DNA from: Anaerolineae bacterium
GTDB lineage: Bacteria > Chloroflexota > Anaerolineae > Fen-1058
Assembly: GCA_035292585.1 (NCBI GenBank)
Contig: DATDPU010000033.1
Coordinates: 9,691-73,690 of the forward strand
Length of the DNA stretch: 64,000 nt
Reading direction: 5' to 3'
The translations under genes and the position numbers were made by a program. The notes beneath the pieces are model-generated. The model was not told the origin of the DNA, searched no databases, and worked only from the letters and a program-made list of their open reading frames with translations. This document shows, one piece after another, positions 1 through 64,000 of this stretch. Every line of letters begins with the position of its first letter. The first letter of the stretch is position 1.

Positions 1-143
1 TGAGCGGTCAAACGACACTAGCCATTTAGACCTCCGAGGTTGAGCCGCGCAGCCACACTCCGGCGTAAGCCAAAGGAAACCTCGGAGGTCTACAGTTGCT
101 CAAGAATGGCTGACCCCGCTCTGCTGCGGAGGGAGTTGAACCG

Positions 144-398
144 TTACGGCTCTGCCCGTTCCAATAGCGCGCGCAACGCCGCGCGATCGATCGGCGCAAC
201 ATCGGCGCGCAACACCTCGCGCCCGTCGAGCCAGATCACCGGGATCGCGTGCTGGTAGCGCTCGACTAACACCGGATCAGCCGTGATGGCGCGGCATTCC
301 CACTCGAAGCGGAACTCTTTTTCCAACAGCCGCAACAACGCTTCGACCTGCTCACATAGATGACAACCGGGTTTGGTGAAGAGGACGAGTTGAGGCAT
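144..398 (-). CDS. glutaredoxin-like thioredoxin-fold protein (Grx2/DUF836-like)
   Basis: 84-aa ORF with N-terminal KPGCHLCE redox motif typical of small glutaredoxin-like proteins; it lies downstream of tlpA/ccdA. Confidence 0.7.
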   Translation of the reverse strand: MPQLVLFTKPGCHLCEQVEALLRLLEKEFRFEWECRAITADPVLVERYQHAIPVIWLDGREVLRADVAPIDRAALRALLERAEP

Positions 399-467
399 CG
401 GGAAGGATGAGGGCTGAAGGCTGAAGCATCGACCAGAAAGACGACGGCTTTCGTCCTTCGTCTTTCG

Positions 468-1040
468 TCATTTCGCCGGCAGAATATCGCCGATGTACGT
501 CTCAAGCTCATCGCCCGTCAGCGGGCCAACGTTCACGCCCTGTACGATCCCGTTGGCGTCGATGAAGACCGAGGTGGGCAGGCCGAGCACCGAGTAGGCG
601 GCGGCCACGGCGCCTTCTGCGTCGAGCAGGACAGGAAACGGCATCTGGAACTCATCCACGAACGCCTGCACATCGTCCACCACATCCAGTTGCGTGTTAT
701 CGATTGCCAGGACTTGCAGTCCCGCGTCCTTGTATGCCTGGTAGGCCTCGATGATCTCCGGCATCTCCTCACGACACGGCCCGCACCACGACGCCCAGAA
801 ATTGAGGAACATCGGCCGGCCCTGGTAGTCCGATAGGCTGGCCTGCCCCCCAGCGAGCGTTTTGAGCGTGAAGGCCGGGGCGATCGACCCGAGTTGGATG
901 CTGGTGAGTGTCTCGTCAAAAAGGGAGGTGGCAGGCGCGCAGGCGACGCTCAGCAACGCTAACCCGATCGATAGGACGCGAACAAACGCGGACATACATC
1001 GTTTCAAAGCGTTTTCGACACGCTTCGCGTCCGTGTTCAT
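468..1040 (-). CDS. TlpA/ResA-family thiol:disulfide oxidoreductase (thioredoxin-like, periplasmic)
   Basis: Signal/lipoprotein-like N-terminus, WCGPC active site and AhpC/TSA-TlpA fold pattern. Adjacent to ccdA. Confidence 0.8.
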   Translation of the reverse strand: MNTDAKRVENALKRCMSAFVRVLSIGLALLSVACAPATSLFDETLTSIQLGSIAPAFTLKTLAGGQASLSDYQGRPMFLNFWASWCGPCREEMPEIIEAYQAYKDAGLQVLAIDNTQLDVVDDVQAFVDEFQMPFPVLLDAEGAVAAAYSVLGLPTSVFIDANGIVQGVNVGPLTGDELETYIGDILPAK

Positions 1041-1047
1041 TCGGGGC

Positions 1048-1830
1048 CTAAACCTGCCCCGACTCGACGGCGGCCTGCCCCACCACGTGCCCGCTCAAGT
1101 AGCCAATGTAAGCCGGCACCAACGGCAGCACGCACGGCGACAGGAACGAGAGCAGCCCGCCCAGGATGGCGATGAGCACGGTGGGATCGGTTGCGCCGGG
1201 CACACCCGAATCGGATACGTTGAACGAATTGCCCAAGCGCGCGATCGTCGCCGTGAACTCGCCCGAAATCAACAGCACGCCCAGCGCGATGAGGAACAGA
1301 CCGGTGATGATCTCGATCGTGTGCAGATGGCGGGTGAGCCGGCGCAAGAAGCGGCTCAAGCGATCGACCAGCAGGCCCATGAGCAGAAACGGCGCGCCCA
1401 AACCCAGCGCGTAGCTGCCGGCCAGCACCAGCGAAGACCCGGTCTGGCCTTGCAGGCCCAGCTGGATGATCGAGCCGAAGATGGTGCCGATGCACGGCGT
1501 CCAACCGGCCGCGAAGAACATGCCCATCGCGAACGACGAGATGTAGCCCAGTTCCGGCCGGCCGGCGAACTGGCGGCGCGTATCGTAATACAGGAAGGGG
1601 AGCTTCAGCACGCGCATCGTCGCCAGCCCGAAGACGATGATGATCGCGCCGCTGATCTTGGCGATCTCGGTTTTGTAGGTGATGAGGAACTTGCTCAACA
1701 GCGCAAACGCGCCGCCGAACAGCACCACGAAAATGAACGAGAACCCCAGCACGAAGGCGACGGCGTGCAGGAAGATGGCGAAGCGCTGCGCCAGCGAGGC
1801 GGCTTGAATGTGCGTGGCCCTAATCTCCAA
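1048..1830 (-). CDS. ccdA: cytochrome c-type biogenesis protein CcdA (DsbD transmembrane-domain homologue)
   Basis: Polytopic membrane protein with conserved LSPCVLP motif and a second Cys in a TM helix. Length and topology typical of CcdA. Confidence 0.85.
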   Translation of the reverse strand: MEIRATHIQAASLAQRFAIFLHAVAFVLGFSFIFVVLFGGAFALLSKFLITYKTEIAKISGAIIIVFGLATMRVLKLPFLYYDTRRQFAGRPELGYISSFAMGMFFAAGWTPCIGTIFGSIIQLGLQGQTGSSLVLAGSYALGLGAPFLLMGLLVDRLSRFLRRLTRHLHTIEIITGLFLIALGVLLISGEFTATIARLGNSFNVSDSGVPGATDPTVLIAILGGLLSFLSPCVLPLVPAYIGYLSGHVVGQAAVESGQV

Positions 1831-1847
1831 GCTCTAATCTCCCACCG

Positions 1848-2018
1848 CTATCTTTCACCTGCCTGCCGTTTCTCCACCACGCGCTTCAACGCATCCAGGT
1901 CTTTCTCCAGGTTGCGCTGCCGGCTGCGGATGCTGAAGACGTACACGAAGGTGATCAGCCAGAAAAAGATGTACGCCGGGATCAAGTACGAGACGATGTT
2001 CTGCATTTCGGGGCTCAT
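1848..2018 (-). CDS. ccmD: CcmD-like small heme exporter membrane protein
   Basis: Not in the supplied ORF track (57 aa). Reading the minus strand from ATG at 2018 gives MSPEMQNIVSYLIPAYIFFWLITFVYVFSIRSRQRNLEKDLDALKRVVEKRQAGER, a single TM helix plus charged tail. It sits immediately downstream of ccmC, with a GGAGGA Shine-Dalgarno at 2021-2027. Confidence 0.5.
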   Translation of the reverse strand: MSPEMQNIVSYLIPAYIFFWLITFVYVFSIRSRQRNLEKDLDALKRVVEKRQAGER

Positions 2019-2127
2019 GAGTCCTCCGGAAAGATGATACGCCTGCGGCGAGTGAATGCTTACGCACTATTGAACGACCCGACGAACGACGGAAGACAAG
2101 GGACGAAGGTCGGCCATTCGTCCTTCG

Positions 2128-2823
2128 TCAACGTGACAACACTTGCTGCTTCAACACGGCCACTTCATCCGCCGCCCGCTCGACGCGCGTCCGCATGCGC
2201 AGCAGCGTCAAGTACACCAGCGAGAACGTGGCTAATGATACGAACATCGCCGTGCGCATCTGCGCGGTCAACGGCGGGAAGTCGCCCTGGCCGAACAGGT
2301 CGGGATGAATCGTGTTCCACCAGCGCGTCGCGAAAAACGTGATCGGCACACTGGCGAAGGCGATGATGCCGTATACCGCCGAGAAGCGCGCCCGGCGCTG
2401 CGGATCATCGATCGCGCCGCGCAACATCAGGTACGCGATGTAGATGAACAAGGCGATCGCCGTCGTCGTCAGGCGCGGATCCCACGTCCACCACGTGTTC
2501 CACACCGGCCGCGCCCATAACATCCCGGATAAAACGACCATGATTCCGAACACGACGCCGATCTCGACCGAGGCCACGGCGAGAATGTCATACCTGCGCT
2601 GCTCGCCCCGCGCCAGGTATAAAATGCTCGCCACGAACGCGACGAATAAGGCCAGCCCGGCCACCCAGGCGATGCCGACGTGAAAGTAGAAGATGCGCTG
2701 CACATCGCCCATGACGCGCTCGGTCGGCGCATAAGCGAACGCGAAGTACGCGGCCGCGCTGACCATCACTGCGGCTGCCGCGGCCAATACCATTCCCAAC
2801 GTGTCTCGCTTTGCCGTGGTCAT
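2128..2823 (-). CDS. ccmC: heme exporter protein CcmC
   Basis: Tryptophan-rich WWD motif (WNTWWTWDPRL), conserved His residues and about 6 TM helices. CcmC-like length. Confidence 0.9.
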   Translation of the reverse strand: MTTAKRDTLGMVLAAAAAVMVSAAAYFAFAYAPTERVMGDVQRIFYFHVGIAWVAGLALFVAFVASILYLARGEQRRYDILAVASVEIGVVFGIMVVLSGMLWARPVWNTWWTWDPRLTTTAIALFIYIAYLMLRGAIDDPQRRARFSAVYGIIAFASVPITFFATRWWNTIHPDLFGQGDFPPLTAQMRTAMFVSLATFSLVYLTLLRMRTRVERAADEVAVLKQQVLSR

Positions 2824-2875
2824 CCTCTCCTCCTATGTGAGTGTGGCTATGTGGGATATTTTACCGCAAATCCTC

Positions 2876-3634
2876 TCAATCTTCGACGATATATTCAAAC
2901 GTCAGCACTGCCAGCCCGCCTAAGGCCAGGTCGTAGGCCAGCAGCAGCCCCAGCCAGTTGCCCCACAACTCGAAGGGCGCATCGTCCAGCGCGCCCGCCG
3001 TGCACTTCACCGCCGCCAGCAGCGCGGGCAGCGCCACCGGCAGCATCAGGATCGGCAGCAGCACATCGCGCAGGCGCGTGTTGGCGGCCATCGTCGCCAG
3101 CAATGTGCCCACGCTGGCGAAGCCAATCGTCCCCAACACAACCGAGACCAGGATCATCGGCTTGATGAACGGCAGGTTGAAAAAGGCGACGAACAGCGGC
3201 AGGACAATCGCCTCGATTGCCGACATGAAGATGAAATTGCCCAGCGCCTTGCCGATGAAGATCGCGCTGCGATCGATCGGCGCCAAGCGCAACCCGTCGA
3301 AACTGCCCCGGTCGAACTCCGCCGCCAGCGAGCGGTTCAGCCCGAGCATGCCGGCGAAGGTGATGACGACCCACAGCACGCCCGGCGCAGCCGTCGCCGC
3401 CGAGCGCGCCACGCGCAGGTCGAATGCGAACGCGAACACGAAGATCACCAGCACCGCGAACGCGCCCATCGAGCTGAGCATGTCGCGGCTGCGAATCTCC
3501 GTCGTCAAGTCTTTCGCGACGATCGCGAAGATTTTGCGCAGATAGCTGCGGACCCCGCCCGGCGCCGCCGCAAACCGCGCCGGCGCCGGCGTCGTCAGCG
3601 TTTCCTCAGACACATTGACCACGCGATCACCCAT
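2876..3634 (-). CDS. ccmB: heme exporter permease CcmB
   Basis: ABC-2-type CcmB membrane protein pattern, about 220 aa and 6 TM helices. Positioned between ccmA and ccmC. Confidence 0.8.
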   Translation of the reverse strand: MGDRVVNVSEETLTTPAPARFAAAPGGVRSYLRKIFAIVAKDLTTEIRSRDMLSSMGAFAVLVIFVFAFAFDLRVARSAATAAPGVLWVVITFAGMLGLNRSLAAEFDRGSFDGLRLAPIDRSAIFIGKALGNFIFMSAIEAIVLPLFVAFFNLPFIKPMILVSVVLGTIGFASVGTLLATMAANTRLRDVLLPILMLPVALPALLAAVKCTAGALDDAPFELWGNWLGLLLAYDLALGGLAVLTFEYIVED

Positions 3635-3766
3635 GCTGTTTTACTCGTCTGAAAAACGAGTGCCTTACCGTAGAGCACGCCGAGGGTTACGTGAGTTTTC
3701 TCCGCGCTCTCCGCGTCCTCGGCGGTGCGACAGGCTTTTTGCAGTGAAGTCGTTTCACGTATCCGT

Positions 3767-4465
3767 TCAGTTGCGCACCACGCGGCTATACGTCTCGCGA
3801 AAGCTCGCCGCCACGATTTCGTTCCGCCGCGCTACGTACACCAGGCGGCCCCGCGCGATCAGCAAGGCGCGATCGCACAACGCCAGCCCGCGATCGAGAT
3901 CGTGCGTCGTCATCACCACGGCGCGCTGGCCGTCGTGGAGGCGGCGCAGCGTCTCGGCCAACCGATCCGCCGCGTCGGGGTCCAGCCCGGTGAACGGCTC
4001 GTCGAGCAGCACGACGCGCGGGTCGTGCAACAAGGCGCGCGCGATCGATAGGCGCTGCTGCATGCCGCGCGAAAAAGTCCTGACCCGGTCCGTGCGCCGC
4101 TCGGCCAGATCGACTTGCTCCAGCAGGTCGTCGATGCGCGGCTCCGCATTTCGCACGTCGTACAACCGCGCGAAGAAACGCAGGTTCTCCTCGGCGCTCA
4201 ACTCGCCGTACAGCAGCGGTTGGTGCGAGAGGAAACCGATTTGCCGCCGCGCGTCGTCCGCACCTTTGGGCAGGGCATGCCCGGCGATCAACACCGCGCC
4301 GAACGTCGGGCGCGACAGCGTGGCCAGGATGCGCAGCAGCGTCGTCTTGCCCGCGCCGTTCGGCCCCATCAGCGAGACGAACTCGCCCGCCTCGACGCGG
4401 AACGCCATGTCGCGCAGCGCGATAAACGGGCCGAATTGCTTAATGAGACCGGAGACTTCAATCAT
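3767..4465 (-). CDS. ccmA: heme exporter ATP-binding protein CcmA
   Basis: Walker A GPNGAGKTT, ABC signature and Walker B LLDEP. Operon position upstream of ccmB. Confidence 0.85.
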   Translation of the reverse strand: MIEVSGLIKQFGPFIALRDMAFRVEAGEFVSLMGPNGAGKTTLLRILATLSRPTFGAVLIAGHALPKGADDARRQIGFLSHQPLLYGELSAEENLRFFARLYDVRNAEPRIDDLLEQVDLAERRTDRVRTFSRGMQQRLSIARALLHDPRVVLLDEPFTGLDPDAADRLAETLRRLHDGQRAVVMTTHDLDRGLALCDRALLIARGRLVYVARRNEIVAASFRETYSRVVRN

Positions 4466-4474
4466 ACCCTTGCG

Positions 4475-4508
4475 GAGAAACCCGGTTTCTTCAAGAAACC
4501 GGGTTTCT
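4475..4508. repeat. 33-bp double-palindrome element AGAAACCCGGTTTCT-TCA-AGAAACCGGGTTTCT (copy 1 of 3)
   Basis: Perfect 15-nt inverted repeat arms seen directly in the sequence. It lies in the ccmA/cytochrome-gene intergenic region, and related copies occur at 11541-11573 and 11994-12024. Confidence 0.8.
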
Positions 4509-4519
4509 AAATCCTAGTC

Positions 4520-6553
4520 TTACCGCATCGCGCGCAGCAACTTCGCCTTCAACGCCTCGCGCCGCTTGCGGTATTCGGCTTCGGGAAGATCGCGCGCTTC
4601 AAAGGCATCATCCAGCGCGGCGATTTGATCCAGCAGTTGCTCGCGCCCGGCCAGGGCCGTGCGGGCCTGCTTGCGCAGAGTCGAGCGCGGCGGCGGCGGT
4701 GTCTTGCGCGGCCGCGTGCGCCACACGCCGTAGCCGACCGCGGCCACGCCGACGACGAGCAACGCGATCCCGCCGACCAGCTTGGCGTCGATGCCGGCGT
4801 TGGCGCGCGCCAGTCTGAACGTCAGCGGCTGACCGGCCGGCAGCGCCTGCCCTGAGAAGATTTCATACGCCGCGCCTTCGAAGCTGCGCACGCCCTGATT
4901 CGTCAGCTGGTCGCTTGACGCTTGCAGGTCGCCGGCCTGCACGAGCAGGTTGATCGAGTTCATCGGGTAGGTCGGGATCCGGCTGAGCGACGCCTCGGCG
5001 TCGAGCGGCAGCTGGTAAGCGATGACGAACTGCGCCGCTTCGTCGCCGGGCAGCACCGCCTCGCGGTAATCGAACCCATCCGGCGTTTGCACAAACACGC
5101 CCGGCGTGTCGTTCATGTCCCGGAAAGCCGTCGCGCCGGCCGGGAGCGTGAAGTGCAGCGTCGCGCCGCTCGTGTTCGCCACCGTGCGATCGCCCAGGTT
5201 GCTCAACACGTAAATCTCGGTGACGTCGAGCGCGCCGCTGTTCTGCGCCGCGATCAGGTGCAGGGTCTTGATCCGGATCGCGTCGGTGGCCGTGGTCTGC
5301 GCGTAGACCGGGAGCGGTAGATCGAGTGTGTTGGACGTCTCATCCAGGGTGACCGCCTCGCTCCAGTAGGTTACATCTTGAGGCGTGACGTTGACCGCCA
5401 CCACATCGCCGGGTTGCGCTTTCAGATCGGGCGCCTGGAAACGTCCCTCGGCGTCGGTTTTCAGCGTCTGTGTGATGGGTGCGTGATCCAGGCCGCCGGG
5501 GAAGTGGTAAAACGTGACGTCGATATTGACCGGCGGCGGCGAACCGGCGGTGCCGCTGACCAACGACCCATTGATCGTGTAGGAGGCATCTCCCGATGCC
5601 GACCCATCTCCCGATGCCGACCCATCTCCCGATGCCGACGTGTCTGGCGGCGGGGTAGTGGCGTCGGAGCCGGGCGTGACCGGCGGCGGCTCGGCGACGA
5701 CCGCGCTCGTGTCATACGTGAAGCTGCGCAGGTAGTCGATCACGGCGCTGCGCTCGAAGCTGTTCAGCTTGCCGCTGAAGGACGGCACGTGCGTGCTTTG
5801 CAGCGCGTTATCCCACTCGCCCGGCGCGACATCGCGGTAGGCGTCCAGCGTGCTCAAGTCAGGTACGTTGCCTTCGGCCTGGGACCCATTGCCTGCGCCG
5901 GTTTCGCCGTGACATTGCACGCAGCGCTCGGCGTAGATCGCCTGCCCGGTTGTCAGTTTCGATTCGGGCGAGCCGAGCGACCAGACGTACGCCATCACGT
6001 CCCACCGATCGTCGACGACCAGCGATCCGCTGAAGGGCGGCATGCCGCGCTCGAGCCGGCCGGCCGTGATCACCCCGAACCACTCGGCGGGCGTCGAGGC
6101 GCGGGCGACGCTATCGGCGGTGAGATCCGCCGGGGCCGCGCCGAACTGGGCCAGGATATCGGCCGCTTTGTCGCCGTCGCCCGCGCCGCTCGCGCCGTGG
6201 CAGCTGACGCACTTCTCGGCGTAGAGCGCCGCGCCGTTGGCGACCGACGGCTTGCGCGCGGGCAACTCCAATGCGACGTCGGTTTGGGGCGGCAGCGGCG
6301 TAAGAATGGGGGCGTTGCCGCGCGAGGGCGGCGGGGCCGACAGCGCGCAGCCGGAAAGAATGAGGCTCAGTAGGAGGCATCTCCAGATGCCGACGAATCT
6401 CCAGATGCCGACGACGAGTCGTCGTCTGGAGACGACTCCTACGGTTCCCTCTCTTGATGGCCGAAGGTCTCCCGACCGAGGCCTGCCGCAGACCTGGGTT
6501 CTGCTCTTCGGCGCGGTCGGGAGACCCGCGCCGATCGACAGTAATCTCATCAT
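4520..6553 (-). CDS. membrane-anchored diheme c-type cytochrome with large beta-rich C-terminal region
   Basis: Two CxxCH motifs (CVSCHG, CVQCHG), an SASGDG x3 repeat linker, a about 300-aa domain, a C-terminal TM helix and a charged coiled tail. The start is uncertain: ATG at 6553 overlaps the upstream stop as ATGA, and the track ORF extends to 6628 through a tandem repeat. Confidence 0.6.
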   Translation of the reverse strand: MMRLLSIGAGLPTAPKSRTQVCGRPRSGDLRPSREGTVGVVSRRRLVVGIWRFVGIWRCLLLSLILSGCALSAPPPSRGNAPILTPLPPQTDVALELPARKPSVANGAALYAEKCVSCHGASGAGDGDKAADILAQFGAAPADLTADSVARASTPAEWFGVITAGRLERGMPPFSGSLVVDDRWDVMAYVWSLGSPESKLTTGQAIYAERCVQCHGETGAGNGSQAEGNVPDLSTLDAYRDVAPGEWDNALQSTHVPSFSGKLNSFERSAVIDYLRSFTYDTSAVVAEPPPVTPGSDATTPPPDTSASGDGSASGDGSASGDASYTINGSLVSGTAGSPPPVNIDVTFYHFPGGLDHAPITQTLKTDAEGRFQAPDLKAQPGDVVAVNVTPQDVTYWSEAVTLDETSNTLDLPLPVYAQTTATDAIRIKTLHLIAAQNSGALDVTEIYVLSNLGDRTVANTSGATLHFTLPAGATAFRDMNDTPGVFVQTPDGFDYREAVLPGDEAAQFVIAYQLPLDAEASLSRIPTYPMNSINLLVQAGDLQASSDQLTNQGVRSFEGAAYEIFSGQALPAGQPLTFRLARANAGIDAKLVGGIALLVVGVAAVGYGVWRTRPRKTPPPPRSTLRKQARTALAGREQLLDQIAALDDAFEARDLPEAEYRKRREALKAKLLRAMR
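5586..5641. repeat. 18-bp tandem repeat CATCTCCCGATGCCGACC x3 inside the cytochrome coding region
   Basis: Direct tandem repeat seen in the sequence, encoding SASGDG repeats on the minus strand. Same motif family as the repeats at 6374-6426 and 28817-28990. Confidence 0.8.
6374..6426. repeat. tandem repeat ATCTCCAGATGCCGACGA x2 plus 17-bp perfect palindrome GACGACGAGTCGTCGTC
   Basis: Seen directly in the sequence. It shares the 21-mer GAGGCATCTCCAGATGCCGAC with position 28817. Confidence 0.75.
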
Positions 6554-7074
6554 CGCGCTACCTGCGTTCCCAGGGGCGCACCACATTTGGAGCAGAATGC
6601 ATCGCCGGCCTGGCTCGGCTTGCCGCAATTGGGGCAGGCCAACGCTTGATGCGGAGCGGCGCTGATCCCTTCAGCAGGTTTTCGCTTGCGCCGTTCGGCG
6701 ATCGCGGCTTCGAGCTCGGCGTCGGCGGTAGCCGGCTTGCGCTTGCGCCGGGCGGCGATTGCGGCTTCGAGCGCATCTTCAGCGGCCGCCGGCGCGGGGC
6801 CGGCCAGCGCATCGATCTGGCGCAGCACGTCGGCTGCCTGGGCGACTAAGCGTGCGCGCAGGGAGTCATGATCGGCAGCGATGATCTTGCCGGTAGCGTG
6901 ATCGAAATCGAGTTCGCGGATTTGCGTGTACAGCGCCTCGCGCTGCGCGAACAGCGTATCCAGCTGCGATTCGGCGGCAGGCGTCGCCCGGCGCGCCTGG
7001 CGCAGCGGTTGGCCGATGAAGAAGATCAGACCGATCACCAGCGCCAGGCCGATGAGAAGTGCCAAGATGTCCAT
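6550..7074 (-). CDS. small membrane protein with C-terminal zinc-ribbon (CPNCG...CSKCG) and internal 17-aa tandem repeat
   Basis: N-terminal TM helix, a coiled region containing AAIAARRKRKPATADAELEAAIAERRKRKPA, and a C-terminal CxxC-x9-CxxC motif. The start abuts the ccmG stop and the stop overlaps the cytochrome start, so it is part of the ccm operon. Confidence 0.5.
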   Translation of the reverse strand: MDILALLIGLALVIGLIFFIGQPLRQARRATPAAESQLDTLFAQREALYTQIRELDFDHATGKIIAADHDSLRARLVAQAADVLRQIDALAGPAPAAAEDALEAAIAARRKRKPATADAELEAAIAERRKRKPAEGISAAPHQALACPNCGKPSQAGDAFCSKCGAPLGTQVAR

Positions 7075-7641
7075 TTATTGACCTGCAAGTAGTTTTTCAA
7101 ACTCGACGGCCAAAGCCTGCTGTTCGACCGGGCTGGGCTGGAAGAACACGATCTCGCCCTGTTGATCGACGATAAAAGTTTCCGGCACGCCGGTGATGTG
7201 ATACTTGGGACCGATCTTGGTCTCCAGGTCCGGGCCGTTAGCATAAGTGATGCCGAAGCGCTGGAGATAGGTCAGCGCGTCGGCATGGTTGTCCGTCCAG
7301 TCCACCCCGATGAACACGACGCCGCGATCTTTATACTCACGCCAGGCCGCTTCGAGATCGGGCGCTTCCTCTTCGCACGGCACGCACCACGAGGCCCAAA
7401 AGTTGATCAGCACGACCTTCCCGCGCAGCTCCGACAACGCAACGGGAGACTTGCCCAGCCCGCCGTCATAGCCGTCGAAGAGCGACAGCATGAAATCGGG
7501 GGCCGGGCCGCTCACCGGCTGCGTCCGGTTGCTCTCCGACAGCCCCCAGGCGATAAAGCCGACGAACGCGATGATCAACGCGAGCACCCCGAACGCGGCT
7601 TTGGGCGGTGAAGATGATATTTGACGTGCGTCGCTGTTCAT
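7075..7641 (-). CDS. ccmG: thiol:disulfide interchange protein CcmG/DsbE
   Basis: Single TM anchor, WCVPC active site and TlpA/DsbE fold. The start is moved to ATG 7641 (MNSDARQ) because the upstream part of the track ORF is translation of a heptamer repeat. Confidence 0.85.
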   Translation of the reverse strand: MNSDARQISSSPPKAAFGVLALIIAFVGFIAWGLSESNRTQPVSGPAPDFMLSLFDGYDGGLGKSPVALSELRGKVVLINFWASWCVPCEEEAPDLEAAWREYKDRGVVFIGVDWTDNHADALTYLQRFGITYANGPDLETKIGPKYHITGVPETFIVDQQGEIVFFQPSPVEQQALAVEFEKLLAGQ

Positions 7642-7651
7642 AGCCAATGCT

Positions 7652-7770
7652 GAATGTAGAATGTAGAATGTAGAATGTAGAATGTAGAATGTAGAATGTG
7701 GAATGTGGAATGTGGAATGTGGAAAAGCAGTCATTTCATCATTCGGCATTCTGCCTTCTACATTTCAGAG
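7652..7770. repeat. heptanucleotide tandem array (GAATGTA x6, GAATGTG x4) followed by a partial inverted copy
   Basis: Direct repeats seen in the sequence, in the ccmH-ccmG intergenic region. GCATTCTGCCTTCTACATTTC downstream is the inverted complement, giving hairpin potential. Confidence 0.8.
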
Positions 7771-8262
7771 TTGTTGTTTCAATTCGCGCTCGACCTGATC
7801 GACGTACTCGTCGCCGGTTGGGGCCGGGGCCACGGGTCGGGCCGGCGCTGCTGCGCCGCGCTGCGACATGCGCCGGATGATGCGGAACGCATAGAAGCCG
7901 CCGGCGAGGACGACCAGGATCGGGCCGATCCATACAATGGGGGCGACTTGGGCCGATGACTCGCTCAGCACGCGCTGCCCGTAACGCTGGACGAAGAGCT
8001 GCACGATCGCTTCGTCGCTCTTGCCTTCGGCCAGGTATTGCGCGATCTGCGCCTTCCATTGCACGCAGGCTGGTGTCTGGCAGACGTCGAGCGGCTCGTT
8101 CTCGCACACCGGGCAATACAACCTGGAGGCGACGCGATTCACGTCGTCGGGGGCGTTGGGTCGCGGCGGCGGCGTCCCGGCCTGAGCCGAGACCGAGGCC
8201 GCCACCACCAACCCAACCAACAAACTAACCACCACTCCAACCCGCAGACTGAGCTTTCTCAC
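7765..8262 (-). CDS. ccmH: cytochrome c-type biogenesis protein CcmH (NrfF-like)
   Basis: LYCPVCENEPLDVC motif with AEGKSDEAIVQLFVQRYGQRVL signature, a signal-like N-terminus and a C-terminal TM. The proposed GTG start at 8262 overlaps the ccmF stop (GTGA). Confidence 0.8.
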   Translation of the reverse strand: MRKLSLRVGVVVSLLVGLVVAASVSAQAGTPPPRPNAPDDVNRVASRLYCPVCENEPLDVCQTPACVQWKAQIAQYLAEGKSDEAIVQLFVQRYGQRVLSESSAQVAPIVWIGPILVVLAGGFYAFRIIRRMSQRGAAAPARPVAPAPTGDEYVDQVERELKQQL

Positions 8263-10322
8263 CGCCCCGCCTCGCTTACGACGACGCGCGTGCTCCGCGC
8301 CCGAACTGGAACGGTCGCGGCCATGCCGCTCGGCCACATGGCCAGCAGCGTGCCGATCACCAGCAGCACACTGCCGATCCACAGCCAGTTCACCAGCGGG
8401 TTGATGAATATCTTCAGCGTGCCGAAGCCGCCTTCTTCGCCCAAGAATAGGATATACAGATCTTCGGCCAGCGTCGAGCGGAGCGCGGGCGGGAGCAGGC
8501 CGCCGCCTTGCTGGAAGGTCTCGCGGTACGGCGTCATGGCTTCCGGCGGGCCGCCGGCCACCGACACCAGCACGTGACCGACGAAGACCGATTTGTCCGG
8601 CTCGGCTTCCGGAACGTAAAACTCCGAGCCTTGATAAGTGATGGTGTAATCGCCGAGCGTGATCGCTTCGCCGGCGCGCACCGCACGCTGCGTCTCTTGC
8701 TGGAACATCATCGTGCCGACCACGCCGATGCCCATCAGAATCACGCCCAGATGGACGACGTAGCCGCCATAGCGCCGGCGGTTGCGCGCGATCAGCCGGC
8801 TGAGCGCGGTGAAGGCCGACTCGCCGCCCAGCTTCATGCGCGCCCGGACGCCGCGCGTGAACTCTTCCAACGTGATCAGGCCCGCATAGGTAATGACGCC
8901 GAAGCCGAGCAAAGCGCCCAACGCGCGAAAGCCGGCTGCAAACAGCACACCCACCACCACCCCGGCAATCAAGCCCGAGCGCCAGGTCATACGCCCCAAC
9001 GCCTGCGGCGACGACTTGCGCCAGGCCAGCAGCGGCCCGATGCCCATCAGCAGCACGAGCGCCGTCACCTGCGGGCCGATCAACTGATTGAAGGTCGGTG
9101 GCCTGACCATGAGCTCTTCGCCGACGAGCAATTCCGAGAACATCGAATAGTACGTGCCGAGGAAGACGGTGAACGTCACGGTCAGGAACAGGAAGTTGTT
9201 CATCACAAAGGCGGATTCGCGCGACCAGGGCGATTCCAGCCGGTTATCGCTTTTTAGATAATTCCAACGCCAGACCACCAATGCCGCTGAGCCCACGAGG
9301 ATCAGCGCAACGAAGCCGAGGAAGGGTGCGCCTAACGACGAGCGGGCGAAGGAATGAACCGACGAGATCACACCGGTGCGCGTGACGAACGTGCCCAGCA
9401 CCATCAGCGAGAAGGTGAGGATGATCAAGATCATGTTCCAGACTTTGAACATCCCGCGCTTCTCTTGGATCATCACCGAGTGCAGGAAAGCCGTCGCGGT
9501 CAGCCAGGGCAACAGCGCGGAGTTCTCGACCGGGTCCCAACCCCAGTAGCCGCCCCAGCCCAGCACATCGTACGCCCAGCGCCCGCCCAGCAATAGGCCC
9601 AGCGACAGGAATAGCCATGCGACCAGCATCCAGCGGCGCGTGGCTTTGATCCAGGCCGCGTCGGAAGCGGTCGAGCCGCCGAACAACGCCGCCATCCCAA
9701 ACGCATACGGGATCGCCAGCCCGACGAAGCCCAGGTACAGCATCGGCGGGTGGATGATCATGCCGGGGTGGCGCAGCAGCGGGTTGAGGCCCTGCCCATC
9801 GGCCGGCGTGAACGCTTGCGCGCCGGCCGGCTGGAAGACGGCCGCGCCGATCTGCCCATCCAGCCCCAGCCACAGCCGCGCGAAAGGATTGGCGAAGAAC
9901 AAGGTCAGGAACACGAAGAACAACTGCGTACCGAGCGCGACGACGATCACCCACGGCTGCAACTCGCGGTTGCCGCGCCACTCTTTGACGAACAGGAAGA
10001 AGATGTAAATCGAGAGCAGCCAGCCGAAGAATAAAATCGATCCATTTTGCCCACCCCATAACGAGGTGAACTTGAGGATATCCGGCGTGGCCCGGCTGCT
10101 GACGCGATAAGTATATTCCAGGTTGAAGTTGTTGCCGAGATTGGAGCCGATGACGGCCAGGCAGGCGATCGTCAGCAGCGGCGCGACGACGAGTGCAGCG
10201 CGTCTGGCGCTGCTCACCCATTCGGGTCGCTTGTGCCGTGCGCCCTGGAGCGCCGCGCCTACCGCGTAGGCGGCCGCTGTGAAAGCGAGGACAAGCGTGA
10301 TCAGGCCAATGTCAACGATCAC
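8259..10322 (-). CDS. ccmF: cytochrome c-type biogenesis protein CcmF (heme lyase subunit)
   Basis: 687 aa, about 15 TM helices and the WWD motif WGGYWGWDPVENSALLPWL with conserved His residues. Confidence 0.9.
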   Translation of the reverse strand: MIVDIGLITLVLAFTAAAYAVGAALQGARHKRPEWVSSARRAALVVAPLLTIACLAVIGSNLGNNFNLEYTYRVSSRATPDILKFTSLWGGQNGSILFFGWLLSIYIFFLFVKEWRGNRELQPWVIVVALGTQLFFVFLTLFFANPFARLWLGLDGQIGAAVFQPAGAQAFTPADGQGLNPLLRHPGMIIHPPMLYLGFVGLAIPYAFGMAALFGGSTASDAAWIKATRRWMLVAWLFLSLGLLLGGRWAYDVLGWGGYWGWDPVENSALLPWLTATAFLHSVMIQEKRGMFKVWNMILIILTFSLMVLGTFVTRTGVISSVHSFARSSLGAPFLGFVALILVGSAALVVWRWNYLKSDNRLESPWSRESAFVMNNFLFLTVTFTVFLGTYYSMFSELLVGEELMVRPPTFNQLIGPQVTALVLLMGIGPLLAWRKSSPQALGRMTWRSGLIAGVVVGVLFAAGFRALGALLGFGVITYAGLITLEEFTRGVRARMKLGGESAFTALSRLIARNRRRYGGYVVHLGVILMGIGVVGTMMFQQETQRAVRAGEAITLGDYTITYQGSEFYVPEAEPDKSVFVGHVLVSVAGGPPEAMTPYRETFQQGGGLLPPALRSTLAEDLYILFLGEEGGFGTLKIFINPLVNWLWIGSVLLVIGTLLAMWPSGMAATVPVRARSTRVVVSEAGR

Positions 10323-10344
10323 GAGACACTCCTCCCAAGAAGTC

Positions 10345-10435
10345 AGGACTTACGCAGTTGGCGCGGCAGTTGCACTGCCGCCGCCTCATCTGCCGCAGTA
10401 CAACTGCGGCAGCAACATGCAGCTGCGTAAGTCCT
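10345..10435. repeat. 91-bp MITE-like element with 16-bp terminal inverted repeats AGGACTTACGCAGTTG (copy A)
   Basis: Seen in the sequence. It is near-identical to 19335-19425 and is the inverted counterpart of 17266-17352. It lies in the ccmF-ccmE intergenic region. Confidence 0.8.
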
Positions 10436-10507
10436 GGAAGTGATACGTGCTGCATGGCTTCACGCGCCTGCGCTCACCCCGCGCGGGCGCCTGCGTCACG
10501 TATCACG

Positions 10508-10930
10508 CTAATTTCCTAGCGACTGTTCGGGGAACTCTTCTTCGTAGCGGGTCGGGCACTTGAGCAGCAGCGAGTCGGCGTAAAATGTGCCGTCGGCGTT
10601 GAGACGGCCTTCCATGATTGCCTGAGCTTGATCTTGAAGCAGCTCGGGGCGCGGGCCTTCGTACTTGATGCGCAGCGGCTCCTGCGCGCCGATCTGGTCG
10701 ATGGTATCGACGACCGCAAATTCTAGTTGCAGGGCCTGCGCATCGTATTGAATCGTTTCGCCGATAATGGCGCCAGAGATGCGCACGCTCTGGTTTTGGA
10801 ACTCAGCTTCTTTCTGACGCAGCTGCTCGATCGATAAAAAGTACTGGGCGCCGCTGGCCAGCCCCTGCCCAATGATCACGGCCACAGCCATCAACAGCAA
10901 TGCTCCACCCAGCAAGACTTTCGGTTTCAT
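10508..10930 (-). CDS. ccmE: cytochrome c-type biogenesis protein CcmE, Cys-variant (CxxxY) heme chaperone
   Basis: N-terminal TM anchor, OB-fold CcmE pattern and C-terminal LLLKCPTRYEEEFPEQ, where Cys replaces the canonical heme-binding His of HxxxY. The start is chosen at MKPKVLL (10930). Confidence 0.8.
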   Translation of the reverse strand: MKPKVLLGGALLLMAVAVIIGQGLASGAQYFLSIEQLRQKEAEFQNQSVRISGAIIGETIQYDAQALQLEFAVVDTIDQIGAQEPLRIKYEGPRPELLQDQAQAIMEGRLNADGTFYADSLLLKCPTRYEEEFPEQSLGN

Positions 10931-11181
10931 AGCCCTCCTCATTTGCCCCGGCGCAGTTGTGGCAGACCTCAGGCCACAGGACATTTATACCTCGCGTACC
11001 TGGAAAGTGTCAATATAGGGTATCACCTATTTTAGCTGACTTTTGTCCGGTAGCTAACGGGAATCCAGGCGGGATCGATGCCGGAAAGCGGCTGAACCCG
11101 GCCAATACCGCCCGTTCGGCGCGCCTGCCGTGGTTAAAACAATGCCGTGGTGGCAGGCCGCCTGATTCTGGGAATTAGGTT

Positions 11182-11538
11182 CTATTCGTACTTCAGCGCT
11201 TGCATCGGGTTCAACGTCGCCGCGCGCAGCGCCGGACAGCCCCGACAGGACGCCGATGAACGCGGCGCCTGACCGGCCAGGAAGGCCAGCGCGATGACGT
11301 TGATGAGCTGGCCGGCCACCCAGTCCAACACCACGCCGCCGATCCCGCCGACCGACCCGATGCCGGCCGCCTCGCCCAGGAACACCGACAACACGTCACG
11401 GTTGGTCGCGCCGAGCGCCTTCGTCACCCCGATCTCGCGCGTGCGCTCCAGCACCGCTATCGCCATCGTGTTGGCGATGCCGATCGCCGCGACGAGCAGC
11501 GCGATCGCGCCCATCCCGCCGAAGATGACCTGCAACAC
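11182..11538 (-). pseudogene. C-terminal fragment of an FtsX-family (MacB/LolE-like) ABC permease
   Basis: Only the last about 115 aa of an FtsX domain are present (IANTMAIAVLERTREIGVTKALGA...). There is no upstream N-terminal or TM1 region, and the fragment begins exactly at the 33-bp palindromic element. Confidence 0.5.
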
Positions 11539-11540
11539 TC

Positions 11541-11573
11541 AGAAACCTGGTTTCTTAAAGAAACCAGGTTTCT
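11541..11573. repeat. 33-bp double-palindrome element AGAAACCTGGTTTCT-TAA-AGAAACCAGGTTTCT (copy 2)
   Basis: Seen in the sequence. It is translated in several spurious ORFs as KPGFFKKPGF. Confidence 0.8.
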
Positions 11574-11993
11574 CCGTGTTACCTTTCGGCCCGAACGGCT
11601 CGCCGGGATCGGGGCTGAGCACGGGCGTCGGGCGCACGCTATCGAGTCCGATCAGTCCGAGGAAGGCGCGCGCCAGCATATCGAAAAACGATTCCTCCGT
11701 CTGCGGCGGGCTGCCCTCACCGCCGGGTTGGTTCGGATCGATCGGCGGCTCGGGCTGCGGCAGCACTTCGATCTCGAGCGTGTCGCTGATCAGCTTCGAC
11801 TCGTTGAAGTCGTCCACGTAGTTGACGAGAATCGTCAACGTGAGCGGGCCGGGTTCGAGCGGCGGGGCTGGACTCAATGTGGTTTCAACAAGCGGTATCG
11901 GATGTCACTCAGGCTCAAACGAAAACGATCATAAGCGGAGAGAGGTTCCCCGTCAACTTGTGACGGACGGGTGGGGTTGCCCGGATGCATCCA

Positions 11994-12024
11994 GAAACCA
12001 GGTTTCTTGACGAAATGGTTTCTC
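11994..12024. repeat. degenerate copy of the 33-bp double-palindrome element (copy 3)
   Basis: AGAAACCAGGTTTCT-TGA-CGAAATGGTTTCT, lying just 3' of the L,D-transpeptidase gene. Confidence 0.6.
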
Positions 12025-12027
12025 AAG

Positions 12028-13065
12028 CTAGGTGACGACGATAGGCGTGCCGCCCTCATCGACCAGCACGACCGGCTCGGCATAATCGGTTGCCGGGTGC
12101 GACCAGCGAAAGAACCACAGCGCATCCGCCGGGGTCACGTTGACGCAACCGTGCGAGCGGGGGTGGCCGAAGTCGTTGTGCCAGTACGCGCCGTGAATCG
12201 CCGCGCCGGCCGTTGTGAAGTAGGTGCAAAAGGGCACGCCGGGCAGGTCGTAAAAATCCGAGCGTCCTTCGCCGCCCCGCATGTGGCGCGAGGGTCGCTT
12301 GCGCACCACGCGATGCCGGCCCGCGGGTGTGGTGTAGTTGAGCGTCCCCAGACCTTCGATGGTAAAGTAGGTGCCGGTGGCGCAGATCGTCGAATGCACC
12401 GCGACGCCAGCCTCGTAAGCCGTCACCCGCTGCTGCTGGATGTCTACTTCGACCATTTTGTCTTCCACGTCGGGCGAAAGCGGCGACATCTCGCTCGGCG
12501 GGATCGGGCGAACGTGATCGGCGCGCGCGTAGTGAATCAGCCCCGAAATGAAGTCATCCCTGATCCGATACCACCACACGCCCCGTGGGTCGCGCTGGGC
12601 GTCGATGATGAGGTGAACCGAAGCGTAATACAGGCGATAGGTGCGCCGCGCATCGGAATTGGGACGGGCACGCGCCTCGGTGAAGGGCACGCTGATCTGT
12701 CCCCAGAAGCCCTGCGGCGGCACAGCGCGCACGACCCAGCGCTGCCGTTCGTCGCGCACGGGTTGAACGTACGACGAGTACACCCAGCCGGTGCGGATGC
12801 GAAACCAGCGCGAGTTGTGCTTCGCCAGCCCGACCGTATCGGCTTCCTCGAAGATCGGCACGATCATATCGCGCTGCAAAGCGCCGCTGACCTCGCTCTC
12901 CGGATCGGGCGCGGCATAAATCCTCACCCGGGGCTGCGTGACGCGACCCAGTGTATCGGGCAGCGGCAGCCAGTCGCCCTGAGCGGCGATGGGCGATCCC
13001 AGCCAGGGCGCGATCAGACCGGTCCCGGCCAGCTGGAGGAAGGTGCGTCGGTCGAGCGACTGCAT
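12028..13065 (-). CDS. L,D-transpeptidase (YkuD family) with Tat signal
   Basis: RRTFLQLAG twin-arginine motif and the C-terminal catalytic HGCVNV (His/Cys) motif of the YkuD domain. Confidence 0.8.
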   Translation of the reverse strand: MQSLDRRTFLQLAGTGLIAPWLGSPIAAQGDWLPLPDTLGRVTQPRVRIYAAPDPESEVSGALQRDMIVPIFEEADTVGLAKHNSRWFRIRTGWVYSSYVQPVRDERQRWVVRAVPPQGFWGQISVPFTEARARPNSDARRTYRLYYASVHLIIDAQRDPRGVWWYRIRDDFISGLIHYARADHVRPIPPSEMSPLSPDVEDKMVEVDIQQQRVTAYEAGVAVHSTICATGTYFTIEGLGTLNYTTPAGRHRVVRKRPSRHMRGGEGRSDFYDLPGVPFCTYFTTAGAAIHGAYWHNDFGHPRSHGCVNVTPADALWFFRWSHPATDYAEPVVLVDEGGTPIVVT

Positions 13066-13084
13066 CGGAGTGAGTCCTGGTAAT

Positions 13085-13215
13085 TTTTAGAAGTTCAGGC
13101 AGCGGTTGTACGGCTGTCCATGCGCCGCCGCTGCACTGCGGCGCGAACCGACTGAAGTTCAGGCAGCAGTTGCACTGCTGCCCGGCTCCGCAGTGCAACT
13201 ACAGCGCGAACTTAC
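13085..13215. repeat. GC-rich hairpin repeat with direct duplication (GAAGTTCAGGCAGC...) and GCAGTTGCACTGC core
   Basis: Two about 45-bp direct repeats, each containing the GCAG(T/C)TG(C/T)ACTGC hairpin core shared with elements at 10345, 17266, 27718, 42496, 46335 and 49990. Confidence 0.6.
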
Positions 13216-13388
13216 TGGGGTGGTCCTTGACTGCGGTGTTGGGTCGAGTATAGCGAATTCGGCTGGTGATGCAAGTGGCGAGAAGCTAAGCGCTTTCCGC
13301 CGAATACGCAACATCGATCGGATGATGTTGGAGACGGCAAAGCGTGACTCCGATCCTATTGCGGCACTGAGGCTACGCCGTTGTCGCC

Positions 13389-13403
13389 AGACCTCCGAGG
13401 TCT
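13389..13403 (-). terminator. candidate stem-loop terminator AGACCTCCGAGGTCT downstream of the GNAT gene
   Basis: Near-perfect palindrome immediately 3' of the stop codon at 13403-13405. There is no U-tract, which is common in high-GC genomes. Confidence 0.3.
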
Positions 13404-13945
13404 CAAGCGCGATCTGGCGCAGCGTCTAGATTGATTTTGATCTCCCACACCCCAGCTTCCAGCTTTTTCTGGGCGGTCAGGCCGCTGCGCTGGATGAAGC
13501 GCATGATCTCGGCGTTGCTATAATGAACGGTGGCGAGGAAGGCGTGCACACCTTGCCCTCTGGCATACCCGACGAGCCGATCCACTAAGATTGTCCCCAG
13601 GCCGCGCTCCTGATAGTCGTCTTGGACGACAATCGCTGCCTCGGCCGTATCGAGCTGCGCCGAGTCAATTGCGGCGTAGCGCGCCACGCCGATGAGCTGC
13701 TCTGGCTCTTCGGCCAGCGCTGCGACGATCGCCATGCGCGTCCGATAGTCCACGTTCGCCAGCTGCTGCGCGTCGCGATCGGGCAGCGCCGTACGCTGGT
13801 CGAGAAAACGCAGGAAGATGCTCTCGGTGGACAGCCGCGCATGCAGCGCTTGCAGCCGAGGCGCATCATCAGGCTGGATCGCGCGGAGGCGCACCGCTGT
13901 GCCATCACGCAGCGTCACCGTTTCGGGCGGATAGGCGTTGGACAT
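13403..13945 (-). CDS. GNAT family N-acetyltransferase
   Basis: 180 aa with an acetyl-CoA binding motif region (QERGLGTILV...) typical of GNAT. Confidence 0.75.
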   Translation of the reverse strand: MSNAYPPETVTLRDGTAVRLRAIQPDDAPRLQALHARLSTESIFLRFLDQRTALPDRDAQQLANVDYRTRMAIVAALAEEPEQLIGVARYAAIDSAQLDTAEAAIVVQDDYQERGLGTILVDRLVGYARGQGVHAFLATVHYSNAEIMRFIQRSGLTAQKKLEAGVWEIKINLDAAPDRA

Positions 13946-14210
13946 GGTCTGCTCCTCACCTGCAGATAGGCAGATTATACGCCGGTACGCGGTAAACGCG
14001 CGTAGGAAACAGCGTGTGCACGGAAAACCTGTCAGACGGCAAGACCTGCGAGGTTTTGTTTAGAGCGCGTTACGGCGAAAGTGCCCGCATAAACCTCGCA
14101 GGTCTAATGAGCTGACAACGTTTGCGTGCGCAGGAAATAGCTGCGCGCTTGCCCGTCGATATGTTGTGCGCTACAATCGGCTCGCGCCACTGACGGCACA
14201 AGGAGCCAGC

Positions 14211-14768
14211 ATGAGCAATCGTCTAGCGAGAATGGTATTGAGCCTGGTCGTGGGATCGATCGGAGTAGCGATCGGCCTGTACTTTGGCCGCTTCATCGCT
14301 GGCGGCGTTGGCTTGCTGTTTGCCTCGTCACGGCAGGCGATCCCTATCGCCACCAGCACGGCGTGGTGGGCTTTCATCGGCCTGATCGGCGGGCTGGCGC
14401 TGGCTTTTAGCGCCGTGCGCAAGCATCGTGTTTTATTAGTGCTGGCCTCGATTGTGGGTTTTGCGTTGGGCGGCGCGATCGCGGCTTTGCCGGAGGCGAG
14501 CCGCATCGATCGCAGCGCGCTGTTGGCAACGCTGGCCGTGTGGCTCGGTGGTGCGCTGGCGGGATTATTGTTGGGTCTAGGGGCGCGGCTTGGTGTTCGC
14601 GCACTCGTGCTGGCCGCTGCCGGGGCGCTGGCGATGTTTTTGGCGCGATCACATCTGGAGGCGTTGATCCCGCCATCCGACGTGTTCGCGTTGCTCGCGC
14701 CGGGCGCGCTGCTCGGCGTAGTGCTGGCTGCGCTTGCGCCCGAGAGGGCAGCGGCGCCGCCCGCGTAA
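14211..14768 (+). CDS. hypothetical integral membrane protein
   Basis: Five to six hydrophobic Gly/Ala-rich helices with no recognisable motif. The start is chosen at MSNRLARM. Confidence 0.45.
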   Translation: MSNRLARMVLSLVVGSIGVAIGLYFGRFIAGGVGLLFASSRQAIPIATSTAWWAFIGLIGGLALAFSAVRKHRVLLVLASIVGFALGGAIAALPEASRIDRSALLATLAVWLGGALAGLLLGLGARLGVRALVLAAAGALAMFLARSHLEALIPPSDVFALLAPGALLGVVLAALAPERAAAPPA

Positions 14769-15345
14769 CCACGCGCAGGCTGCGAGCGCGCAAGCGCTGG
14801 GGTTACCGGGTATCACCCGTGGTTGGGTACAACGGGGGATACTGCTCTAAGAGCGTCTTGAACAGGAAGTGAGGCGTGCTGCTCATCCGCGCTTGCTGTG
14901 CTCGGCGCAGATGTTCCTCTGCTCTGGCGAGCGCCTCTTCAGCCGACGTGAGTATCGTATCGAGCCGTGTGCCTACGGTCGTGGGTGATTGATCCGGCGT
15001 GGCTGGCAGGAAGATCATTTCAGACATCGTGCGCCCCTTTAAGCTCGATGACCTATGCACTATAACCCCGGTTCCTGCACGTGATTCAGGCTGGCTGTCT
15101 AAGCACGGTATGAGTTTCGTGCCGCTATGGTATGGATTGAAATCGGTTGAGAGGCTTTCATCTTTTGCACACTGGCTACGGACGCGGTGTGCGCTTATCG
15201 ATCGGGCAGCGCCTCAAGGGCTAAGTTCGCCGGTTAAGAATCGTAGGAAAGGCTCTATACCCGATCGAACCGAAATGACGCTGATCCCAACGCCGATTCG
15301 CGCGCGGCAGTTTGGGGAAAGTTATCGATTAGAATTTCCGAGAGG

Positions 15346-16263
15346 ATGGTTCGGATGGAATCGATCGTGCTTAGACAGGCTCACAGTTCAAGACGACTGC
15401 TCGTCGTGTTTCCGCATCCAGACGATGAAACGTTCGGTCCGGGCGGGACGATCGCGCGCTATGCGCGGGAGGGCGTCGCCGTGCATTATGCCTGCGCCAC
15501 GCGCGGCGAAGTCGGCAGCGTCACGCCAAAACTGCTCGAGCCGTTTGAGCACTTGCCGGAAGATCAGCGCCTGGGTGCGCTACGCGAAGGTGAGCTGCGG
15601 TGCGCCGCCGAGAAGCTCGGGCTGACCGGGCTGCATCTGCTCGGTTATCGCGATTCGGGGATGCCGGGCGCCCCGGAGAACCGCGACCCGCGCGCCTTCG
15701 TCAACGCCGATCCGGATGGGGTGACGGGCCAGGTGGTGCAGTTGATCCGATCGATCCAACCCCAGGTGATCATCACCTTCGATCCCTTCGGCGGCTACGG
15801 CCATCCCGATCACATCTTCGCGCATCGATGCGCGATGGAAGCATTCCGCGCCGCCGGCGATCCGACGCGCTATCCCGAAGCCAACATGCCTTACCAGCCG
15901 CAGAAGCTGTACTGGACGGCGTTCCCGCAACGCTGGCTGCGCTGGTCCGTGCGGCTGATGCCCATGCTGGGACGCGATCCCTCGAAGTTCGGCCAGAACA
16001 AAGATATCGACTTGCGGCGGATTGTCGAGCAGGCGTCGCCGCATCCGATCACCACACGCATCGACGTCTGGCCGTATTACGCGATCAAATCTGAAGCGTC
16101 GGCGTGCCATGCCAGCCAGGCCGGCCCGGTCAGCTCGTTGGGCAGCCTGCCGCGTTGGCTGCAACGCCGGGTCTTCGGCTACGAACAGTTCACCCGCGTG
16201 GAACCGGCGGTAAACGGGAATCGGCTGAAGGAACGAGACCTGTTCGAGGGCGTCAACGAATAG
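15346..16263 (+). CDS. PIG-L/LmbE family deacetylase (MshB/BshB-like)
   Basis: VVFPHPDDETFGPGGTI motif and the conserved His/Asp pattern (HPDH) of the LmbE-like zinc deacetylases. Confidence 0.8.
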   Translation: MVRMESIVLRQAHSSRRLLVVFPHPDDETFGPGGTIARYAREGVAVHYACATRGEVGSVTPKLLEPFEHLPEDQRLGALREGELRCAAEKLGLTGLHLLGYRDSGMPGAPENRDPRAFVNADPDGVTGQVVQLIRSIQPQVIITFDPFGGYGHPDHIFAHRCAMEAFRAAGDPTRYPEANMPYQPQKLYWTAFPQRWLRWSVRLMPMLGRDPSKFGQNKDIDLRRIVEQASPHPITTRIDVWPYYAIKSEASACHASQAGPVSSLGSLPRWLQRRVFGYEQFTRVEPAVNGNRLKERDLFEGVNE

Positions 16264-16285
16264 GCAAGCCTCGCGCGAAGCGCGA

Positions 16286-16312
16286 CCCCCGCCCGAAGGA
16301 GGGGCGGGGCAG
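16286..16312 (+). terminator. candidate GC-rich stem-loop after the deacetylase gene (CCCCGCCC-gaaggag-GGGCGGGG)
   Basis: 8-bp perfect stem seen 25 nt after the stop. No U-tract. Confidence 0.3.
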
Positions 16313-16463
16313 GTGGTAGGCGAATAAACGAATGCAAGAGTCGCATCGCGGCGACGATGACAAACGCATGTAGGAGTTGCCTCCCGGCGACGACGAACAA
16401 ACGGATGCAGAGGTCGCCGGGAGGCAACGCTGGATAGCTCATCGCACGACAGGAGGTCTTAAC

Positions 16464-17240
16464 ATGAAACGCGCGCGTCTTTGGGTAGGGGCAGTGCTGC
16501 TGATCGGTTTGATGTTCGGCGCCTGGCCGGCGGCGGCGGCGGACAGTGTGTCGGTTGGCATCTACAGCATCGCCGCATGCAAAGATGTGTCAACGGTGAC
16601 GGTCAACGGATCGTCCACCTATTCAAACAATCGACTCGACGTGAGCCTCTATCATAAGAATGACAAAGGCCAGGATGTGCTGCTCAAGCAGGTCTTTTCA
16701 TCTGCGTTCGGAGCGGGCCAGTTCATGTTGGCGGTGACCGTGCCTTACACCAACACAGCCGCGGCCGAAGGTGAAGCGCTACGTGTGGAGGTGCAGGCGC
16801 AGCGCTTGAGCGGCAACACCTATGTGGACGTGGGCAATCAGGTGGTGCAGAACGTGACCGTGGCGGATAGGAACTGCTTCACCAAGTGCAGTGTCACGGT
16901 CGACGCCACCGATACAGCGCCGGCTGCCGGCACGCTCACGCTGCGCACCCACTTCGGTGAGTGGTTCCGGCCGGAAGGTCGTTTGCAGGGCGCCATGCCC
17001 GTCAGCGCCGGGAAGAAGGCGCGCGTAGTGTTCGTCGGCGTTCCGTGTAATTGGCCGGTGCGCGTCTGGTACTATCCCAAAACTGGCGATAAGACCCCGA
17101 AGCTGCTGCCGGCGCAATATTGGCCGAACGAATACCAGGCGAACCAGCTGAACGGGACCAATCCTTACACGACTTCATTCGCTAAGGGCCTGAAGCCGAC
17201 TCATCCACTCGAAAGCGACGATCCATTCGTCGTGAAGTGA
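16464..17240 (+). CDS. secreted hypothetical protein (signal peptide, beta-rich)
   Basis: ATG at 16464 preceded by AGGAGG, an N-terminal signal peptide ending in AAADS, and no recognisable catalytic motif. Confidence 0.6.
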   Translation: MKRARLWVGAVLLIGLMFGAWPAAAADSVSVGIYSIAACKDVSTVTVNGSSTYSNNRLDVSLYHKNDKGQDVLLKQVFSSAFGAGQFMLAVTVPYTNTAAAEGEALRVEVQAQRLSGNTYVDVGNQVVQNVTVADRNCFTKCSVTVDATDTAPAAGTLTLRTHFGEWFRPEGRLQGAMPVSAGKKARVVFVGVPCNWPVRVWYYPKTGDKTPKLLPAQYWPNEYQANQLNGTNPYTTSFAKGLKPTHPLESDDPFVVK

Positions 17241-17265
17241 ATGGATAGCTGCTTCTCTATAGACC

Positions 17266-17352
17266 AGGACTTACGCAGTTGCATGTTGCTGCCGCAGTTG
17301 TACGGCAGATGGGGCGGCGGCAGTGCAACTGCCGCACCAACTGCGTAAGTCC
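17266..17352. repeat. 91-bp MITE-like element (copy C, inverted orientation relative to copies A and B)
   Basis: Same AGGACTTACGCAGTTG termini. The internal sequence is the reverse complement of copy A with a few mismatches. Confidence 0.8.
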
Positions 17353-17412
17353 TATAAACACAAAACTCCCGCCCTTGTGTGGAGGACGGGAGTTTGCTTT
17401 TATAGGTGCTCG

Positions 17413-17637
17413 ACTAGTACCCCGACCGCCTCATTCTGCGGGGTTCGGACGGCACAACCCTCTTCGCTGCGCTCGTGGGCAGGCCGCCGCCCTCTTTAGA
17501 AGGCAATGAAAGGCGGCGGCTGGCACTGCCGTCCGCCGCAGTGCTGGCCGCCGCCCTCTTATAAGAAGGCAGTGAAAGGCGGCGGTCATGCGGCAGGAAC
17601 TATGCAACTTCAAGTTGTCGAAGTACTAGCCTGAAAA
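17413..17637. repeat. GC-rich hairpin element family E, long copy with duplicated internal hairpin
   Basis: Shares the ACTAGTACCCCGACCGCCTCATTCTGCGGGGT...GGCGGCGGTCATGCGGCAGGAACTATGCAACTTCAAGTTGTCGAAGTACTA ends with 42496-42648. It contains two GGCCGCCGCCCTC...GAAAGGCGGCGGC hairpins. Confidence 0.75.
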
Positions 17638-17752
17638 ACACGGCTCTTGACACAGAATGACCTTGATCTTGACAGGCGTATTGTGAGTAGATTGTGAGCA
17701 GTTGAGCCGAGTTTCTCTAATTTGACATCGCTTCAGAAAGGGGGCAATCAAC

Positions 17753-19207
17753 ATGGAACGCCATTTTCGACACAAGGCACTGCGTGTTGGCATAACTCTA
17801 CTCGTCGGCGTGAGTTTTTTAGTGTTCGCGATGCTGCTGCTTCGAGCAAACTCGATTGTTCAAGCCACGGGTATCAAATCTTCACAAACGATTGGTAGCC
17901 AGGTTAGCGACATAGCCAATCCAGCCTGTGAAATGACATCCACTGTACTGGCCGCGTATCAGGTCTGGCATGGGTTGACACAGACTCACCAGCAGCCGCC
18001 GCCCTATCTTTCCATCGATCCCGACGTGATCTCCAGACACATTCGATCGGCTCAGGCGCAGTGTATTGATGGGTTCGTGGTGGACTGGTACGGGCCGCCC
18101 ACCGGTCTGCCAAATGACGAGCGAGGTTACATGGATCAAGCGACGGCTGAACTTCTACGCCAGTCGGCGGATCGTGGATTCAAAGTCGCCTTGATGTATG
18201 ACGAGGGGGCGCTCTCAAGTGTAACGGCCAATACCACAACACGGGTGATCAGCGATCTTCTTTACGCCAGACAATATTTCACCCTGTCGAGTTATCTCAC
18301 GATCTCCGGGCGCCCGGCTCTCTTTATCTTCCCCTATGACAATGTTGACCCTCATATCGACTGGTCAACAGTCCGCCAACAGTTGGGCATCTCCTTCACC
18401 CTGCTCGATAAAGATCCAGACCCGAACCAACTCGCACACGATGCTTTGTTCGATGGGTTTTACGCTTGGGTGTATTCACCTTCCTGGCCGACGAGCACTC
18501 TGGACTGGGGCGAGGATTACTTGAAATGGTTCTATCCGGCAATGAAAACATCGCCTTATGTGACTAAGACCGTCGTTGGCGGTGTATGGCCGGGCTTCGA
18601 CGATAGCGGGGCTGCGTGGGGGCAAGGTCGCTATATCTCACGGCGCTGCGGAGCAACCTGGCTCGATACCTGGAACCTGGCCAAGCAATATCAGCCTCCC
18701 TTGGTGTTGATCGGGACCTGGAATGACTTCGAAGAAGGCACAGACATTGAGTACGGCATCCTTCCAAAGCCAGCATGGCAGGAAGACTTCGATCCCATTC
18801 AAAGGACCTGGATGACTCCGACGGCGAGATGGGAAGACGTTCCCGGGCCTACAGCCATCTTGCGTGAAAACAACCCTGCCGAATCCTTTGGCAAGGTGGA
18901 ATCGGAGGTCATCACGGCGAATGTAGATCTTTATCCCCTGCTACGGGTCAACGTCACAGCCGTTGACGCAGACGCCAGTTACACCGTCCAGATTCTGGAT
19001 AAGCGCACGGACATCGCAACAGATGTGCTCAAAGAGATCACCGCGCCCGGCAGGCACATCGTCAACCTCGCTCAACAAATGGGGTGGCAAGGCCCGCAAT
19101 CCTTCACGCTCAACATCTGGATCGGCGGCGAGGGAAAAACCGCCACATTCGATCGTGTGAGTATTGAGGCGTGTTACTACATCTACCTACCCGCCGTTAT
19201 CAGGTGA
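17753..19207 (+). CDS. secreted/membrane-anchored glycoside hydrolase, GH99/GH71-like (tentative family)
   Basis: N-terminal TM/signal, DGFVVDWYG and IGTWNDFEEGTDIE motifs resembling GH99 endo-mannosidase-type (NEWHEGTQIE) catalytic regions. The gene lies in a markedly lower-GC segment. Confidence 0.5.
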   Translation: MERHFRHKALRVGITLLVGVSFLVFAMLLLRANSIVQATGIKSSQTIGSQVSDIANPACEMTSTVLAAYQVWHGLTQTHQQPPPYLSIDPDVISRHIRSAQAQCIDGFVVDWYGPPTGLPNDERGYMDQATAELLRQSADRGFKVALMYDEGALSSVTANTTTRVISDLLYARQYFTLSSYLTISGRPALFIFPYDNVDPHIDWSTVRQQLGISFTLLDKDPDPNQLAHDALFDGFYAWVYSPSWPTSTLDWGEDYLKWFYPAMKTSPYVTKTVVGGVWPGFDDSGAAWGQGRYISRRCGATWLDTWNLAKQYQPPLVLIGTWNDFEEGTDIEYGILPKPAWQEDFDPIQRTWMTPTARWEDVPGPTAILRENNPAESFGKVESEVITANVDLYPLLRVNVTAVDADASYTVQILDKRTDIATDVLKEITAPGRHIVNLAQQMGWQGPQSFTLNIWIGGEGKTATFDRVSIEACYYIYLPAVIR

Positions 19208-19334
19208 GGCAAATCCACTACACGTGACCCATTGTTACCGAAAACACACGGCGACGCTCAAGTGAATGTCTGCTTGGCTCCGAATAGAGCCAAGCAGTTT
19301 CTTGTTTGAGATAACTGTTCTGTGTCTTTTGGAC

Positions 19335-19425
19335 AGGACTTACGCAGTTGGCGCGGCAGTTGCACTGCCGCCGCCTCAGCTGCCGCAGTACAACTGCGGC
19401 AGCAACATGCAGCTGCGTAAGTCCT
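19335..19425. repeat. 91-bp MITE-like element (copy B)
   Basis: One mismatch relative to copy A. It lies immediately 3' of the low-GC glycoside hydrolase gene. Confidence 0.8.
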
Positions 19426-19568
19426 GTTGGATTCTAGTTCTGGTCACAGTTTTTGTCCAACCGGTCGCCAATTGAGCCTTGCATCATTACTTGCATCTCC
19501 GCCCTAACCGGTTATACTACCTCCCGGCAACTTCGATTTTCCGTGCAACTCGATCCAGGAGACATGCA

Positions 19569-21788
19569 ATGTCGTCCTGCCCCTCGTGCGGGCGCGATGT
19601 CGGTTCGCACGTTACCTGTCCCCACTGTGGCGCGAACCTTAAACGCCGCCTGACCATCAGCCTGTTCGGCCTGCTCGCGATCCTGCTGGCGGTCGGCGGG
19701 CTGGGGCTGTTGTGGTACGTCTCCGTCAATACGGCGCTCCCCACGATCCGCATTGGCCAGATTCAGGCGGCGCAGAACTATGCTTACGTTCGCCTCGACG
19801 GCGTCGTCAAGCGCAGCCCGCGTTTCAACCCCGATTCCGAAGCGCTCACGTTTTGGATCGACGACGGCAGCGGGCAGATGCTCGTGTCCGCGTTCCGCTC
19901 GGACGCGCGCGCGTTGATCGCCGCCGATCGCGTGCCGGCGCTGGGCGATCGTATCTCGGTCGCGGGCACGTTGCGCGTGCGCGACGATACACCGTCCTTG
20001 ACGCTCAACTCGCCGGATGCGCTGACGCTGTCGCGCGCGATCGATGCCGCGCAGGCGCGTGAGCTCGGCGCGCTGTCGGCGGCCGATGCCTTCACCGCCG
20101 TCACCGTGCGCGGGCAGGTGCGCGCCGTGCGCGAGCCGCCATCTGCGGGCGGCCTGCGCTTGCTCACGATCCGCGACGCGACGGGTGAAATCGATGTGGC
20201 GATCAGCGCCGACATGGCAAGCTGGGGCGCGCCCGCTCCCGAAGTGCAGACCGGCGCTTCGATCGAGGTGACCGGCGTGGTCACGCTGTACGAAGACGAG
20301 CCGCAGCTCACGCTGACACGCGGCGATGGCTTAGCGCAGCTGAGTGAGCCGATCGAGATCGCGCAGCTCACGCCGATCCGGGGATTGGGCGACGATGACC
20401 TCAGCCGCTGGGTGCGGGTTCAGGGCACCATCGCCAAAATTGCGCCGTTCTCCGCCGGCGTGAAGTTCACGCTCAACGACGTGCAGGGCCAGGACCTCAT
20501 TCTGCTGCTGTGGCAAGATGTCTTCGAAGCGCTGCCGGATAGCGCCGACTGGCAAATCGGCGCCGAGGTGGCGGCGCAGGGGCAGCTGAATTCGTTCCGG
20601 GGTGAATTGGAGCTGGTGCCGGAGGTCGCGCTCGACGTCGCGATCCTGAATCGCGCCATCGTCGAAGCGCCGCCTACGCTCAACCTGACCGGCATCGGCA
20701 CGATCACCCAAGAAGACCTGGGCCAGATGGTGTTCATCAGCGGGACGATCGAGAGCGCCGATCGGTTTACCAGCGGCGTGCGCTTCCGGGTGGAGGATCA
20801 CACCGGTTCGATCCTGCTGGTGCTATTCAGTAACGTGTATGAACAGATTGAAACCGGCGACCGTTTGGAAGATGGCGTGAGCGTCTCGGCGCTGGGTCGG
20901 GTGAGCGAATTCAACGGTGCGCTGGAGATCGTTCCGCCGAACGGCGCAAGTGTGCGGGTCTTGCTGGATACTGAGATCGCCCAGGTCACACCCACGCCGC
21001 CGCCGGCCCCGACAGCCATCCCCCTGCCCACGCTCACGCCCGGCAACGTGACGACTGGCACGTTTCAACCGACGCCTCTACCGAGTTTGACCGGCACGCC
21101 CTCGCTGACGCCCTTGCCCGATTTGACCGGCGCGCCAGCACCGACGCCGCTGCCCGACCTGACCGCCACGGCTGCGCTGACCCCTGCCGCCGGCGAGGTG
21201 ATGACAATCGGCTCGCTCGATGCCTCGCGGATCGGGCAGCAGGTGACAGTGCGCGGCCAGGTGATCTCGGCATCCAGCTTCTCGGCCGGGTTCCGCTTTA
21301 CGCTGAACGACAACTCCGGTTCGATCCAGCTGGTCTTGTTCGACGGTCGGTACCGCGAACTCACAAATCGCGCGGAGCTGAATCTCGGCGCGCAAGTCAG
21401 CGTCAGGGCGATGCTGGCCGAGTTCAACGGCGCATTGGAACTCCAACCAGCCGTCGGCAGCGACGTCAGCATCGAGCAACCCGGCTCATCGTCGATCGTC
21501 AAGACGCGCGCGATCAACACGCTGTCCACGGCCGACGTGGGCACCCTCGCCGCCGTCATCGGCGACGTGTTGCGCGTGGAAGGTTTCTCGTCGGGCATCA
21601 GCGTGTTCGTCAACGACGGCACAGGCGAGCTGCGCATCGTCATCTTCAACAACGTGTTGAACTACGTTCCCAACGCGCCCGCGCTGCAGGCCGGCGCGAA
21701 GGTGCGTGTGACGGGTCGCGTCGACGAGTTCAACGGTGCGCTCGAACTGGTGCCGGCGTTGGGTTACGATGTGGCGGTGAATCCGTGA
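19569..21788 (+). CDS. membrane protein with N-terminal zinc ribbon and six tandem OB-fold (tRNA_anti-like) repeats
   Basis: ATG 19569 with an AGGAGA Shine-Dalgarno; CPSCG...CPHCG zinc ribbon; one TM helix; six about 100-aa repeats each with the V.V.G.V....F..G..F.L.D..G.I.LVLF pattern; and a Pro/Thr-rich linker (PTPLPSLTGTPSLTPLPDLTG...). Confidence 0.65.
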   Translation: MSSCPSCGRDVGSHVTCPHCGANLKRRLTISLFGLLAILLAVGGLGLLWYVSVNTALPTIRIGQIQAAQNYAYVRLDGVVKRSPRFNPDSEALTFWIDDGSGQMLVSAFRSDARALIAADRVPALGDRISVAGTLRVRDDTPSLTLNSPDALTLSRAIDAAQARELGALSAADAFTAVTVRGQVRAVREPPSAGGLRLLTIRDATGEIDVAISADMASWGAPAPEVQTGASIEVTGVVTLYEDEPQLTLTRGDGLAQLSEPIEIAQLTPIRGLGDDDLSRWVRVQGTIAKIAPFSAGVKFTLNDVQGQDLILLLWQDVFEALPDSADWQIGAEVAAQGQLNSFRGELELVPEVALDVAILNRAIVEAPPTLNLTGIGTITQEDLGQMVFISGTIESADRFTSGVRFRVEDHTGSILLVLFSNVYEQIETGDRLEDGVSVSALGRVSEFNGALEIVPPNGASVRVLLDTEIAQVTPTPPPAPTAIPLPTLTPGNVTTGTFQPTPLPSLTGTPSLTPLPDLTGAPAPTPLPDLTATAALTPAAGEVMTIGSLDASRIGQQVTVRGQVISASSFSAGFRFTLNDNSGSIQLVLFDGRYRELTNRAELNLGAQVSVRAMLAEFNGALELQPAVGSDVSIEQPGSSSIVKTRAINTLSTADVGTLAAVIGDVLRVEGFSSGISVFVNDGTGELRIVIFNNVLNYVPNAPALQAGAKVRVTGRVDEFNGALELVPALGYDVAVNP

Positions 21789-21795
21789 AGGCCAT

Positions 21796-21863
21796 ACCTG
21801 CTACCTGTTTACTTATTTACCAGTATGCAGGTAGACAGGTAGACAAGTAGCAAGTAACAGGCA
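21796..21863. repeat. hairpin-forming heptamer array (CTACCTG direct copies facing CAGGTAG copies)
   Basis: Inverted repeat seen in the sequence, in the 76-nt gap between the OB-fold gene and the next gene. Confidence 0.7.
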
Positions 21864-21864
21864 G

Positions 21865-23184
21865 ATGGACACACTCATCCTGATCGGCCTGGCGGTGCTG
21901 GGCGCGGTGGCGTCAGCGGGGCTGGCGCTGATCCCGGCGTTGCACATCTACAACGTCGCCGGGCTGCTGATCCTCGTCGCCGGTTCGCTGTCATCTATCC
22001 TCAACCTCGATCAACTAGCGCTGCTGTTGCTCGGCATGGTCGTCGGCTACTCGATGCTGAACACGATCCCGGCGACATTCCTGGCCGCGCCGGACGAGTC
22101 GGCGGCGTTCATCGTGCTGCCCGCGCAGAAGTGGCTGCTGCAGCGGCGCGGTTACGAAGCGGTCGTCCTCACCGGCGTCGGCGGGTTAGGCGGGCTGGCG
22201 GTTGTCGTCGCGCTCAGCCCGTTTGCCGGCGAAGCCGCGCGCATCCTGCAAGCGATCGTCGCGCCGCACCTCGGCTGGATCCTGCTGGCCGTCAGCGCCT
22301 TCATGCTGATGTCGGAGTGGCCCAAAGCGGGCGAGCGCGGCCGGACGCGCATCGGGCGTTTCCTCGCCGCGTGGACCGGGTTGGGCGCCGGGATTCTCAC
22401 CTTCTTTTTGTCCGGCCTGCTCGGCTTCATCATCATCTATCGCAGCGTCGTGCCGACCGAGGTCGCGTTTCAGAATTTGCTGCCGGCGTTCCTCGGCTTG
22501 TTTGCCGTGCCCATGGTCCTGGCGAACTTCATCATGGGCACGCGCATTCCTGAGCAATACCTGTCCACCTCGCTCGACGTGTCTCCGTCCCACTTGCTGC
22601 GCGGCATCGCTTCGGGCACGCTAGGCGGGTTGTTCGCCGCGTTCTTCCCGGTGGTGACCGGCGGCGTCGGTGGGTTCCTCGCCGCGCATGCGACGGCGCA
22701 ACGCGACGACCGCACGTTCATTCTCTCGCAAGGCGCTTCGAAATCGGTGTACTACGTCGGCGGCTTTCTGTTGTTCTTCGTGCCGGGCCTGCACCTGGCG
22801 CGCGGCGGCATGGCGGCGATGCTCAGCACGATTTACACGCCGGCGACGCCGTTGCTGTACTTTACCGCCGTGGCGGCCATCGCGGTGAGCGGGGCGGTTT
22901 CGTTCTTGCTGTTGATCGCGTTGAGCCGCCTGGCGATCCGCGTGGTCGAGCGCGTTCATTACCGCGTGATTAACGCCGCGACGCTGGCGATCCTGGTCAC
23001 GCTGGTGGCTGCGCTGACTGGTCCCGGCGGGTTGCTGATCATGCTGGCCGCAACGGGCATCGGCCTGATCCCGACGCTGTTCGGCTCGCGGCGCATGAAC
23101 TGCCTGGGGGTGTTGCTGCTCCCGATCACACTCAACCTGCTGGGACTGGGGCCGTCGGTGGCAAGGCTGCTGGGACTGATCTGA
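21865..23184 (+). CDS. polytopic membrane protein, possibly TctA/DUF112-family transporter subunit (tentative)
   Basis: About 12 predicted TM helices and Gly-rich helices. The family call is weak and is pattern resemblance only. Confidence 0.4.
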   Translation: MDTLILIGLAVLGAVASAGLALIPALHIYNVAGLLILVAGSLSSILNLDQLALLLLGMVVGYSMLNTIPATFLAAPDESAAFIVLPAQKWLLQRRGYEAVVLTGVGGLGGLAVVVALSPFAGEAARILQAIVAPHLGWILLAVSAFMLMSEWPKAGERGRTRIGRFLAAWTGLGAGILTFFLSGLLGFIIIYRSVVPTEVAFQNLLPAFLGLFAVPMVLANFIMGTRIPEQYLSTSLDVSPSHLLRGIASGTLGGLFAAFFPVVTGGVGGFLAAHATAQRDDRTFILSQGASKSVYYVGGFLLFFVPGLHLARGGMAAMLSTIYTPATPLLYFTAVAAIAVSGAVSFLLLIALSRLAIRVVERVHYRVINAATLAILVTLVAALTGPGGLLIMLAATGIGLIPTLFGSRRMNCLGVLLLPITLNLLGLGPSVARLLGLI

Positions 23185-23249
23185 ATGTAGAATGAAGAAT
23201 GAGGAATGAGGAATGAAGAATGAGGAATGAGGAATGCAGAATGCAGAAA
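23183..23249. repeat. heptamer tandem array GAATGNA x9, upstream of the four-helix-bundle gene
   Basis: Seen in the sequence. It has the same GAATGTA unit as the array at 7652. Confidence 0.8.
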
Positions 23250-23630
23250 GGGGGAAATGTGGCTAGCAAAGCGCCGCGCAATATTCAAGAGCGAACATTT
23301 GAATTCGGCCTCCGGATTGTGAGACTGGTCGATCGACTGCCGAGGACGCTATCGGCGACAGAAATCGGACGGCAGATGTTGCGCTCCGGCACATCGGTCG
23401 GCGCGAATATGGAGGAGGCGAAGGGCGCGGAAAGTCGACGTGACTTCATCCACAAGACCAGTACGGCATACAAAGAGGCGCGCGAAACTTTTTATTGGTT
23501 GAGCCTGATCGATGCTGCCGTTCTTTGTCGTGACCAAGAAGTTCTTTCGCTTCGTCAAGAATGCGATGAAGTTATCCGTATCCTCCACACCATCTTACGC
23601 AAGGCACGCTCATCACAGCAAGCGGCGTAA
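23241..23630 (+). CDS. four-helix-bundle protein (TIGR02436-type, so-called 23S rRNA intervening-sequence protein family)
   Basis: About 125 aa with the characteristic FEFGLRIVRL...LPR...IGRQMLRSGTSVGANMEEA...EA..YWL helical pattern. The start is uncertain because the track ORF begins inside the heptamer array. Confidence 0.7.
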   Translation: MQKGGNVASKAPRNIQERTFEFGLRIVRLVDRLPRTLSATEIGRQMLRSGTSVGANMEEAKGAESRRDFIHKTSTAYKEARETFYWLSLIDAAVLCRDQEVLSLRQECDEVIRILHTILRKARSSQQAA

Positions 23631-23633
23631 TTT

Positions 23634-23685
23634 TCTTCATTCTCAATTCTTCATTCTCAATTCTTAATTCTACATTCTGCATTGA
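23634..23685. repeat. inverted heptamer array (reverse complement of GAATGAA/GAATTGA units) downstream of the four-helix-bundle gene
   Basis: The reverse complement reads GAATGTA GAATTAA GAATTGA GAATGAA GAATTGA GAATGAA. It forms a long inverted repeat with 23183-23249 across the gene. Confidence 0.8.
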
Positions 23686-23686
23686 T

Positions 23687-24682
23687 ATGAAGGGCATCAC
23701 GCATTTCGTCAGCGGCATCGCCGCCGCCACTTTCATTCCGGGCGTGGTCGAACAGGCCGCGGCCGGGTCACTGCTGCCGGTGCTGGGCGGCGTGTTCGGC
23801 CTGTTGCCCGACACGCTCGATTTCAAGTTCGCGCGCTACTTCGAACGCGCCGAGCAGATCGACCCGGACCCGCGTCACCCCGACCCGCAACTGATCGCCG
23901 ACCGGCTGGCCGAGGCGATCGATCGGGCCTACAAGCGCAATCAGCCCGTCCGCGTGCGGCTGCACACGATGAAGCTGGGCGTCGATCTATGGCGGCAGTA
24001 TACCGTCCGCTTCGACGCCGAGAACGGCGAGATCGCCGTGCGCATCGGGCCGACGGTGAACACCTCGCAGCTGGCGTATGCCGGTTCGGAAATCGAAGGA
24101 CTGAAGGAGGCGCGCGCGAAAGTCGAAGCGCCGTTGGTGTATACCTATGGCGAGGAGATGAAGATCGATATCTTCGGCGGGCCGTCGTTCGCCTTCAAGC
24201 GCGTCAAGGACAAGGTCGAGATTCAATTTCTGCCATGGCATCGATCGTGGTCGCACTCGCTCGTGTTGGCGGCGTTCCTCGGGCTGGCGACCGGGCTGCT
24301 GCTCAATGCCACACTCGGCTGGGTGATCTTCGCCGGCATGGCCGTGCACATTCTCGAAGATCAGCTCGGCTACATGGGCAGCAACCTGTTTTGGCCGCTC
24401 ACCGAGAATCGGGCCGGCGGGCTGCGGTTGATTCACTCCGGCGACCCGATCCCCAATTTCGTCACGGTCTGGACGGCGCTGGTACTGATCCTCTTCAACC
24501 TCGATCGGTTTTCAGGCGAGCCGCCGTTCTTCCAGCCGGTAGTCTTTTTGACCTTTGCCCTGGCTGTGCCTGTCGGCGGGCTGTTGTCGTTCTACTTCAT
24601 GGGCAAGCGGCGCGGCTACCAAACGATCGAGGCGGCGAAACAGGCGGACGTGATCCAGGAGCTCGTAGAGACGGAGGTATAG
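23687..24682 (+). CDS. membrane protein, possible DUF457-like membrane-bound metal-dependent hydrolase (tentative)
   Basis: N-terminal MKGITHFVSG and a His-rich C-terminal TM region (HSLVLAA...HILEDQLGYMGSNLFWPL). Weak resemblance only. Confidence 0.35.
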   Translation: MKGITHFVSGIAAATFIPGVVEQAAAGSLLPVLGGVFGLLPDTLDFKFARYFERAEQIDPDPRHPDPQLIADRLAEAIDRAYKRNQPVRVRLHTMKLGVDLWRQYTVRFDAENGEIAVRIGPTVNTSQLAYAGSEIEGLKEARAKVEAPLVYTYGEEMKIDIFGGPSFAFKRVKDKVEIQFLPWHRSWSHSLVLAAFLGLATGLLLNATLGWVIFAGMAVHILEDQLGYMGSNLFWPLTENRAGGLRLIHSGDPIPNFVTVWTALVLILFNLDRFSGEPPFFQPVVFLTFALAVPVGGLLSFYFMGKRRGYQTIEAAKQADVIQELVETEV

Positions 24683-24785
24683 CGGTCAACGGACTTGCCA
24701 ACGGACAACCCTCGCGCGCAGCGCGGGGGTTGTCCGCTTAAGAGTCCGTTGACGGCTCTATCCGCTTTTCTGGAGAAGGCAACGC

Positions 24786-25283
24786 ATGATAACCGACTAC
24801 ATCCGCACGCTCTACGCTTACAACGCCTGGGCGAACGGGCAGATTCTCGACACGGCCGCGCCGCTCGACCCGGCGCAGCTGTTCGCCGGCGGCGGCGCGA
24901 GTTTCGATTCGATTCACGCGACGCTGGTTCACACTCTCGGCGCGCAGTGGCTCTGGCTCTCGCGCTGGCAAGGCGTGTCGCCACGCGCGGTGCTCAACCC
25001 AGCCGACTTCCCCGACCTCGGCTCGATTCGCGCCCGCTGGGAGCAGGTCGAGCGCGACACGCAGGTCTTCGTGGACGCGCTGGACGCATCGAGCTTGGGG
25101 CGCATCGTCGAATACACCAACACCGCCGACCAGCCGAACGCTTACCCGCTGTGGCAGATCATGCTGCATCAGGTCAACCACGCGACGCAGCACCGCAGCG
25201 AGGTGGCGCTGCTGCTGACGCAATTCGGCCATTCGCCGGGCGAGCTTGACCTGCTGCGGTATCTCGAGCTTTCAAGGACTTAA
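24786..25283 (+). CDS. DinB/YfiT-like (DinB_2) four-helix metal-binding protein
   Basis: YAYNAWANGQIL...HATLVHTLGAQWLWL...HQVNHATQHR pattern with a conserved His triad. Confidence 0.7.
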   Translation: MITDYIRTLYAYNAWANGQILDTAAPLDPAQLFAGGGASFDSIHATLVHTLGAQWLWLSRWQGVSPRAVLNPADFPDLGSIRARWEQVERDTQVFVDALDASSLGRIVEYTNTADQPNAYPLWQIMLHQVNHATQHRSEVALLLTQFGHSPGELDLLRYLELSRT

Positions 25284-25313
25284 CTACAGCGCCAGAGAGG
25301 AGGGGGATGCGGA

Positions 25314-25727
25314 ATGCAAGCCGAACGCGTTCTGGAAACCTGTCTGTACGTGGACGATCTGCAGGCGGCGGCGGAGTTTTACACCCGCGTCCTCGGACTG
25401 TCGCTGCTCTCGCGTGTCGAAGGGCGACACGTCTTCTTCCGCTGCGGCGCGGGCGTCTTCCTGCTGTTCAACCCCGCCACGACGATTCAGCCGAACAACA
25501 GCAGCCGCGGCGTGCCGACGCACGGCGCGCACGGGCCGGGCCACGCCGCGTTCGCCATGCCGCACGCCGAGATTGCGAACTGGCGCGAGCATTTGCTGCA
25601 AAACGGCGTGGCGATCGAAAAGGAAATCAATTGGCCGGGCGGCGGCTACTCGCTTTACTTCCGCGACCCGGCGGGCAACAGTCTCGAACTGGCAACCCCG
25701 AAAACCTGGGGGCTGGCGAGTGACTGA
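25314..25727 (+). CDS. VOC/glyoxalase-bleomycin resistance family protein
   Basis: 137 aa, with a YTRVLGL N-terminal and a paired beta-alpha-beta-beta-beta module pattern. C-terminal GNSLEL. Confidence 0.7.
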   Translation: MQAERVLETCLYVDDLQAAAEFYTRVLGLSLLSRVEGRHVFFRCGAGVFLLFNPATTIQPNNSSRGVPTHGAHGPGHAAFAMPHAEIANWREHLLQNGVAIEKEINWPGGGYSLYFRDPAGNSLELATPKTWGLASD

Positions 25728-25741
25728 TTACTGCTCACTCG

Positions 25742-27652
25742 TCACTGTATCCAGCCCAACCCCAGCTCCTCCAGCTTCGCCTGCGTCGGCATACCGGTGG
25801 TCTTGTCCCAACCGGCCAGCTCGTAATACGTGTTCAGTGCGAAATCGAGTTCTTCCGGCGTGACGGTTCGGCCGTCGCTGCGACCGCCCTTGAGCGGCCG
25901 GGACAACACCTTCTTGGGCAGCGTATCCTTGTCGCGGCCGACGCCCTCGCGCGCGTTGAAAGCGCGCAGCAGGTTCAAGCGCCGCTCGCCGACGGTCTGA
26001 ATCTCGTCGATCGTCACGTCCCAGCCGGTGACGGCCTTCATCAGCGCCACTTCTTGTTCAGGGCCAAACAACGTCCAGGCCGGCCCCCACACGAACTGGC
26101 ACAGCGTGGCCGTGTCCAGGAACGAATAGTTCAGCTGCGTGCGGTAAGCAAACCTCACCTTCTCCTCGTTCATCACGCGGCCCTTCTGCGGGTTCGTCAG
26201 GCCGAGCACCTTCAAGCGGCGCAGGTACAGGTTGTCGTTGTGGTTCTCCGGATCGGGCGCGTACATCGGATCGTGCTCGGATGATTGATGATCGGCGCCG
26301 AAGGGGTTGACCGCGTAGATCAGCGCCAGGCTCTTCTTGACCTGCGGCATGTGCGCCGGCAGCTCCGCGCCTTTGACCGTGATCAAAAACTCTTCGGCGC
26401 CGCGTCCGATCTTTTGCGCGGCAGCTTCCGACCCCTCCGCCAGCACCGCGCCAAAACCCTCCCGACGGACAATCTGGTTGAGCATGGCGATCATCGCGTC
26501 GGCATTGCCGAACCTCAGCTCGATCCCGCCCGTGTCCTCTGTCGTAATCACGCCGTTCTCGAACAACTCCATCCCGAACGCGATCGTCGCGCCGCAGGCG
26601 ATGGTATCCACCCCCCACTCGGAGCAAATCTGGTGCGCCAGCGAGATCGCCAGGAGATCGTTGACGCCGCAATACGAACCGAACGTGCTGATCGTCTCGT
26701 ACTCCGCGCCGCCGTAGGACGGCAGAATCGTCGTATCCTTGTACTTGGTCTCGACGACGCGCTTGCAGCGCACCGTGCAGGCGAAGCAGGTGTCGTTCTT
26801 CTTCAGGATCGTGTCAGCCATCTTCTCGCCGCTGATGTCGTCGCTGTATTCGAAAAAGCCGCTGTTGTAGTTGAACGCCGGGAAAGTGCCGGTCGAGTTT
26901 TGGAAGCCGACGACGCTGGCCGTGCCGTAATCTTGCAAGCCCTTCACGTCGGCGTTATCGGGAATTTCCTTGGTGCCGCTCCGATTCATCTCGGCGATCG
27001 TCTGCTTGTCGAACACTTCGGGTTTCTTCGTGCCGCGCACCGCGATCGCCTTGAGGTTCTTCGACGCCATCACCAGCCCCAGCCCGGTGCGGCCGAACGC
27101 GCGGTTGCTCATATTCATGATCGCCGCGAAGCGCACGCCATGTTCCGCCGCCGGGCCGACCTGGATGACCTCGGCCTTCGACTCACCCACCTCTGCCTTG
27201 ATCGTCTGCTCCACAGCGCCGGTGGTCAGGTCTTTACCCCACAGGTGACTCGCCGCGCGCAGCTCCGGCTGGCCGTCGTTGATCCACACGTACACCGGCT
27301 TGGGCGACTTGCCGGTGATCACGATGCCATCGAACCCGGCGAACTTCAACTCGGCCGGCCAGAACCCGCCCGATTGCGCATCGCCTGCCAGCCCGGTCAG
27401 CGGGCTTTTAGCCGTGGCCGTCGCCCGGCTCTGCCCGGAGATCGCCACGCCGGTCGGCGCGCTGATGAAAAACGAGAGGGTGTTGTCGGGGCCGAGCGGA
27501 TCGGCTTGGGGCGGCGTGTGCTTCAACAGATAGTACAGCCCCATCGCGCTGCCGCCGTAATAAGTTCGGTAAAACGCTGCATCCGGTTTCTCGATCGTCA
27601 ATGCGCCCTGTGTTAGATCGATGTGCAGAATCTGCCCGGTGTAACCGTACAT
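25742..27652 (-). CDS. tungsten-containing aldehyde:ferredoxin oxidoreductase (AOR family)
   Basis: 636 aa, with an MYGYTGQILHIDLT N-terminus and conserved AOR N- and C-domain motifs (GLGAVMGSKNLKAI-type, Cys ligands for 4Fe-4S). Confidence 0.85.
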   Translation of the reverse strand: MYGYTGQILHIDLTQGALTIEKPDAAFYRTYYGGSAMGLYYLLKHTPPQADPLGPDNTLSFFISAPTGVAISGQSRATATAKSPLTGLAGDAQSGGFWPAELKFAGFDGIVITGKSPKPVYVWINDGQPELRAASHLWGKDLTTGAVEQTIKAEVGESKAEVIQVGPAAEHGVRFAAIMNMSNRAFGRTGLGLVMASKNLKAIAVRGTKKPEVFDKQTIAEMNRSGTKEIPDNADVKGLQDYGTASVVGFQNSTGTFPAFNYNSGFFEYSDDISGEKMADTILKKNDTCFACTVRCKRVVETKYKDTTILPSYGGAEYETISTFGSYCGVNDLLAISLAHQICSEWGVDTIACGATIAFGMELFENGVITTEDTGGIELRFGNADAMIAMLNQIVRREGFGAVLAEGSEAAAQKIGRGAEEFLITVKGAELPAHMPQVKKSLALIYAVNPFGADHQSSEHDPMYAPDPENHNDNLYLRRLKVLGLTNPQKGRVMNEEKVRFAYRTQLNYSFLDTATLCQFVWGPAWTLFGPEQEVALMKAVTGWDVTIDEIQTVGERRLNLLRAFNAREGVGRDKDTLPKKVLSRPLKGGRSDGRTVTPEELDFALNTYYELAGWDKTTGMPTQAKLEELGLGWIQ

Positions 27653-27717
27653 ACTTCCTCCCTACGACAAAGTTGAGCGCTTGCAGTGCGGCGAGTGCTT
27701 CGACAATCTAAAGTTGC

Positions 27718-27790
27718 CTAGTTCCCGCCGCAGTTGCACTGCCGTCCGAACCCCGCATAATTAAGTGGTCGGGGTACTAATAATCAGTCC
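27718..27790. repeat. truncated inverted copy of the GC-rich hairpin element family E
   Basis: Contains CGCAGTTGCACTGCCGTCC and the reverse complement of the ACTAGTACCCCGACC end. Confidence 0.6.
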
Positions 27791-27878
27791 ATGTGAAATT
27801 GATGGGCCGTAGCATAGCCCCTGGTGGGCGTTGGACGGGCACAAGGCCCTAGGCTACCCATCAAAATCAAGTGGACTG
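27785..27878 (-). promoter_or_regulatory. structured leader candidate upstream of the AOR gene (nested inverted repeats)
   Basis: CAGTCCATGTGAAATTGATGGGC pairs with ACCCATCAAAATCAAGTGGACTG around a GC-rich core with a second imperfect inverted pair. It lies in the 5' region of the minus-strand AOR gene. Confidence 0.3.
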
Positions 27879-27920
27879 ACCACTAGTATAGATCGAAGCG
27901 TGAAGCAGGTAAAGACAGTC

Positions 27921-27986
27921 GAGTTAGAGTAAGCAGTTAGAGTGAGAGTCTCTAACTCCAAACTCTAACTCTAAACTCCAACTCAC
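27921..27986. repeat. hairpin-forming heptamer array (AGTTAGAG units facing CTCTAACT units)
   Basis: Seen in the sequence, between the ABC-2 permease stop and the AOR upstream region. Confidence 0.7.
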
Positions 27987-28805
27987 ACTTCCTCAGCGAA
28001 CCGTCTCGCATACCGATCGAACACCGCGTACCCGATCACCAGCATCGCCAGCGCCGTGATCGCCGTGCGCAGGAAGAAGTCCGCGCCGATGGTGTGCCCC
28101 CAGTACAACACATCGCGATACGAGGAAATGATCGAGGCCATCGGGTTGACGATGTACACCAGCCGGCGCAGGTCGAACGCAGCGCCGAGCAGGGTCGCCG
28201 TTTGCGGCACAGTCTCGATCGGGTACACGATCGGCGTGAGGAAGAACCACGCCAGCATCACGACTTCCATGATGATCTGGGTATCGCGATAGAACACGTT
28301 GACGGTAGACAAGATCAGCCCGATGCCGACGGTGAAGATCACCTGCACCAGCAAAACCACCGGCAGCCAGATGATCAGCCACACTTGCCCGGTGAGCGGC
28401 ACACCCGATAGCCAGGCCAGCGCGAAGAAGACCGGCAGCGCGATCATGAAGTTGATCATGTTCGCGATCACCACGGCGACCGGCAGGGCCGCGCGCGGGA
28501 AGTACACTTTCTTGATCAGATGCGCGTTGTTGACGATGCTGCCCGTCGCGCCGATGACCGAGGCCGAGAAGAAGTTCCAGGCCAGGATGCCGATCAACAC
28601 CGAGACGTGATAGGCGGGCTGGCGGTTCTGCGCCGCCATCACCGTGAACACGATCGTCAACACCAACATCATCAGCAGCGGGTTAAGCCAGGACCAGGCG
28701 ATGCCCAAAGCCGAATTCTTATAGCGCACCTTCAGGTCGCGCTCGACCAGGTTGCGAATCAGCTCGCGGTAACTCCACAGCTCGCGCAGCCTAGCCCACA
28801 TCATG
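27983..28805 (-). CDS. ABC-2 type polysaccharide/teichoic-acid exporter permease (Wzm/TagG/KpsM-like)
   Basis: Start MMWARLRELWSYRELIRNLVERDLKVRYKNSALG is the canonical ABC-2 N-terminus, followed by 6 TM helices. The track ORF upstream of 28805 is translation of the 15-bp repeat. No ATPase gene is adjacent. Confidence 0.8.
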
Positions 28806-30218
28806 CCCCCTCGTAGGAGGCATCTCCAGATGCCGACCCTCCGGATGCCGACCCTCCGGATGCCGACCCTCCAGATGCCGATCCTCCAGATGCCGACCCT
28901 CCGGATGCCAACCCTCCAGATGCCGACCCTCCGGATGCCGACTCTCCAGATGCCGACTCTCCAGGTGCCGACTCTCCAGATGCCGACCGAACCCAAGTTC
29001 CTGCAGCGCCTGCGTGCGCTCGCCGGCGCGGCGCAGGCGCACGGCGTCATACACGGCCACGATGCGGCGAGCGGCATCCTCCCACGCGAACATCGCCTGG
29101 GCGCGCGCCCGCAAGCCGGCCGCGGCGCACGCGCGCGCCGACGGAGTGTTCAAGGCGTACAGCAGTTGCTCCGCCAGCGCAGCCGCATCACCCGGTCGCG
29201 CGTAAAAACCGTAATCGTGCAGATATTCGCGATTGATAGGCGTATTGAACGCGATCGTGGGCAGTCCGGTTGCCATATAGTTCAAGACCTTGCCGTTCGC
29301 CTCGGTGGCCGACAGCTTGGGCGCCACGGCCACGTCGCCCAGCCGCAGGTAGCGCGGCGCGTCTTCGTACAACACGCGACCGACGAACGTAGTGTGCGCG
29401 CTCAGACCGCGCGCTTCCGCCAGCGCTCGATACAGCGGCATGCCGGGGTAACCCATGATTAGAAAGTGCGTGTTGGGGCGCTGCCGGATCACTTGCTCGG
29501 CCGCTTCGATCAACAGGTCCGTCCCCTGGTACGGCGCGAGCAGGCCCAGGTACACCACCAGCTCGCGGTCAGCCGGCACGCCCAGATACGAGCGGATCGC
29601 GCTCAATTCGATACGGTCGGCTTCGGTGCGCGGGCGGAAGAAAGCCGTGTCCACGCAATCGGGCAACGGGATCACCCGTTCCGGATCGACGCCGAACGTG
29701 TCGCGCAGCAGAGCAACCGCTGTGCGCGAGCTGGTCAGGATCGCGCGCGGCCGATGATCGATGCGGCGCTCCAGCCGGCGCACGATCGCGTGAGCCGGGC
29801 CGGCCGGGTTCAGGAAGTGATGATCGATCATTTCGCCGGTCAGGCTGCCTTGAAAATCGAACACGAGCGGCGCGCGACTGATCCAGCTAAGCGCCGAACC
29901 GATGAGCGCGCCTTCGTGCAGGTGCGCGTGAATGATGTGCGGCTTGAAACGCAGCGCCGTCTTGAGCGCGGTCCAGGACAACAATACATCGAAGGCGATC
30001 TTATGCCGCGAGGAGCCGACTTCGTAGTCGGCGTGCCACGGCGTCGGCGCGGTGCGGATGATTTCCAGATCGGGCAGGCTCCGGCCTTTGTAATAGGTCA
30101 CGATCTGCACGCGCTGGCCGTGCGCTTGCAAGGTGCGCGCTTCTTCAAGAATTCGAACGTGGCACCCGTAGTCGGAAAAGAACGACGTGGGCGCGATCAT
30201 GAGGATCCGGTAGGGCAT
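28791..30218 (-). CDS. glycosyltransferase family 4 (GT-B, group 1)
   Basis: Start MPYRILMIAPTSFF (ATG 30218). GT4 pattern with a C-terminal EX7E-like region. The last about 60 codons of the ORF are the 15-bp tandem repeat, so the true C-terminus is uncertain. Confidence 0.75.
   Translation of the reverse strand: MPYRILMIAPTSFFSDYGCHVRILEEARTLQAHGQRVQIVTYYKGRSLPDLEIIRTAPTPWHADYEVGSSRHKIAFDVLLSWTALKTALRFKPHIIHAHLHEGALIGSALSWISRAPLVFDFQGSLTGEMIDHHFLNPAGPAHAIVRRLERRIDHRPRAILTSSRTAVALLRDTFGVDPERVIPLPDCVDTAFFRPRTEADRIELSAIRSYLGVPADRELVVYLGLLAPYQGTDLLIEAAEQVIRQRPNTHFLIMGYPGMPLYRALAEARGLSAHTTFVGRVLYEDAPRYLRLGDVAVAPKLSATEANGKVLNYMATGLPTIAFNTPINREYLHDYGFYARPGDAAALAEQLLYALNTPSARACAAAGLRARAQAMFAWEDAARRIVAVYDAVRLRRAGERTQALQELGFGRHLESRHLESRHLESRHPEGRHLEGWHPEGRHLEDRHLEGRHPEGRHPEGRHLEMPPTRGHDVG
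28817..28990. repeat. 15-bp tandem repeat (ATGCCGACCCTCCAG-type, about 11 copies)
   Basis: Seen in the sequence. It is translatable in frame on both strands: RHLES/RHPEG repeats at the C-terminus of the GT4 ORF, and VGIWR repeats upstream of the permease. Confidence 0.85.
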
Positions 30219-30235
30219 GGTGGTCACGGAGAGAA

Positions 30236-30350
30236 TGGGTAGATTGGTAGTTGGTAGGTTGGTAGTAGGTAGACAGGTATCCAAGTAACCAATTACCCAT
30301 CTACCAATTCCCCTGCTACCTGCTTACCTGCTACCTGCTACCTGTTTACG
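30236..30350. repeat. hairpin-forming heptamer arrays (GGTAGNT units facing CTACCTG units)
   Basis: Seen in the sequence between the GT4 start and the GIY-YIG stop. The last GIY-YIG codons (KQVAGSR) are encoded by the array. Confidence 0.75.
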
Positions 30351-30617
30351 TTTTACGTTCTTCTTCTTTCGCGTTACGGGCGGCTGCGCCAGCGCCAGCT
30401 TCTTCACGCGCGGCAGCCGCTTGATCGCCAACTCGCGTTTCAGGGCCGCGCCGCGCGATTCGCACTCCTCGACGTAAACCAGCTTCACCGGGCTGTGCAG
30501 GCGGGTGTACCGTGCGCCGCGCCCGGCGTTGTGGGCGGCAACCCGTTTGGAAACATCGACCGCCCAGCCGGTGTACAACGATCCATCGACGCACTCGACG
30601 ATGTAAACGAAAGGCAT
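30324..30617 (-). CDS. GIY-YIG nuclease-domain protein (UPF0213-like)
   Basis: FVYIVECVDGSLYTGWAVDVSKRVAAHN GIY-YIG motif, with a basic C-terminal tail. Confidence 0.8.
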   Translation of the reverse strand: MPFVYIVECVDGSLYTGWAVDVSKRVAAHNAGRGARYTRLHSPVKLVYVEECESRGAALKRELAIKRLPRVKKLALAQPPVTRKKKNVKRKQVAGSR

Positions 30618-30655
30618 GGTAGTGAGATGGTTGGTTAGTTGGATAGTTGGTTAGG
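30618..30655. repeat. heptamer-like array GGTTAGTTGGATAGTTGGTTAGG
   Basis: Shares TTGGATAGTTGG with the array at 44603-44633. Confidence 0.6.
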
Positions 30656-31169
30656 TGCGATCGTCAACTTCTTGCAATAGTCTCAACAGCCGGTCTTCTT
30701 CTCTCTCTAATCCCCAATCGCTAATCTCCAACTTCTCCTGATGTCTCCCGATCAACCGGATCGTCAGCTCATCACACCCGGCTACCCGCGCCCACTTGGC
30801 CCCGAGGCGGGGATGGTCGCGCAGTACCGCCAACGGTTTCCGCCAGCCGGTGGCCGGGCATTGAGCGAGTTGAGCCGGCGCCCAATGTTTCAACACCACG
30901 AAGATCGCGCGGGTCAGCGGGTTGGTGCGCGCCGCAGACTTGCCCACATCATGCAGCAATGCCGCCGCCAGCAGCGCCGGATGGGTCCGGCCCGTGCGTT
31001 TCAATTCACGCAACACCCGCAGCGCGTGCGCCTGCCCATCGCGCGGCATTTGCCGGAACAGCGCCTGCGCGCGGGGCGGTAAGTGCCGGTCGGCTTCAGC
31101 CAGATCGGTCTCGGTGACGCGCGCCGTCAGCGCGGCGCAGAATTGCCGAGCGCGATACAGCGGTTTCAA
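30651..31169 (-). CDS. HD-domain phosphohydrolase-like protein
   Basis: H...LLHDVGK metal-binding motif, in a 172-aa protein. Confidence 0.6.
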   Translation of the reverse strand: MKPLYRARQFCAALTARVTETDLAEADRHLPPRAQALFRQMPRDGQAHALRVLRELKRTGRTHPALLAAALLHDVGKSAARTNPLTRAIFVVLKHWAPAQLAQCPATGWRKPLAVLRDHPRLGAKWARVAGCDELTIRLIGRHQEKLEISDWGLEREEDRLLRLLQEVDDRT

Positions 31170-31804
31170 AAGCCGAGCAGCAGCTGGCGCAGGGCTGTCA
31201 CCGGCGGGTTGATCAGCACGCTCAACACGCTCTGGCCGCCGGCGATGGGCAAGATCAGCAGGATGAGAATGAACAAGCTGTACTGCTGAACTTGCTCATA
31301 CCGGCGCGACCAGGCATACGGCATCAGCCCCCACAGCACCTTCGAGCCGTCGAGCGGGGCCAGCGGGATCAGGTTGAAGACGGCCAGGAACAGGTTGATC
31401 ACAACGATGAAGAATAAGATTTGCGCCAGCTGCAAGTTGCCGATCAAGAACGAGTTTTCGCCGGCGCGGAAGATCAGCGCCGCGACGATGGCGATCAACA
31501 CGTTCATCATCGGCCCGGCCAGCGACACCAGAACGATCCCGGCGTTGATGCTGGGCGCTTTGCGCAAGTTACTGGGCGAGAAAGGGACGGGCCTGGCCCA
31601 ACCGAAGCTGCCCACGGCCAGGATCAGCGCGCCAATCGGATCGATGTGGGCGCGCGGATCGAGCGTCAACCGGCCCTGCAAGGCCGGCGTCTGATCGCCC
31701 AACCGCACGGCCGCCCAGGCATGCGCGAACTCGTGCAGCGGAAAGGCCAGCAGCACGATGATACAGTAAGCGATCAGGCTTTCAAGCGAGAATGGAATGA
31801 GCAT
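31166..31804 (-). CDS. M50 (site-2 protease-like) zinc metallopeptidase, short form
   Basis: HEFAHAWAAVRLGD HExxH motif in the first TM region, with a second conserved LAPLDGS motif. 4-5 TM helices. Confidence 0.75.
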   Translation of the reverse strand: MLIPFSLESLIAYCIIVLLAFPLHEFAHAWAAVRLGDQTPALQGRLTLDPRAHIDPIGALILAVGSFGWARPVPFSPSNLRKAPSINAGIVLVSLAGPMMNVLIAIVAALIFRAGENSFLIGNLQLAQILFFIVVINLFLAVFNLIPLAPLDGSKVLWGLMPYAWSRRYEQVQQYSLFILILLILPIAGGQSVLSVLINPPVTALRQLLLGF

Positions 31805-31938
31805 AGCGGCCCCGTTTGAGAAGCGCCGGGCGCCCCCGATCAGGCGCGCGAAATGAGCATGTACCCCAGTGATGTTCGGCGAAGGTCTCCCGAACTGGCA
31901 TCAGCCAAGTGGTGCGGGAGATGATTATAGCATACGGG

Positions 31939-34173
31939 CTACTCCACGACCTGTGCCGGGTCGAGCGCCGGCAGGCGCACGCAGAAGGTACTGCCCTGGC
32001 CTTCCTCGCTATGCACCTCGACTGTCCCGCGATGTTGCTCGACGACGGCTTTGACCAGGCTGAGGCCCAGACCGGTGCCCTCGATGTCTTCCGTGCCGGG
32101 CATCTTCACCCGATAGAAGCGCTGGAATAACTTGGCTTGCGCCGCCTTAGGGATGCCCAAGCCGTTGTCGGACACTTCAAAGATGATCACACCCGCATCA
32201 TGGCGTACCCGGGCCTGAATCTGGCCCTCGGTCGGCGTGTACTTGATGGCGTTGCCCATCAGATTGATGAGGACCTGGTAGATTTGCACGGGGTCGGCGC
32301 TGATATAGGCTGGCAGCTCTTCCAGTTCTACGCTTAGCTGCTGGCGCTTCTCGGCCGCTGGTGGAAGCAGCTCGGCGGCCGCGCGTTGGGCCATCTCGTT
32401 CAGATCGATCGGCTGGCGGATTTGTTCTGCTTCCGATTCGATCCGCTCGATATCCAGCAAGTCTTGAATGAGCGTCCGCATGCGTCGCAAGCCTTGCCCG
32501 AGACCTTCGATGTACCGGCGCGCATCCTGGCGATCGGGCAGGGTATCTTCCAACAAGTCCAGGTAGCCGAAGGCCAGATTGAGCGGGCTGCGCAGATCGT
32601 GCGAGGCCATGCGGATCATCTGCGATTTCAGCTGATCCAGCCGCTTGAGGTCTGAAATATCGTGCAGCGTGAGCACGCGCCCCAGCAGACCCAGATGTTC
32701 CGCGCGCACCAGCGTAAGGTTGCCCAGCAGCGTCGTGGTATCGCTGAGCGCCAATTCAAACACGTGCGCCTCCGGCGAGCTGCGATAAGCCTCGATCAGG
32801 CCGGGCAGCCGCAGCATATCATCCACGCGCTGACCGATGGCCTGCTCGGCCGTCACACCGAAGAGCTGCTCGGCGGCCCGATTGAATAACTGCACCCGAT
32901 CGTCGGCATCGGTCACGATCACGGTATCGCCCGTGCTGGCCAGCACCGCGCTCAGGCGCTGCCGCTCGCGCTGCGCGTCTTCGTACAGCCGCGCGTTCTC
33001 GACGGCCACGGCGACCTGATCCGCCAGCATTTGCAGCGCCGAGATGTCCTCCTCGCCAAAGGCATCGACATAGCGACTGGCGAAGCCGATGATGCCGATG
33101 ACCGACTCGCTGGAGCGCAGCGGCAGGATCAGCTCAGACCGTGCGTCGGGACCGGTCACCGATACGAAATCAGGAACCTGTCGCACATCGCTCGTCAGCA
33201 CCATCTGCCCCGAAGTATAGACGCGCGCGGCTAACCCGTCCGTCACTTTCTGACGATGATTTGCCATGTCGGGCCGCGCCAACGGCCCGGCTTGCGCGCG
33301 CATGACGAACTCACCTGCCGCCTCATCCACCGTCAAGATGCCGACATGGTCGACCCCAAAGCGGACTTGAGTGCTTTCGGCGATCGCGGTCAGGATGCGC
33401 TCGATATCCCAGCCGGCAGCGATGCGGCGCCCCACCTGGCCGATGGCCTCCATATCGCGCGCCCGGCGTCGAATTTCGGCGCTGCTGCGAATGTGCCCGA
33501 TGGTGAGCGCGATCTGATCCGTGACGGCCAGCACCGCTTCGGCGTCGGCCTGGCTGAAGCGCTGCATCGGGCGTGAATTGACGAAGAACGCCGCGCCAAA
33601 CGCGCGATTATTCAAGGCCAACGGTACGGCCAGCACGGCCGGCGTGGTCTCGATCGGATCGAGAATCTTCACGGCATTGTGTTCGATCACCCATTTTGCC
33701 AGCGGCGTGCCAGCCGGCGAATCGGGCCGTGAAGCGATCGGCTCGGTGTACGGGCTGCGTGGATGCAGCGGGGCCGGCGCGTTGCGCTGATCGCTCCAGG
33801 CCGCGTAGCTGCACTCGCGCGCGTCGATCAGTTCCGCCCAGCGCGGCGCGAGCGCATTGAGCAACGTGTCCAGGCCGGTGGCCCGGCTCACCACACCGCG
33901 GATATCGGCGATCATGTGCAGCCGGCGGACGTCGCGCTCGCGCCGGTCGCGTTCGCGGCCGGTCAAGCCTAAGAGCGCCCCCAGGATGACTGGCAGGGTA
34001 TCGGTCAACAGATGCGCGAAACTGCCGGCTGGGCCGAAGTGAATGGCGAGGATACTCTGAAGCGTGAGGGGTAAATCGCGCTGGGCGAGCGTGGTCAGCG
34101 TCAGCACGCCAGGGAACAGCAGCCCCAGCAGGACGCCATAAACCGTATAACGCGCGGCCCAGGTTCTGAACAC
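31939..34173 (-). CDS. multi-sensor histidine kinase (TM region, GAF domains, PAS-like domain, HisKA, HATPase_c)
   Basis: ASHDLRSPLN H-box; N, G1 and G2 boxes at the C-terminus (GLGLSLVKAVVEQHRG); tandem GAF-like regions upstream. Confidence 0.85.
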   Translation of the reverse strand: MFRTWAARYTVYGVLLGLLFPGVLTLTTLAQRDLPLTLQSILAIHFGPAGSFAHLLTDTLPVILGALLGLTGRERDRRERDVRRLHMIADIRGVVSRATGLDTLLNALAPRWAELIDARECSYAAWSDQRNAPAPLHPRSPYTEPIASRPDSPAGTPLAKWVIEHNAVKILDPIETTPAVLAVPLALNNRAFGAAFFVNSRPMQRFSQADAEAVLAVTDQIALTIGHIRSSAEIRRRARDMEAIGQVGRRIAAGWDIERILTAIAESTQVRFGVDHVGILTVDEAAGEFVMRAQAGPLARPDMANHRQKVTDGLAARVYTSGQMVLTSDVRQVPDFVSVTGPDARSELILPLRSSESVIGIIGFASRYVDAFGEEDISALQMLADQVAVAVENARLYEDAQRERQRLSAVLASTGDTVIVTDADDRVQLFNRAAEQLFGVTAEQAIGQRVDDMLRLPGLIEAYRSSPEAHVFELALSDTTTLLGNLTLVRAEHLGLLGRVLTLHDISDLKRLDQLKSQMIRMASHDLRSPLNLAFGYLDLLEDTLPDRQDARRYIEGLGQGLRRMRTLIQDLLDIERIESEAEQIRQPIDLNEMAQRAAAELLPPAAEKRQQLSVELEELPAYISADPVQIYQVLINLMGNAIKYTPTEGQIQARVRHDAGVIIFEVSDNGLGIPKAAQAKLFQRFYRVKMPGTEDIEGTGLGLSLVKAVVEQHRGTVEVHSEEGQGSTFCVRLPALDPAQVVE

Positions 34174-34216
34174 GATTCAGTCCGGTAGGGAAGGCTCGAA
34201 ACAGCGGAATGAACTC

Positions 34217-35452
34217 TTATTCGTGTTCATTCGTGTGACTTCGTGGATTAACATCCGTCAGGGGCAGCCAGATCGCGAAAGTGCTGCCCTTGCCCGGTTC
34301 GCTCTTCAAGGTGATTTGGCCGCCGTGCGCAACCACGATGCGGTGCGCCAGCGCCAGGCCCAAGCCAATGCCTTCGAAGTGCCGGCGATCGCTCATATCG
34401 GCCTGTGTGAACGCTTTGAACAACAGGCGTTGGCGCTCAACCGGGATGCCGACGCCCGAATCGGCCACGCCGATGACCACGTGCGGCCGGGGAGTCTGGC
34501 CTGGCCCCTGCACCGGACTATGCGCGCCGAGCACCACGCGCCCCCCTTTCGGCGTGAACTTGATCGCGTTATCGACCAAATGGCCCAGCGCGTTGGCCAG
34601 GCGCGCCGGGTCGGCCGGGATGCGCACGTCCGTCGGCGGTGGAACCGCCTGGAGCGCGACGCCTTTATCACGCGCCCGAGACGAATAGAGTTCGTGCGTC
34701 TCCCGGATGACCTCCGCGACGCTGACCTGATCCACTTCGAGTTGCAACTCGCCGCGCTCCAACAGGCTGAAGTCGAGCAGGTTATCGACCAGCCGCTTGA
34801 GGCGGCGGCTGTAAGTCTGAATGTTGGAGAGGTGTTCACGCTGGCGCTCGGACGGGAGTGAATTGCCTTCGTTGAGCAATTGGGCGGCCAACAGAATCAC
34901 CGAGAGCGGCGTGCGCAGTTCGTGGGACACAATCGAGACGAACTCGCTCTTCATGCGATCCAGGCTTTGCAGTTGCGCGTAGGCCTCGCGCAGTTCGCGC
35001 GTCTGCTCGGCCACCGTCTGTTCCAGGTGCGCGTTGGCCTGTTTGAGCTCGTTCACCAACCGCCGGTTGTCGATCTCCAGGCTGCGCTGCAGCAGCGCGC
35101 GATCGATGGTGAACTGGAGCTGATCGACGTTTTCCACCGGCTTGAGCAAATAGTCGTACGCGCCGTGGCGCAGCGCGTCCAGCGCGGTGTCCAGCGAGGC
35201 GTGGCCGGTGAGGATGATGACCTGGGTTTCCTTCGCGCGCTCCTTCACCCGATGCAGCACGCCCAGCCCGTTCAGGCGCGGCATCTGCAAATCGGTCAAC
35301 ACCAGGTCGAACGGCTGCGTGGTGAACAGACGCACCGCCGTCTCGCCGTCGTAGGCGACCTGGACTTCGTAGCCTTGTTGTGATAAATAACCCTGCAAAA
35401 AAGCGGCGACATCGCGACTGTCATCTGCCACCAGGATGCGCTGTTTGGCCAT
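34217..35452 (-). CDS. hybrid response regulator-histidine kinase (N-terminal receiver, HisKA, HATPase_c)
   Basis: Receiver with DD...D...K residues (ILVADDS...LVLTDLQMP...), SHELRTP H-box, and HATPase motifs. Its N-terminal 150 aa are highly similar to the protein at 50251-51447. Confidence 0.85.
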   Translation of the reverse strand: MAKQRILVADDSRDVAAFLQGYLSQQGYEVQVAYDGETAVRLFTTQPFDLVLTDLQMPRLNGLGVLHRVKERAKETQVIILTGHASLDTALDALRHGAYDYLLKPVENVDQLQFTIDRALLQRSLEIDNRRLVNELKQANAHLEQTVAEQTRELREAYAQLQSLDRMKSEFVSIVSHELRTPLSVILLAAQLLNEGNSLPSERQREHLSNIQTYSRRLKRLVDNLLDFSLLERGELQLEVDQVSVAEVIRETHELYSSRARDKGVALQAVPPPTDVRIPADPARLANALGHLVDNAIKFTPKGGRVVLGAHSPVQGPGQTPRPHVVIGVADSGVGIPVERQRLLFKAFTQADMSDRRHFEGIGLGLALAHRIVVAHGGQITLKSEPGKGSTFAIWLPLTDVNPRSHTNEHE

Positions 35453-35574
35453 CCGGCTTACCTCGATTCTCCAGACCTGCCGGGTCTTGGAGACGAGGCA
35501 GGTCTGCACGGATTATACACCCGATGTCCGGCCCGTTCTTGTCAGCGATGGGGTGACGTGCTACACTCGCGTCG

Positions 35575-36393
35575 ATGAGCGACTACGCAACTTTCGCCCG
35601 GCTGTACGACTTTTTTTACGAGGGTATTGCCGACGATATCCCGCTGTATCAAGGTTTTGCCGAGCGGACCGGCGGCCGGGTGCTGGAGATCGGCGTCGGC
35701 ACGGGGCGGGTGGCGGTGCCCCTGGCCCAGGCCGGCTGTACCGTCACCGGTCTCGATTCGTCGGATGCGATGCTGGCGATCGCGCAGGCGCAGGCGGCTA
35801 AGGCCGGGGTCGCCGATCGGGTGCAGCTGGTGCGGGCCGACATGCGCCGCTTCGAGCTTGGCGCGCGTTTCGATCTGGTGATCGTCCCGATCAACACTTT
35901 CATGCACAACCTGACGCTCGACGATCAGCTCGACACGCTGACCCACATCCGGCGGCACCTGGCGCCGCCGGGCCTGCTGGTGATCGATCTGTTCAATCCC
36001 GACCCGACCCTGCCCGATGATCGACGCCTGATTTTGCAGCGGGTTCGGCCTGGCCCCGGCGGTCAACCCGTCCTGCAATTCACGACACGCGCGTTGGATT
36101 GGGAGCACCAGGTGTCGGCGGCGATGTTCATTGTCGACGAGCCGAATGAGGAAGGGTTCATCCGGCGCACGACCTTCGCGTTCGAGCTGCGCTTTTTGTT
36201 TCGGAACGAGGTGGAGCTGTTGCTGCGCCAGACCGGCTTTACGCTCGAAGCGGTGTACGGCTCGTACGACCTGGCTCCCTTTGAGGCGGGCGCGGAGAAG
36301 CTCATCGTCGTGGCGCGGCCCTCACCCTCCCCCGCCTCGCTGCGCTCGTCACCCCCTCCCTCTCCCGATACGTCGGGAGAGGGAGGGGGTTAG
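35575..36393 (+). CDS. class I SAM-dependent methyltransferase
   Basis: VLEIGVGTGR motif I, with post-I acidic and motif II patterns. Confidence 0.8.
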   Translation: MSDYATFARLYDFFYEGIADDIPLYQGFAERTGGRVLEIGVGTGRVAVPLAQAGCTVTGLDSSDAMLAIAQAQAAKAGVADRVQLVRADMRRFELGARFDLVIVPINTFMHNLTLDDQLDTLTHIRRHLAPPGLLVIDLFNPDPTLPDDRRLILQRVRPGPGGQPVLQFTTRALDWEHQVSAAMFIVDEPNEEGFIRRTTFAFELRFLFRNEVELLLRQTGFTLEAVYGSYDLAPFEAGAEKLIVVARPSPSPASLRSSPPPSPDTSGEGGG

Positions 36394-37292
36394 GGGGTAG
36401 GTGAGGGCGTCGGGTTCTTCACCACCAGCACAGCGGTGTTCAACGCTTCCAGCACGTGCGCCGAAATGTTATCCAGCAGCAGGCGGCTGACGCCGCGCGC
36501 GAATTGCGCGCCGACGACGACCAGATCGTAGTTGCCCTCGTGCGCCTCGGCATCGATCTCGTCCAGCACCAACCCGTGGCGCACTTTGATCTCGCCGCGC
36601 ACGCCCGCCGCGCGCAGCAGGTCCAGCGCGGCGCTCAGGTGCAGCCCCTCGCGCGTGCCATGCGCGATCAATTCCTCGGCCGAGGCCTCCAGGGCGTACA
36701 GGTCGGAGTCTTCACTCAACGCGATCTGCGACATCACGTGTAGCACGGTCATGTCCGCCTCGGTCATGGCCGCCACATTCACGGCGAACTGCACGTCGCG
36801 CAGGCCCGGCTCGCCCCCGGCCGTGCACACCAGGATGCGGCGCAATTCGCCGGCCGCTTTTTTGACCACCAGCACGGAGCAGGGCGCATACTGCATCACG
36901 CGCGCCGAGGTCGATCCCAGGAGGAAGCGGGTCAAACCGCGCAGCCCGCGCGCGCCGACGATCAGCAGATCGTAGTTGCCGGACTCGGCTTCCTTGAGGA
37001 TCTCTTCGGCGGCATGGCCGCGCGCGATCTTGATCGAGACCTCCGCCTGGGTTGGGCGCAGCCGGGCGAACAGGAGATCGAGCGCGTGCTTGATCGCGCC
37101 GGCCTCCCGCTCGTTTTCGAGCGTGCCAAACAACGTCACCTGGTTGCCCGGCGCCTTGAGCAGGTACGTCGCGAAGCGCGCCGCCTGCTCGGAAGGCGCC
37201 GACCCATCGGAGCACATCAAAATCCGCACCTTAGCAACTCCCAAACATGATGGCCGATGGCTTACGGCCGATCGCGTATCGCGGAAGGTCAA
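36390..37292 (-). CDS. tandem universal stress protein (2x UspA domains)
   Basis: Two USP-like halves, each with a G-x2-G-x9-G(S/T) ATP-binding-like motif (LLGSTSARV). Confidence 0.7.
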   Translation of the reverse strand: MTFRDTRSAVSHRPSCLGVAKVRILMCSDGSAPSEQAARFATYLLKAPGNQVTLFGTLENEREAGAIKHALDLLFARLRPTQAEVSIKIARGHAAEEILKEAESGNYDLLIVGARGLRGLTRFLLGSTSARVMQYAPCSVLVVKKAAGELRRILVCTAGGEPGLRDVQFAVNVAAMTEADMTVLHVMSQIALSEDSDLYALEASAEELIAHGTREGLHLSAALDLLRAAGVRGEIKVRHGLVLDEIDAEAHEGNYDLVVVGAQFARGVSRLLLDNISAHVLEALNTAVLVVKNPTPSPTP

Positions 37293-37343
37293 AAACGGCG
37301 GCCCGGCGCGAGGTGCGATAGGCGCGATGCCAGCGGCGCGCCG

Positions 37344-38396
37344 CTAAAGCAGCAGCAGCAGAATCGGCGCGCCGACCACCGCCAGCATGAAGATGGTCAG
37401 GTTACGGCGGTTGTGCGTCACCCGACCGACGAGGTTCAACACCAACCGTTCGTAGCCGCGATACGAAATGGACAAGATCGCCAGCGAGACCAGCGCCACG
37501 CTCAACATCTCGACCAGCACGATCGTGAAAGCGGCCGGGTTGTTCATCAACACCGACGCCACCAGCGTATCGACAAACGTGGTGACGTTGGCGCCCATGA
37601 TGTAGGGCACCACGTTCTCGACGCGGATATAGCCGCGCGCGGAGAGCGGCACCAGCAACCCCAGCGATACCGAGACGGACATCGAAATACTGGTGACGGC
37701 CATGCCTAAGCCGAACATCACGATCGGCCGGTACAGCAGGCGCGGCGTTTCGCCGAAGCCGGTGCCGCTGAGATCGAGGTCGGGCAAGGCGCGATCGAAC
37801 ACGTTGAAGGCGACCATCACCACGCCGACGCCGACGCCGAAGATCAACAGGCCCGGCGCCCACGACGTGATCCAGCCCACGATCGGATCGAAAACGGCAT
37901 CCATCACCGACGCCAACTGGCTGGTGGCCGTGAAGTGTAACGTGCTCAACCAACCGTTCGACAGAATGAGATAACCCAACAGCATCGCCGGCAGGTACGT
38001 CGTCCAGGTCGTGAGCAGCGAGACCAACCCCATGCCCAGGCTCCGCTTGGACTCCTGGCCCCGCAGCAAGTAGACGAAGCCGATGAACAGCACGATGAAC
38101 GACGCGCCCATACGCGAGCCGTTGATCATCATGAAAGCTTCCACGGTATCGACCGCGCCGCCGTTGAACAGACCCAGGGTGGCGGCGGCGACGGGCGATC
38201 CGCTCAACACAAAATACGCGCCGAGCCAGCCGAAGCCCAGAGCATTAAACGGGTTGCTGATCAGCGAGGTCTCGCGCAGCAGCGGCGCGAGCGTTTTTGC
38301 GCCGGCCTTCATCAACTGGATGGCCAGGATGAAAAAAAACAGGCCCGCCGCGCCATAGGCAATCTTCTGCACGTGAATTCGCGGCAGTCGGCGCAT
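37344..38396 (-). CDS. Na+/phosphate cotransporter family protein (NptA-like, no PhoU domain)
   Basis: Polytopic membrane protein with duplicated Na/Pi cotransporter motifs (SGSPVAAATLGL...; GANVTTFVDTL). The start is chosen at MRRLPRIHV. Confidence 0.65.
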   Translation of the reverse strand: MRRLPRIHVQKIAYGAAGLFFFILAIQLMKAGAKTLAPLLRETSLISNPFNALGFGWLGAYFVLSGSPVAAATLGLFNGGAVDTVEAFMMINGSRMGASFIVLFIGFVYLLRGQESKRSLGMGLVSLLTTWTTYLPAMLLGYLILSNGWLSTLHFTATSQLASVMDAVFDPIVGWITSWAPGLLIFGVGVGVVMVAFNVFDRALPDLDLSGTGFGETPRLLYRPIVMFGLGMAVTSISMSVSVSLGLLVPLSARGYIRVENVVPYIMGANVTTFVDTLVASVLMNNPAAFTIVLVEMLSVALVSLAILSISYRGYERLVLNLVGRVTHNRRNLTIFMLAVVGAPILLLLL

Positions 38397-38400
38397 CGGC

Positions 38401-39027
38401 TCAGGCCTCGCCCCGCGCTTCGCGCGCCAGCCGCGCGTAAAAGGCGGCCAGCACGGCGTGGCGCTCCTCGGCAATGGCGCGTCCGGTGCGTGTGGTCATG
38501 CGCTCGCGCAAGCGCGACAGTTTCACCACGTACTCGTGATGCGGGGTGTGCTCGCCCGGCCGGGCCTGGCCGTGTGCGAACCGCTCCGGGTAGTCGGCGG
38601 CGACCTCGTCCCACAGCCGCTGGCCGATCACGCCAGTGTAGGCGAACGCGCGCGCCGCGCCGATCGCGCCGATCGCATCGAGCTTGTCGGCGTCGAACAG
38701 GCAGCGCGCTTCGAGCGTGTCGGGCGGCGGGCCGGAGCGAAAGCGATGTTGGAGGATGGCGCGCACGACCGCCTCCACTTTTTCGGGTGGCTGGGCTTGC
38801 AAAATTTCGCGGGCGCGCCCCGCCGCCACTTCGGCGTGATCGCGCCCCGAGCGATCCCCGCGTCCCACGTCGTGCAGCAGCGCCGCCGCGCGCACGATCG
38901 CGACGTCGGCCCCTTCGGCGCGCGCCAGCCGCTCGGCCAGCGCCGTCACGCGCAGCACGTGATCAAAATCGTGGGCGGGATCGTGCAAATCGGCATAGTA
39001 GCGACGCGCTTCAGCGGGCTCGATCAC
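38401..39027 (-). CDS. HD-domain phosphohydrolase
   Basis: HD motif FDHVLRV...LLHDVGR. The start is uncertain: GTG at 39027 overlaps the upstream stop by 17 nt, or ATG at 39081. Confidence 0.6.
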   Translation of the reverse strand: MIEPAEARRYYADLHDPAHDFDHVLRVTALAERLARAEGADVAIVRAAALLHDVGRGDRSGRDHAEVAAGRAREILQAQPPEKVEAVVRAILQHRFRSGPPPDTLEARCLFDADKLDAIGAIGAARAFAYTGVIGQRLWDEVAADYPERFAHGQARPGEHTPHHEYVVKLSRLRERMTTRTGRAIAEERHAVLAAFYARLAREARGEA

Positions 39028-40159
39028 GCACGCGCTCCTCGGCAACCTGATAAATGATGCGGGCTGCCCGGAACGCCGCATTCGGTCGAGCGATGGCGCG
39101 CGCGTTCACCGACAACTCTTCCAGGCGTCCGGGGTTGTTCAACCAGGCGCGCAGCGTGGTGACGACTTGGGCGGGGCGCGGGCAATACGCCCCGGCGCCG
39201 GCCTGGATCACGAATTGCGGGTTGCCTTCTTCCTGCCCGGGGACGAAGTCGAAGAGGATGAGCGGCAGGCCGCGCACCAGGGCTTCGGCAATCGTATTCG
39301 AACCGGCTTTGCCGATCAGGACCGTGGCCGCGGCCATCCAATCGGACATGTTGCGCGTGAAGCCCAGCACGCGCGTGGGCATCGGCCAATCGGCGGCTTC
39401 CAACTCTTCGCGCAGCATCTGGTTGCGCCCGGTGATGATCACCAACTGCGCGTCCAGCCCGCTCTCGCCGAGCGTGTGGGCGATATCGTAGACCCGACCC
39501 ATGCCCTCGCCCCCGCCGCTCAACAAGATGATCGGCTTGCGTGGATCGAAGCCTAAGCGCCGGCGCAACAGATCGGGCGGCTCGATCGGATCGAGAAAGC
39601 GGGGATGCACCGGCAGGCCGGTGACGGCAACGCGATCGGCGGGCGCACCCCGGCGGATCGCCCGCTCGCGCGCCACCTCGGTCGGCACGAGATAGCGCTC
39701 TGCGCCGGGCGCGCACCACAGCGCATGATTCGTGACAATGTCGGTGAAGACGAAGAGGCAAGGGATGCGCAGCCAGGTGAGCGGGTAACTGTAGGTGGGG
39801 TGGAAGGAGACGAACAGATCGGCCGGACGATCGGCCAGCAGCTCGCGCATCGCGCGGCGCATGGGCCACCACATGATGCTGGCGCCCAGGCGAATGCGGG
39901 CGTGCGTATCGAGCGCATGGAAGAACGCGCCGAGCAGGGGCCGGGCAAAGCGCGCCGTCTGCGTGTAGGTCTGCCGGCCCCGGTTGTAGGGGAACGGCGC
40001 GTAGTCGGCCAGCGCGTCGACGAGCTCAACCTGCGCGCAATCGCCGGCGGTTCGGCGCAGGGCTTCGCGCACGGCTTCGGCCGGGGCGCGATGCCCGCCG
40101 CCGACGTCGGCGAACAGGAAGACGAGTCGAGCCGGGCGTTGAGGGGTTAGGGTCGACAC
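39011..40159 (-). CDS. GT28-family glycosyltransferase (MurG-like; MGDG/diglucosyl-DAG synthase-like)
   Basis: N-terminal GGGH motif (ADVGGGHRAPAEA), a C-terminal GT-B fold with GAG...E pattern, and about 380 aa length typical of bacterial MGDG synthase/UgtP. Confidence 0.7.
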   Translation of the reverse strand: MSTLTPQRPARLVFLFADVGGGHRAPAEAVREALRRTAGDCAQVELVDALADYAPFPYNRGRQTYTQTARFARPLLGAFFHALDTHARIRLGASIMWWPMRRAMRELLADRPADLFVSFHPTYSYPLTWLRIPCLFVFTDIVTNHALWCAPGAERYLVPTEVARERAIRRGAPADRVAVTGLPVHPRFLDPIEPPDLLRRRLGFDPRKPIILLSGGGEGMGRVYDIAHTLGESGLDAQLVIITGRNQMLREELEAADWPMPTRVLGFTRNMSDWMAAATVLIGKAGSNTIAEALVRGLPLILFDFVPGQEEGNPQFVIQAGAGAYCPRPAQVVTTLRAWLNNPGRLEELSVNARAIARPNAAFRAARIIYQVAEERVRDRAR

Positions 40160-40162
40160 AGG

Positions 40163-40390
40163 TCAGGTTGACCGATTGGCAAGCGCTGAGCGATCCGTTG
40201 TCGCTGCGCGCCGGACGAAAGTCTTGAGGCGTTTCGCGAACTCCCCACGCGGAAGCAGCACCCGCCGGCCGCAGGTGGCGCACTTGAGGCCAATGTCTGC
40301 GCCCACGCGCACCACCGTCCATTCGTAGCCGCCGCACGGATGGGGTTTGCGCAGGCGGACGACATCATCGATTTCTACCTGAACCGGCAT
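40163..40390 (-). CDS. DUF951 family small protein
   Basis: 75 aa with the conserved [23 protein letters not shown] pattern. Confidence 0.7.
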
Positions 40391-40477
40391 GGGGTATCCT
40401 ATAGCGATGCCCGGTCTTTGTAAGCACCCGAAGCGGGGGGCAGGGGCGCCGACCTGGCACGCCTGGATTATAAACTG

Positions 40478-42427
40478 TTATGGGCTGACGGACAACACTC
40501 GCTGTGGGCCTTCGCCGTTCTCGCGCGTTGCCAGCCGGTAGGAGACGGTCGTCACCGTCGCCCGATCGAGGTCTTGCAGCGCCAGGTTGAGCGCGATCGC
40601 CGCGTTCTGGTGCAGCGCTTGCTCCAACAGGTTGTCCATCACCAGATGGCCGACGATGACGTGGATGAAGCCCTGCGGTATTTCTTTGAGCAGGTCTTCG
40701 ATATAGCGGTGCACCGGATCGGCCAGGTTGCGATAGGGCGAGGGTAGGAGGGTCAGGTAGGCCTCGTCGCCGATACGCTCCTGCCACTTCTGCTTCACGC
40801 GCTCCGCCTTGTCCGGGTCGATGGCGACGTGTACGGCGGTCCAGGGGACGCCCAGCGATTTGGCGAAGTTGATGGTGTGAATCGTTCCGGCGTGGACATC
40901 GTCGACCAGCACCAGCGTCTTGACCGGGCGCGGGCGGATGTTGGGCCAGCGCGTGCCCTGACCCAAAATGCGCGCCACATCTTTGTAATGGCTGTGAATG
41001 CGGAAGAAGATGAACACCAGCGTCGGGATCAGGATGACGACGATCCACGCTCCCTCGCGGAATTTGGCGACCGCGAAAATCAGCATCACGATGCCCGTCA
41101 TCGTCGCGCCGAAGCCGCTGATAAACATCTTCAGACGCCAGCGCGGATCATGCTGCACCGGGAAGCCGTGCAGCTCGGCGTGCTCGCCGGGCCGCAGGCG
41201 GCCGATCGCGCGCCAGCGCCGCACCATGCCCGACTGCGACAGCGTGAACGAGAGGAACACGCCGACAGCGTACAGCGGGATCAAGCGCGTCGTCTCGGCG
41301 TCAAACATGATCACCAGCAGCGAGGCCATCGCGGCCAGCACTACAATTCCCCAGTGGAACACCAGCCGCCGCCCGCGATAGGTCAGCTGCCGGGGCAGGA
41401 AGCCATCCTGCGCCATGAAGTTCGCCACGCGCGGGAAGTCGGCGAACGAGGTATTGGCCGCCATCAACAGGATGATCGCCGTCGCCATTAGCAACAGCAC
41501 GTACAGCGCCCCTTCGCCGAAAATGGTGCGGCCGATCTGCGACATGACCGTCTCCGTCATACCCTCGAAGGCATACGCATCGACCTGGTGCGCCAGCAGC
41601 GTGATGCCCAGGAAGGTCGTGGTGAGGATGGCGACCAGCACGGTCAGCGTCAGCGCCGCATTGCGACTGCGCGGCTCTTTGAACGCCGGCACGCCATCGG
41701 AGATGGCCTCGATGCCGGTCAAGGCGGTGCAGCCGCTGGCAAAGGCGCGCAGCACCAGCAGCACGGTCAGCGGCTGCGCCTGGTGTTCGATGAATTCTCG
41801 CGGTGTGACCGCGCCCAGCGTACCCGTGAGTAACTGAATCAGGCCGGCGCCAAGCGTCAGCGCCATCAGGGTGATGAAGAAGTAGGTGGGGATGGCGAAC
41901 GCCCGCCCCGATTCCTTCACGCCGCGCAGGTTGATCAGCGTGATGGCCCAAATCACCGCCAACGCGATCTGCACTTTGTACGGATGTAACTCCTGAGCGA
42001 ACGAGGCGATCTGTTCCACACCGTTGGAAATGCTCACGGCCACCGTCAGGATGTAATCGGTCAGCAGCGCCGCGCCGGCGACTTGCGCAACGTTGAGGCC
42101 CAGGTTATGACGTGACACGATGTACGCGCCGCCGCCGGTCGGATACGCGTAGATCGTCTGCCGGTATGAAATGGTGACGATGATCAACAGGCCGGCGATC
42201 ACCAGTGCGATAGGGATCGACAGGCCGAAGACGGCGGCGCCCGCCAGCGCCAGCACGATCAGGATTTCCTGCGTGGCGTAGGCCACCGACGACAGCGCAT
42301 CCGACGCGAATACGGCCAGCGCGACCCTTTTGCTGATCGCCTGGTGCGGCGCGTCGGCGGTGCTCAGCGGCGGGCCAAATAAAATACGCGCCAACGAGCG
42401 GCGCGGCGCCGTTACAGTTGTTGCCAT
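40478..42427 (-). CDS. APC-superfamily amino acid permease with about 200-aa C-terminal cytoplasmic domain
   Basis: 12-TM APC pattern (start MATTVTAPRR), followed by a soluble C-terminal region of unknown function. Confidence 0.7.
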   Translation of the reverse strand: MATTVTAPRRSLARILFGPPLSTADAPHQAISKRVALAVFASDALSSVAYATQEILIVLALAGAAVFGLSIPIALVIAGLLIIVTISYRQTIYAYPTGGGAYIVSRHNLGLNVAQVAGAALLTDYILTVAVSISNGVEQIASFAQELHPYKVQIALAVIWAITLINLRGVKESGRAFAIPTYFFITLMALTLGAGLIQLLTGTLGAVTPREFIEHQAQPLTVLLVLRAFASGCTALTGIEAISDGVPAFKEPRSRNAALTLTVLVAILTTTFLGITLLAHQVDAYAFEGMTETVMSQIGRTIFGEGALYVLLLMATAIILLMAANTSFADFPRVANFMAQDGFLPRQLTYRGRRLVFHWGIVVLAAMASLLVIMFDAETTRLIPLYAVGVFLSFTLSQSGMVRRWRAIGRLRPGEHAELHGFPVQHDPRWRLKMFISGFGATMTGIVMLIFAVAKFREGAWIVVILIPTLVFIFFRIHSHYKDVARILGQGTRWPNIRPRPVKTLVLVDDVHAGTIHTINFAKSLGVPWTAVHVAIDPDKAERVKQKWQERIGDEAYLTLLPSPYRNLADPVHRYIEDLLKEIPQGFIHVIVGHLVMDNLLEQALHQNAAIALNLALQDLDRATVTTVSYRLATRENGEGPQRVLSVSP

Positions 42428-42495
42428 GTGTAGCTCCATCAGCCGGCCGGCAAGCGCGTGGAACCCGGCCGGTCTATCTTCTACCTCTACCCTAC

Positions 42496-42648
42496 TACTA
42501 CCCCGACCGCCTCATTCTGCGGGGTTGGGACGGCAGTTGCACTGCCGTCCGCCGCAGTTCTGGCCGCCGCCCGCCCTCCTAAACTGCAAATGAGGGCGGC
42601 GGTCATGCGGCGGGAACTATGCAATTTCAAGTTGTCGAAGTACTACAC
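42496..42648. repeat. GC-rich hairpin element family E, short copy
   Basis: Shares both ends with 17413-17637 and contains GGACGGCAGTTGCACTGCCGTCC plus a GCCGCCCGCCCTCC...GAGGGCGGCGG hairpin. It sits between the permease start and the TrkA stop. Confidence 0.75.
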
Positions 42649-43308
42649 TCGTCCCAGCAGCTTGGCCAGCGCTTCGCGCTGCGCCGTCCGCACGACGGCC
42701 AGCACTTCGTCAAACGCGTGCAGCACCGTATCGCCGCGCGGGGTGATCACGTCGCCTTTGCGGATCACTGCCGCGATGGTGCAGTCGGGCGGCCAGGGCA
42801 CATCCTTGATGGCCTGGCCGTTGGCGACGGCGGTCTCGGCGATCTTCTCCTCCACGATTTCCACTTCGCCTTTGCGCAGCGTGAGCAGCGTCAGCATATC
42901 GCCCAGCGACATCTCTTCCGCAATCATCTTGGCTATCAGGTCGGCCTGGTTCAGCGCCACGTCCACCCCCATTTCCGACGTGAACAGCCAGGCGTTGCGC
43001 GGGTTGTTGACGCGCGCGATGATGCGCGGCACGTTGAATTCAAATCGCGCCAAACTGGTGACGACGAGGTTGGTCTCATCGCTGCCGGTGACCGCGGCGA
43101 CCACGTTCGCCTTGCGGATCCCCGATTGTTCAAGCCGGGTCGGGTCGGTCCCATCGCCGGGATTGATGATCTCGGCCGGCAGCTCCTGATGCAGCTTAAC
43201 CAGCACATCGGGCCGCGGATCGATGATGCGAATCGTATGTCCTTCGTCCAGGAGGATCGAACCCAGGTGTGAACCGACCTTACCGCCGCCAATGATCAAG
43301 ACAAACAT
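42643..43308 (-). CDS. TrkA-family K+ transport regulatory protein (NAD-binding + TrkA_C)
   Basis: IIGGGKVG Rossmann motif at the N-terminus and a C-terminal RCK_C pattern. Confidence 0.85.
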   Translation of the reverse strand: MFVLIIGGGKVGSHLGSILLDEGHTIRIIDPRPDVLVKLHQELPAEIINPGDGTDPTRLEQSGIRKANVVAAVTGSDETNLVVTSLARFEFNVPRIIARVNNPRNAWLFTSEMGVDVALNQADLIAKMIAEEMSLGDMLTLLTLRKGEVEIVEEKIAETAVANGQAIKDVPWPPDCTIAAVIRKGDVITPRGDTVLHAFDEVLAVVRTAQREALAKLLGRV

Positions 43309-43327
43309 GTTCCCTCCGCGCGATGCG

Positions 43328-43975
43328 TCACTGCGTCCGCACCTGTGCTTCCAGCTCCGCCAGCAACTCGGAAGGCAGGCTCAAATACGCCAGGTCGGCC
43401 GTCTGAAACGTTTCGCCGGCCCTGGGCACGAAGGCGCGGCCGGCGCGCGTCACCGCCACGACCAGCGCCCGGCTGTTCAACACACCCGCCAGCGGACGGC
43501 CCACCCAGGCGGCGGGAACCTTCACTTCCAGCAGCTTCACTTCGCCGTGACCGATCAGCTCCATCTCGATCAGGCCGGGGTGCAGCAGGAGATGCTGGAT
43601 GCGCTGCGCTCCCCAGGACGAGGAGGCAACCGTCTGCAAGCCCATGCGCTCATAGACTTCGTAGCGCGCCGGGTTGTAGATGCGCGCCACGACATTGGGC
43701 ACTTTGTAGATGTCCCGCGCGATCTTGGCGGCAATGATGTTGGCGTTATCGCTGGCGGTGGTTGTGGCAAACGCCTGCGCCGCTTCGATGCCGGCGCGTT
43801 GCAGCACGCTGCGGTCGAAACCGAAGCCCTGCACGGTGCGGCCTTTGAAGTCCGGCCCGAGCCGCTCGAAGGCGCCAGGGTTCATATCGACGATGGTCAC
43901 AGCGTGACCTTGCTGCGAGATGGATACGGCCAGTTCGGCGCCGACCCGCCCGCAACCCACAATGAGCACGTTCAT
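43328..43975 (-). CDS. TrkA-family K+ transport regulatory protein (second paralogue)
   Basis: IVGCGRVG Rossmann motif, same architecture, and only 19 nt from the first trkA. Confidence 0.85.
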   Translation of the reverse strand: MNVLIVGCGRVGAELAVSISQQGHAVTIVDMNPGAFERLGPDFKGRTVQGFGFDRSVLQRAGIEAAQAFATTTASDNANIIAAKIARDIYKVPNVVARIYNPARYEVYERMGLQTVASSSWGAQRIQHLLLHPGLIEMELIGHGEVKLLEVKVPAAWVGRPLAGVLNSRALVVAVTRAGRAFVPRAGETFQTADLAYLSLPSELLAELEAQVRTQ

Positions 43976-44108
43976 TCAGCTTCCTCCACTGCCGGACAAA
44001 TCAAAAGCCCACCCCGACGACGGGCGGGCCTTATGCGCGTGTACGCTCGCCTACGTAATTTGCATCCCGATTATAGCGAGGACTGGATCGCCTGTCAAAA
44101 TCGATCGG

Positions 44109-44516
44109 CTAACGCGTGAGAATGCGACGGACCTGTTCGGCCGAGCGATTGAGCGCCAACATCACCAGACCCAGTTTCGCCTCGTGGCTGACCATCACGG
44201 CCAGCGCGGCATCGGCGCCGGCCGGCACGACCACGATCCCGCCTTCACTGCCATCGATCAGCACGCGACTGATCGTGCCGCGCGCGAGTTGCGCCAGTAC
44301 GCGATCGCTCAACGCGATGATCGACGCCGCCATCGCGGCCACCTGCGGGCTATCGGCCGGGTTCTCGGCGCGCTTGCGGCGGCCGTTTCCGTGCGGCAAA
44401 TGCGCGGCCACTACGAACCCGTCCAGACTGACCACGACGGTCCCTTGCAGACCATCCACCGCCTCGTGCAGGCTGCGCAGGATATCCTCGATCTGATTGA
44501 CGCGATATTCGGGCAT
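44109..44516 (-). CDS. roadblock/LC7 (MglB-like) domain protein
   Basis: About 135 aa with the roadblock pattern (VVVSLDGFVVAA...AAMAASIIALS...LIDGSEGGIVVV). The start is chosen at MPEYRV. Confidence 0.65.
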   Translation of the reverse strand: MPEYRVNQIEDILRSLHEAVDGLQGTVVVSLDGFVVAAHLPHGNGRRKRAENPADSPQVAAMAASIIALSDRVLAQLARGTISRVLIDGSEGGIVVVPAGADAALAVMVSHEAKLGLVMLALNRSAEQVRRILTR

Positions 44517-44565
44517 AAACTCAACCTGGCCTCCAGGCCACGAAACCACGCAGAGTATACCACGC

Positions 44566-44629
44566 AACCAACCAACCAACTAGCCAACTAACCAACGAAC
44601 ACTTGTTGGTTGGATAGTTGGATCGTTGG

Positions 44630-44633
<4 letters not shown>
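44566..44633. repeat. hairpin-forming heptamer array (CAACCAA units facing TTGGTTG units)
   Basis: Inverted repeat seen between the hutU stop and the roadblock start. It shares TTGGATAGTTGG with 30637-30648. Confidence 0.75.
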
Positions 44634-46285
<1,652 letters not shown>

Positions 46286-46334
46286 CCTCCAGTTCGACGC
46301 TGGCCGCAGGTCTTAGCGCAGCACCCCTCGCTGT

Positions 46335-46410
46335 TCGGGCAGCAGTTGCACTGCTGCCGCCCGCCCCCCTATAATTGCAATGAGGGGCGGCTGAACTGCG
46401 GCGGAAATAG
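46335..46410. repeat. GC-rich hairpin element (GCAGTTGCACTGC core plus GCCGCCCGCCCCCC...GAGGGGCGGC hairpin)
   Basis: Immediately upstream of hutU. Related to family E and to 49990-50075. Confidence 0.6.
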
Positions 46411-46521
46411 CTTTTAAGACAGCCTGAAACCTGCGCCGATAATGGGGAAGTGTTGCAGCTTGATTAAGGCCGGTAACAGACCGGCGTGTTCAGCGTCGAG
46501 TAGGCCTTTCGGCCAGTTGTC

Positions 46522-47097
46522 ATGATCGAAACTCTTCGTTATCATTCTTACAAAATGCCAACCTTGATTGTTCCGTCCACGAATCTGGTTACTACGCCGG
46601 ACATCGAGAAGCTGCGCCGCGAGAGCGTGACGGGTTGGTTGATCACCAACAACAACCGCCGGCTCACCCCGACCTTCCATTACGGCCCTGAAGAGTCGCG
46701 CCCGCTCCTGGCGACTGCGCTGCACGAGAGTGTTTCACGCCAGATCGGCGCGGCGATCACCGGCCCGCACGCGACGGCGATTGCCGACCGGTTGGCGTTC
46801 GCCGGTTTTACGTTTCGCGACACCAAACGGCGGCTTGCCACCCAGACCATTGCCGTATGGCTGGCGATGCCGTTCGAGATCGATTGGACAATCAAGCTGT
46901 ATTATGCGGCCTGGTATTCCTATCTGACCAGTCAGGCGCTGGCCGGTTGGTTGGCCTGGCAGGAAGAAGGCATTCTGCCGGTCACCGCGTTGCGCCGGAT
47001 GCGCGAGCGGCTGCTGCAAGATTCGGTTGCGGTGCTGACCCGTCTCGAGCTGATCGAATTCCTCAAGCACCTCGACACACTCGCCGCCGAGTGGTAA
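46522..47097 (+). CDS. hypothetical protein
   Basis: 191-aa ORF with good codon and GC pattern and no recognisable motif. Confidence 0.45.
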   Translation: MIETLRYHSYKMPTLIVPSTNLVTTPDIEKLRRESVTGWLITNNNRRLTPTFHYGPEESRPLLATALHESVSRQIGAAITGPHATAIADRLAFAGFTFRDTKRRLATQTIAVWLAMPFEIDWTIKLYYAAWYSYLTSQALAGWLAWQEEGILPVTALRRMRERLLQDSVAVLTRLELIEFLKHLDTLAAEW

Positions 47098-47297
47098 AGC
47101 AAATCACTTTCACCTGACCTCCCCGGCAGGCTCTTCCTGGCGTAATTCAGCCGTCGCCTTTCGTTCAATACGTCAGGAAGACGAGGGTCACTTGTCTTTT
47201 GACAATTGGCCCATCCGGTATAGACTATGACCGCGCGGTCATTATAATCCACTCGTGCAAAACAGCGCGGCGTAGCAACCCGCTAAAGATCGGTGCG

Positions 47298-49973
47298 ATG
47301 TCTTTCCCCGCTCCGTTTGCCACCACCGGTATAACCGAATACCAGAAAAACGCCGACCTGGCGATCTACCTGCTGAATTATCTGGAGCAGACTTGCGATC
47401 CCTATGACCACATCTGGCCGGGCGATCAATTAATCCGCACCGTGCAATACACCTGCCACAGCCTGGAAGCGCTCGACCTGCTCAATTTCAAAGGCGTCAC
47501 CGATCACCTGGCCGGACCGGCCATCGATTGGCTGCTCGATCCACCTCTGGCGCGCGATCTTCCTCCGGAGGATCGCCGCGCGCTGCGCATCTATCCCAGC
47601 CGCTTCAAAACTCTGGCTCAACTTGGCCGGTTCGATCCCGATCGGCTGGCGGCCGACTTTGCCGATATCAGCCAATTGCTCGATCTCAGCACCGGCTGGA
47701 TTCGCAACGCGCCTTACGCGCTCAACCCGCCGCTGATCACGATGATCTGGGTGGACACGCTGTTTCACCTGGAACGTTTGGGCCTGCTCGACCCGACCTG
47801 GCTGGCGCAACGGGAGCGCGCCCTGCAAGCGATTGCCACGGCGTTCGAGGGTTGGGTCAATCAGGCCGCCTTTGCTCTGGCGTTCACGTCTGCGTCTGCG
47901 CCCGCGTCCTTGTCGGATCGGCTGGGGCTGAGTCGGCCGGGCGAAATCGTCAACTCGGGTGACGCCAGCTATGCCTTCGCGCTGCTCATTCAGTCGGGCA
48001 AGTTTGCCGCCGATGCGCCCGTGATCGCTCAAGCGCGGCAGCTGCTCACCACGGCGATCCGGGGACGCCGTCTCGGCGAGATACGCCATACCGACCTGCT
48101 GTATTGCGGCATCCAGCTGCGAACGTATTTCCCTGCAGAGACGGACACGCGCGAGGTGGTCGAGGCGTTTGTCGAGGAACTCCGCGAGCGCTATCAAAAC
48201 AACGAATGCCAGCGTGAGGCGATTTCCTTCCACGCCCTCGTCCTACGTTTGCTCGCCGCGCACCACGGCGAGCGGCTGCGCGAAGCGATTCTTGAAAAAC
48301 TGTGGCTGCAAACGCGCGAGCTCGCCGAGGCCGAGCAACGGCTGGCGCAGGAGCAAATCGAGGCGGCGTTCATCGATCTGGTCCGGCGCAGTATCCACAT
48401 TCATCTCAGCCCGGCGCAACCGATCACCGGAACCGCCAGCCGAGGCGAAGTCTACCGCCTACGCTTCAGCCTGACGACCGAAGCCACCGACGATCGCGGC
48501 GCGCCGTTCTCGCTGCCGCGCGACTCGCTGCGCCTGATCGTGAAAAAGGGTCCGCCCGAGGTTTTAGTGCGCGCCAGCAAGCGCTACCGTGAGCTGCCCG
48601 AACCCTTGCAGCAGCTCTTCGCTCGGCACACGCTTGACGAAGATCGGCGCGAGGCCGCGCCCGGCTATCTGGTCATGCAAGACCTGGCCGACATGCAGCC
48701 GCTCTCCGAAATCCTCGATCAACTCGACCGCCCCACCCTGCGCCGCGAAGAGCACGAGAAAATCGCCACGGCGGCGGCGGCGGTCGCCGACGTGATGGCG
48801 ACCTTGCACGCTTACGATCGCCGCGCCACCGTGGTCGGTCACCAGTTCAACGTGATCTATCTCACGCCGCTGGTGAATTGTCTCAACCGGCTGTGCCAGC
48901 CGCTCGCCTTTCCCGAACTCAAGCAGTGGGTCGAAGGCACACTGGAGGCCAACGGCTGGACCTACAAAAAGTTCGATTGGTATCTCAGACGCCTGAGCCA
49001 GTTCGAGCCGCGGCTACGCCCGGCCGGGCTGGGCTACCTGCACGGCGATTGTCACAGCCGGAACCTGATGCTCAACCGCAGCCTGACGCAGGCGAAGTTC
49101 GTGGACATCGAGACGCTGTCCAAGGCCGAAGACTACGTGATCGATTATGGCTTGCTGATCGAGGACATCGCCGTATATCAGTCGCTGCGTCCCTTTCGTG
49201 AGCATGGCCAGTTGGCGCTGGAGCGGGTTCAGACCAGCCGGCCGGGTAATGAAAGCAGCACGTTGGAGAACTGGATCGCCTACCCGGCCTTTCCTGAACG
49301 CTCGGAAGTGGCTTTAACTTTTCAGCGCGAACTGCTCCGGCGCCTGGAGCAATACGCCGAGGGTATCGGCGACGCCACCTGGAAGGAACGCTTGTGGGTG
49401 GCGATTGCACGCGGGTTGTTCCTGTTGAGCGACCGCCAGCTGACCAGCCATACCATCGAGCCGAAACGCCGCCGCGATGGCCTGAAGCTGGTGCAGGTCG
49501 CTTACGCGGAGGCCACCCGCCTGCTGCACGAGTTAATCGACTGTTTGGAACAGAAGGGCAAAACACCTCTACCCGAACTGCCCTTTCCCGGCGCGCATCG
49601 ACCGCCGCCGCGCGCGCCGGAGAGCCAGGTTTCAGGCTTGATTGGCTCGCTGCTTGAAGCGTTCAAGACTGAGTTCGGCGACATTGCCGACTATCAGCAC
49701 GCGCCGGGCGCGCCTTACCTCATCGACTACTTTACGCGGCCCGATCATCGCCTGTTCGCCCGATTGCACACCAAGAACGTTGCGCCGACGCTCTATCTCG
49801 CCTGCCGCCCCGATCAACTGGACGATCCCCACAACCTGGCTAAAGCGCCGGGCCAGGGCGACTTGGGCGCTCGCATCCCATTGACGCCGGCCACCGCCAT
49901 CCCCGACGTGTTGGCGCTCGTTCGGCAAGCCTATCAGATCGTGGTTCGTTTGGCCGCTCCAACGAAACAGTAA
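47298..49973 (+). CDS. large multidomain protein with C-terminal APH/eukaryotic-like kinase-fold domain
   Basis: The C-terminal region has the Brenner motif YLHGDCHSRNLML and a DxE motif (VDIE). The N-terminal about 400 aa are helical-repeat, possibly an alpha/alpha-toroid. The start is chosen at MSFPAPF. Confidence 0.6.
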   Translation: MSFPAPFATTGITEYQKNADLAIYLLNYLEQTCDPYDHIWPGDQLIRTVQYTCHSLEALDLLNFKGVTDHLAGPAIDWLLDPPLARDLPPEDRRALRIYPSRFKTLAQLGRFDPDRLAADFADISQLLDLSTGWIRNAPYALNPPLITMIWVDTLFHLERLGLLDPTWLAQRERALQAIATAFEGWVNQAAFALAFTSASAPASLSDRLGLSRPGEIVNSGDASYAFALLIQSGKFAADAPVIAQARQLLTTAIRGRRLGEIRHTDLLYCGIQLRTYFPAETDTREVVEAFVEELRERYQNNECQREAISFHALVLRLLAAHHGERLREAILEKLWLQTRELAEAEQRLAQEQIEAAFIDLVRRSIHIHLSPAQPITGTASRGEVYRLRFSLTTEATDDRGAPFSLPRDSLRLIVKKGPPEVLVRASKRYRELPEPLQQLFARHTLDEDRREAAPGYLVMQDLADMQPLSEILDQLDRPTLRREEHEKIATAAAAVADVMATLHAYDRRATVVGHQFNVIYLTPLVNCLNRLCQPLAFPELKQWVEGTLEANGWTYKKFDWYLRRLSQFEPRLRPAGLGYLHGDCHSRNLMLNRSLTQAKFVDIETLSKAEDYVIDYGLLIEDIAVYQSLRPFREHGQLALERVQTSRPGNESSTLENWIAYPAFPERSEVALTFQRELLRRLEQYAEGIGDATWKERLWVAIARGLFLLSDRQLTSHTIEPKRRRDGLKLVQVAYAEATRLLHELIDCLEQKGKTPLPELPFPGAHRPPPRAPESQVSGLIGSLLEAFKTEFGDIADYQHAPGAPYLIDYFTRPDHRLFARLHTKNVAPTLYLACRPDQLDDPHNLAKAPGQGDLGARIPLTPATAIPDVLALVRQAYQIVVRLAAPTKQ

Positions 49974-49989
49974 GAGCGTGTCTCCGGTT

Positions 49990-50075
49990 CCCCCGGATGC
50001 GGCCAGCAATACAACTGCTGTTCGAACCTTGGGTTTGCCCCGCAGTTGTACTGCGGGGTATGAACAGCGATCCAA
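49990..50075. repeat. GC-rich hairpin element (CAGCAATACAACTGCTG and CCCCGCAGTTGTACTGCGGGG)
   Basis: Two stem-loops seen 3' of the large kinase-like gene, with a core related to GCAGTTG(C/T)ACTGC. Confidence 0.6.
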
Positions 50076-50250
50076 CCGCTATCCAAATTTCTGAGACCTC
50101 GAACATCCGACCTCGATTCCTCTGGAAAATCGGATTTTTCTTCCTCAAGAAATAATACCGCCCCAAACAGCATTGTTATTACATGTACAGTCCATTGTAT
50201 AATGACGTTGCTCCGGACAATCGTCAGGCTCTTGCGCGGAAGGGCTCCCC

Positions 50251-51447
50251 ATGACGAGCGAACGCATCCTCGTGGCCGAGGACAGCCGAGAAGTTGCTGC
50301 CTTTCTACAAGGCTATTTGGTGCAACAGGGTTATGAGGTGCAGGTCGTCTACGACGGCGAGACGGCCGTGCGCGTCTTCACGGCCCGCCCCTTCGATCTG
50401 GTGCTAACCGATTTGCAGATGCCGCGCCTGGATGGCCTGGGCGTGCTGCATCACGTGAAAGAGCGCTCCAAAGATACCCAGGTCATTATCCTCACCGGTC
50501 ACGCTTCGCTGGACAGCGCACTCGATGCGCTGCGCCACGGCGCGTATGACTATCTGCTCAAGCCGGTCGACCACGTCGACCAACTCCGCTTCACGATCAA
50601 CCGCGCGTTGCAGCAGCGCCGTCTGGAGCTCGAAAACCGGCGCTTGCTGCAAAAGTTGCAAGAAGCCAACACCCACCTGGAGCAGCGGGTGGCCGAGCAG
50701 ACGCACGAGCTGCGCGAGGCTTACGAGCTGCTGAAACGAGTGCGCCGGCACGCCGATAACGCCCGCCTGGCGACGGGTCTGCTGCACCAGATCAACAACG
50801 CCGTCGCCAATATCCCCGAACTGGTCGAAGAACTCGAATCGCTCAAGTGGTCCGAAGCGGCGACGGCCCCGCTCAACGAGTTGCGCCTGAATGCCCACGC
50901 GGTGGCGCACGTGCGCGACTGGCTGTACCAGTTCGTCAAGATCGGCAACCTGTCGCTCGATCCCGTCGATCTGGTCTCGCTGACCAGCCAGACGATCCAT
51001 CGGCTCGAAAACCGCCGGCCGCCTCACGTCCGCGTCGTCGGCCCGCACGCGCCGGGCTTGGTGCCGCCGATTCAAGCCGATCGGGAACTGATCGGCATCC
51101 TGGTCGACAACCTGCTGCAGAACGCCTTTGAAGCCATTCCGCCTACGCGCAAAGGCTTCGTCGGCGTGTGGATCAAGCCCGAGGCCGAGTATTGCATCTT
51201 GGGGATACGCGACAACGGCGTCGGCATCCGGCCTGAGGATCGGGAACAGATCTGGGAATGGGGTTGGACGACCAAGCGCGAGGTTCGGGATAAGGTACAC
51301 GATCGCGGGCTGGGTCTGTACGCCAGCCGCGAGATCGCCTTCGCGCATGGCGGCGCGCTCGAGCTGGAAAACAGCGGGCCGAATGATGGCGCGGCCTTCG
51401 TGGTGCGTTTGCCCGTGGCTGGACCGCGGCTGGTTTCGGAGAGGTGA
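50251..51447 (+). CDS. hybrid response regulator-histidine kinase, paralogue of 34217-35452
   Basis: Receiver domain about 80% identical over the first 150 aa to the protein at 34217-35452. It has an atypical H-box region (HQINNAVANI) and HATPase_c N/G boxes. Confidence 0.85.
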   Translation: MTSERILVAEDSREVAAFLQGYLVQQGYEVQVVYDGETAVRVFTARPFDLVLTDLQMPRLDGLGVLHHVKERSKDTQVIILTGHASLDSALDALRHGAYDYLLKPVDHVDQLRFTINRALQQRRLELENRRLLQKLQEANTHLEQRVAEQTHELREAYELLKRVRRHADNARLATGLLHQINNAVANIPELVEELESLKWSEAATAPLNELRLNAHAVAHVRDWLYQFVKIGNLSLDPVDLVSLTSQTIHRLENRRPPHVRVVGPHAPGLVPPIQADRELIGILVDNLLQNAFEAIPPTRKGFVGVWIKPEAEYCILGIRDNGVGIRPEDREQIWEWGWTTKREVRDKVHDRGLGLYASREIAFAHGGALELENSGPNDGAAFVVRLPVAGPRLVSER

Positions 51448-51451
51448 GGGT

Positions 51452-53074
51452 ATGTTGACTGACTACCGGCGCCGGGTTTTGCTCGTGGAAGATCAGCCGG
51501 AGGTGTATCGCACCCTGGTGCGGCGGCTCACCGCCGACGGTTACCACGTCACGCTGGCGACGAATTACGCGGACGCGCAGCGCGCGCTCGACACCGAACA
51601 CCTGCACCTTGCCATCTTCGACATTCGCCTCGAAAAGGACGACGAGAAGAACGTGGATGGCTTGCGACTACTGGAAAACGTCGCGGCGCTGCACTTGCAG
51701 GACGTGATGCCCTGCATCGTGCTGACCGCCCACGGCACGCTCCCGTTGGCGCTGCACTCGTTGCTCGAACTCGGCGCGGCGCACTTCATCCCGAAAATTC
51801 GCAAGCACGAAGGCTACATCGCGAAACTGCTGGACGTCGTCGGCGAACTATTCGAGGAGCGGCTATGCATCGGGTTCGACCTGCGGTATGAGGGCAACTC
51901 GCTGCAACGGATCGAGCAATGCGCGCACAGCCTTCACGCCGCCAACGGCGATTTGCCCGCGCCCGAAGCGCTGACGCTGCAAGTCCGCGATCTACTGGGC
52001 AAGCTGTTCATCGGCGCCGAACAACTCTGGATCAACGAGATGAACCAGGGCTTCAGCGGATCGGTCGTGCTGTACGTGCGCCCCACCTGGCCGAACGGTC
52101 TCGGCCAGTCGCTGGTCGTCAAGATCGGGCGGCGCGACAAGATCGAAGCCGAGAAGAAAGCGCACCACGAATACGTCGAGCACTTTCTGCCGACCAATCA
52201 CGCCACCCGCCTGGACGATCGCTATACGCGCCATCTGGGCGCGTTGCTGTACACGCTGGCCAATACCGACGCCGCGGACACGCTGGAGTTTCAGCAGTTC
52301 TATCGTAAAGCGCCCACCGAGAAGATCGTCACGGCGCTGCAAGGCCTGGTGCGCGAGGTGTGCTGGCCGTGGTATCAGGGCCGCACGCCGCCCAAATACG
52401 AGAACCTGCGCGACCTGTACCTGGAGGCATTCAACCTTCAGGCCCAACCCGATCGGCTGCGCCAGGAATTCGCCGCGCTGCGCCCCGGCGTCGATCTCGC
52501 CGCGCCGATGCTCACATTCGAGTCGCCGGGCGTCACTTTGCCTAACCCGCTGCGCTGGCTGGAAGACGACGAAGCCAGCATGCAGCCGGTGTGCCGGAGC
52601 ATCACGCACGGCGACCTGCACGCCGACAACATCCTGATCAACGAGGCTAACCAGTGTTGGTTGATCGATTTCTACCGCACGCGCGAGAGCCACATCCTGC
52701 GCGATTTCGTGGTGCTCGAGACCGACATCAAGTTCCGCCTGGCGGCGGCGCTGTCGGCCGAAGAGTTTTACCAGTTGGAGACGACGCTGGTGCAGCTGGA
52801 GCAGCCCGGCGAGCTCCACTTCGACTCCACGGCCTCGCCCGAAGCGCTCAAGGCCGCTACCGTCATCGCCGGCCTCCGCGCCGAGGCGTGGGAGCTGTTC
52901 GGCCGGCCCACCAATCACACCGCTCGCCAAATTCAGCGCGAGTACCTGATCAGCCTATTGATGGCGACGCTGAACATCTTGCGTCTGCAACATTTCAAGG
53001 AACAGCCGGAGCTCCAGCCGCAGCGCGAACGGGCGCTGCTGTCCGCCGCGCTGATCTGTTGGCAGCTGCAATAG
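51452..53074 (+). CDS. response-regulator receiver fused to an APH-like/eukaryotic-like kinase-fold domain
   Basis: ATG 51452, 4 nt after the upstream stop. Receiver pattern (LLVEDQ...IFDIRL...). Kinase-fold motifs: GFSGSVVLYV, VVKIG (beta3 Lys), SITHGDLHADNILI and WLIDFYRTRES. Confidence 0.7.
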   Translation: MLTDYRRRVLLVEDQPEVYRTLVRRLTADGYHVTLATNYADAQRALDTEHLHLAIFDIRLEKDDEKNVDGLRLLENVAALHLQDVMPCIVLTAHGTLPLALHSLLELGAAHFIPKIRKHEGYIAKLLDVVGELFEERLCIGFDLRYEGNSLQRIEQCAHSLHAANGDLPAPEALTLQVRDLLGKLFIGAEQLWINEMNQGFSGSVVLYVRPTWPNGLGQSLVVKIGRRDKIEAEKKAHHEYVEHFLPTNHATRLDDRYTRHLGALLYTLANTDAADTLEFQQFYRKAPTEKIVTALQGLVREVCWPWYQGRTPPKYENLRDLYLEAFNLQAQPDRLRQEFAALRPGVDLAAPMLTFESPGVTLPNPLRWLEDDEASMQPVCRSITHGDLHADNILINEANQCWLIDFYRTRESHILRDFVVLETDIKFRLAAALSAEEFYQLETTLVQLEQPGELHFDSTASPEALKAATVIAGLRAEAWELFGRPTNHTARQIQREYLISLLMATLNILRLQHFKEQPELQPQRERALLSAALICWQLQ

Positions 53075-53451
53075 CCCGCGTCCGAAAAAGTCTTGTCCAC
53101 GAAGCCACACGAAGGGACACGAAAAGTAAACCTATTCGCTGATGCATTGAACACGCGCACCGTAGTGTAGGGCCTTGCGCCTTTGAACAAAGACATGCTG
53201 GCCTCAGTTGGCGCTACATTGAACAAGCGCGCCGTAGTATAGGGCCTTGTGCCCGTTGCACGCTCACGACACCACACGGGCGTTCGAACATGAGCCAACC
53301 TTTTTTCGTGTGACTTCGTGTATCATCGTGGATGAGCTATCCGTTTCCGCGTGAATCCCGGTTTCCGGTTATGGAATCGGGATTCTCATTTTACGGACTT
53401 CGGCCGATTATGCTATAGTAGTTCCACCACATATTTCGAGTTGGAGCGTGG

Positions 53452-54696
53452 ATGGATTACGCGAGGCGGTTCATCGCCCGGCGCGGCTACGTCATCCCCC
53501 TAGTCGCCTTCCTGTTTGTGCTGGGCATCCTGCTCGATCCCGAACGCTGGATCGGCGGCGTGGCCTGGACGTTGCTCGCCGCCTATGGCCTGTACCGTTT
53601 TGCAGTGTGGATGGCGGGCCCGTATACCCTACCGATCGAGCCAAGTTATGATGCGGCCGCGTACGCCCGAAATGTGCTCGGCCTGTTCGCGGGCGGCCAG
53701 CGGCCGGGGATGGCGGTGGTGCGCGAAGGCAAAGTGCTCCCCGACCCGGCCGGCAAACCGCGCGAGAACGTGCGCGGCGTCGGCGCGATCCTGGTCGACG
53801 GGACGAGCGTCGTCGCGCTGGTGACCGACACCGGCCTGAGCCGAATCGAGGGGCCGGGCGTGCATTTCCTGCGCGAGGGCGAAAAACTCGGCCCGGTCAT
53901 CGATCTCCGGCCGCAGCTGCGCAGCAAAGAGATCGAGGCCCAAACGCAGGATGGCATCTGGATCAAGTTTAGGGTTGCCGTGCGCTTCCAGGTAGATCGC
54001 ACGGTGCCGCGCAAAGTCCAAGAGATCGTTCCCAAACAAGCGCGCTACGCCGAGCCGTATACCTGGTCGCAGCACGCCGTCAAGCGCCTGCTCGGACACA
54101 CCCGCATCGGGGCCGATGCCAATCAAACCGAACGCTGGGATGATCGCGCGCTCAACGAGGCGATCAAGCGCGCGCAGATCGCCGTGGCCGGGTACACCTT
54201 CGATCGACTGACCGAGCCGGGCGATCCACGCCTGAACCCGCGCGAAGATATTCGCCAACGGCTGGAAGAGGAGCTCAAAGCCGACCTGGTGAGCGAAGGG
54301 CTTAAACTGCTGGGGCTGCGCATCGGCCAGTTCGTCCCCCGCGATAAAGAAGTGATGGAGCAGCGGATTCGATCGTGGCAGGCCGACTGGATTCGCCAGA
54401 TGAAGATCATCGAGGCAGAAAGCCTGGCCGAGCGGTTCCGGTTGATCGAGACGGCGCGCGCGCAAGGGCAGATGGAGCTGGTGATGCGCATCGTGCAGGC
54501 GCTGGAAGCCAGCCGGCAGATCGGCGTGGAGAATGCCGAGCAGGTCGCGCTGCGGCTGCTGGAGGTGGTCGAACAACTGGCCACCGAACCCGAGATCGAG
54601 CAGCGCTTGACCGGCGAAGCGCGTGCGGCGCTCGACGAAGCCCACGTCAAGTTGCTGAAGAAAGGACCGAGTGGTGGCGTGGCTGCCTCCTCCTAG
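53452..54696 (+). CDS. SPFH/band-7 (flotillin-like) membrane protein, module copy 1
   Basis: Two N-terminal TM helices; SPFH core pattern GPGVHFL...IDLRPQ...QTQDGIWIKFRVAVRFQV; long C-terminal coiled-coil. Confidence 0.6.
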   Translation: MDYARRFIARRGYVIPLVAFLFVLGILLDPERWIGGVAWTLLAAYGLYRFAVWMAGPYTLPIEPSYDAAAYARNVLGLFAGGQRPGMAVVREGKVLPDPAGKPRENVRGVGAILVDGTSVVALVTDTGLSRIEGPGVHFLREGEKLGPVIDLRPQLRSKEIEAQTQDGIWIKFRVAVRFQVDRTVPRKVQEIVPKQARYAEPYTWSQHAVKRLLGHTRIGADANQTERWDDRALNEAIKRAQIAVAGYTFDRLTEPGDPRLNPREDIRQRLEEELKADLVSEGLKLLGLRIGQFVPRDKEVMEQRIRSWQADWIRQMKIIEAESLAERFRLIETARAQGQMELVMRIVQALEASRQIGVENAEQVALRLLEVVEQLATEPEIEQRLTGEARAALDEAHVKLLKKGPSGGVAASS

Positions 54697-56434
54697 CTTC
54701 AGCGAAGTCACGCGCACGGTTGAGACGTCGGCGCGGCAGTGGTGGAGGCGCGAAGCGACGCGCGCGGCGCTGCGCCTGGCGTCTGTCGGCGCGATCATCG
54801 TCGGGCTGGGCGTGATCGGTTGGAGCTTCATCGCGCTGACGATCTTCCCCGATCGCTCGACGGCCGTCGCCAGCAACGAGCAGCCGTGCGTGTACGATGC
54901 AGGGCCAGCGCAATCCGATCGATACAGCCCGCCCCCCCGGCCGGCGCCGTTCGTCGCCGGGCAGCTCGCCGGAGTCGAACTCTCCGTGCTCAACCGGGGC
55001 ACGTGCAGCTGGGATACCCGGCTGACGTTGCAGCGCCAAGGCGGCTCGCTGCCTACAGCGCCGCTCGTCGTCAGCGTGACCCAGGAAACGCTCCCGGATG
55101 CTTTTCTCCAGGTGCAGATCCCGTTTACCGCGCCGCTGACCGTCGGCGTGTACGATTCGATCTGGCGGATGCGCGCACCCGACGGGCAGCCCTTCGGCGC
55201 GCCAATCCGATTTTCGATCATCACCTATCCCGAAGGCGCTGCCCCGGTTTACCCGGCCGAGTCGCCGCTCACGCTCGGCGGGCTGGTCAAGTTCTTCGCG
55301 CTGATGCTGCCGGGCATGTTGGGATTGATGGTGGCCCTGGAGCGCGCCGGGCGCTTCATGCGCGAGTTTTACGGCCTCAAGAAAGATCGCTCCGGCCGCG
55401 CGTATTTGATCTATCGGCTGTTTGGGGTGGGGGAACGCGCCCGGATCACGGTCGCCGACGGCGAAGCGAAATTCGAGGCCGAGGATGAAGCGATCGACAA
55501 GATCGGCGGGCCGGGCCTGTTATCGGTGCACAGCGACATGGCGGCGGTCCTCGAACGCGGCGGCGCGTACTCCGGCATGGTCGGGCCGAACAAGATCATC
55601 CTGTTCCCGTTTGAGCGCGTGCGCGCGGTGATCGACTTGCGCCGGCTGAAACGGACCAAAACCGAATCGGCTTATACCAAAGACGGCATCGAGGTGAAAG
55701 CGGATACGAGCGCATCGTTCGAGTTGGTACAGCGGATGGAAGGTGAACAGGTTCCGGAGCCGGAGAAGCACATGTCGTGGGTGAAGCTGTTCCGCAGCTG
55801 GCTCGGCTTCCGGGTCAAACGGCCCAAGCAGCTCCGGCCGTTGCCCGCCTCGGCCGAAGCGATCCGCCTCATCCTTTACGAGCTGCCGGTCCCGGTAAAG
55901 TGGGACAGCGCCGTGTCGAGCGACTTCGGCGAAGAAATCCCTAAACGGATGCTCGACGAGCTGTGGGCGCCTGAAGACCGCGAGTATAACCCCCGGCGTG
56001 AGCTGGTGCTCGAGATGTTCAACAAACAGCGCGCGTCCCTGCGCAAACGCGGCGTCGAGCTGATCGATCTGACGATTGGCCCGTTGAAAGTGCCGCCGGA
56101 GGTGGACAAGCAGCTGCGCGACTACTGGCAGATGGTGTGGGAGTCGCGCTCGCGCGTGACCCAGGCTGCCGGCGAGGCGCAGGCGTTGCGCCAGGCGCAG
56201 ACGGCGCGCGCCGAGGCGCAGGCCGAGCTCATTCACGCCATCGCGCAGAGCTTCCGCATGATGGCCGCCAGCGGCGCATCGCAACCCTCGCAGGTGATCG
56301 CCGAGAAGATGATCGAAGTGATCGCGCGCACGATGAAGGTAACGCTGGAGGACGCGATCCAACCGATCGGGCCGGCCGATAAAGCCCTGCTGCTCCTCGA
56401 TCGGCTGCATGACATCGTCAACCCGTCGGGATGA
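54671..56434 (+). CDS. membrane protein with beta-sandwich (Ig/NBR1-like) domain and SPFH-like domain, module copy 1
   Basis: TM helix; GTCSWDTRLTLQ...YDSIWRMRAPDGQPFGAPIRFSI beta-sandwich pattern; second TM; SPFH-like DLRRL...TKDGIEVKADTSASFELV; C-terminal coiled coil. Confidence 0.5.
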   Translation: MVAWLPPPSFSEVTRTVETSARQWWRREATRAALRLASVGAIIVGLGVIGWSFIALTIFPDRSTAVASNEQPCVYDAGPAQSDRYSPPPRPAPFVAGQLAGVELSVLNRGTCSWDTRLTLQRQGGSLPTAPLVVSVTQETLPDAFLQVQIPFTAPLTVGVYDSIWRMRAPDGQPFGAPIRFSIITYPEGAAPVYPAESPLTLGGLVKFFALMLPGMLGLMVALERAGRFMREFYGLKKDRSGRAYLIYRLFGVGERARITVADGEAKFEAEDEAIDKIGGPGLLSVHSDMAAVLERGGAYSGMVGPNKIILFPFERVRAVIDLRRLKRTKTESAYTKDGIEVKADTSASFELVQRMEGEQVPEPEKHMSWVKLFRSWLGFRVKRPKQLRPLPASAEAIRLILYELPVPVKWDSAVSSDFGEEIPKRMLDELWAPEDREYNPRRELVLEMFNKQRASLRKRGVELIDLTIGPLKVPPEVDKQLRDYWQMVWESRSRVTQAAGEAQALRQAQTARAEAQAELIHAIAQSFRMMAASGASQPSQVIAEKMIEVIARTMKVTLEDAIQPIGPADKALLLLDRLHDIVNPSG

Positions 56435-56440
56435 GAGCCT

Positions 56441-57493
56441 ATGTCGCCGCGACCCCTGGAATTGATCGAGGTGCTGTCTGACTTTCAAGCGACCCTGCCC
56501 GAGCTGGAGCGGTTGTATCGGGAGGCGCTCGACTTGATGCAGGCGGGAAAGCTATGGGACGCGCACAACCGCGCGCAAGCGATGCTGCGCGATGGAACTA
56601 CGCGCAACGACCGCCAGGCGCAAGCGTTGGCCTGTGCGCTGCTGGCCGGTGTTCACGCCCTACACGGCCGATTCAGCGAAGCAGTCGATCAAGCCGAAAA
56701 TTGCCATCGCTTCTTCCAGAACATGGGCTATCCGGCCCAGGCGGCCATCGGCCACGCGCTGCTGGCCGTGATTTATCAAATGCACATCGAAGCCATCAAC
56801 CGGGAGCTGATCGAGTCGCTGCACGCGAGTCGGGAGGAAACCCAGGACCTGGAAAGCAAGGCTTTGAGCAAGGGCAATGCTCACCTCCAGATTGCCGAGC
56901 AGTATCGTCAGCAGTTCGTGGAGTTCGGCGAGGTGATCCGCCGCGCCCGCTGGGTTCCGGCCATTCCCTACACGCTCCCGCTGGTCTGGTTGCCGGTCAT
57001 CAATTCCATTCCCCACGAGTTGGACACGCAGAAACTCGAGCCGCTGGGCTATCTGGAACCGGTGCTGTTCGTGTTGAAGGGCAAGCGCGAGATCGAGCGC
57101 GAAGAGTCCGGGCAGGCCGATCCCGCTCAGATGGCGGATGTGTTGTACACCGCGCGACCGCTGCCCCCCTTTGAAGGTGAAGAGCCAACGCCGCTCCGCC
57201 CGCCTCAGTTGAAACGGGGCGCGATCTACGCCGCGATCAAAGTCGATCCGGAGAGCGCGCACCTGGCGCGCTTGCAACCGGACGACTACTTGCTCGTGCG
57301 CAGCCTCACGCCTGAGGAGCGCGAGCAGCTCCTCAAACAGCCCGACGACAGCAGCGCCAGTTTTATCTTCCGCATGAACGACCACGGCCAGATCGAAGTC
57401 GTTCGGCCGATCCCGCCGAAGTTCGTCGGCGAACGACATATCATCGAGATGCTGGAAGCGAAGGTGGATGCGGTGCTGAGAAAGGTGCCGTAG
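56441..57493 (+). CDS. hypothetical protein with TPR-like N-terminal helical repeats, module copy 1
   Basis: Helical repeat N-terminus with no catalytic motif. The start is 7 nt after the upstream stop. Confidence 0.45.
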   Translation: MSPRPLELIEVLSDFQATLPELERLYREALDLMQAGKLWDAHNRAQAMLRDGTTRNDRQAQALACALLAGVHALHGRFSEAVDQAENCHRFFQNMGYPAQAAIGHALLAVIYQMHIEAINRELIESLHASREETQDLESKALSKGNAHLQIAEQYRQQFVEFGEVIRRARWVPAIPYTLPLVWLPVINSIPHELDTQKLEPLGYLEPVLFVLKGKREIEREESGQADPAQMADVLYTARPLPPFEGEEPTPLRPPQLKRGAIYAAIKVDPESAHLARLQPDDYLLVRSLTPEEREQLLKQPDDSSASFIFRMNDHGQIEVVRPIPPKFVGERHIIEMLEAKVDAVLRKVP

Positions 57494-57712
57494 ACGGCAA
57501 GTTTTTCAATAGATCCTTCCCGCCTGTTGCCCAGTAAAATAGCGTGCTACCCCGGTCACTCAAGCCGAACACTTATACCTGTTCACTATGTAAACTGGTT
57601 TTTCGGCGGGTCTAAGCCAAATCGCGGCAAAGAGTTGGCTTGCCTGAATCAAAAGAGAATAAGTACATTCTGCATTTGATTTTGTTACCTGTCTGCGATA
57701 AAGTGGACTGAG

Positions 57713-57718
57713 TATAAT
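57713..57718 (+). promoter_or_regulatory. candidate -10 element TATAAT in the AT-rich region upstream of the second SPFH module
   Basis: TATAAT about 50 nt upstream of the ATG at 57770, in a segment of about 45% GC. No convincing -35 is seen at canonical spacing. Confidence 0.25.
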
Positions 57719-57769
57719 AGTTCATTATGTTGCAGTAGCTCGGGAAGTGCCCTCGCCCTCGGAGAAACT

Positions 57770-59026
57770 ATGAAGCTCCAGCAGCGCGTGGTAACCGTCC
57801 CTGCCAAGTGGCTCCTCCTTCTCACGCTGTTCCTGATTGTGCTCGGTTTGCTCATCGATCGCGAACGATCATTGGGCGGCATTGCCTGGTCCTTCGTCAC
57901 CGCTTACGGCATGTATTTGTTCGGCACCTGGTTTATCGCGCCATATTTGTTGCCGCTACGTAATGATCCTGGAGCGTCGGCTCGAGCCCGCGACCTGTTC
58001 AATCAATTTGCCAACGGGCAGAAGATCGGCCTGGCTATAGTGCGCGACGGAAAAGTCGAGCCGAAATCCGATGGCAAGCCACGTGAGAACGTGCGGGGTG
58101 AAGGCATCCTCATTGTTGATAGCACAAGTGTTGTCCCTTTGTTCAAAGACACGGGTTCTAGTCGTCTGGTGGGGCCGGGCGTGCACTTCCTGCGCAAGGG
58201 TGAAAAATTTACAAGAGTAATAGACTTACGACCACAGGCACGTTCGCTTGAAGACAAAGAAAAGGATAAAGGGGCGCAGTTTGTCAAGGTGCAAACACGT
58301 GACGGCATCTGCGTGAAATTCAAGATCGCTACACGTTTTCAAATCGACGGCGTCATTCCGCGAAACGTGTTGGAGATCGATCAAGGCAAGATGCCTTTGC
58401 CCGAGCCCTATGTCTGGTCGCAACATATTGTACGGCGTGCTATTGGGCACACGCGGTTTGGTGCAGACAACAAACCTGCGATGCCCTGGGATTTGCTCGT
58501 CCTCACCGAGGCTGTCAAGCGCGTCCACACCTACATTGCTGACTACAGGTTCGACGAGTTGGCCGAACCGCGCAACCCTCTCCTCAATCCGCGCGAAGAC
58601 ATTCGGAAGAAACTCGAAGAGGAGTTAAAAGCGGAGATGGCGCGCGAAGGAATCAAAGTGCTCAGCCTGAAGATCGGCCCATTCGAGCCGTGTGATGAAG
58701 AGGTTGGCAAACAGCGGTTGAGATCATGGGAAGCAGAATGGGTCCGCCGCACTAAAGTCATTGAGGCTGAAGCCGAAGCGGAATCTCGGAAGCGGTTGGA
58801 ACTGGCCCGTGCACAGGCGCAGATGGATACGATGACCCGCATGATCGAGGCGCTCGACGCTAGCCGGCGGGCCGGGGCGAACAACGCCGATCTGATCGCC
58901 CTGCGTTTCTTGGAAGTGGTGGAAGGCCTGGCGAAAGACCCTGAGACGCAGAAGACTCTTCGTCACGTCCGCGGCCAACTGCTGGGAGAGAAAACTGATG
59001 GCGCTGCTGCCTCAGCCAAGTCTTAA
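57770..59026 (+). CDS. SPFH/band-7 (flotillin-like) membrane protein, module copy 2 (paralogue of 53452-54696)
   Basis: Collinear with copy 1 (GPGVHFLRKGEKF..IDLRPQ...QTRDGICVKFKIATRFQI). Lower GC. Confidence 0.6.
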   Translation: MKLQQRVVTVPAKWLLLLTLFLIVLGLLIDRERSLGGIAWSFVTAYGMYLFGTWFIAPYLLPLRNDPGASARARDLFNQFANGQKIGLAIVRDGKVEPKSDGKPRENVRGEGILIVDSTSVVPLFKDTGSSRLVGPGVHFLRKGEKFTRVIDLRPQARSLEDKEKDKGAQFVKVQTRDGICVKFKIATRFQIDGVIPRNVLEIDQGKMPLPEPYVWSQHIVRRAIGHTRFGADNKPAMPWDLLVLTEAVKRVHTYIADYRFDELAEPRNPLLNPREDIRKKLEEELKAEMAREGIKVLSLKIGPFEPCDEEVGKQRLRSWEAEWVRRTKVIEAEAEAESRKRLELARAQAQMDTMTRMIEALDASRRAGANNADLIALRFLEVVEGLAKDPETQKTLRHVRGQLLGEKTDGAAASAKS

Positions 59027-60758
59027 TGAGGTCGGGCAGGCGATCAGCGCGACGTTACATGGCTGGTGGACGCGCGAATCAATACGGGCACGGCGGCGTC
59101 TGGTGTTCGTCGTTGGCCTTCTATTGCTGCTGGGGAGTCTGGGGGCAGCTTTCATTACGCTGCCGATTTTTCCCGATCCTCCCACGCTGATTACCAGTGG
59201 CGAGGAGGCATGCGTGTACGATTCTGCTCCCGAGCATTTACCCAGCCGTCTCGGCCCTGCACCAACGCCACAGCCGGTGGTTGCAGGCAGGCCGGGGATG
59301 CTCAACTTCTATGTTCGTAACGTTGGCACGTGCGCCTGGGACAACCGTGTGACGGTATACCGTGAGGGCGGCAATTATACAAGCGCCGCGCAAGTTTTCG
59401 GCTCGATTCAAACAACTTCCCAGGGCGCTTTTCTGCCAGTGTCAATCCCGTACACGGCGCCATTAAGCAGTGGTGTTTATCAAGCGGTTTATCGTATGCG
59501 TTCGCCTGACAGCCGCAGCTTCGGCAAGCCGATCGTCATTTCAATTATCACGCACTTGGAAGGCAGCCCAGTGACGTATCCGTCGGAGCCGCCCATCAAT
59601 GCCGTGACCCTGCTCCTCTTACTGTTGCCAGGCGCCATTGGTTTCGGTATCGCGGTGTATCACGCCGGGCAGTTCGTTAAGGAACTCTACAGCTTGATGA
59701 ACAATCGCTTTGGGTATGGCTACGTCCTGCGGCGCTTGTTTGCGTTGGGTCCGCCTCGCTCAGCGACAGTCTCTAACGGAGAGGTAGAGGTGGATGGAGC
59801 AAACGAGACGTTGACGAAGATCGGTGGGCCAGGTAAGTTAACGGTTCACGGCGGCATGGCGGCATTATTGGAACGCGGTGGCGGCTTCTCGCGCATCGTG
59901 TGGGCAGGTAAGCATACGTTAGCTCCGTTCGAGCGGGCGCGCAAGGCGTTCGACCTCCGCCAACTGAGCCGTACCAAGACTGAATCGACCTGGACAAAGG
60001 ATGGAATCAAGGTCGAGGCTGAGGTGACAGTCTCGTTCAAACTGATGAAACGAAAAGACGGCGAGGTGGTTTCAAAGCCGGCAGCGAAGCCGACTTGGTG
60101 GCCGCTGCTGCGAGCATGGCTGGGGTTCAAAGCGCGAAAGCCCAAAGACCCAGACAGCCCGGCGGCCTCACCCGAAGCAATTCGTGCGCTCGTGTACGAA
60201 TCGGTGGCCGGAAAAGAGTGGCATGAAACGGTATCGAGCGGGTTGGACGAGGAGATTCCCAAACGAATGCTGGACGAGTTATGGGCGCCAGACCCGGACG
60301 TGGGCCGCGTTAACCCCCGCCGCGAGATTGTGAAAGAGCTGTTCGACAATGCCCAAAAGAAGCAACGCGACCGGGGCATTGATCTGATCGACATCGAAAT
60401 AGGTCCGTTGGTCGTACCGCTGGAGGTGGCGGATCGGCGGCGCGAGTGGTGGCGCGCATTCTGGGAAAAAGATCGCCGTATTACCGAGGCCGAAGGCAAT
60501 GCCGAAGCGCTGCAGGTGCGTGAACTGGCACGCGCAGAAGCGCAAACGCGGATGATTAAGGCTATTACGCAGGGCTTACAAGGATTTCAGGCAGTCGGTA
60601 GGAAAAGACTCGGTGAGGTGTTAGCTCTGCGCTTCATAGATACAGTTGAGTCGATCGCTAGCGTATGGTTGACCGATGAGAGTCGGGCGAGTTATTTGAC
60701 CATGATCAATGAGTTGAGAAAATTATCAAGCAGGCCGGATGGCGCGGAAGGAGAGTAG
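58998..60758 (+). CDS. beta-sandwich + SPFH-like membrane protein, module copy 2 (paralogue of 54671-56434)
   Basis: GTCAWDNRVTVYREGG...YQAVYRMRSPDSRSFGKPIVISII, SPFH-like DLRQLSRTKTESTWTKDGIKVEAEVTVSFKL, and a conserved EEIPKRMLDELWAP block. Confidence 0.5.
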   Translation: MALLPQPSLNEVGQAISATLHGWWTRESIRARRRLVFVVGLLLLLGSLGAAFITLPIFPDPPTLITSGEEACVYDSAPEHLPSRLGPAPTPQPVVAGRPGMLNFYVRNVGTCAWDNRVTVYREGGNYTSAAQVFGSIQTTSQGAFLPVSIPYTAPLSSGVYQAVYRMRSPDSRSFGKPIVISIITHLEGSPVTYPSEPPINAVTLLLLLLPGAIGFGIAVYHAGQFVKELYSLMNNRFGYGYVLRRLFALGPPRSATVSNGEVEVDGANETLTKIGGPGKLTVHGGMAALLERGGGFSRIVWAGKHTLAPFERARKAFDLRQLSRTKTESTWTKDGIKVEAEVTVSFKLMKRKDGEVVSKPAAKPTWWPLLRAWLGFKARKPKDPDSPAASPEAIRALVYESVAGKEWHETVSSGLDEEIPKRMLDELWAPDPDVGRVNPRREIVKELFDNAQKKQRDRGIDLIDIEIGPLVVPLEVADRRREWWRAFWEKDRRITEAEGNAEALQVRELARAEAQTRMIKAITQGLQGFQAVGRKRLGEVLALRFIDTVESIASVWLTDESRASYLTMINELRKLSSRPDGAEGE

Positions 60759-60760
60759 TT

Positions 60761-62236
60761 GTGGCAGCCAGTCTAATCTTGTCCAACCTGCTCAGTTTGC
60801 TTGAAGTCCATGACCAAAATAGAGCTGCTGATGTGTTTAGGCTCTGTGAAGATGCAGAAGCTCTCCGCAGACGACAGCAGCCTTTTAAGGCTATTGAAGT
60901 TGCGAAGTACGCCGAGCGGCTCTCATACGATACTCATAGTCACAACCTTAATGGCATCGCTTTGCTGTATCTAAGTCTGGCACGCTTATCCTCGAACTTG
61001 CCGAGCGAAGCCGAACAAGCAGTCCGCGACTGTGAGCGAGCAATTACCGCTTTCCACTTAGAGCCGCACAACGATGCTATTGCTCGAATATTTCGAGCAA
61101 GGCTTGACCTCTGCTTAGAAGCTATTTCTGATCAAAACAAGGAAGAATGGCACCAAGCAGCGTTCGTCCATTTTCGTCAAGCGGCTGAGTGTCTACAGCA
61201 GCTGGTGCGTCACTGGACAGTACGGGGCAATCGTAAGAAGGTCGAAGTTTATCAAGATCTCTACAACACGATCCATACGACCACTGAAGAATTATCGAGC
61301 AACTTGGCACAAGTTACACCGCTCCGCGTTTCGCCCAAACGGCCTCGCCGACCGAAGGCTGTACCCAATAGCAACTCATCCGAGTCTACTTCTAATGAAC
61401 CCCCAGAGTCAACTCAACCTAGTCGTGTTTCGCCTCCGATCGATCTGGGTATTCCGACCCGGCTCTACTGGCCTGATGCAAGTAAACCGATAGCCCTGCC
61501 GCTTAACATTCCATTCGTCATCTTTAATTCTTCGGTCGCCACATCCGATGGGTCAATCGCGCCGACTGAGGAATTAGAGATCAATGAATTCGCCATCGCA
61601 GGCCGGTCGTACACGCTCCGCCCCTTGAGAAGAGACTCAGAGAATCGCCGATTGTCGCGCCTTCGTTGCCGCCAGTCATATATTGCCACTTGGGTTCCGG
61701 GGAATGAGGATAAAACTATCGACAGTGATGAGTACGTGTTGGTGCGACTACAGGATCAACTCGATAAACCCGATCAGGAAGTAGTGATCGATCAGACCCC
61801 GGACGGGGAGCCAGGTGCTCGTTACTGGATCATCCGAGATGGCTCGGAGTCGAGCCGGTACGACAAGCAAGACCTTCGGATCATTGGCATCATTGAAGCG
61901 GTGCTGACGCCATGCGAATCAATGGACAAGCAGATCAACGAATTGCTCACCTGCGTGGATGATCTCCACGCTGCCGAAGGTCTCGACCCCGCGTTCGAGC
62001 AAGGTTTAGCTGCTATTCGGGATAAGTTCTACAAGCACTTCGCCAAACATTACAATCTGCAGCCTATACCGATCGTACCGGGTACAACCGTGTTTGATCC
62101 CAACCAAGGTCACCATGCGATTGGCTTTGAGCATGTCGATACATTGGATGAGGGCGTGATCCTCAGCGTCTTCAGCGATGGCTACTACCGCGAGGGCAAA
62201 GTTTTTCGAGAAGCAAAGGTGATTGTCAATCAATGA
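60761..62236 (+). CDS. TPR-like protein with C-terminal GrpE-like domain, module copy 2 third gene
   Basis: The C-terminal 70 aa (VFDPNQGHHAIGFEHVDTLDEGVILSVFSDGYYREGKVFREAKVIVN) match the GrpE C-terminal beta-domain pattern (DPN.H.A......G.V......GY.L.G...R.A.V.V). Confidence 0.45.
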   Translation: MAASLILSNLLSLLEVHDQNRAADVFRLCEDAEALRRRQQPFKAIEVAKYAERLSYDTHSHNLNGIALLYLSLARLSSNLPSEAEQAVRDCERAITAFHLEPHNDAIARIFRARLDLCLEAISDQNKEEWHQAAFVHFRQAAECLQQLVRHWTVRGNRKKVEVYQDLYNTIHTTTEELSSNLAQVTPLRVSPKRPRRPKAVPNSNSSESTSNEPPESTQPSRVSPPIDLGIPTRLYWPDASKPIALPLNIPFVIFNSSVATSDGSIAPTEELEINEFAIAGRSYTLRPLRRDSENRRLSRLRCRQSYIATWVPGNEDKTIDSDEYVLVRLQDQLDKPDQEVVIDQTPDGEPGARYWIIRDGSESSRYDKQDLRIIGIIEAVLTPCESMDKQINELLTCVDDLHAAEGLDPAFEQGLAAIRDKFYKHFAKHYNLQPIPIVPGTTVFDPNQGHHAIGFEHVDTLDEGVILSVFSDGYYREGKVFREAKVIVNQ

Positions 62237-63807
62237 GCGACAAGTTGCCACCACCCGGCGAAATAGAATTACCCAGCGGCAAGAAACGCAGGTTCTACCG
62301 CAACTTCGAAGGACAGTTCATTTCTAGAGAGAAGTATGAGCAACTGAAAGCTGGACTGCCCACTGACCTGCCCGTGGTGAAACCGGGTGACAGCATCCCC
62401 GGCCAAAGCGCGGAGATGAATATCGAGGCGGAAAGAACACAAATTAGAGGTGATCTTGCAGATCGGGATAGGCTCACTATCGGAAGCGATGTTACTATAC
62501 AAGATAGCAAAGTTCAACAGACTCAGACTGGCTCAGGATCTATTGCGACTGATGGGGCAGTTGCCTCCGGCAAGGGTGGAGTCTCGATTGCTGGTGGTGT
62601 TGCCGGCAACGTCCAAAATGTTCACCAAGTAGTCCGCCAGCAGACAAAGGGTGCTAAAGAGAAGCTGCTGGCAAAGTTCATCAACTATGTTCAACGTAAA
62701 GGCGCTATTCGTAGCCCGATTCAACGATACATCGACAACGAACGCAAGGCTGGTCGGCAACCATCCTTTGCCGGAGCCGCGTTGGCCGGTCTTCCTCTGA
62801 ATAAAATGGATTTGCATAGCGCTGACTTCACCGCGGCTGTATTAGTTAACTGCGATTTATCAGAAACAAATCTGCAGCGCGCCGATTTTCGGAAAGCTAA
62901 TCTGGCCGGAGCTATTCTACAAAATGCTGATCTAACTGGCGCACGCTTGAATGGGGCCGATCTTAGTGACGCCGACTTGTCTAGTGCAGACTTGACAAGA
63001 GTTGATTTGACGGGTGATACCGTCCTCAACGGTGCTGTTCTCGCTGGAGCCAAATGCGAGTTTGCGCAGTTCAGTCATGCCGATTTGCGTACGGTGAAAA
63101 TGTCTAGCACCACCTCCTTGAAGTGGGGGGTTCTCATCGGGGCTAAATTCGAGGGCAATCAGACACTGCAGGGCGTCGATCTGCGTTGGGCGCAGCTGCA
63201 GAGAGCCAGCCTTTCTGGAGCGAATCTAAGCAAGGCTAAATTGAACGGAGCGAACCTGAGCGGAGCAGATTTAACAGGTGCCGAGTTGAGTGGTGCAGAG
63301 CTTCGTGAAGCGAACCTGGACGGCGTCATCTTTGATGATGAACTCAGCTGGCCCGATCCAGAAGTCGATCGAATTCTCAAGGTTGTCAACTTCGATGAGA
63401 TAGAGCCTTCTCTCATAAGTGGATCATTCAAGGGCGCCATTTTGCGTAGCGTCAATCTCTCGGGTAGAGATTTGATTGGTTTAGATTTCACTCGTGCAAA
63501 TCTCGACCACGCCAATCTGCATAGGGCCAACTTGCGAGGCGTTTGGCTTGAAGAGGCCAATCTAGAGCATGCCGATTTGAGCGGTGCGAATCTGCAAGGC
63601 GCGCGCTTGAACAGCGCTTATCTGGGCGATGCTAATTTGCAAGGCTGCAACCTGCAATCAGCAGACCTGATCAATGCTGATCTCCACTGTGCCAACCTAC
63701 AATCAGCAGACTTGACTGAGGCAAAACTTTCGCGCGCCAATCTGAAAGGGGCCAACCTGACGGGGGTACGCGTGAACAAAGAAGAACTAGCGAAGGCGCG
63801 GATGTAA
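62233..63807 (+). CDS. pentapeptide-repeat protein
   Basis: More than 40 A(D/N)LXX pentapeptide repeats in the C-terminal two thirds; N-terminal about 170 aa of unknown function. Overlaps the previous gene by 4 nt. Confidence 0.8.
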   Translation: MSDKLPPPGEIELPSGKKRRFYRNFEGQFISREKYEQLKAGLPTDLPVVKPGDSIPGQSAEMNIEAERTQIRGDLADRDRLTIGSDVTIQDSKVQQTQTGSGSIATDGAVASGKGGVSIAGGVAGNVQNVHQVVRQQTKGAKEKLLAKFINYVQRKGAIRSPIQRYIDNERKAGRQPSFAGAALAGLPLNKMDLHSADFTAAVLVNCDLSETNLQRADFRKANLAGAILQNADLTGARLNGADLSDADLSSADLTRVDLTGDTVLNGAVLAGAKCEFAQFSHADLRTVKMSSTTSLKWGVLIGAKFEGNQTLQGVDLRWAQLQRASLSGANLSKAKLNGANLSGADLTGAELSGAELREANLDGVIFDDELSWPDPEVDRILKVVNFDEIEPSLISGSFKGAILRSVNLSGRDLIGLDFTRANLDHANLHRANLRGVWLEEANLEHADLSGANLQGARLNSAYLGDANLQGCNLQSADLINADLHCANLQSADLTEAKLSRANLKGANLTGVRVNKEELAKARM

Positions 63808-63870
63808 AGATGCAGCGCGTCAGACGGTATAGGCGAGAAGTCGCCCCAAGGTGTAGTGTGTAGTTGTCAA

Positions 63871-63951
63871 CCGCCACGACATCGTGGGCGCTAGAACCGC
63901 CACGACATCGTGGGCGCGCTAGTGGTGATCTGCCGCCAGGACATCGTGTGC
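63871..63951. repeat. three direct copies of a 19-21-bp hairpin motif CCGCCACGACATCGTGGGCGC at the window edge
   Basis: Units at 63871, 63897 and 63933 (degenerate), each containing the CACGA-cat-TCGTG inverted repeat. They lie 3' of the pentapeptide gene. Confidence 0.6.
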
Positions 63952-64000
63952 AGTGGGTTCATACTTCTACCTCAAGGAGGTGGGTATGGACCCCTGCACC

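What the first reader, a model, noticed from the sequence alone, without database searches (positions are those of the whole stretch)
5586..28990. GGCATCTCCAGATGCC-type hairpin repeat family present at three loci, once inside a coding region
An 18-bp unit CATCTCCCGATGCCGACC x3 lies inside the cytochrome gene at 5586-5641, where it encodes the SASGDG repeats. A near-identical unit ATCTCCAGATGCCGACGA x2 plus a 17-bp perfect palindrome lies just upstream of that gene at 6374-6426. A 15-bp derivative repeated about 11 times fills the junction between the GT4 glycosyltransferase and the ABC-2 permease at 28817-28990. The 21-mer GAGGCATCTCCAGATGCCGAC is identical at 6377 and 28817. Because each unit length is a multiple of 3, the arrays read through in several frames and create artefactual ORF extensions (VGIWR and RHLES repeats). 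The same self-complementary motif (CATCT-CC-AGATG) occurring in coding and intergenic contexts suggests an expanding repeat or a protein-recognition element.
Basis: seen in the sequence. Interest (0 to 1): 0.6.

Follow-up and report, generated by a model that had tools for sequence, protein, structure and literature searches.

The report
REP elements with in-frame tandem arrays
The repeats are copies of a REP element, a small hairpin-forming mobile DNA already known from many bacteria; here parts of it have been re-duplicated into short arrays that are read as extra amino acids in three proteins, so it is a known kind of element in a little-studied host group.

Summary
All three loci share a 25-nt unit, GTAGGA-GGCATC-TCC(A/C)-GATGCC-GAC. 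It consists of a GTAG head, a GA spacer, a 6-bp stem, a TCCN loop, the return stem and a GAC tail. This is the architecture of GTAG-tagged REP elements (compare Xanthomonas GTAGGAGCGCGCTTGCGCGCGATG). Two further copies in the window have other stems that still pair. The same 22-mer is multi-copy in MAGs labelled as about seven phyla. In two of those MAGs it directly flanks a gene that scores as REP-associated tyrosine transposase (RAYT). At each window locus only the tail side of one complete REP has been reiterated head-to-tail: 15 bp x11, 18 bp x3 and 18 bp x2. Only the terminal copy is a full hairpin. The arrays lie in translated sequence. One forms the cytochrome linker (SASGDG). One forms a 55-residue C-terminal tail on the GT4 protein, which is real and not an artefact. 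One probably lies in the cytochrome signal-peptide leader. One 18-bp unit is the only difference in 12.5 kb between two assemblies of this strain. Orthologous sites in related species hold REPs in other states or none. No RAYT gene lies in the window. Verdict: a new member of a known kind, of modest interest.

The parts
5579..5603 (+). Complete REP (GTAGGA-GGCATC-TCCC-GATGCC-GAC) inside the cytochrome c gene
   Evidence: Structured scan; sequence read.
5587..5639 (+). 18-bp x2.9 array of tail-side partial REP units. On the - strand it encodes SASGDG SASGDG SASGDASY in the cytochrome linker.
   Evidence: for the array; absent from all homologues at 61% identity or less; 2 units instead of 3 in the 99%-identical P0001; this indel is the only difference in 12.5 kb.
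6370..6394 (+). Complete REP (GTAGGA-GGCATC-TCCA-GATGCC-GAC), next to the codons for the lipoprotein signal peptide of the cytochrome
   Evidence: The identical 22-mer sits at the same site in another species (L003/L022).
6379..6414 (+). 18-bp x2 array of tail-side partial REP units (VGIWRF VGIWRC in the cytochrome frame)
6418..6442 (-). Inverted REP with a changed stem (GTAGGA-GTCGTC-TCCA-GACGAC-GAC). Together with 6370-6394 it forms a dimer with the GTAG ends outside.
   Evidence: I6; the 81-nt region folds as DNA at -21.6 kcal/mol, z = -4.1.
6451..6541 (.). Inverted pair of REP-body-like sequences without a GTAG head (GGTCTCCCGACCG / CGGTCGGGAGACC), in the same leader region
   Evidence: I4. 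The same body with a GTAGGA head occurs in other genomes. Its membership in the family is inferred.
16370..16394 (+). REP copy with a third stem (GTAGGA-GTTGCC-TCCC-GGCGAC-GAC, one T.G pair). A headless inverted partner lies at 16413-16428.
   Evidence: (I22).: -21.5 kcal/mol, z = -5.2.
28813..28837 (+). Complete REP (GTAGGA-GGCATC-TCCA-GATGCC-GAC), lying 8 nt from the ABC-2 permease start codon on the coding strand
28824..28988 (+). 15-bp x11 array of tail-side partial REP units. On the - strand it is translated as the (G)RHLE(S/G) x11 C-terminal tail of the GT4 glycosyltransferase.
   Evidence: typical homologues are 418-420 aa against 475 aa here..
4520..6553 (-). Dihaem cytochrome c lipoprotein gene carrying REP material at two places (leader and inter-domain linker)
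28791..30218 (-). GT4 glycosyltransferase gene. Its last 60 or so codons are REP-derived, and its stop lies 11 nt inside the ABC-2 gene.
27983..28804 (-). ABC-2 (Wzm-type) permease gene, with its true start at MMWARL just downstream of the REP
   Evidence: the profile aligns from residue 3; 272-aa gene call.

Best explanation
The motif is a REP (repetitive extragenic palindrome) of the GTAG-tagged superfamily. Its layout is that of the GTAG-1/-2 families: GTAG, an unpaired GA, a 6-bp stem, a TCCN loop, the return stem and a conserved GAC/GAT tail.

Such elements are non-autonomous. The strand carrying GTAG folds as single-stranded DNA. It is bound, cut and rejoined by a single-copy HUH/Y1 enzyme, the REP-associated tyrosine transposase (RAYT), which spreads and maintains copies in a genome.

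At three insertion sites in this window, the tail-side part of one complete REP (loop, 3' stem arm and tail) was duplicated head-to-tail, independently and with different boundaries. The most likely cause is replication slippage at the hairpin. The results are arrays of 15 or 18 bp.

All three sites lie in translated sequence, so only arrays whose unit is a multiple of three and whose frame is tolerated have survived. The tolerated products are a Ser/Ala/Gly linker, a C-terminal tail, and a signal-peptide leader that is cleaved off. Array length still changes between otherwise identical genomes.

Shown here: the architecture, the stem covariation, multi-genome multi-copy distribution, RAYT adjacency in other genomes, translation through the arrays, one copy-number polymorphism, and variable states at orthologous sites.

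Inferred: that a RAYT acts in this genome, that slippage made the arrays, and that selection filtered the frames.
For: Architecture: five copies in 64 kb fit GTAGGA-N6-TCCN-N6'-GAC, with three different stems that all pair.

Covariation: across the window and the fetched loci, all 87 occurrences of GTAGGA-N6-TC[CT]N-N6-GAN have at least 5 of 6 stem pairs, although pairing was not a search criterion; 80 are perfect. On 16 distinct sequences, 95.8% of cells are paired. 24 cells are changed on both sides, a value reached by 0 of 500 shuffles. Slid registers give 28-46% paired.

Literature: GTAG-1/-2 REPs have a dinucleotide between GTAG and the stem and a 3-bp motif on the other side. REPs occur inside ORFs, at ORF N-termini and reiterated in tandem (PMC3733652). 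The X. campestris REP is GTAGGAGCGCGCTTGCGCGCGATG (PMC4690160).

Distribution: 53 of 85 loci returned by the genome scan carry the family form, in MAGs labelled Anaerolineae, Dehalococcoidales, Acidobacteriota, Zixibacteria, Gemmatimonadota, Planctomycetia, Stahlbacteria and Halomonas.

RAYT link: in L071 and L077 the GGCATC REP lies 24-50 nt upstream of a gene that scores as NCBIfam NF047646, REP-associated tyrosine transposase (108.6 and 80.5 bits; cutoff 80). Inverted REPs lie downstream of the same genes.

Arrays and coding.

Polymorphism: 0 mismatches and one 18-bp indel in 12,553 bp.
Against: No RAYT gene lies in the 64-kb window, and the rest of this genome could not be searched. RAYT activity here and a genome-wide high copy number are therefore extrapolated.

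The 4-nt TCCN loop differs from the TT/TY loops typical of described GTAG-1 REPs.

An identical 22-mer in several phyla is unusual for REPs, which are mostly lineage-specific.

Slippage is not demonstrated. The array units begin at CT dinucleotides, which is also compatible with RAYT cutting and rejoining.

A single isolated REP hairpin is not more stable than shuffled sequence (z = -0.9 to -1.6).
Confidence: 0.8

Rival explanations
1. The hairpin is mainly a cis-acting RNA element. It would control translation initiation or mRNA stability of the gene just downstream. For example, its CCUCC head could pair with the Shine-Dalgarno sequence and AUG of the ABC-2 permease.
For: The complete REP ends 8 nt from the ABC-2 start codon, and another lies at the 5' end of the cytochrome coding region. 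REPs occupy the same two sites in other species. In the RNA fold of the junction, GAUGCCUCC pairs with GAGGGGGCAU, which covers the SD and AUG; the whole array folds at -107 kcal/mol, z = -3.3. Published work assigns RNA-level roles to some REPs (PMC3733652).
Against: Copies occur in both orientations relative to transcription, and also inside a linker far from any start codon. The predicted SD pairing is not conserved in the orthologous junctions L093 and L094, judged by reading. Non-Watson-Crick stem pairs show no strand bias: 3 G.T against 3 A.C. No Rfam family matches. The RAYT association explains the conserved unpaired GTAGGA. This reading could still hold as a secondary effect of a REP.
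Confidence: 0.12
2. The repeats are kept for what they encode: a functional SASGDG linker, a pentapeptide tail on GT4, and a signal-peptide segment. On this view the DNA similarity is a by-product of protein-level selection.
For: All arrays have unit lengths that are multiples of three and are read through. Intragenic copies in other Anaerolineae repeatedly use the frame SASGDASY.
Against: The same DNA is read in three different frames at the three loci (SASG.., VGIWR.., GRHLE..). It also occurs in both orientations and in non-coding DNA. Homologues of both proteins lack the insert or carry it in other frames and states. The precomputed Pfam domains of the GT4 protein are glycosyltransferase domains only.
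Confidence: 0.04
3. These are ordinary minisatellites that arose by chance slippage and are unrelated to any mobile element, or they are an assembly artefact.
For: Tandem structure; one copy-number difference between assemblies.
Against: A 25-nt head shared by three loci, compensatory stems, hundreds of related copies in other genomes and RAYT adjacency are not expected from local slippage alone. Three assemblies agree base for base on the 11-unit array. The 54-bp array is shorter than the k = 141 named in the ENA contig.
Confidence: 0.02

Closest known systems
GTAG-1/-2 REP families (Pseudomonas, Xanthomonas, Thauera; Di Nocera et al. 2013, PMC3733652)
   Same: GTAG head, an unpaired dinucleotide (GA), a short perfect stem of 5-6 bp, and a conserved 3-nt tail (GAT/GAA/GAC). 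Sub-families differ by complementary stem changes. Dimers occur with GTAG outside or inside. Copies are reiterated in tandem and occur inside ORFs and at ORF N-termini. In Thauera, arrays flank exopolysaccharide genes and clusters encode 43-82 residues. X. campestris GTAGGAGCGCGCTTGCGCGCGATG (PMC4690160) aligns position for position.
   Different: The loop is TCCN (4 nt) with a conserved TC/GA closing pair, rather than TT/TY. The host is an Anaerolineae (Chloroflexota) MAG. The arrays consist of partial units (half REPs) rather than whole REPs or dimers.
REPIN-RAYT systems (Bertels and Rainey 2011, PMC3116915; bioRxiv 10.1101/2021.07.10.451892)
   Same: Two inverted REPs form a longer hairpin (6370-6442 and 16370-16428). 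The RAYT is a single-copy gene flanked by REPs (seen in L071 and L077). Copies persist at orthologous positions across related species.
   Different: Two of the three loci are singletons with arrays, not doublets. A RAYT has not been seen for this genome. The same REP core occurs in several phyla, whereas REPIN populations are described as lineage-specific and vertically inherited.
E. coli REP/BIME and TnpA-REP (RayT) (PMC3479197, PMC8266576)
   Same: GTAG plus a hairpin as the recognition unit of a Y1 HUH enzyme that cuts at CT dinucleotides beside the REP. E. coli RayT detects the L071 protein at E = 8.8e-12.
   Different: E. coli REPs are longer, with a bulged stem and no GA spacer. They are extragenic.
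Rickettsia palindromic elements (RPE) and other intragenic REPs
   Same: Palindromic repeats inserted in frame into protein-coding genes and translated, and tolerated in surface loops or termini (discussed in PMC3733652).
   Different: RPEs are 100-150 bp or CGTC-type and have no known dedicated transposase. Tandem reiteration into pentapeptide or hexapeptide arrays is not their hallmark.

Membership tests
GTAG-tagged REP superfamily | Unpaired GTAG tetranucleotide at one end of a short palindrome | tested here: met
   GTAGGA directly precedes the stem in all five window copies and in all 16 distinct family sequences.
GTAG-tagged REP superfamily | Stem-loop of 20-40 bp whose stem is kept by complementary changes among copies | tested here: met
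   80 of 87 copies are perfect and 87 of 87 have at least 5 of 6 pairs, without selecting for pairing. 24 cells are changed on both sides, reached by 0 of 500 shuffles; 95.8% paired against 28-46% in slid registers.
GTAG-1/-2 REP families | Dinucleotide between GTAG and the stem, and a conserved 3-bp motif on the other side | tested here: met
   GA spacer is invariant. Tails are GAT 54, GAA 16, GAC 15. The feature is taken from PMC3733652.
GTAG-1/-2 REP families | Loop and stem sequence of a described family (Figure 1 of PMC3733652) | not testable with these tools
   The figure is not held. The text says most loops fit TY or CMA; the TCCN loop here does not fit TY, which suggests a family of its own.
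REP (general) | High copy number dispersed over the genome (usually more than 100) | tested here: inconclusive
   Five complete copies in 64 kb. The rest of this genome was not available.
REP/RAYT (REPtron) | A RAYT gene flanked by the cognate REPs | tested here: inconclusive
   Met for the family in other genomes: L071 (Dehalococcoidales; NF047646 at 108.6 bits) and L077 (Zixibacteria; 80.5 bits), with the GGCATC REP upstream and inverted REPs downstream. No RAYT lies in this window, and its genome could not be searched.
REP/RAYT (REPtron) | The RAYT binds and cleaves the single-stranded REP | not testable with these tools
   Needs biochemistry.
REPIN | Two REPs in inverted orientation with a short spacer, folding into one long hairpin | tested here: met
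   Met at 6370-6442 (23-nt spacer; z = -4.1) and at 16370-16428 (z = -5.2). The copies at 5579 and 28813 are singletons.
CRISPR array | Direct repeats separated by unique spacers of similar length | tested here: not met
   Units are head-to-tail with no spacers.
Phase-variable contingency repeat | A unit length that shifts the reading frame when copy number changes | tested here: not met
   Units are 15 and 18 bp. The observed 18-bp indel keeps the frame.
Intrinsic terminator / described RNA family | GC-rich hairpin followed by a T run, or a match to an Rfam model | tested here: not met
   0 terminator-like sites at either region. 0 Rfam matches at gathering threshold in the whole window.
Pentapeptide-repeat proteins | A(D/N)LXX repeats recognised by the Pfam pentapeptide models | tested here: not met
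   The precomputed Pfam list for the identical GT4 protein P0050 contains only glycosyltransferase domains. The tail reads RHLEG/RHPEG.

The most novel reading that the evidence does not exclude
The half-REP arrays might be made by the RAYT itself rather than by passive slippage. Cutting at the CT in the loop and at a CT 3' of the tail, followed by strand transfer, would give exactly the 15-nt unit CCAGATGCCGACCCT. The REP/RAYT system would then be a generator of in-frame peptide repeats in proteins. Separately, one REP core is shared by RAYT loci that are only about 30% identical and sit in several phyla. This could mark a REPtron lineage that moves horizontally, contrary to the usual picture of strictly vertical REPIN-RAYT inheritance.
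Probability: 0.15. Interest if true: 0.55.

Novelty: new member of a known kind. Interest (0 to 1): 0.3.

Why it matters
It explains several annotation oddities in this and related Anaerolineae genomes. These include spurious N-terminal ORF extensions, a GT4 protein about 55 residues longer than its typical relatives, and a hexapeptide repeat in a cytochrome. All trace to one cause, a REP family.

It extends GTAG-type REPs and their RAYT association to uncultivated Chloroflexota and, by MAG labels, to several other phyla.

It gives a clear example of mobile-element DNA becoming protein sequence and remaining length-polymorphic. It does not reveal a new kind of system.

Tried and rejected
- **Described RNA or tRNA:** Rfam found nothing at gathering threshold in the whole window. 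No tRNA or tmRNA was found.
- **Terminator or promoter:** none at either locus.
- **CRISPR:** rejected because there are no spacers.
- **Link to the pentapeptide-repeat gene at ~63.5 kb:** it also has 15-bp periodicity, but the spacing between the similar words differs by one base and the frame does not fit.
- **RAYT in the window:** phmmer with E. coli RayT, and an HMM built from four RAYTs, found none in the window, L001 or L090.
- **Metagenome scan for two adjacent 15-bp units:** only two loci were returned, both from other species. The JGI contig known to carry the 11-unit array was not among them, so this scan gave no copy-number series for the GT4 array.
- **Exact look-up of the 3-unit cytochrome protein:** not on record.
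- **DNA for P0005 and P0052:** unavailable, so their REP content is inferred from the protein sequences.
- **Strand bias of wobble pairs,** which would favour an RNA or single-strand reading: none, 3 against 3.
- **Part of the genome-scan hits:** about 20 of the 32 non-family hits appear to be coding matches in short-chain dehydrogenase genes. I judged this from the conserved flanking coding sequence; it was not tested. All 32 were set aside.

Full report

Yes. Tandem Repeats Finder reports three arrays:
- 18 bp x2.9 at 5587-5639, 100% matches
- 18 bp x2.0 at 6379-6414, 100% matches
- 15 bp x11.0 at 28824-28988, 90% matches

The 14-mer CTCCAGATGCCGAC, allowing two mismatches, occurs 18 times against 0.73 expected by chance. 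The 17-bp palindrome is at 6410-6426.

Two independent metagenome assemblies are 100% identical to the window over 21.9 kb and 17.0 kb, including the 11-unit array. They are ENA ERZ27254861 contig k141_3321696 and a contig of JGI sample 3300002124. The array is therefore not an assembly artefact.

One small correction: the shared 21-mer begins at 6374, not 6377.

**2. Anatomy**

All genes at the three loci are on the - strand. On the + strand each locus begins with the same 25-nt unit, GTAGGA-GGCATC-TCC(A/C)-GATGCC-GAC, at 5579, 6370 and 28813.

A structured scan finds two more copies of the same format with other stems:
- GTAGGA-GTCGTC-TCCA-GACGAC-GAC, inverted, at 6442-6418
- GTAGGA-GTTGCC-TCCC-GGCGAC-GAC at 16370

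The invariant parts are the GTAGGA head, the TCCN loop and the GAC tail. The stem varies but stays complementary.

The arrays are not strings of hairpins. In each one, only the copy next to the GTAGGA head is complete. The other units repeat the loop, the 3' arm and the tail, plus 1-4 nt of the 5' arm. The unit boundaries differ at the three loci, so the arrays arose independently.

The pair 6370-6394 / 6418-6442 is an inverted dimer with GTAG outside. It folds into one long hairpin as single-stranded DNA (-21.6 kcal/mol, z = -4.1). The pair at 16370-16428 folds at z = -5.2. A single REP on its own is not unusually stable (z about -1).

**3. Relatives elsewhere**

I scanned one genome per GTDB species for GGCATCNNNNGATGCCTCCTAC.

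Thirty-two loci were not family members. About 20 of them appear to be coding matches in short-chain dehydrogenase genes, judged from their conserved flanking coding sequence.

Fifty-three loci have the family form, (A/G)TC-GGCATC-NGGA-GATGCC-TCCTAC. They come from MAGs labelled Anaerolineae (three MAGs), Dehalococcoidales, Acidobacteriota, Zixibacteria, Gemmatimonadota, Planctomycetia, Stahlbacteria and Halomonas. One Acidobacteriota MAG has hits on at least 12 contigs.

The same loci hold bystander copies with other stems, such as GGGTTC, GAGGTC, GGTCTC, GCGATC and GGCGAC, but with the same head, loop and tail.

Pairing was not a search criterion, yet all 87 occurrences of the frame GTAGGA-N6-TC[CT]N-N6-GAN have at least 5 of 6 pairs, and 80 are perfect. 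On 16 distinct sequences:
- 95.8% of cells pair, against 28-46% in slid registers
- 24 cells are changed on both sides, a value reached by 0 of 500 shuffles

**4. What it is**

The format is that of GTAG-tagged REP elements. Di Nocera et al. (PMC3733652) describe two relevant families, GTAG-1 and GTAG-2. These carry a dinucleotide between GTAG and the stem-loop and a conserved 3-bp motif at the other side. The same paper reports:
- sub-families that differ by complementary stem changes
- inverted dimers
- tandem reiteration
- copies inside ORFs and at ORF N-termini
- in Thauera, short-stem copies found through a tandem-repeat database, flanking exopolysaccharide genes and encoding 43-82 residues

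The X. campestris REP GTAGGAGCGCGCTTGCGCGCGATG (PMC4690160) aligns with the present unit position for position, except for the loop.

The defining association with a REP-associated tyrosine transposase (RAYT) holds for this motif in other genomes. phmmer with E. coli RayT against all ORFs of the fetched loci found three homologues.
- In L071 (Dehalococcoidales), GTAGGAGGCATCTCCTGATGCCGAT ends 24 nt before the ATG of a 173-aa protein. That protein scores 108.6 bits on NCBIfam NF047646, REP-associated tyrosine transposase (cutoff 80). REP dimers lie on both sides of the gene.
- In L077 (Zixibacteria), the GGCATC REP lies upstream and an inverted GGGGTC REP downstream of a RAYT scoring 80.5 bits.

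These two RAYTs are only 30% identical. For loci chosen only by the motif, three RAYT genes among about 53 loci of 8 kb or less is far more than a single-copy gene would give by chance. I expect about 0.1, assuming roughly one RAYT gene per 4-Mb genome. This is my estimate, not a tool result.

No RAYT lies in the window itself, and the rest of this genome could not be searched. That part of the membership test stays open for this organism.

**5. Coding consequences**

*(a) Cytochrome linker.* The 18-bp array is read as SASGDG SASGDG SASGDASY. Every homologue at 61% identity or less lacks it. The 99%-identical protein from the ENA contig has two units instead of three. At the DNA level, that contig and the window differ by this one 18-bp indel and by no substitution over 12,553 bp.

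*(b) GT4 tail.* The GT4 frame has no stop before the array, so the 11 units are translated as (G)RHLE(S/G) x11 followed by MPPTRGHDVG. The stop lies 11 nt inside the ABC-2 gene. The identical 475-aa protein is held by NCBI, JGI and ENA sources; typical homologues are 418-420 aa. The orthologous junction exists in several states:
- L095 has no REP.
- L093 and L094 have one REP with one or two partial units.
- Other homologues end in REP-derived residues in other frames, for example SASGVSASGDASY and GRRLELPPTRG.

*(c) Cytochrome leader.* In the window and in another species (L003), the only in-frame ATG, GTG or TTG upstream of the lipobox cysteine overlaps the stop of the upstream gene (ATGA). 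It lies 67 codons before the cysteine, and the frame stays open through the REPs. The identical 22-mer sits at the same place in L003 and L022 although the proteins are 58% identical. A third homologue begins MTPSLNDVGVVSRRRPFGIWGC..., which reads as a translated REP dimer. I infer that the REPs are translated as part of a long signal-peptide n-region that is later removed. A non-canonical start nearer the lipobox cannot be excluded.

*(d) ABC-2 permease.* The VGIWR extension upstream of this gene is spurious. The Wzm profile aligns from MMWARL.

Intragenic copies in other Anaerolineae use the same mild frame, SASGDASY. They occur in a glycogen-debranching-like ORF (my reading of the ORF translation, not confirmed by a family search), in a UvrD-like helicase, and in one other ORF.

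All three window arrays have unit lengths that are multiples of three. Arrays with 14-, 28- and 29-bp units occur in other loci whose context I did not examine. This is weak support for selection on reading frame.

**6. Mechanism**

*Best supported:* a REP family that RAYT enzymes recognise as single-stranded hairpins carrying a GTAG guide. In published in-vitro work these enzymes cut at CT or CA dinucleotides beside the REP (PMC8266576).

*Inferred:* the arrays arose by slippage at the hairpin and were filtered by reading-frame constraints.

*Alternative origin:* RAYT cutting at the CT in the loop and at a CT after the tail, then rejoining, would give exactly a 15-nt unit. The sequence cannot distinguish the two routes.

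*Possible secondary RNA-level effect:* pairing of the CCUCC head with the ABC-2 SD and AUG is predicted. It is not conserved in the orthologous junctions, as read. There is no strand bias in wobble pairs, no Rfam match and no terminator.

**7. Novelty and verdict**

This is a new member of a known kind. The points of mild interest are:
- the host group, uncultivated Anaerolineae
- the TCCN loop
- one REP core shared by several phyla and by RAYT loci only 30% identical
- the reiteration of half REPs into translated pentapeptide and hexapeptide arrays that are still length-polymorphic

Interest: 0.3.

Noticed in passing
window 10344-10436 and 19334-19426: A 93-bp element that is 98.9% identical at two intergenic sites. 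It has terminal inverted repeats CAGGACTTACGCAG...CTGCGTAAGTCCTG and internal GCAGTTGCACTGC-type hairpins, so it looks like a MITE. Related hairpins lie at 13155-13213 and 17512-17555.
   Followed up: partly
window 7652-7724, 23183-23248, 23633-23683, 30238-30359, 44565-44600: AT-rich heptamer or tetramer tandem arrays (GAATGTA x10, GAATGAR x9, TTCTTCA x7, GGTAGTT/CCTGCTA, CAAC x9) in intergenic DNA of a GC-rich genome. One creates a spurious N-terminal extension of the thioredoxin-like gene at 7075-7749. Similar heptamer arrays lie next to REPs in MAGs of other phyla (L031, L034, L045, L088 and Acidobacteriota bin_258).
   Followed up: no
window 6451-6541: Inverted pair GGTCTCCCGACCG / CGGTCGGGAGACC, separated by 35 nt, in the cytochrome leader. 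The sequence is the body of a REP variant seen with a GTAGGA head in other genomes, but here it has no head.
   Followed up: partly
window 4476-4508 and 11534-11580: Near-perfect palindromes AGAAACCNGGTTTCTT / AAGAAACCNGGTTTCT after genes. They may be another small repeat family or terminator-like hairpins.
   Followed up: no
window 36351-36390; L003 5020-5140: CCCCCTCCCTCTCCCGA / TCGGGAGAGGGAGGGGG hairpins. The same type fills the cytochrome leader in L003.
   Followed up: no
L091 (reverse strand 1680-1770), L092 245-290, L020 (reverse strand ~2835): REPs of this family lie inside long ORFs in other Anaerolineae: a glycogen-debranching-like ORF (my reading of the translation), an uncharacterised ORF, and a UvrD-like helicase. 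All are read in the frame SASG(G/D)ASY. The L091 cluster also has a head-side array, GTAGGAGGCGACTTT x2.9.
   Followed up: partly
L071 2380-3070; L077 1960-2540: REPtrons, meaning a RAYT gene flanked by REPs, in a Dehalococcoidales MAG and a Zixibacteria MAG. The L077 RAYT appears frameshifted near its C-terminus, and the L053 copy is truncated by a repeat.
   Followed up: partly
window ~63400-63806: Pentapeptide-repeat protein gene (A(N/D)LXX) with 15-bp periodicity. It is superficially similar to the REP unit but unrelated.
   Followed up: partly
window 24667-24771, 14015-14132, 27775-27888: Long imperfect inverted repeats with arms of 32-51 nt, 74-78% complementary, in intergenic DNA.
   Followed up: no

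Follow-up and report, generated by a model that had tools for sequence, protein, structure and literature searches.

The tandem arrays of 7-8-nt units that occupy spacers in the 64,000-nt stretch of DNA analyzed here (termed the window), which comes from an uncultured Anaerolineae/Thermoflexales-like bacterium, are, in the interpretation towards which we lean, foldback cassettes akin to the intervening sequences (IVSs) of ribosomal RNA, placed in operon spacers and probably recognized as RNase III substrates. Across bacteria, genes of the poorly understood 23S rRNA intervening-sequence protein family are bordered by inverted arrays of this architecture, which is found here in the spacers of ordinary genes instead of ribosomal RNA.

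Tandem arrays were found, by TRF and by inspection of the sequence, at every position proposed in the first-pass annotation (Table 1), and far above shuffled expectation: of the 7 strongly periodic regions in the window, 4 have period 7 and 3 have period 8, whereas 200 locally shuffled windows gave expected values of ~0.1, 0.02, and 0.06, respectively. Specific motifs are equally overrepresented in the window, with 18 occurrences of GAATGNNGAATG (0.16 expected), 8 of CCAAC-N2-3-CCAAC (0.16 expected), and 6 of GGTAG-N2-3-GGTAG (0.03 expected). The arrays comprise 3-10 copies and, according to TRF, mix periods of 7 and 8, in place of the uniform 7-bp period proposed initially. The units had also been described as locus-specific, which is only partly right since three families (GAATG, CCAAC/GTTGG, and GGTAG/CTACC) each recur at 2-3 loci of the window; with GAGTTAG included, the unit types in the 64 kb (GAATG, CCAAC, GGTAG, and GAGTTAG) each occur at 1-3 loci. 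Every array lies in a short gap with co-directional genes on both sides and stop or start codons 0-17 nt away, and some arrays extend ORF predictions, as previously noted. Across 6.9-21.3 kb covering six arrays, the assemblies from ENA, JGI, and Logan do not differ (100% identity); the agreement of these three independent assemblies rules out an assembly artefact, a concern raised when the arrays were first described.

A long imperfect hairpin had been predicted at each site. Such structures are indeed supported at five sites (7652-7770, 21796-21863, 27921-27986, 30236-30350, and 44566-44633), where the RNA fold of the best strand has a z of -4.8 to -6.1, and for the pair of arms enclosing an ORF, in line with the structural motif suggested by the first-pass annotation; the prediction fails for 30618-30655. 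Two of these five ORF-less hairpins, however, fold better on the strand opposite to the sense of the neighbouring genes, a point against the interpretation that we prefer.

Table 1 Arrays and associated gene in the window (strand is given as "." where none was assigned).
Feature	Position	Strand	Composition and basis
Weak extra candidate, outside the range of the first-pass annotation	402-469	.	(GAAGGCT) x3.6 then (TTCGTCC) x2.9; TRF, period-7 region
ORF-less foldback array	7652-7770	.	(GAATGTR) x10.4 at 7652-7724, short loop, ~5 degenerate inverted NCATTCN units; TRF
ORF-less hairpin	21796-21863	+	CTACCTG-type then CAGGTAG(A)-type units; fold -32.5 kcal/mol, z -6.06
5' arm of IVP cassette	23183-23249	+	(GAATGNN) x9.4; TRF
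Four-helix-bundle protein gene 23S_rRNA_IVP (PF05635 / TIGR02436), 129 aa	23241-23630	+	Pfam, NCBIfam
3' arm of IVP cassette	23634-23685	+	(NNCATTC) x7.3, ends 1 nt before YdjM start codon (23687); TRF
ORF-less hairpin	27921-27986	-	GAGTTAG / CTAACTC units, period 6-8; fold -34.9 kcal/mol, z -5.43 (sense, - strand)
Foldback array	30236-30359	-	Between GIY-YIG gene and GT4 start (30218); TRF and fold
Direct CA-rich array, no hairpin	30618-30655	-	Sense CCTAACCAACTATCCAACTAACCAACC; TRF; fold 0 kcal/mol
ORF-less hairpin	44566-44633	-	CCAACNN / NNGTTGG units; fold -37.4 kcal/mol, z -5.73 (sense, - strand)

The arrays at 23183-23249 and 23634-23685 had been taken for two hairpins, but they are the two arms of a single stem around a gene of the 23S_rRNA_IVP family (termed IVP), a decisive context that the first-pass annotation overlooked. 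The duplex of the two arms reaches -55.9 kcal/mol (z -5.07). Folding of 23170-23700 gives an MFE structure that closes a ~55-bp stem running from the TctA stop to the YdjM start, with the IVP gene enclosed. The gene matches PF05635 with an E of 1.2e-20 (74.1 bits vs a cut-off of 33.8) and TIGR02436 with an E of 4.7e-27 (94.3 bits vs a cut-off of 24). Its protein sequence matches PDB entry 2rld (E 2.4e-19), which contains five chains, and a homopentamer has been described for Xanthomonas S23p (PMC4990558). The upstream arm begins within the TctA stop (TGA 23182-23184). An AGGGGG run resembling a Shine-Dalgarno motif comes after the arm, and the true IVP start may be the GTG at 23259, downstream of this run. 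Both ends of the cassette carry the direct repeat "ATGAA/TGAA", which occurs once in the empty site of the relative L009; this sequence also belongs to the repeat unit, from which a putative target duplication is indistinguishable. The array flanks are protein genes, and an Rfam search at gathering cut-off found no rRNA within the window.

Among the other arrays, 7652-7770 occupies the gap between ccmH (7765-8382, - strand) and a ResA/TlpA-like thioredoxin gene (7075-7641, - strand; Pfam), and its fold is stronger for the + strand (-42.8 kcal/mol, z -5.15) than for the - strand (z -3.5). The hairpin at 21796-21863 fills a 76-nt gap from the stop (21788) of an OB-fold/DUF4131 membrane gene, which we take to be ComEC-like, to the TctA start (21865), and the one at 44566-44633 begins at the urocanate hydratase stop (44630-44632), ~50 nt upstream of a Roadblock/LC7 start (44516; Pfam). 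In sense order, 30236-30359 consists of (AACGTAA) x2, a (CAGGTAG)-type arm, a loop, and a (CTACCAA/CCAACYA)-type arm, with 17 nt left to the GT4 ATG; its fold is -51.7 kcal/mol (z -4.79) on the + strand and has a z of -1.42 on the - strand. The direct array at 30618-30655 fills the HD/GIY-YIG gap and ends at the GIY-YIG ATG, and it pairs with 30282-30350 only weakly, short of significance (z -1.7). Against our preferred interpretation, the GIY-YIG gene that separates two arrays is conserved in synteny and is no passenger of a cassette. The additional candidate at 402-469, in a 69-nt gap with minus-strand ORFs on both sides, is marginal because its fold z is only -2.3 (+ strand) and -1.0 (- strand).

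A stop codon marks the beginning of three hairpins (27921, 44566, and the 7770 side of the first array), as it might for intrinsic terminators or attenuators dividing transcription units, and the one at 27921-27986, which starts at an ABC-2 permease stop codon (27983-27985), has a promoter-like site directly downstream. We nevertheless regard termination as highly improbable: the 13 terminator-like sites of 21000-31500 include none of the arrays, no T run follows any array (none of terminator type was found after the 27921-27986 hairpin), the stems are imperfect and rich in AT, and several of them directly abut the next start codon.

We surveyed 77 IVP loci from metagenomes, with 1022 windows as the control. 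The best flank period was 7 in 64 of 77 upstream and 58 of 77 downstream flanks, strong arrays were present in 39% of each IVP flank vs 1.8% of the control windows, and the duplex formed by the upstream and downstream flanks had z < -3 at 39 of the 77 loci. Although the units differ by locus (33 distinct units among 41 IVP arrays), at 20 of 27 loci the upstream and downstream flanks carry units that are reverse complements of each other, with at most one mismatch. Of the 30 loci that could be resolved, 22 have the IVP gene in the orientation of both neighbours, and Rfam detected no rRNA near the IVP genes of 20 surveyed loci, a tRNA being the only match. The same inverted-array architecture surrounds IVP genes on Nostoc punctiforme, Planktothrix, Anabaena, and Chlorohelix plasmids, and is present in L076. 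IVPs that are 59-68% identical to that of the window, located at other junctions, retain AATGA-core units. IVP genes are generally flanked by inverted period-7 arrays whose unit follows the IVP lineage, the correlation between unit and IVP identity being clear only above 55% identity (overall permutation p = 0.10). Among the mismatches of the IVP stems, G.U on the sense strand is not significantly commoner than A.C (53 vs 45, p = 0.48), so the pairing could be a property at the level of the DNA or a side effect of the way in which the arms originate.

Orthologous junctions are variously empty, occupied by a hairpin, or occupied by an ORF cassette. The TctA/YdjM junction is empty (2-26 nt) in L009 and L012, carries an ORF-less GCAATGAA/TTCATTGC hairpin (z -6.5) in L030, consists of array, IVP gene, and array in the window, L004, and L019 (with IVP orthologues 78% and 73% identical in the latter two), and holds a GxxExxY ORF within inverted repeats in L005. 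Arms and ORF are swapped as a single unit between close genomes: L004 and L005 show 96% TctA identity and 92-95% flank identity (~94% for the genomes), the whole cassette is different, and their alignment breaks off at the gene ends.

Copy number drifts between species and not between strains. At orthologous junctions, the arms have 9.4/7.3 copies in the window vs 4.4/3.7 and 4.3/4.4 in relatives, and the CCAACYA array upstream of GT4 has ~5 copies in the window, 14 in L164, and 3 in L168, the unit being kept in three species with ~80% protein identity. A difference in array length of ~65 nt separates genomes that are ~94% identical. In strain pairs with 99.5-100% identity, no gap was found over 1.1-6.3 kb spanning arrays, nor did the three assemblies of the window's strain contain an array indel over the up to 21 kb compared. 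These comparisons bear on the proposal of the first-pass annotation that the arrays are slipped-strand or phase-variable elements. Slippage fits on an evolutionary scale only, with copy numbers that differ between species and no length change in strains at least 99.5% identical. Contingency loci, at which gain or loss of units would switch the neighbouring genes, might be suspected from the short tandem units adjoining start codons and from the one-heptamer IVS difference between Coxiella strains (PMC4990558), but the arrays are in neither coding frames nor promoters and lack promoter-spacer geometry, which, together with the absence of indels in the assemblies and strain pairs compared, makes phase variation the least credible of the explanations considered.

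The variable copy number at orthologous junctions, like the lack of an RNA-strand signal in the stem mismatches, would also suit plain simple-sequence repeats produced by replication slippage in unconstrained, functionless spacers, with the hairpins and the IVP association as by-products. We find this unlikely, as slippage yields direct repeats, not matching inverted arms, and would account neither for the reverse-complement downstream units at IVP loci and the excess of strong arrays in IVP flanks over controls, nor for whole cassettes swapped at gene boundaries and unit families recurring at separate loci.

According to the foldback-cassette model that we prefer, a cassette would consist of a run of tandem 7-8-nt units followed, directly or after a short ORF, by reverse-complement units. 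In the window, these structures fill the spacers of co-directional genes precisely, from the upstream stop to the downstream start. The cassette at 23183-23685 has kept its IVP gene, whereas at least the AATGA/GAATG-unit hairpins would be ORF-less relatives of IVP cassettes; single-arm (direct) versions would be represented by the array at 30618 and by a portion of the GT4 leader. What connects the ORF-less hairpins to the IVP cassettes is their shared architecture, the GAATG/AATGA units shared at two loci, and one junction series. Cassettes would be co-transcribed with the host operon, their transcripts folding into imperfect dsRNA with 5-bp helices interrupted by 2-nt mismatches, and RNase III would cut these stems like those of rRNA IVSs. 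Replication slippage would alter the number of units, with a repeat-built stem tolerating any register, and the insertion may be tolerated because the stem base would keep the stop codon next to the start codon. The arrays and cassettes have no associated mobility enzyme. One window array and several orthologous arrays (e.g., the CCAACYA leader arrays of L164, x14, and L168, x3) are direct only and unstructured, so the tandem array, and not the foldback, may be primary.

The arrays might instead act in cis as leader or spacer arrays for a factor, for example ribosomal protein S1 or a protein with a cold-shock domain, that binds single-stranded RNA over ~7 nt and tunes translation of the downstream cistron, the hairpin being the masked state. 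Five arrays end 0-17 nt before start codons without a Shine-Dalgarno motif (TctA, 1 nt; YdjM, 1 nt; GIY-YIG, 0 nt; ResA-like, 10 nt; GT4, 17 nt), 30618-30655 is wholly unstructured, the unit conserved upstream of GT4 is direct and unstructured in two species, and S1, Csp, and Csr have been proposed as binders of heptamer direct repeats near start codons (MacGregor 2015, PMC4679880). However, the motif is also missing for these genes in array-less relatives (L164, L166, L172, and L174), indicating that the array is not required as a Shine-Dalgarno substitute; in addition, unit diversity is high (at least 4 families in the window, besides the variety among IVP arrays), the hairpins at 27921 and 44566 have no start directly after them, and the inverted arm and the IVP gene link are left unexplained. 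We see only a small chance that this explanation is correct.

A recognition array for a heptad-binding protein, as suggested by the first-pass annotation, is conceivable. It is also conceivable, if rather improbable, that the IVP protein is a sequence-specific binder of tandem heptamers, with one unit per subunit and, in each IVP lineage, co-evolution with the unit that borders its gene. ORF-less arrays with a matching unit would be its trans targets (e.g., GAATGTR at 7652-7770 vs GAATGNN around the IVP gene), and arrays and IVP would together form a widespread, undescribed system of post-transcriptional (or DNA-level) control or mobility. IVP, which is related to Avd of diversity-generating retroelements (DGRs), would form a pentameric ring of four-helix bundles and bind heptamers in the manner of TRAP, which wraps GAG repeats. 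If true, such a system would account for the cyanobacterial STRR repeats as well.

The ORF-bearing 23S rRNA IVSs of Coxiella, Leptospira, and Brucella resemble the window's cassette in having a long stem of terminal inverted repeats whose loop contains a PF05635 gene. In Coxiella, the IVS has an S23p ORF and a terminal stem of 28 bp at which RNase III cuts, and the GACAGAT heptamers of its 5' arm vary in number between strains; short ORF-less versions exist, and there is no transposase (PMC4990558). In contrast, the window's elements are found in protein-operon spacers between stop and start, not in rRNA, and RNase III cleavage has been demonstrated for rRNA IVSs only. IVP genes have also been found between cas genes (PMC3936711), and bacteria of the Candidate Phyla Radiation (CPR) carry IVP and GIY-YIG ORFs in rRNA insertions that are not introns (PMC11270868). 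In the literature searchable here, we found no description of heptamer arrays as a general building block of both arms.

Foldback transposons and MITEs share inverted termini of tandem short units, as in Drosophila FB elements with their long inverted termini of short tandem repeats, and the coexistence of ORF-less and ORF-bearing copies. The window differs in having no transposase and no near-identical dispersed copies in 64 kb: unit families recur, yet no two arrays are copies of each other. REP/BIME elements are likewise intergenic, hairpin-forming, and intra-operon, but REPs are single palindromes, rich in GC, that follow one consensus throughout a genome, whereas the arrays are AT-richer tandem units. 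A separate REP/BIME-type palindrome family, GCAGTTGCACTGC, is present in the window and is distinct from the arrays. The TAACTGA repeats of marine Beggiatoaceae form intergenic arrays of 2-6+ copies, mostly ending a few nt from a start codon (MacGregor 2015, PMC4679880), and also occur in Cyanobacteria and Bacteroidetes (PMC4679880). Window arrays too end within a few nt upstream of start codons; unlike them, the Beggiatoaceae repeats have a single conserved unit, are nearly always direct (1 inverted in 170), and have no reported IVP link. TAACTGA is in none of the window's arrays, most of which are inverted pairs.

Tandem 7-nt units in non-coding DNA are also typical of the cyanobacterial STRR repeats and of P6b in the Nostoc tRNA-Leu(UAA) intron. 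STRRs, reportedly described by Mazel et al. in 1990 as a few genome-wide units and not as paired inverted arrays around a gene, differ from the arrays of this Chloroflexota window, which use units found at 1-3 loci each in 64 kb and not a few fixed ones dispersed through the genome as in heterocystous cyanobacteria. In P6b, two 7-nt repeat motifs complementary to each other (TDNGATT or NNTGAGT) make up a stem-loop of variable length, and lineages differ by replacement of the whole block (PMC4476775); unlike the window arrays, P6b lies within a group I intron. The IVP genes on cyanobacterial plasmids (Nostoc, Planktothrix, and Anabaena) carry inverted arrays as found here.

Tandem repeats were returned by TRF at every site where a first-pass annotation had claimed heptanucleotide arrays. 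Strongly periodic 28-nt stretches number four at period 7 and three at period 8, compared with means of 0.02 and 0.06, respectively, in 200 locally shuffled windows, and the arrays are AT-richer than the window (33-49% vs 62% GC). Contigs of the ENA, JGI, and Logan assemblies match the window without a single difference over 21.3, 13.8, and 6.9 kb; because these three assemblies are independent, the arrays are not assembly artefacts. The arrays are non-random, and they are more than an oddity of one contig. Their source is an uncultured organism that we placed in the Anaerolineae/Thermoflexales group of the Chloroflexota, with a TctA protein 87%, 78%, and 77% identical to its best relatives. 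An Rfam search returned no family match at any array.

Part of the proposed architecture, direct units followed by their reverse complements at each site, was retained. Long imperfect hairpins are predicted at five sites, with best-strand fold z-scores of -4.8 to -6.1 relative to dinucleotide shuffles, whereas the 23183 and 23634 arrays form a single stem and array 30618-30655 is direct only and without structure (0 kcal/mol on the sense strand). For two of the ORF-less hairpins, the antisense strand gives the better fold. The units are also not locus-specific as first described: three unit families each recur at several places, each far more often than expected by chance.

Table. Periodic arrays, unit families, and other repeats of the window
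Feature	Position	Description
Array	7652-7724	period 7, 10.4 copies, 98% matches (TRF)
5' arm of IVP cassette	23183-23248	period 7, 9.4 copies (TRF)
3' arm of IVP cassette	23633-23683	period 7, 7.3 copies (TRF)
Arrays	21828-21865, 30238-30272, 30312-30344, 30626-30654, 44565-44629	periods 7-8 (TRF)
Array	27921-27984	irregular, period 6-8 (TRF)
GAATG-type units	7652-7770, both IVP cassette arms	
CCAAC/GTTGG units	30250, 30630-30650, 44568-44629	
GGTAG/CTACC units	21830, 30238-30342	
Candidate array	402-469	marginal
Candidate arrays	2060-2135	rejected, structure not significant
Sigma-70-like promoter match	27913-27885, minus strand	only match in 21000-31500
GC-rich 15-mer	28824-28988	x11 in frame, sense GGTCGGCATCTGGAG
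18-mers, similar to the 15-mer	5587-5639, 6379-6414	CATCTCC(C/A)GATGCCGAC
REP-like palindromes, GC-rich	10344-10436, 19334-19426, 17265-17355 (inverted)	core GCAGTTGCACTGC
Shorter REP-like copies	near 13100-13200, 27735-27760, 42530-42560, 46335-46360, 50040-50070	
Second dispersed repeat	~17400-17440, 27745-27790 (reverse), 42490-42530	tactagtaccccgaccgcctcattctgcggggttcggacggca, adjoining REP-like palindromes
GC drop	57000-64000	~0.63 to 0.52-0.57
45-nt unit	63629-63715	x1.9

The window also carries repeats of other kinds. The 15-mer lies at the 3' end of the GT4 glycosyltransferase gene and adds about 55 residues, (GRHLE)n, which are missing from orthologues of 418-429 amino acids. The REP-like palindromes, which occupy longer intergenic gaps, are a family separate from the heptamer arrays; among them is a 93-nt composite repeat with two copies that are 98.9% identical. 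The second dispersed repeat, which adjoins these palindromes, has the look of a composite MITE-like element. The GC-poorer 57000-64000 stretch may be of different origin.

Every array lies in a short intergenic gap, as the first reading had it; the two flanking genes are on the same strand, and the array fills the gap almost completely, beginning at the upstream stop codon or a few bases from it and ending, in five cases, 0-17 nt before the downstream start. The junctions concerned are ccmH/resA-like, OB-fold membrane protein/TctA (the former taken by us to be ComEC-like, a label of our own), TctA/YdjM, the 3' end of an ABC-2 permease gene, GIY-YIG/GT4, HD/GIY-YIG, and hutU/Roadblock; for 33-64 kb, gene positions come from a rough GC3-based map of our own. 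It was confirmed that the arrays extend ORF predictions, and in practice they lengthen ORF calls. None of them resembles an intrinsic terminator, and this candidate function was rejected. The promoter match is found just downstream (sense) of the 27921-27986 hairpin and upstream of an aldehyde:ferredoxin oxidoreductase gene. The idea that a hairpin carries the GIY-YIG gene as its passenger was also rejected: the gene is conserved (64-89% identity) within an M50-HD-GIY-GT4-ABC2 cluster that is syntenic in many Anaerolineae, often without surrounding arrays, and its flanking arrays pair weakly (z -1.7).

The GAATGAG array and its inverted copy had been read as separate hairpins, but they lie 385 nt apart and bracket one 129-amino-acid ORF, which matches PF05635 (23S_rRNA_IVP), TIGR02436 ("four helix bundle protein"), and PDB 2rld, and is hereafter called IVP. 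The two arms pair at -55.9 kcal/mol (z -5.07), and the minimum-energy fold of 23170-23700 closes a stem of about 55 bp that starts at the TctA stop codon and finishes 1 nt short of the YdjM start.

Among the related genomes compared, this junction is occupied in several ways. Two loci have no insertion (L009 and L012, gaps of 2-26 nt), with stop and start overlapping as ATGA in L009; one has an ORF-less hairpin of GCAATGAA/TTCATTGC units with z -6.5 (L030); and two share the array-IVP-array order of the window (L004 and L019, with 4.4/3.7 and 4.3/4.4 unit copies compared to 9.4/7.3), their IVPs being orthologous to that of the window (78% and 73% identity, respectively). In L005, a GxxExxY (TIGR04256) ORF lies within a different inverted repeat, although its TctA is 96% identical to that of L004 and the flanking DNA 92-95% identical. 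The L004/L005 alignment breaks at both gene ends; therefore, the whole cassette, arms and ORF, differs. TGAA/ATGAA is found on both sides of the IVP cassette (23182-23190 and 23680-23692 in the window, with equivalents in L004 and L019), and the empty junction L009:11300-11315 has a single overlapping ATGAA, with the stop TGA inside ATGA. The flanking pair is a candidate target-site duplication, but the stop/start junction may itself have been the source of the GAATGAA unit.

The ComEC-like/TctA junction holds an array or hairpin, of various units, in nearly every relative; L004 and L005 have a CGATACG unit in common, with array lengths differing by about 65 nt, and L019 has a GxxExxY cassette. 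GxxExxY ORFs (PD-(D/E)XK-like; L005:10171-10729 and L019:6600-7075), each in its own inverted repeats, constitute, on the basis of these two cases, another type of small ORF cassette; the junctions they occupy are those where the window has heptamer hairpins or the IVP cassette. A tblastn search of the fetched loci gave no further GIY-YIG or GxxExxY copies. Three species retain the CCAACYA array before GT4, which has about 5, 14, and 3 units in them and is direct and unstructured in L164 and L168. Array length thus changes between species; the phase variation first suggested finds no support in strain pairs 99.5-100% identical or in the three assemblies of the window strain, none of which shows an indel. 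Elsewhere, L005:5520-6500 and L004:7333-7560 differ by a ~1-kb indel in genomes ~94% identical; judging by eye from ORF translations alone, the extra L005 DNA may hold a pair of nucleotidyltransferase/HEPN-like genes that survives in L004 only as remnants.

Flanking inverted arrays of a 7-nt unit are the rule for IVP genes. We fetched 80 metagenomic loci encoding IVPs 37-56% identical to that of the window, 77 of which had usable flanks, and analyzed 130 nt on each side. The best period was 7 in 64 upstream and 58 downstream flanks, compared with 105 of 1022 control windows from the same contigs, and strong arrays were present in 39% of each flank and in at least one flank of 53% of the loci, vs 1.8% of controls. 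The two flanks paired with z < -3 at 39 loci, and the downstream unit was the reverse complement of the upstream one, with at most one mismatch, in 20 of the 27 loci with clear arrays on both sides. Nevertheless, the units are diverse (33 different units in 41 arrays). The purine fraction of the upstream arm was 0.64 vs 0.39. Of 30 IVP genes for which orientation could be resolved, 22 pointed the same way as both neighbours, and none of 20 loci checked was located in rRNA. Contigs with IVP or small GIY-YIG homologues were mostly 0.5-3 kb long, as would be expected if short-read assemblies often broke at such genes and the repeats flanking them.

The bracketing extends over Chloroflexota operon spacers, cyanobacterial plasmids, and many metagenomic lineages, and ORF-less hairpins of like build occur at equivalent junctions. 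It is seen in an unclassified MAG whose TctA is 46% identical (L076) and on plasmids of cultured bacteria: Nostoc punctiforme pNPUN01 (L179; GTCGGAG/CGACYTC), Planktothrix agardhii p1 (L180; nested GATTTAC/CGTAAAT and CCCCAAT arrays), Anabaena cylindrica pANACY.01 (L178; between cas2 and cas1), and a Chlorohelix allophototropha plasmid (L181). These plasmid cassettes lie inside defence or mobile loci: cas2-cas1, between DISARM drmD and an MmeI-type enzyme, beside a Swt1-family HEPN gene, or beside TnsA and XisH/XisI. AATGA-core units, comparable to GAATGAR in the window, are kept at unrelated junctions by three IVPs that are 59-68% identical to the IVP of the window. Among apparently non-syntenic pairs, units agreed within one mismatch in 35% of those with IVP identity above 55% and in 3-6% below; when unit similarity was compared with IVP identity in a Mantel-type test, the overall permutation was not significant (p ~0.10), and a clear relation was confined to identities above 55%.

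On the best-supported reading, the arrays are foldback spacer cassettes of the IVS (rRNA intervening sequence) type, made of tandem 7-8-nt units, and one cassette retains its IVP gene. ORF-less relatives of IVP cassettes probably include at least the GAATG/AATGA hairpins, and some arrays would be a persisting single arm. Near-identical genomes differ by exchange of an entire cassette, the unit tracks IVP lineage, and the arms are complementary around ever-different units; these three points argue that arms and ORF form one evolutionary unit. Pure slippage, as an origin of the arrays, leaves both the matched inverted arms and the enrichment at IVP genes unexplained; phase variation, terminators, and artefact are not supported. 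For such foldback cassettes, a self-contained stem would be the least disruptive insert between a coupled stop and start, and, if they behave as rRNA IVSs do, the stems would be cut by RNase III once transcribed. Three observations weigh against a strictly RNA-level role: a test for selection on the RNA, comparing G.U with A.C mismatches, shows no strand bias (53 vs 45), two hairpins fold better on the antisense strand, and some arrays are direct only. For the direct CA-rich arrays, a translation leader or an RNA-binding-protein array, TAACTGA-like, is possible. More speculatively, IVP, as a putative pentamer, may recognize the heptamer that flanks its own gene, and ORF-less arrays built from that heptamer would then be its targets in trans.

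In our full-text literature search, whose coverage was incomplete, we found neither a general association of inverted heptamer arrays with IVP genes nor operon-junction arrays of this kind in Chloroflexota described. Several known systems share elements of these cassettes. In the 23S rRNA IVS of Coxiella burnetii, a 28-bp terminal stem that RNase III cuts encloses an S23p (PF05635) ORF, and the 5' end carries GACAGAT heptamers whose number varies by strain (PMC4990558); S23p/IVP proteins, first found in such intervening sequences of rRNA, have had no known function (PMC4990558). Examples of IVP genes lying between cas genes are on record (PMC3936711), and non-intron insertions of CPR (Candidate Phyla Radiation) rRNA genes hold IVP and GIY-YIG ORFs (PMC11270868). 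Complementary 7-nt repeat motifs, replaced as a block, form the P6b stem-loop of the Nostoc tRNA-Leu intron (PMC4476775), and TAACTGA direct repeats lie just upstream of start codons in Beggiatoaceae (PMC4679880). The window and the survey connect rRNA IVS elements and the IVP family with bacterial heptanucleotide repeats (cyanobacterial STRR, Beggiatoa TAACTGA), themselves without established function, and this link to the arrays makes the function of the IVP family testable.

Follow-up and report, generated by a model that had tools for sequence, protein, structure and literature searches.

The window, a 64,000-nucleotide stretch of Anaerolineae DNA, contains three copies of a 90-93-bp repeat, every one intergenic and each lying between 5-bp direct repeats. 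Copy 1 sits in the 186-nt spacer between ccmE and ccmF of a minus-strand ccm (cytochrome c maturation) operon, with the ccmF ribosome-binding site a few bases downstream. Copy 2 was found between the stop codon of an ORF (16377-17240) and a terminator-like hairpin (17363-17395). Copy 3 follows a GH71/99-like gene (17753-19207), whose terminator-like hairpin (19270-19297) also precedes the copy, and lies upstream of an OB-fold gene. The copies are not consistently oriented with respect to the transcription units around them. The same arrangement recurs in independent assemblies (JGI 3300002124 contigs L002 and L157, and Logan L003) and is therefore not an assembly artefact. The features are as follows.

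10339-10343: left target-site duplication of copy 1, GAAGT; its register was confirmed with 97 elements
10344-10436, plus strand: putative MITE copy 1, 93 bp, CAGGACTTACGCAGTTG...CAGCTGCGTAAGTCCTG
10363-10381, plus strand: internal hairpin A, GCGGCAGT-TGC-ACTGCCGC
10390-10412, plus strand: internal hairpin B, CTGCCGCAGT-ACA-ACTGCGGCAG
10437-10441: right target-site duplication of copy 1, GAAGT
17260-17264: left flanking repeat of copy 2, TAGAC; four of five positions equal the right repeat
17265-17354, minus strand: putative MITE copy 2, 90 bp, inverted; hairpin B lacks 3 nt and the 16-bp inverted repeats match perfectly
17355-17359: right flanking repeat of copy 2, TAAAC
19329-19333: left target-site duplication of copy 3, TTGGA; same site and duplication in JGI contig L002
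19334-19426, plus strand: putative MITE copy 3, 93 bp, one mismatch to copy 1
19427-19431: right target-site duplication of copy 3, TTGGA

A sequence-only reading of this DNA had described a 91-bp MITE-like element with perfect 16-bp terminal inverted repeats. We found the three copies where that reading had placed them; however, the element reaches one base further on each side (Y...R), which gives lengths of 93, 90 and 93 bp. Copies 1 and 3, given there as 10345-10435 and 19335-19425, do differ by a single base (T/G at 10389/19379). Copy 2 is indeed inverted with few mismatches: it is the reverse complement at approximately 93% identity, with a few substitutions and the 3-nt deletion in the second hairpin, but it ends at 17353/17354 and not at 17352. 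The element termini are YAGGACTTACGCAGYTG, and the terminal repeats span 16-17 bp with 15/16 to 16/16 positions matched among the three copies. In copy 2 they are perfect over 16 bp, as had been claimed; in copies 1 and 3 one of the 16 positions is mismatched (AGTTG vs AGCTG). The 16-mer AGGACTTACGCAGYTG occurs six times in the window, compared with 0.06 expected from shuffling. Both of the paired interior hairpins were present as described. The element contains no ORF confined to it and has no coding capacity, and its 90-93 bp are far below the 600 bp used here as the size limit of a MITE. Since copies 1 and 3 differ by one base and have two derived bases in common, they probably arose recently.

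The sequence-only reading had proposed looking for target-site duplications, having missed those in the sequence itself. The 5-bp repeats flank all three copies and are perfect in two of them, with four of five positions matching in copy 2. The element is also not restricted to these sites. The same sub-family was found at three further sites in JGI metagenome contigs, where the flanks are unrelated to the window and the duplications (TAATG, ACATA and ATTCC) are all perfect. Thus six distinct insertions, three in the window and three in JGI contigs, each have their own target duplication and have a 59-bp interior in common at 93-99% identity, except for that in L154, a shorter 82-bp variant whose interior is partly different. 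No empty allele of the three window sites was found; the closely related JGI contigs L002 and L157 and Logan L003, which come from the same population, carry the insertions.

Elements with the same ends are widespread. Among 97 such elements from public genomes the 5-bp duplication was perfect in 60 and had one mismatch in 8, in exactly the register of the window copies. Shifted registers gave almost no duplications beyond partial overlap with the true register, and the target profile showed W at -2 and +2. When the interiors of 110 same-end elements were compared they fell into about 30 unrelated, host-specific clusters; most form hairpins, and only the ends are conserved. The hosts include Cyanobacteria, Chloroflexi, Armatimonadota, Acidobacteria, Poribacteria, a gammaproteobacterium, a CPR bacterium and others. 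Scanning viral contigs with the 16-mer returned 41 loci and yielded a 70-bp MITE (L041) and an end adjacent to a transposase in L010; 31 of the 41 loci represent one conserved phage gene in which the 16-mer occurs by coincidence.

The same ends were found on insertion sequences that carry a transposase. In Allomeiothermus silvanus a transposase gene abuts the end TAGGACTTACGCAGTTGG, and its product matched NCBIfam NF049921 (transpos_IS701_2) with 405 bits against a cut-off of 250, as well as Pfam DDE_Tnp_1 and DDE_5. RefSeq names this element ISMesi2 and annotates the protein as 'IS701-like element ISMesi2 / ISAba11 family transposase'. We recovered full-length elements of 1066-1107 bp encoding a DDE transposase of 331-343 aa from ten fetched loci, which represent seven independent insertions (Meiothermus, a Thaumarchaeota MAG and metagenomes). 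Their ends read T-AGGAGTTACGCAGTTG...CAACTGCGTAA(G/C)TCCT-A, with one right end of ...CTCAT-A. Perfect 5-bp duplications flank six of the seven insertions; the seventh, L142, is without one (GAGGA/TGGAG). The fetched full-length elements and ISAba11 carry YAGGA(C/G)TTACGCAG(T/C)TG at their ends, ISAba11 diverging past position 13. In insertion sequences and MITEs alike the duplication is 5 bp and lies one base outside AGGA...TCCT. Classical IS701 members produce a 4-bp duplication (PMC2266710); therefore, the match is specific to the ISAba11 group. Two other kinds of element do not fit. A 5-bp duplication is likewise made by Tn3-family derivatives, but their 38-bp ends read GGGG...; IS630/Tc1-type elements give a TA duplication, unlike the 5-bp repeats of the 93-bp element. 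A second repeat family in the window does fit the TA duplication of IS630/Tc1-type elements.

Comparison with named systems places the window element close to three insertion sequences. ISAba11 of Acinetobacter baumannii, in the ISAba11 group of the IS701 family, carries a DDE transposase and has the ends T-AGGACTTACGCA...TGCGTAAGTCCT-A and the duplication CATAT (L161); like the window element it has the 5-bp duplication one base outside AGGAC...GTCCT. At 1101 bp, with its own 342-aa transposase, it differs from the non-coding window element of 90-93 bp, whose GC-rich hairpin interior is unrelated; past position 13 the ends read ATTGAC in ISAba11 and AGTTGG in the window element. ISMesi2, from a plasmid of A. 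silvanus DSM 9946, is closer at one end: its right end TAGGACTTACGCAGTTGGC equals the MITE left end over 18-19 bases, and its 5-bp duplication is in the same register as in the MITE. However, ISMesi2 is autonomous, 1092 bp long, and its left end is AGGAGTTAC and not AGGACTTAC. It has approximately 7000 metagenomic relatives. The stop codon (TAA) of its transposase falls within the terminal repeat, and this overlap may be part of the reason for the strong conservation of the end sequence. The third, ISPlag1 of Planktothrix agardhii, encodes a 337-aa transposase of the IS701 group; its published terminal repeat, CAGGACTTACGCAAGC..., begins CAGGACTTACGCA, in agreement with the ends of the window element (PMC2464740). 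Its terminal repeats are longer (29-48 bp) and AT-rich past position 13, and its host is a cyanobacterium whereas that of the window element belongs to the Anaerolineae. In the literature, the end sequence and its variants led only to the ISPlag1 paper, the other matches being unrelated primers.

Classical MITEs such as Correia of Neisseria, Nezha of Anabaena-Nostoc and MITEAba12 of Acinetobacter are likewise small, non-coding, intergenic and multicopy. They share terminal inverted repeats, target duplications and a predicted strong hairpin with the window element, and their mobility is presumed to depend on an insertion sequence transposase acting in trans. Their terminal sequences and parent families are different, as is the length of the duplication, which is TA in Correia elements and 9 bp in MITEAba12 (in part from PMC6382973).

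The absence of a transposase from the window, as claimed by the sequence-only reading, held up. Using six transposases of the ISAba11/ISMesi2/ISPlag1 group as tblastn queries we detected none of the matching family in the window, and Pfam tables covering most of the window list no transposase of any kind. The copies are therefore non-autonomous. No autonomous partner turned up in the window, the 9.7 kb of contig upstream or the contigs carrying the sub-family; for the host MAG this search covered one 73.7-kb contig. The tblastn search of host-related contigs and of the 97 genome loci also returned nothing, and no paired ends 250-4000 bp apart, as expected of an autonomous copy beside the MITEs, were present in any of the fetched loci. 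Mobilisation of the copies in the Anaerolineae host was probably in trans.

Taken together, the terminal repeats, the 5-bp duplications, the non-coding intergenic copies, the further sites and the IS701-type ends and register bear out the MITE reading. We conclude, with a probability of about 0.9, that the repeat is a non-autonomous DNA transposon (MITE) of the ISAba11/ISMesi2/ISPlag1 group of the IS701 family. A DDE transposase of approximately 331-343 aa, supplied by a full-length element at another location in the genome or on a transient plasmid, would bind the 16-17-bp terminal inverted repeats, excise or copy the element and insert it at a 5-bp staggered cut, and repair of the stagger would leave the 5-bp direct repeats. 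Preferred target sites would be intergenic and A/T-rich, having A or T at the second base beyond either end of the duplicated pentamer. On the evidence of the ends and register, the transposase that moved these copies was probably one of the ISAba11 group.

An alternative is that the repeat acts chiefly as RNA, either as a structured non-coding gene or as a cis-regulatory element, in which the terminal stem would close a three-way junction, and that it was dispersed because several loci need its function. The fold is very stable, at -62.6 kcal/mol as RNA, and against shuffled sequences the whole element gave z = -8.8 as RNA and z = -9.9 as DNA; however, terminal inverted repeats give a stable fold automatically. 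In plus-strand RNA the lone terminal mismatch of copies 1 and 3 would form a G-U wobble pair, and copy 1 lies inside an operon just upstream of a ribosome-binding site. Against this, there was no Rfam match at the gathering threshold in the whole window, and at E<=1 the copy 1 locus returned noise only (isrG had the best E-value at 14.9 bits and the top score was 16.4, where thresholds are 50-100). No promoter-like site was found at the copy 1 locus; near copies 2 and 3 there was one promoter-like match, no excess over shuffled sequences. The inconsistent orientation of the copies relative to flanking transcription and the 5-bp duplications, which mark transposition, also argue against an RNA function, as do the 110 elements that keep the transposase-type termini while the interior is replaced from host to host. 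A structured RNA, which the sequence-only reading had left as its alternative, is thus very unlikely, and the GC-rich hairpin interior appears to be host-type passenger sequence rather than functional RNA.

The interior also raises the question of whether the repeat is a REP/REPIN palindrome spread by a RAYT, an IS200/IS605-like tyrosine transposase, and not by a DDE transposase. The hairpin module GCAGTTGYACTGC is REP-like and has 11 matches in the window against 0.06 expected, six of them outside the MITE within other repeat families, and the hairpin A module GCAGTTGCACTGC likewise occurs outside the MITE in the same genome. However, REPINs, which are inverted pairs of imperfect short palindromes, make no target-site duplications, whereas the window copies have them; the termini are identical to the ends of DDE-transposase elements; and the annotated parts of the window contain no RAYT or Y1 transposase. 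This makes the REPIN explanation highly improbable for the 93-bp unit, although it could apply to the hairpin module itself. A precedent exists for each copy being the remnant of a full-length insertion sequence that decayed in place by internal deletion, since ISPlag1 has left 197-bp non-coding remnants at former insertion sites in Planktothrix (PMC2464740). Those remnants were described as deletion products at insertion sequence sites and not as a proliferating MITE family. In our data the six insertions have the same interior, L154 apart, but different duplications, whereas independent deletions would not yield identical junctions. The MITE interior also has no similarity to the interiors of the full-length elements and so gives no sign of a simple internal deletion of an insertion sequence. 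Independent decay in situ is therefore exceedingly improbable.

For the window, identifying the repeat as a MITE of the ISAba11 group explains three intergenic repeats as ordinary, widely spread selfish DNA, and suggests that the Anaerolineae host has been exposed, probably recently, to an ISAba11-group transposase. Copy 1, so close to the ccmF ribosome-binding site, could, speculatively, alter mRNA folding there. More tentatively, the window element may belong to a superfamily of ISAba11-group MITEs that spans phyla and is undescribed as such; in it, ends of 13-17 bp would have stayed the same while being joined, time and again, to unrelated interiors, host-specific and mostly forming hairpins. 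The Anaerolineae interior is built from the REP-like module, also found in two or more further repeat families of this genome; such sharing would point to modular exchange between the families, or to transposon ends having captured host palindromes, and not to simple internal deletion of an insertion sequence. ISAba11 inactivates lipid A genes in Acinetobacter. The element is mobile in clinical Acinetobacter (PMC7760358), and full-length members of the group are found in an archaeal MAG as well. The signature YAGGACTTACGCAG together with the 5-bp duplication provides a simple and very specific tag for the insertion sequences and MITEs of this group in bacteria, and MITEs with host-specific hairpin interiors, having arisen repeatedly, form a natural data set on the origins of bacterial MITEs.

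The sequence-only reading described a 91-bp MITE-like element in three copies, two with a common orientation (10345-10435, 19335-19425) and an inverted one at 17266-17352, and our analysis confirmed this overall, with the inverted copy at 17266-17353. A repeat finder paired 10344-10436 with 19334-19426 at 99% identity and returned 17265-17354 as an inverted repeat of both. By BLASTN copy 1 was 98.9% and about 93% identical to the other copies, and no further full-length copy of the 93-mer was detected within the window. The terminal 16-mer AGGACTTACGCAGYTG had six matches in the window, two per copy, versus 0.06 expected from shuffles. The terminal repeats had been called perfect, which is true of copy 2 only, while in copies 1 and 3 they agree at 15/16 positions (AGTTG versus AGCTG). 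We found that each copy also carries a flanking 5-bp direct repeat one base outside AGGAC...GTCCT, which had been overlooked. Since these repeats start one base out, the element is Y-AGGAC...GTCCT-R.

MITE copies and their flanking repeats
10344-10436, plus, copy 1, 93 bp; left GAAGT, right GAAGT
17265-17354, inverted, copy 2, 90 bp; left TAGAC, right TAAAC
19334-19426, plus, copy 3, 93 bp; left TTGGA, right TTGGA

The element is predicted to fold into a long terminal stem around two hairpins, with a folding energy of -41.3 kcal/mol as DNA (z = -9.9) and -62.6 kcal/mol as RNA (z = -8.8); the second hairpin of copy 2 has lost 3 nt by deletion. Copies 1 and 3 differ by one base and have two derived bases in common (an outer C and CAGCTG), which suggests a recent duplication within this lineage. 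The same arrangement of copies was present in independently assembled contigs of JGI sample 3300002124 and in a Logan assembly, which rules out an assembly artefact. No uninserted allele of the three sites turned up among the closely related JGI contigs.

The window belongs to a 73.7-kb metagenome contig (ENA ERZ27254861, k141_3321696) whose proteins were deposited as "MAG TPA: Anaerolineae bacterium". Each of the three copies is intergenic. Copy 1 occupies part of the 186-nt ccmE-ccmF spacer in a cytochrome c maturation operon on the minus strand, with the ccmF ribosome-binding site a few bases downstream. A stop codon and a terminator-like hairpin (17363-17395) bracket copy 2, and copy 3 directly follows another such hairpin (19270-19297). 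The copies show no consistent orientation with respect to the transcription units on either side. Just outside the 5' end of the window we observed genes for a tyrosine recombinase (Phage_integrase), a D12-class adenine methyltransferase and an Eco57I/BsuBI-type restriction enzyme (15610-20337 of fetched locus L158; record positions about 2200-6900 of the contig), which may form a small mobile or defence island.

To look for the same ends elsewhere, AGGACTTACGCAG-N(40-70)-CTGCGTAAGTCCT was scanned against one genome per GTDB species, giving at least 97 loci. The matches listed include cyanobacteria (J069, Dapis, Okeania, Floridaenema, Leptolyngbyaceae, Vacuolonema), Chloroflexi (Caldilineaceae, Litorilinea, Dehalococcoidia, Anaerolineae, Thermomicrobiales) and single matches in Armatimonadota, Blastocatellia, Poribacteria, one gammaproteobacterium and one CPR bacterium. 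Among these listed matches conservation was restricted to the ends, with Y as the outermost base at the left end and R at the right; the interiors fell into about 30 unrelated clusters, most with strong hairpins, and their G+C (0.32-0.69) seemingly tracks the host. Of the 97 distinct insertions listed, 60 have a perfect 5-bp duplication in the register seen in the window and 8 have one with a single mismatch; shifted registers gave essentially no duplications beyond the effect of partial overlap. The reconstructed target sites of the listed matches are A/T-rich, with A or T in 95-96% at -2 and +2 of the pentamer. A metagenome scan for the Anaerolineae sub-family (ends plus hairpin A, 10363-10381) returned five JGI contigs that account for three new sites; the flanks of these are unrelated to the window and the duplications are perfect (TAATG, ACATA, ATTCC), and one site holds an 82-bp variant. 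Viral contigs were also searched with the 16-mer. In 31 of 41 (L004-L044) it sits inside one conserved phage gene (…ACGGACAAGGACTTACGCAGTTGTCCAATGGGTAG…), and we rejected these occurrences as coincidental rather than transposon ends. A genuine MITE with the same ends, 70 bp long, is present in viral contig L041.

A full-text literature search with the end sequence returned one relevant paper, on ISPlag1 of Planktothrix agardhii. ISPlag1 is 1306 bp long with terminal repeat CAGGACTTACGCAAGCACGCTATATATAG, codes for an IS701-group transposase of 337 aa and leaves 197-bp remnants (PMC2464740). Independently of this, the viral-contig scan led to an Allomeiothermus silvanus plasmid (L010, 12570-13577) in which TAGGACTTACGCAGTTGG adjoins a 333-aa ORF whose TAA stop codon falls within the terminal repeat. 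This protein scored 405 bits on NCBIfam NF049921 "IS701 family transposase" (cut-off 250) and also matched Pfam DDE_Tnp_1 and DDE_5; RefSeq names the element ISMesi2. At E<=1e-10 the transposase has 7000 homologues or more, with source names including Meiothermus, Synechococcus, Actinobacteria, Thaumarchaeota and Freyarchaeota.

Ten fetched loci with ISMesi2-like transposases represent seven independent insertions of 1066-1107 bp, with ends T-AGGAGTTACGCAGTTG...CAACTGCGTAA(G/C)TCCT-A and one right end ...CTCAT-A. At six of the seven the 5-bp duplication is perfect and in the MITE register, the exception being L142 (GAGGA/TGGAG). ISAba11 of Acinetobacter baumannii (1101 bp, duplication CATAT), whose protein is only about 40% identical, has the ends T-AGGACTTACGCA...TGCGTAAGTCCT-A. 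The group's end signature is YAGGA(C/G)TTACGCAG. Classical IS701 members make 4-bp duplications (PMC2266710), therefore the window MITE matches the ISAba11/ISMesi2/ISPlag1 group specifically. In the ISMesi2-like elements (L010, L142-L151) the transposase ORF ends in the right terminal repeat (...CCA ACT GCG TAA GTCCT), so the end sequence is under both coding and transposase-binding constraint. This double constraint may contribute to the unusual conservation of the ends across phyla and between Bacteria and Archaea. The MITE resembles ISMesi2-like elements over only about 18-20 bp per end (right/left) and its interior is unrelated to IS interiors, thus origin by simple internal deletion is not demonstrated.

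The hairpin module GCAGTTGYACTGC had 11 matches in the window versus 0.06 expected. Six of the 11 are not part of the three MITE copies but lie inside other small intergenic repeats, for example the tandem unit 13090-13215, and the module behaves like a REP-type palindrome common to several repeat families. A second MITE-like family of 86-214 bp has ends TAGTACYYCGAC...GTCGRRGTACTA (5 end matches versus 0.14 expected) and appears to be TA-flanked, as in IS630/Tc1-type elements; its modular interior combines the GGCAGTTGCACTGCC hairpin of the main element with GCCGCCC...GGGCGGC hairpins. Tandem heptamers (GAATGTA / GAATGAG / GAATGTG)n are present at three loci, in inverted orientation at one. 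Tandem 15-nt and 18-nt repeats (CTCC[AG]GATGCCGACC and relatives) with the common lead-in GTAGGAGGCATCTCC occur at three loci at, or close to, starts and junctions of minus-strand genes, such as upstream of where an ABC-2 permease begins and across the 3' end of a glycosyltransferase ORF, and within one cytochrome c protein they would code for an SASGDG linker. A 474-nt inverted repeat of 80% identity joins two response-regulator/histidine-kinase hybrid genes, which are probably paralogues.

Other repeats in the window
13166-13202, 27730-27742, 42533-42545, 46342-46354, 50042-50054, GCAGTTGYACTGC module outside the MITE
17415-17628, 42496-42645, 27694-27779, second MITE-like family
7650-7726, 23181-23257, 23633-23683, tandem heptamers
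5579-5639, 6370-6412, 28794-29018, tandem 15/18-nt repeats
34967-35440 and 50263-50736, 474-nt inverted repeat
34217-35509, minus, and 50251-51447, plus, hybrid genes

Using tblastn, six transposases of the ISAba11/ISMesi2/ISPlag1 group matched nothing in the window, and the group's transposases matched nothing elsewhere on the contig, in other contigs carrying the sub-family or in the 97 fetched genome loci. Pfam tables for the annotated parts of the contig list no transposase and one tyrosine recombinase, upstream of the window. Both results agree with the earlier statement that the window holds no transposase. We propose that the MITE would be mobilised in trans by an ISAba11-group DDE transposase of the IS701 family, which would recognize the 16-17-bp ends and insert the element at a 5-bp staggered cut. 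What is established for the MITE is its anatomy, its duplications, ends and duplication register equal to those of the autonomous elements, the lack of a local transposase and further sites. Judged from sequence, it is very probable (about 0.9) that the repeat is a non-autonomous MITE of the ISAba11/ISMesi2/ISPlag1 group, and a transposase of this group would have moved the window copies.

The REP-like nature of the interior module GCAGTTGYACTGC would fit a REP/REPIN, however the 5-bp duplications and DDE-type ends contradict this, and we consider it very improbable. A structured RNA is just as improbable: there was no Rfam match, orientation is inconsistent between copies and conservation across hosts is limited to the ends. 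That the copies are independent remnants of insertion sequences decaying in situ is the least probable of all, as the interior is near-identical at six different sites of the sub-family. The 5-bp duplications, the ends of autonomous elements and the further insertion sites instead support the original MITE interpretation. We regard the element as an Anaerolineae sub-family of MITEs that stem from a named IS group or are moved by one. One aspect is possibly new, the breadth of the elements, with the same ends found in many phyla around dozens of unrelated host-type hairpin interiors. In this Anaerolineae genome a hairpin module is, in addition, common to the MITE and other repeat families.
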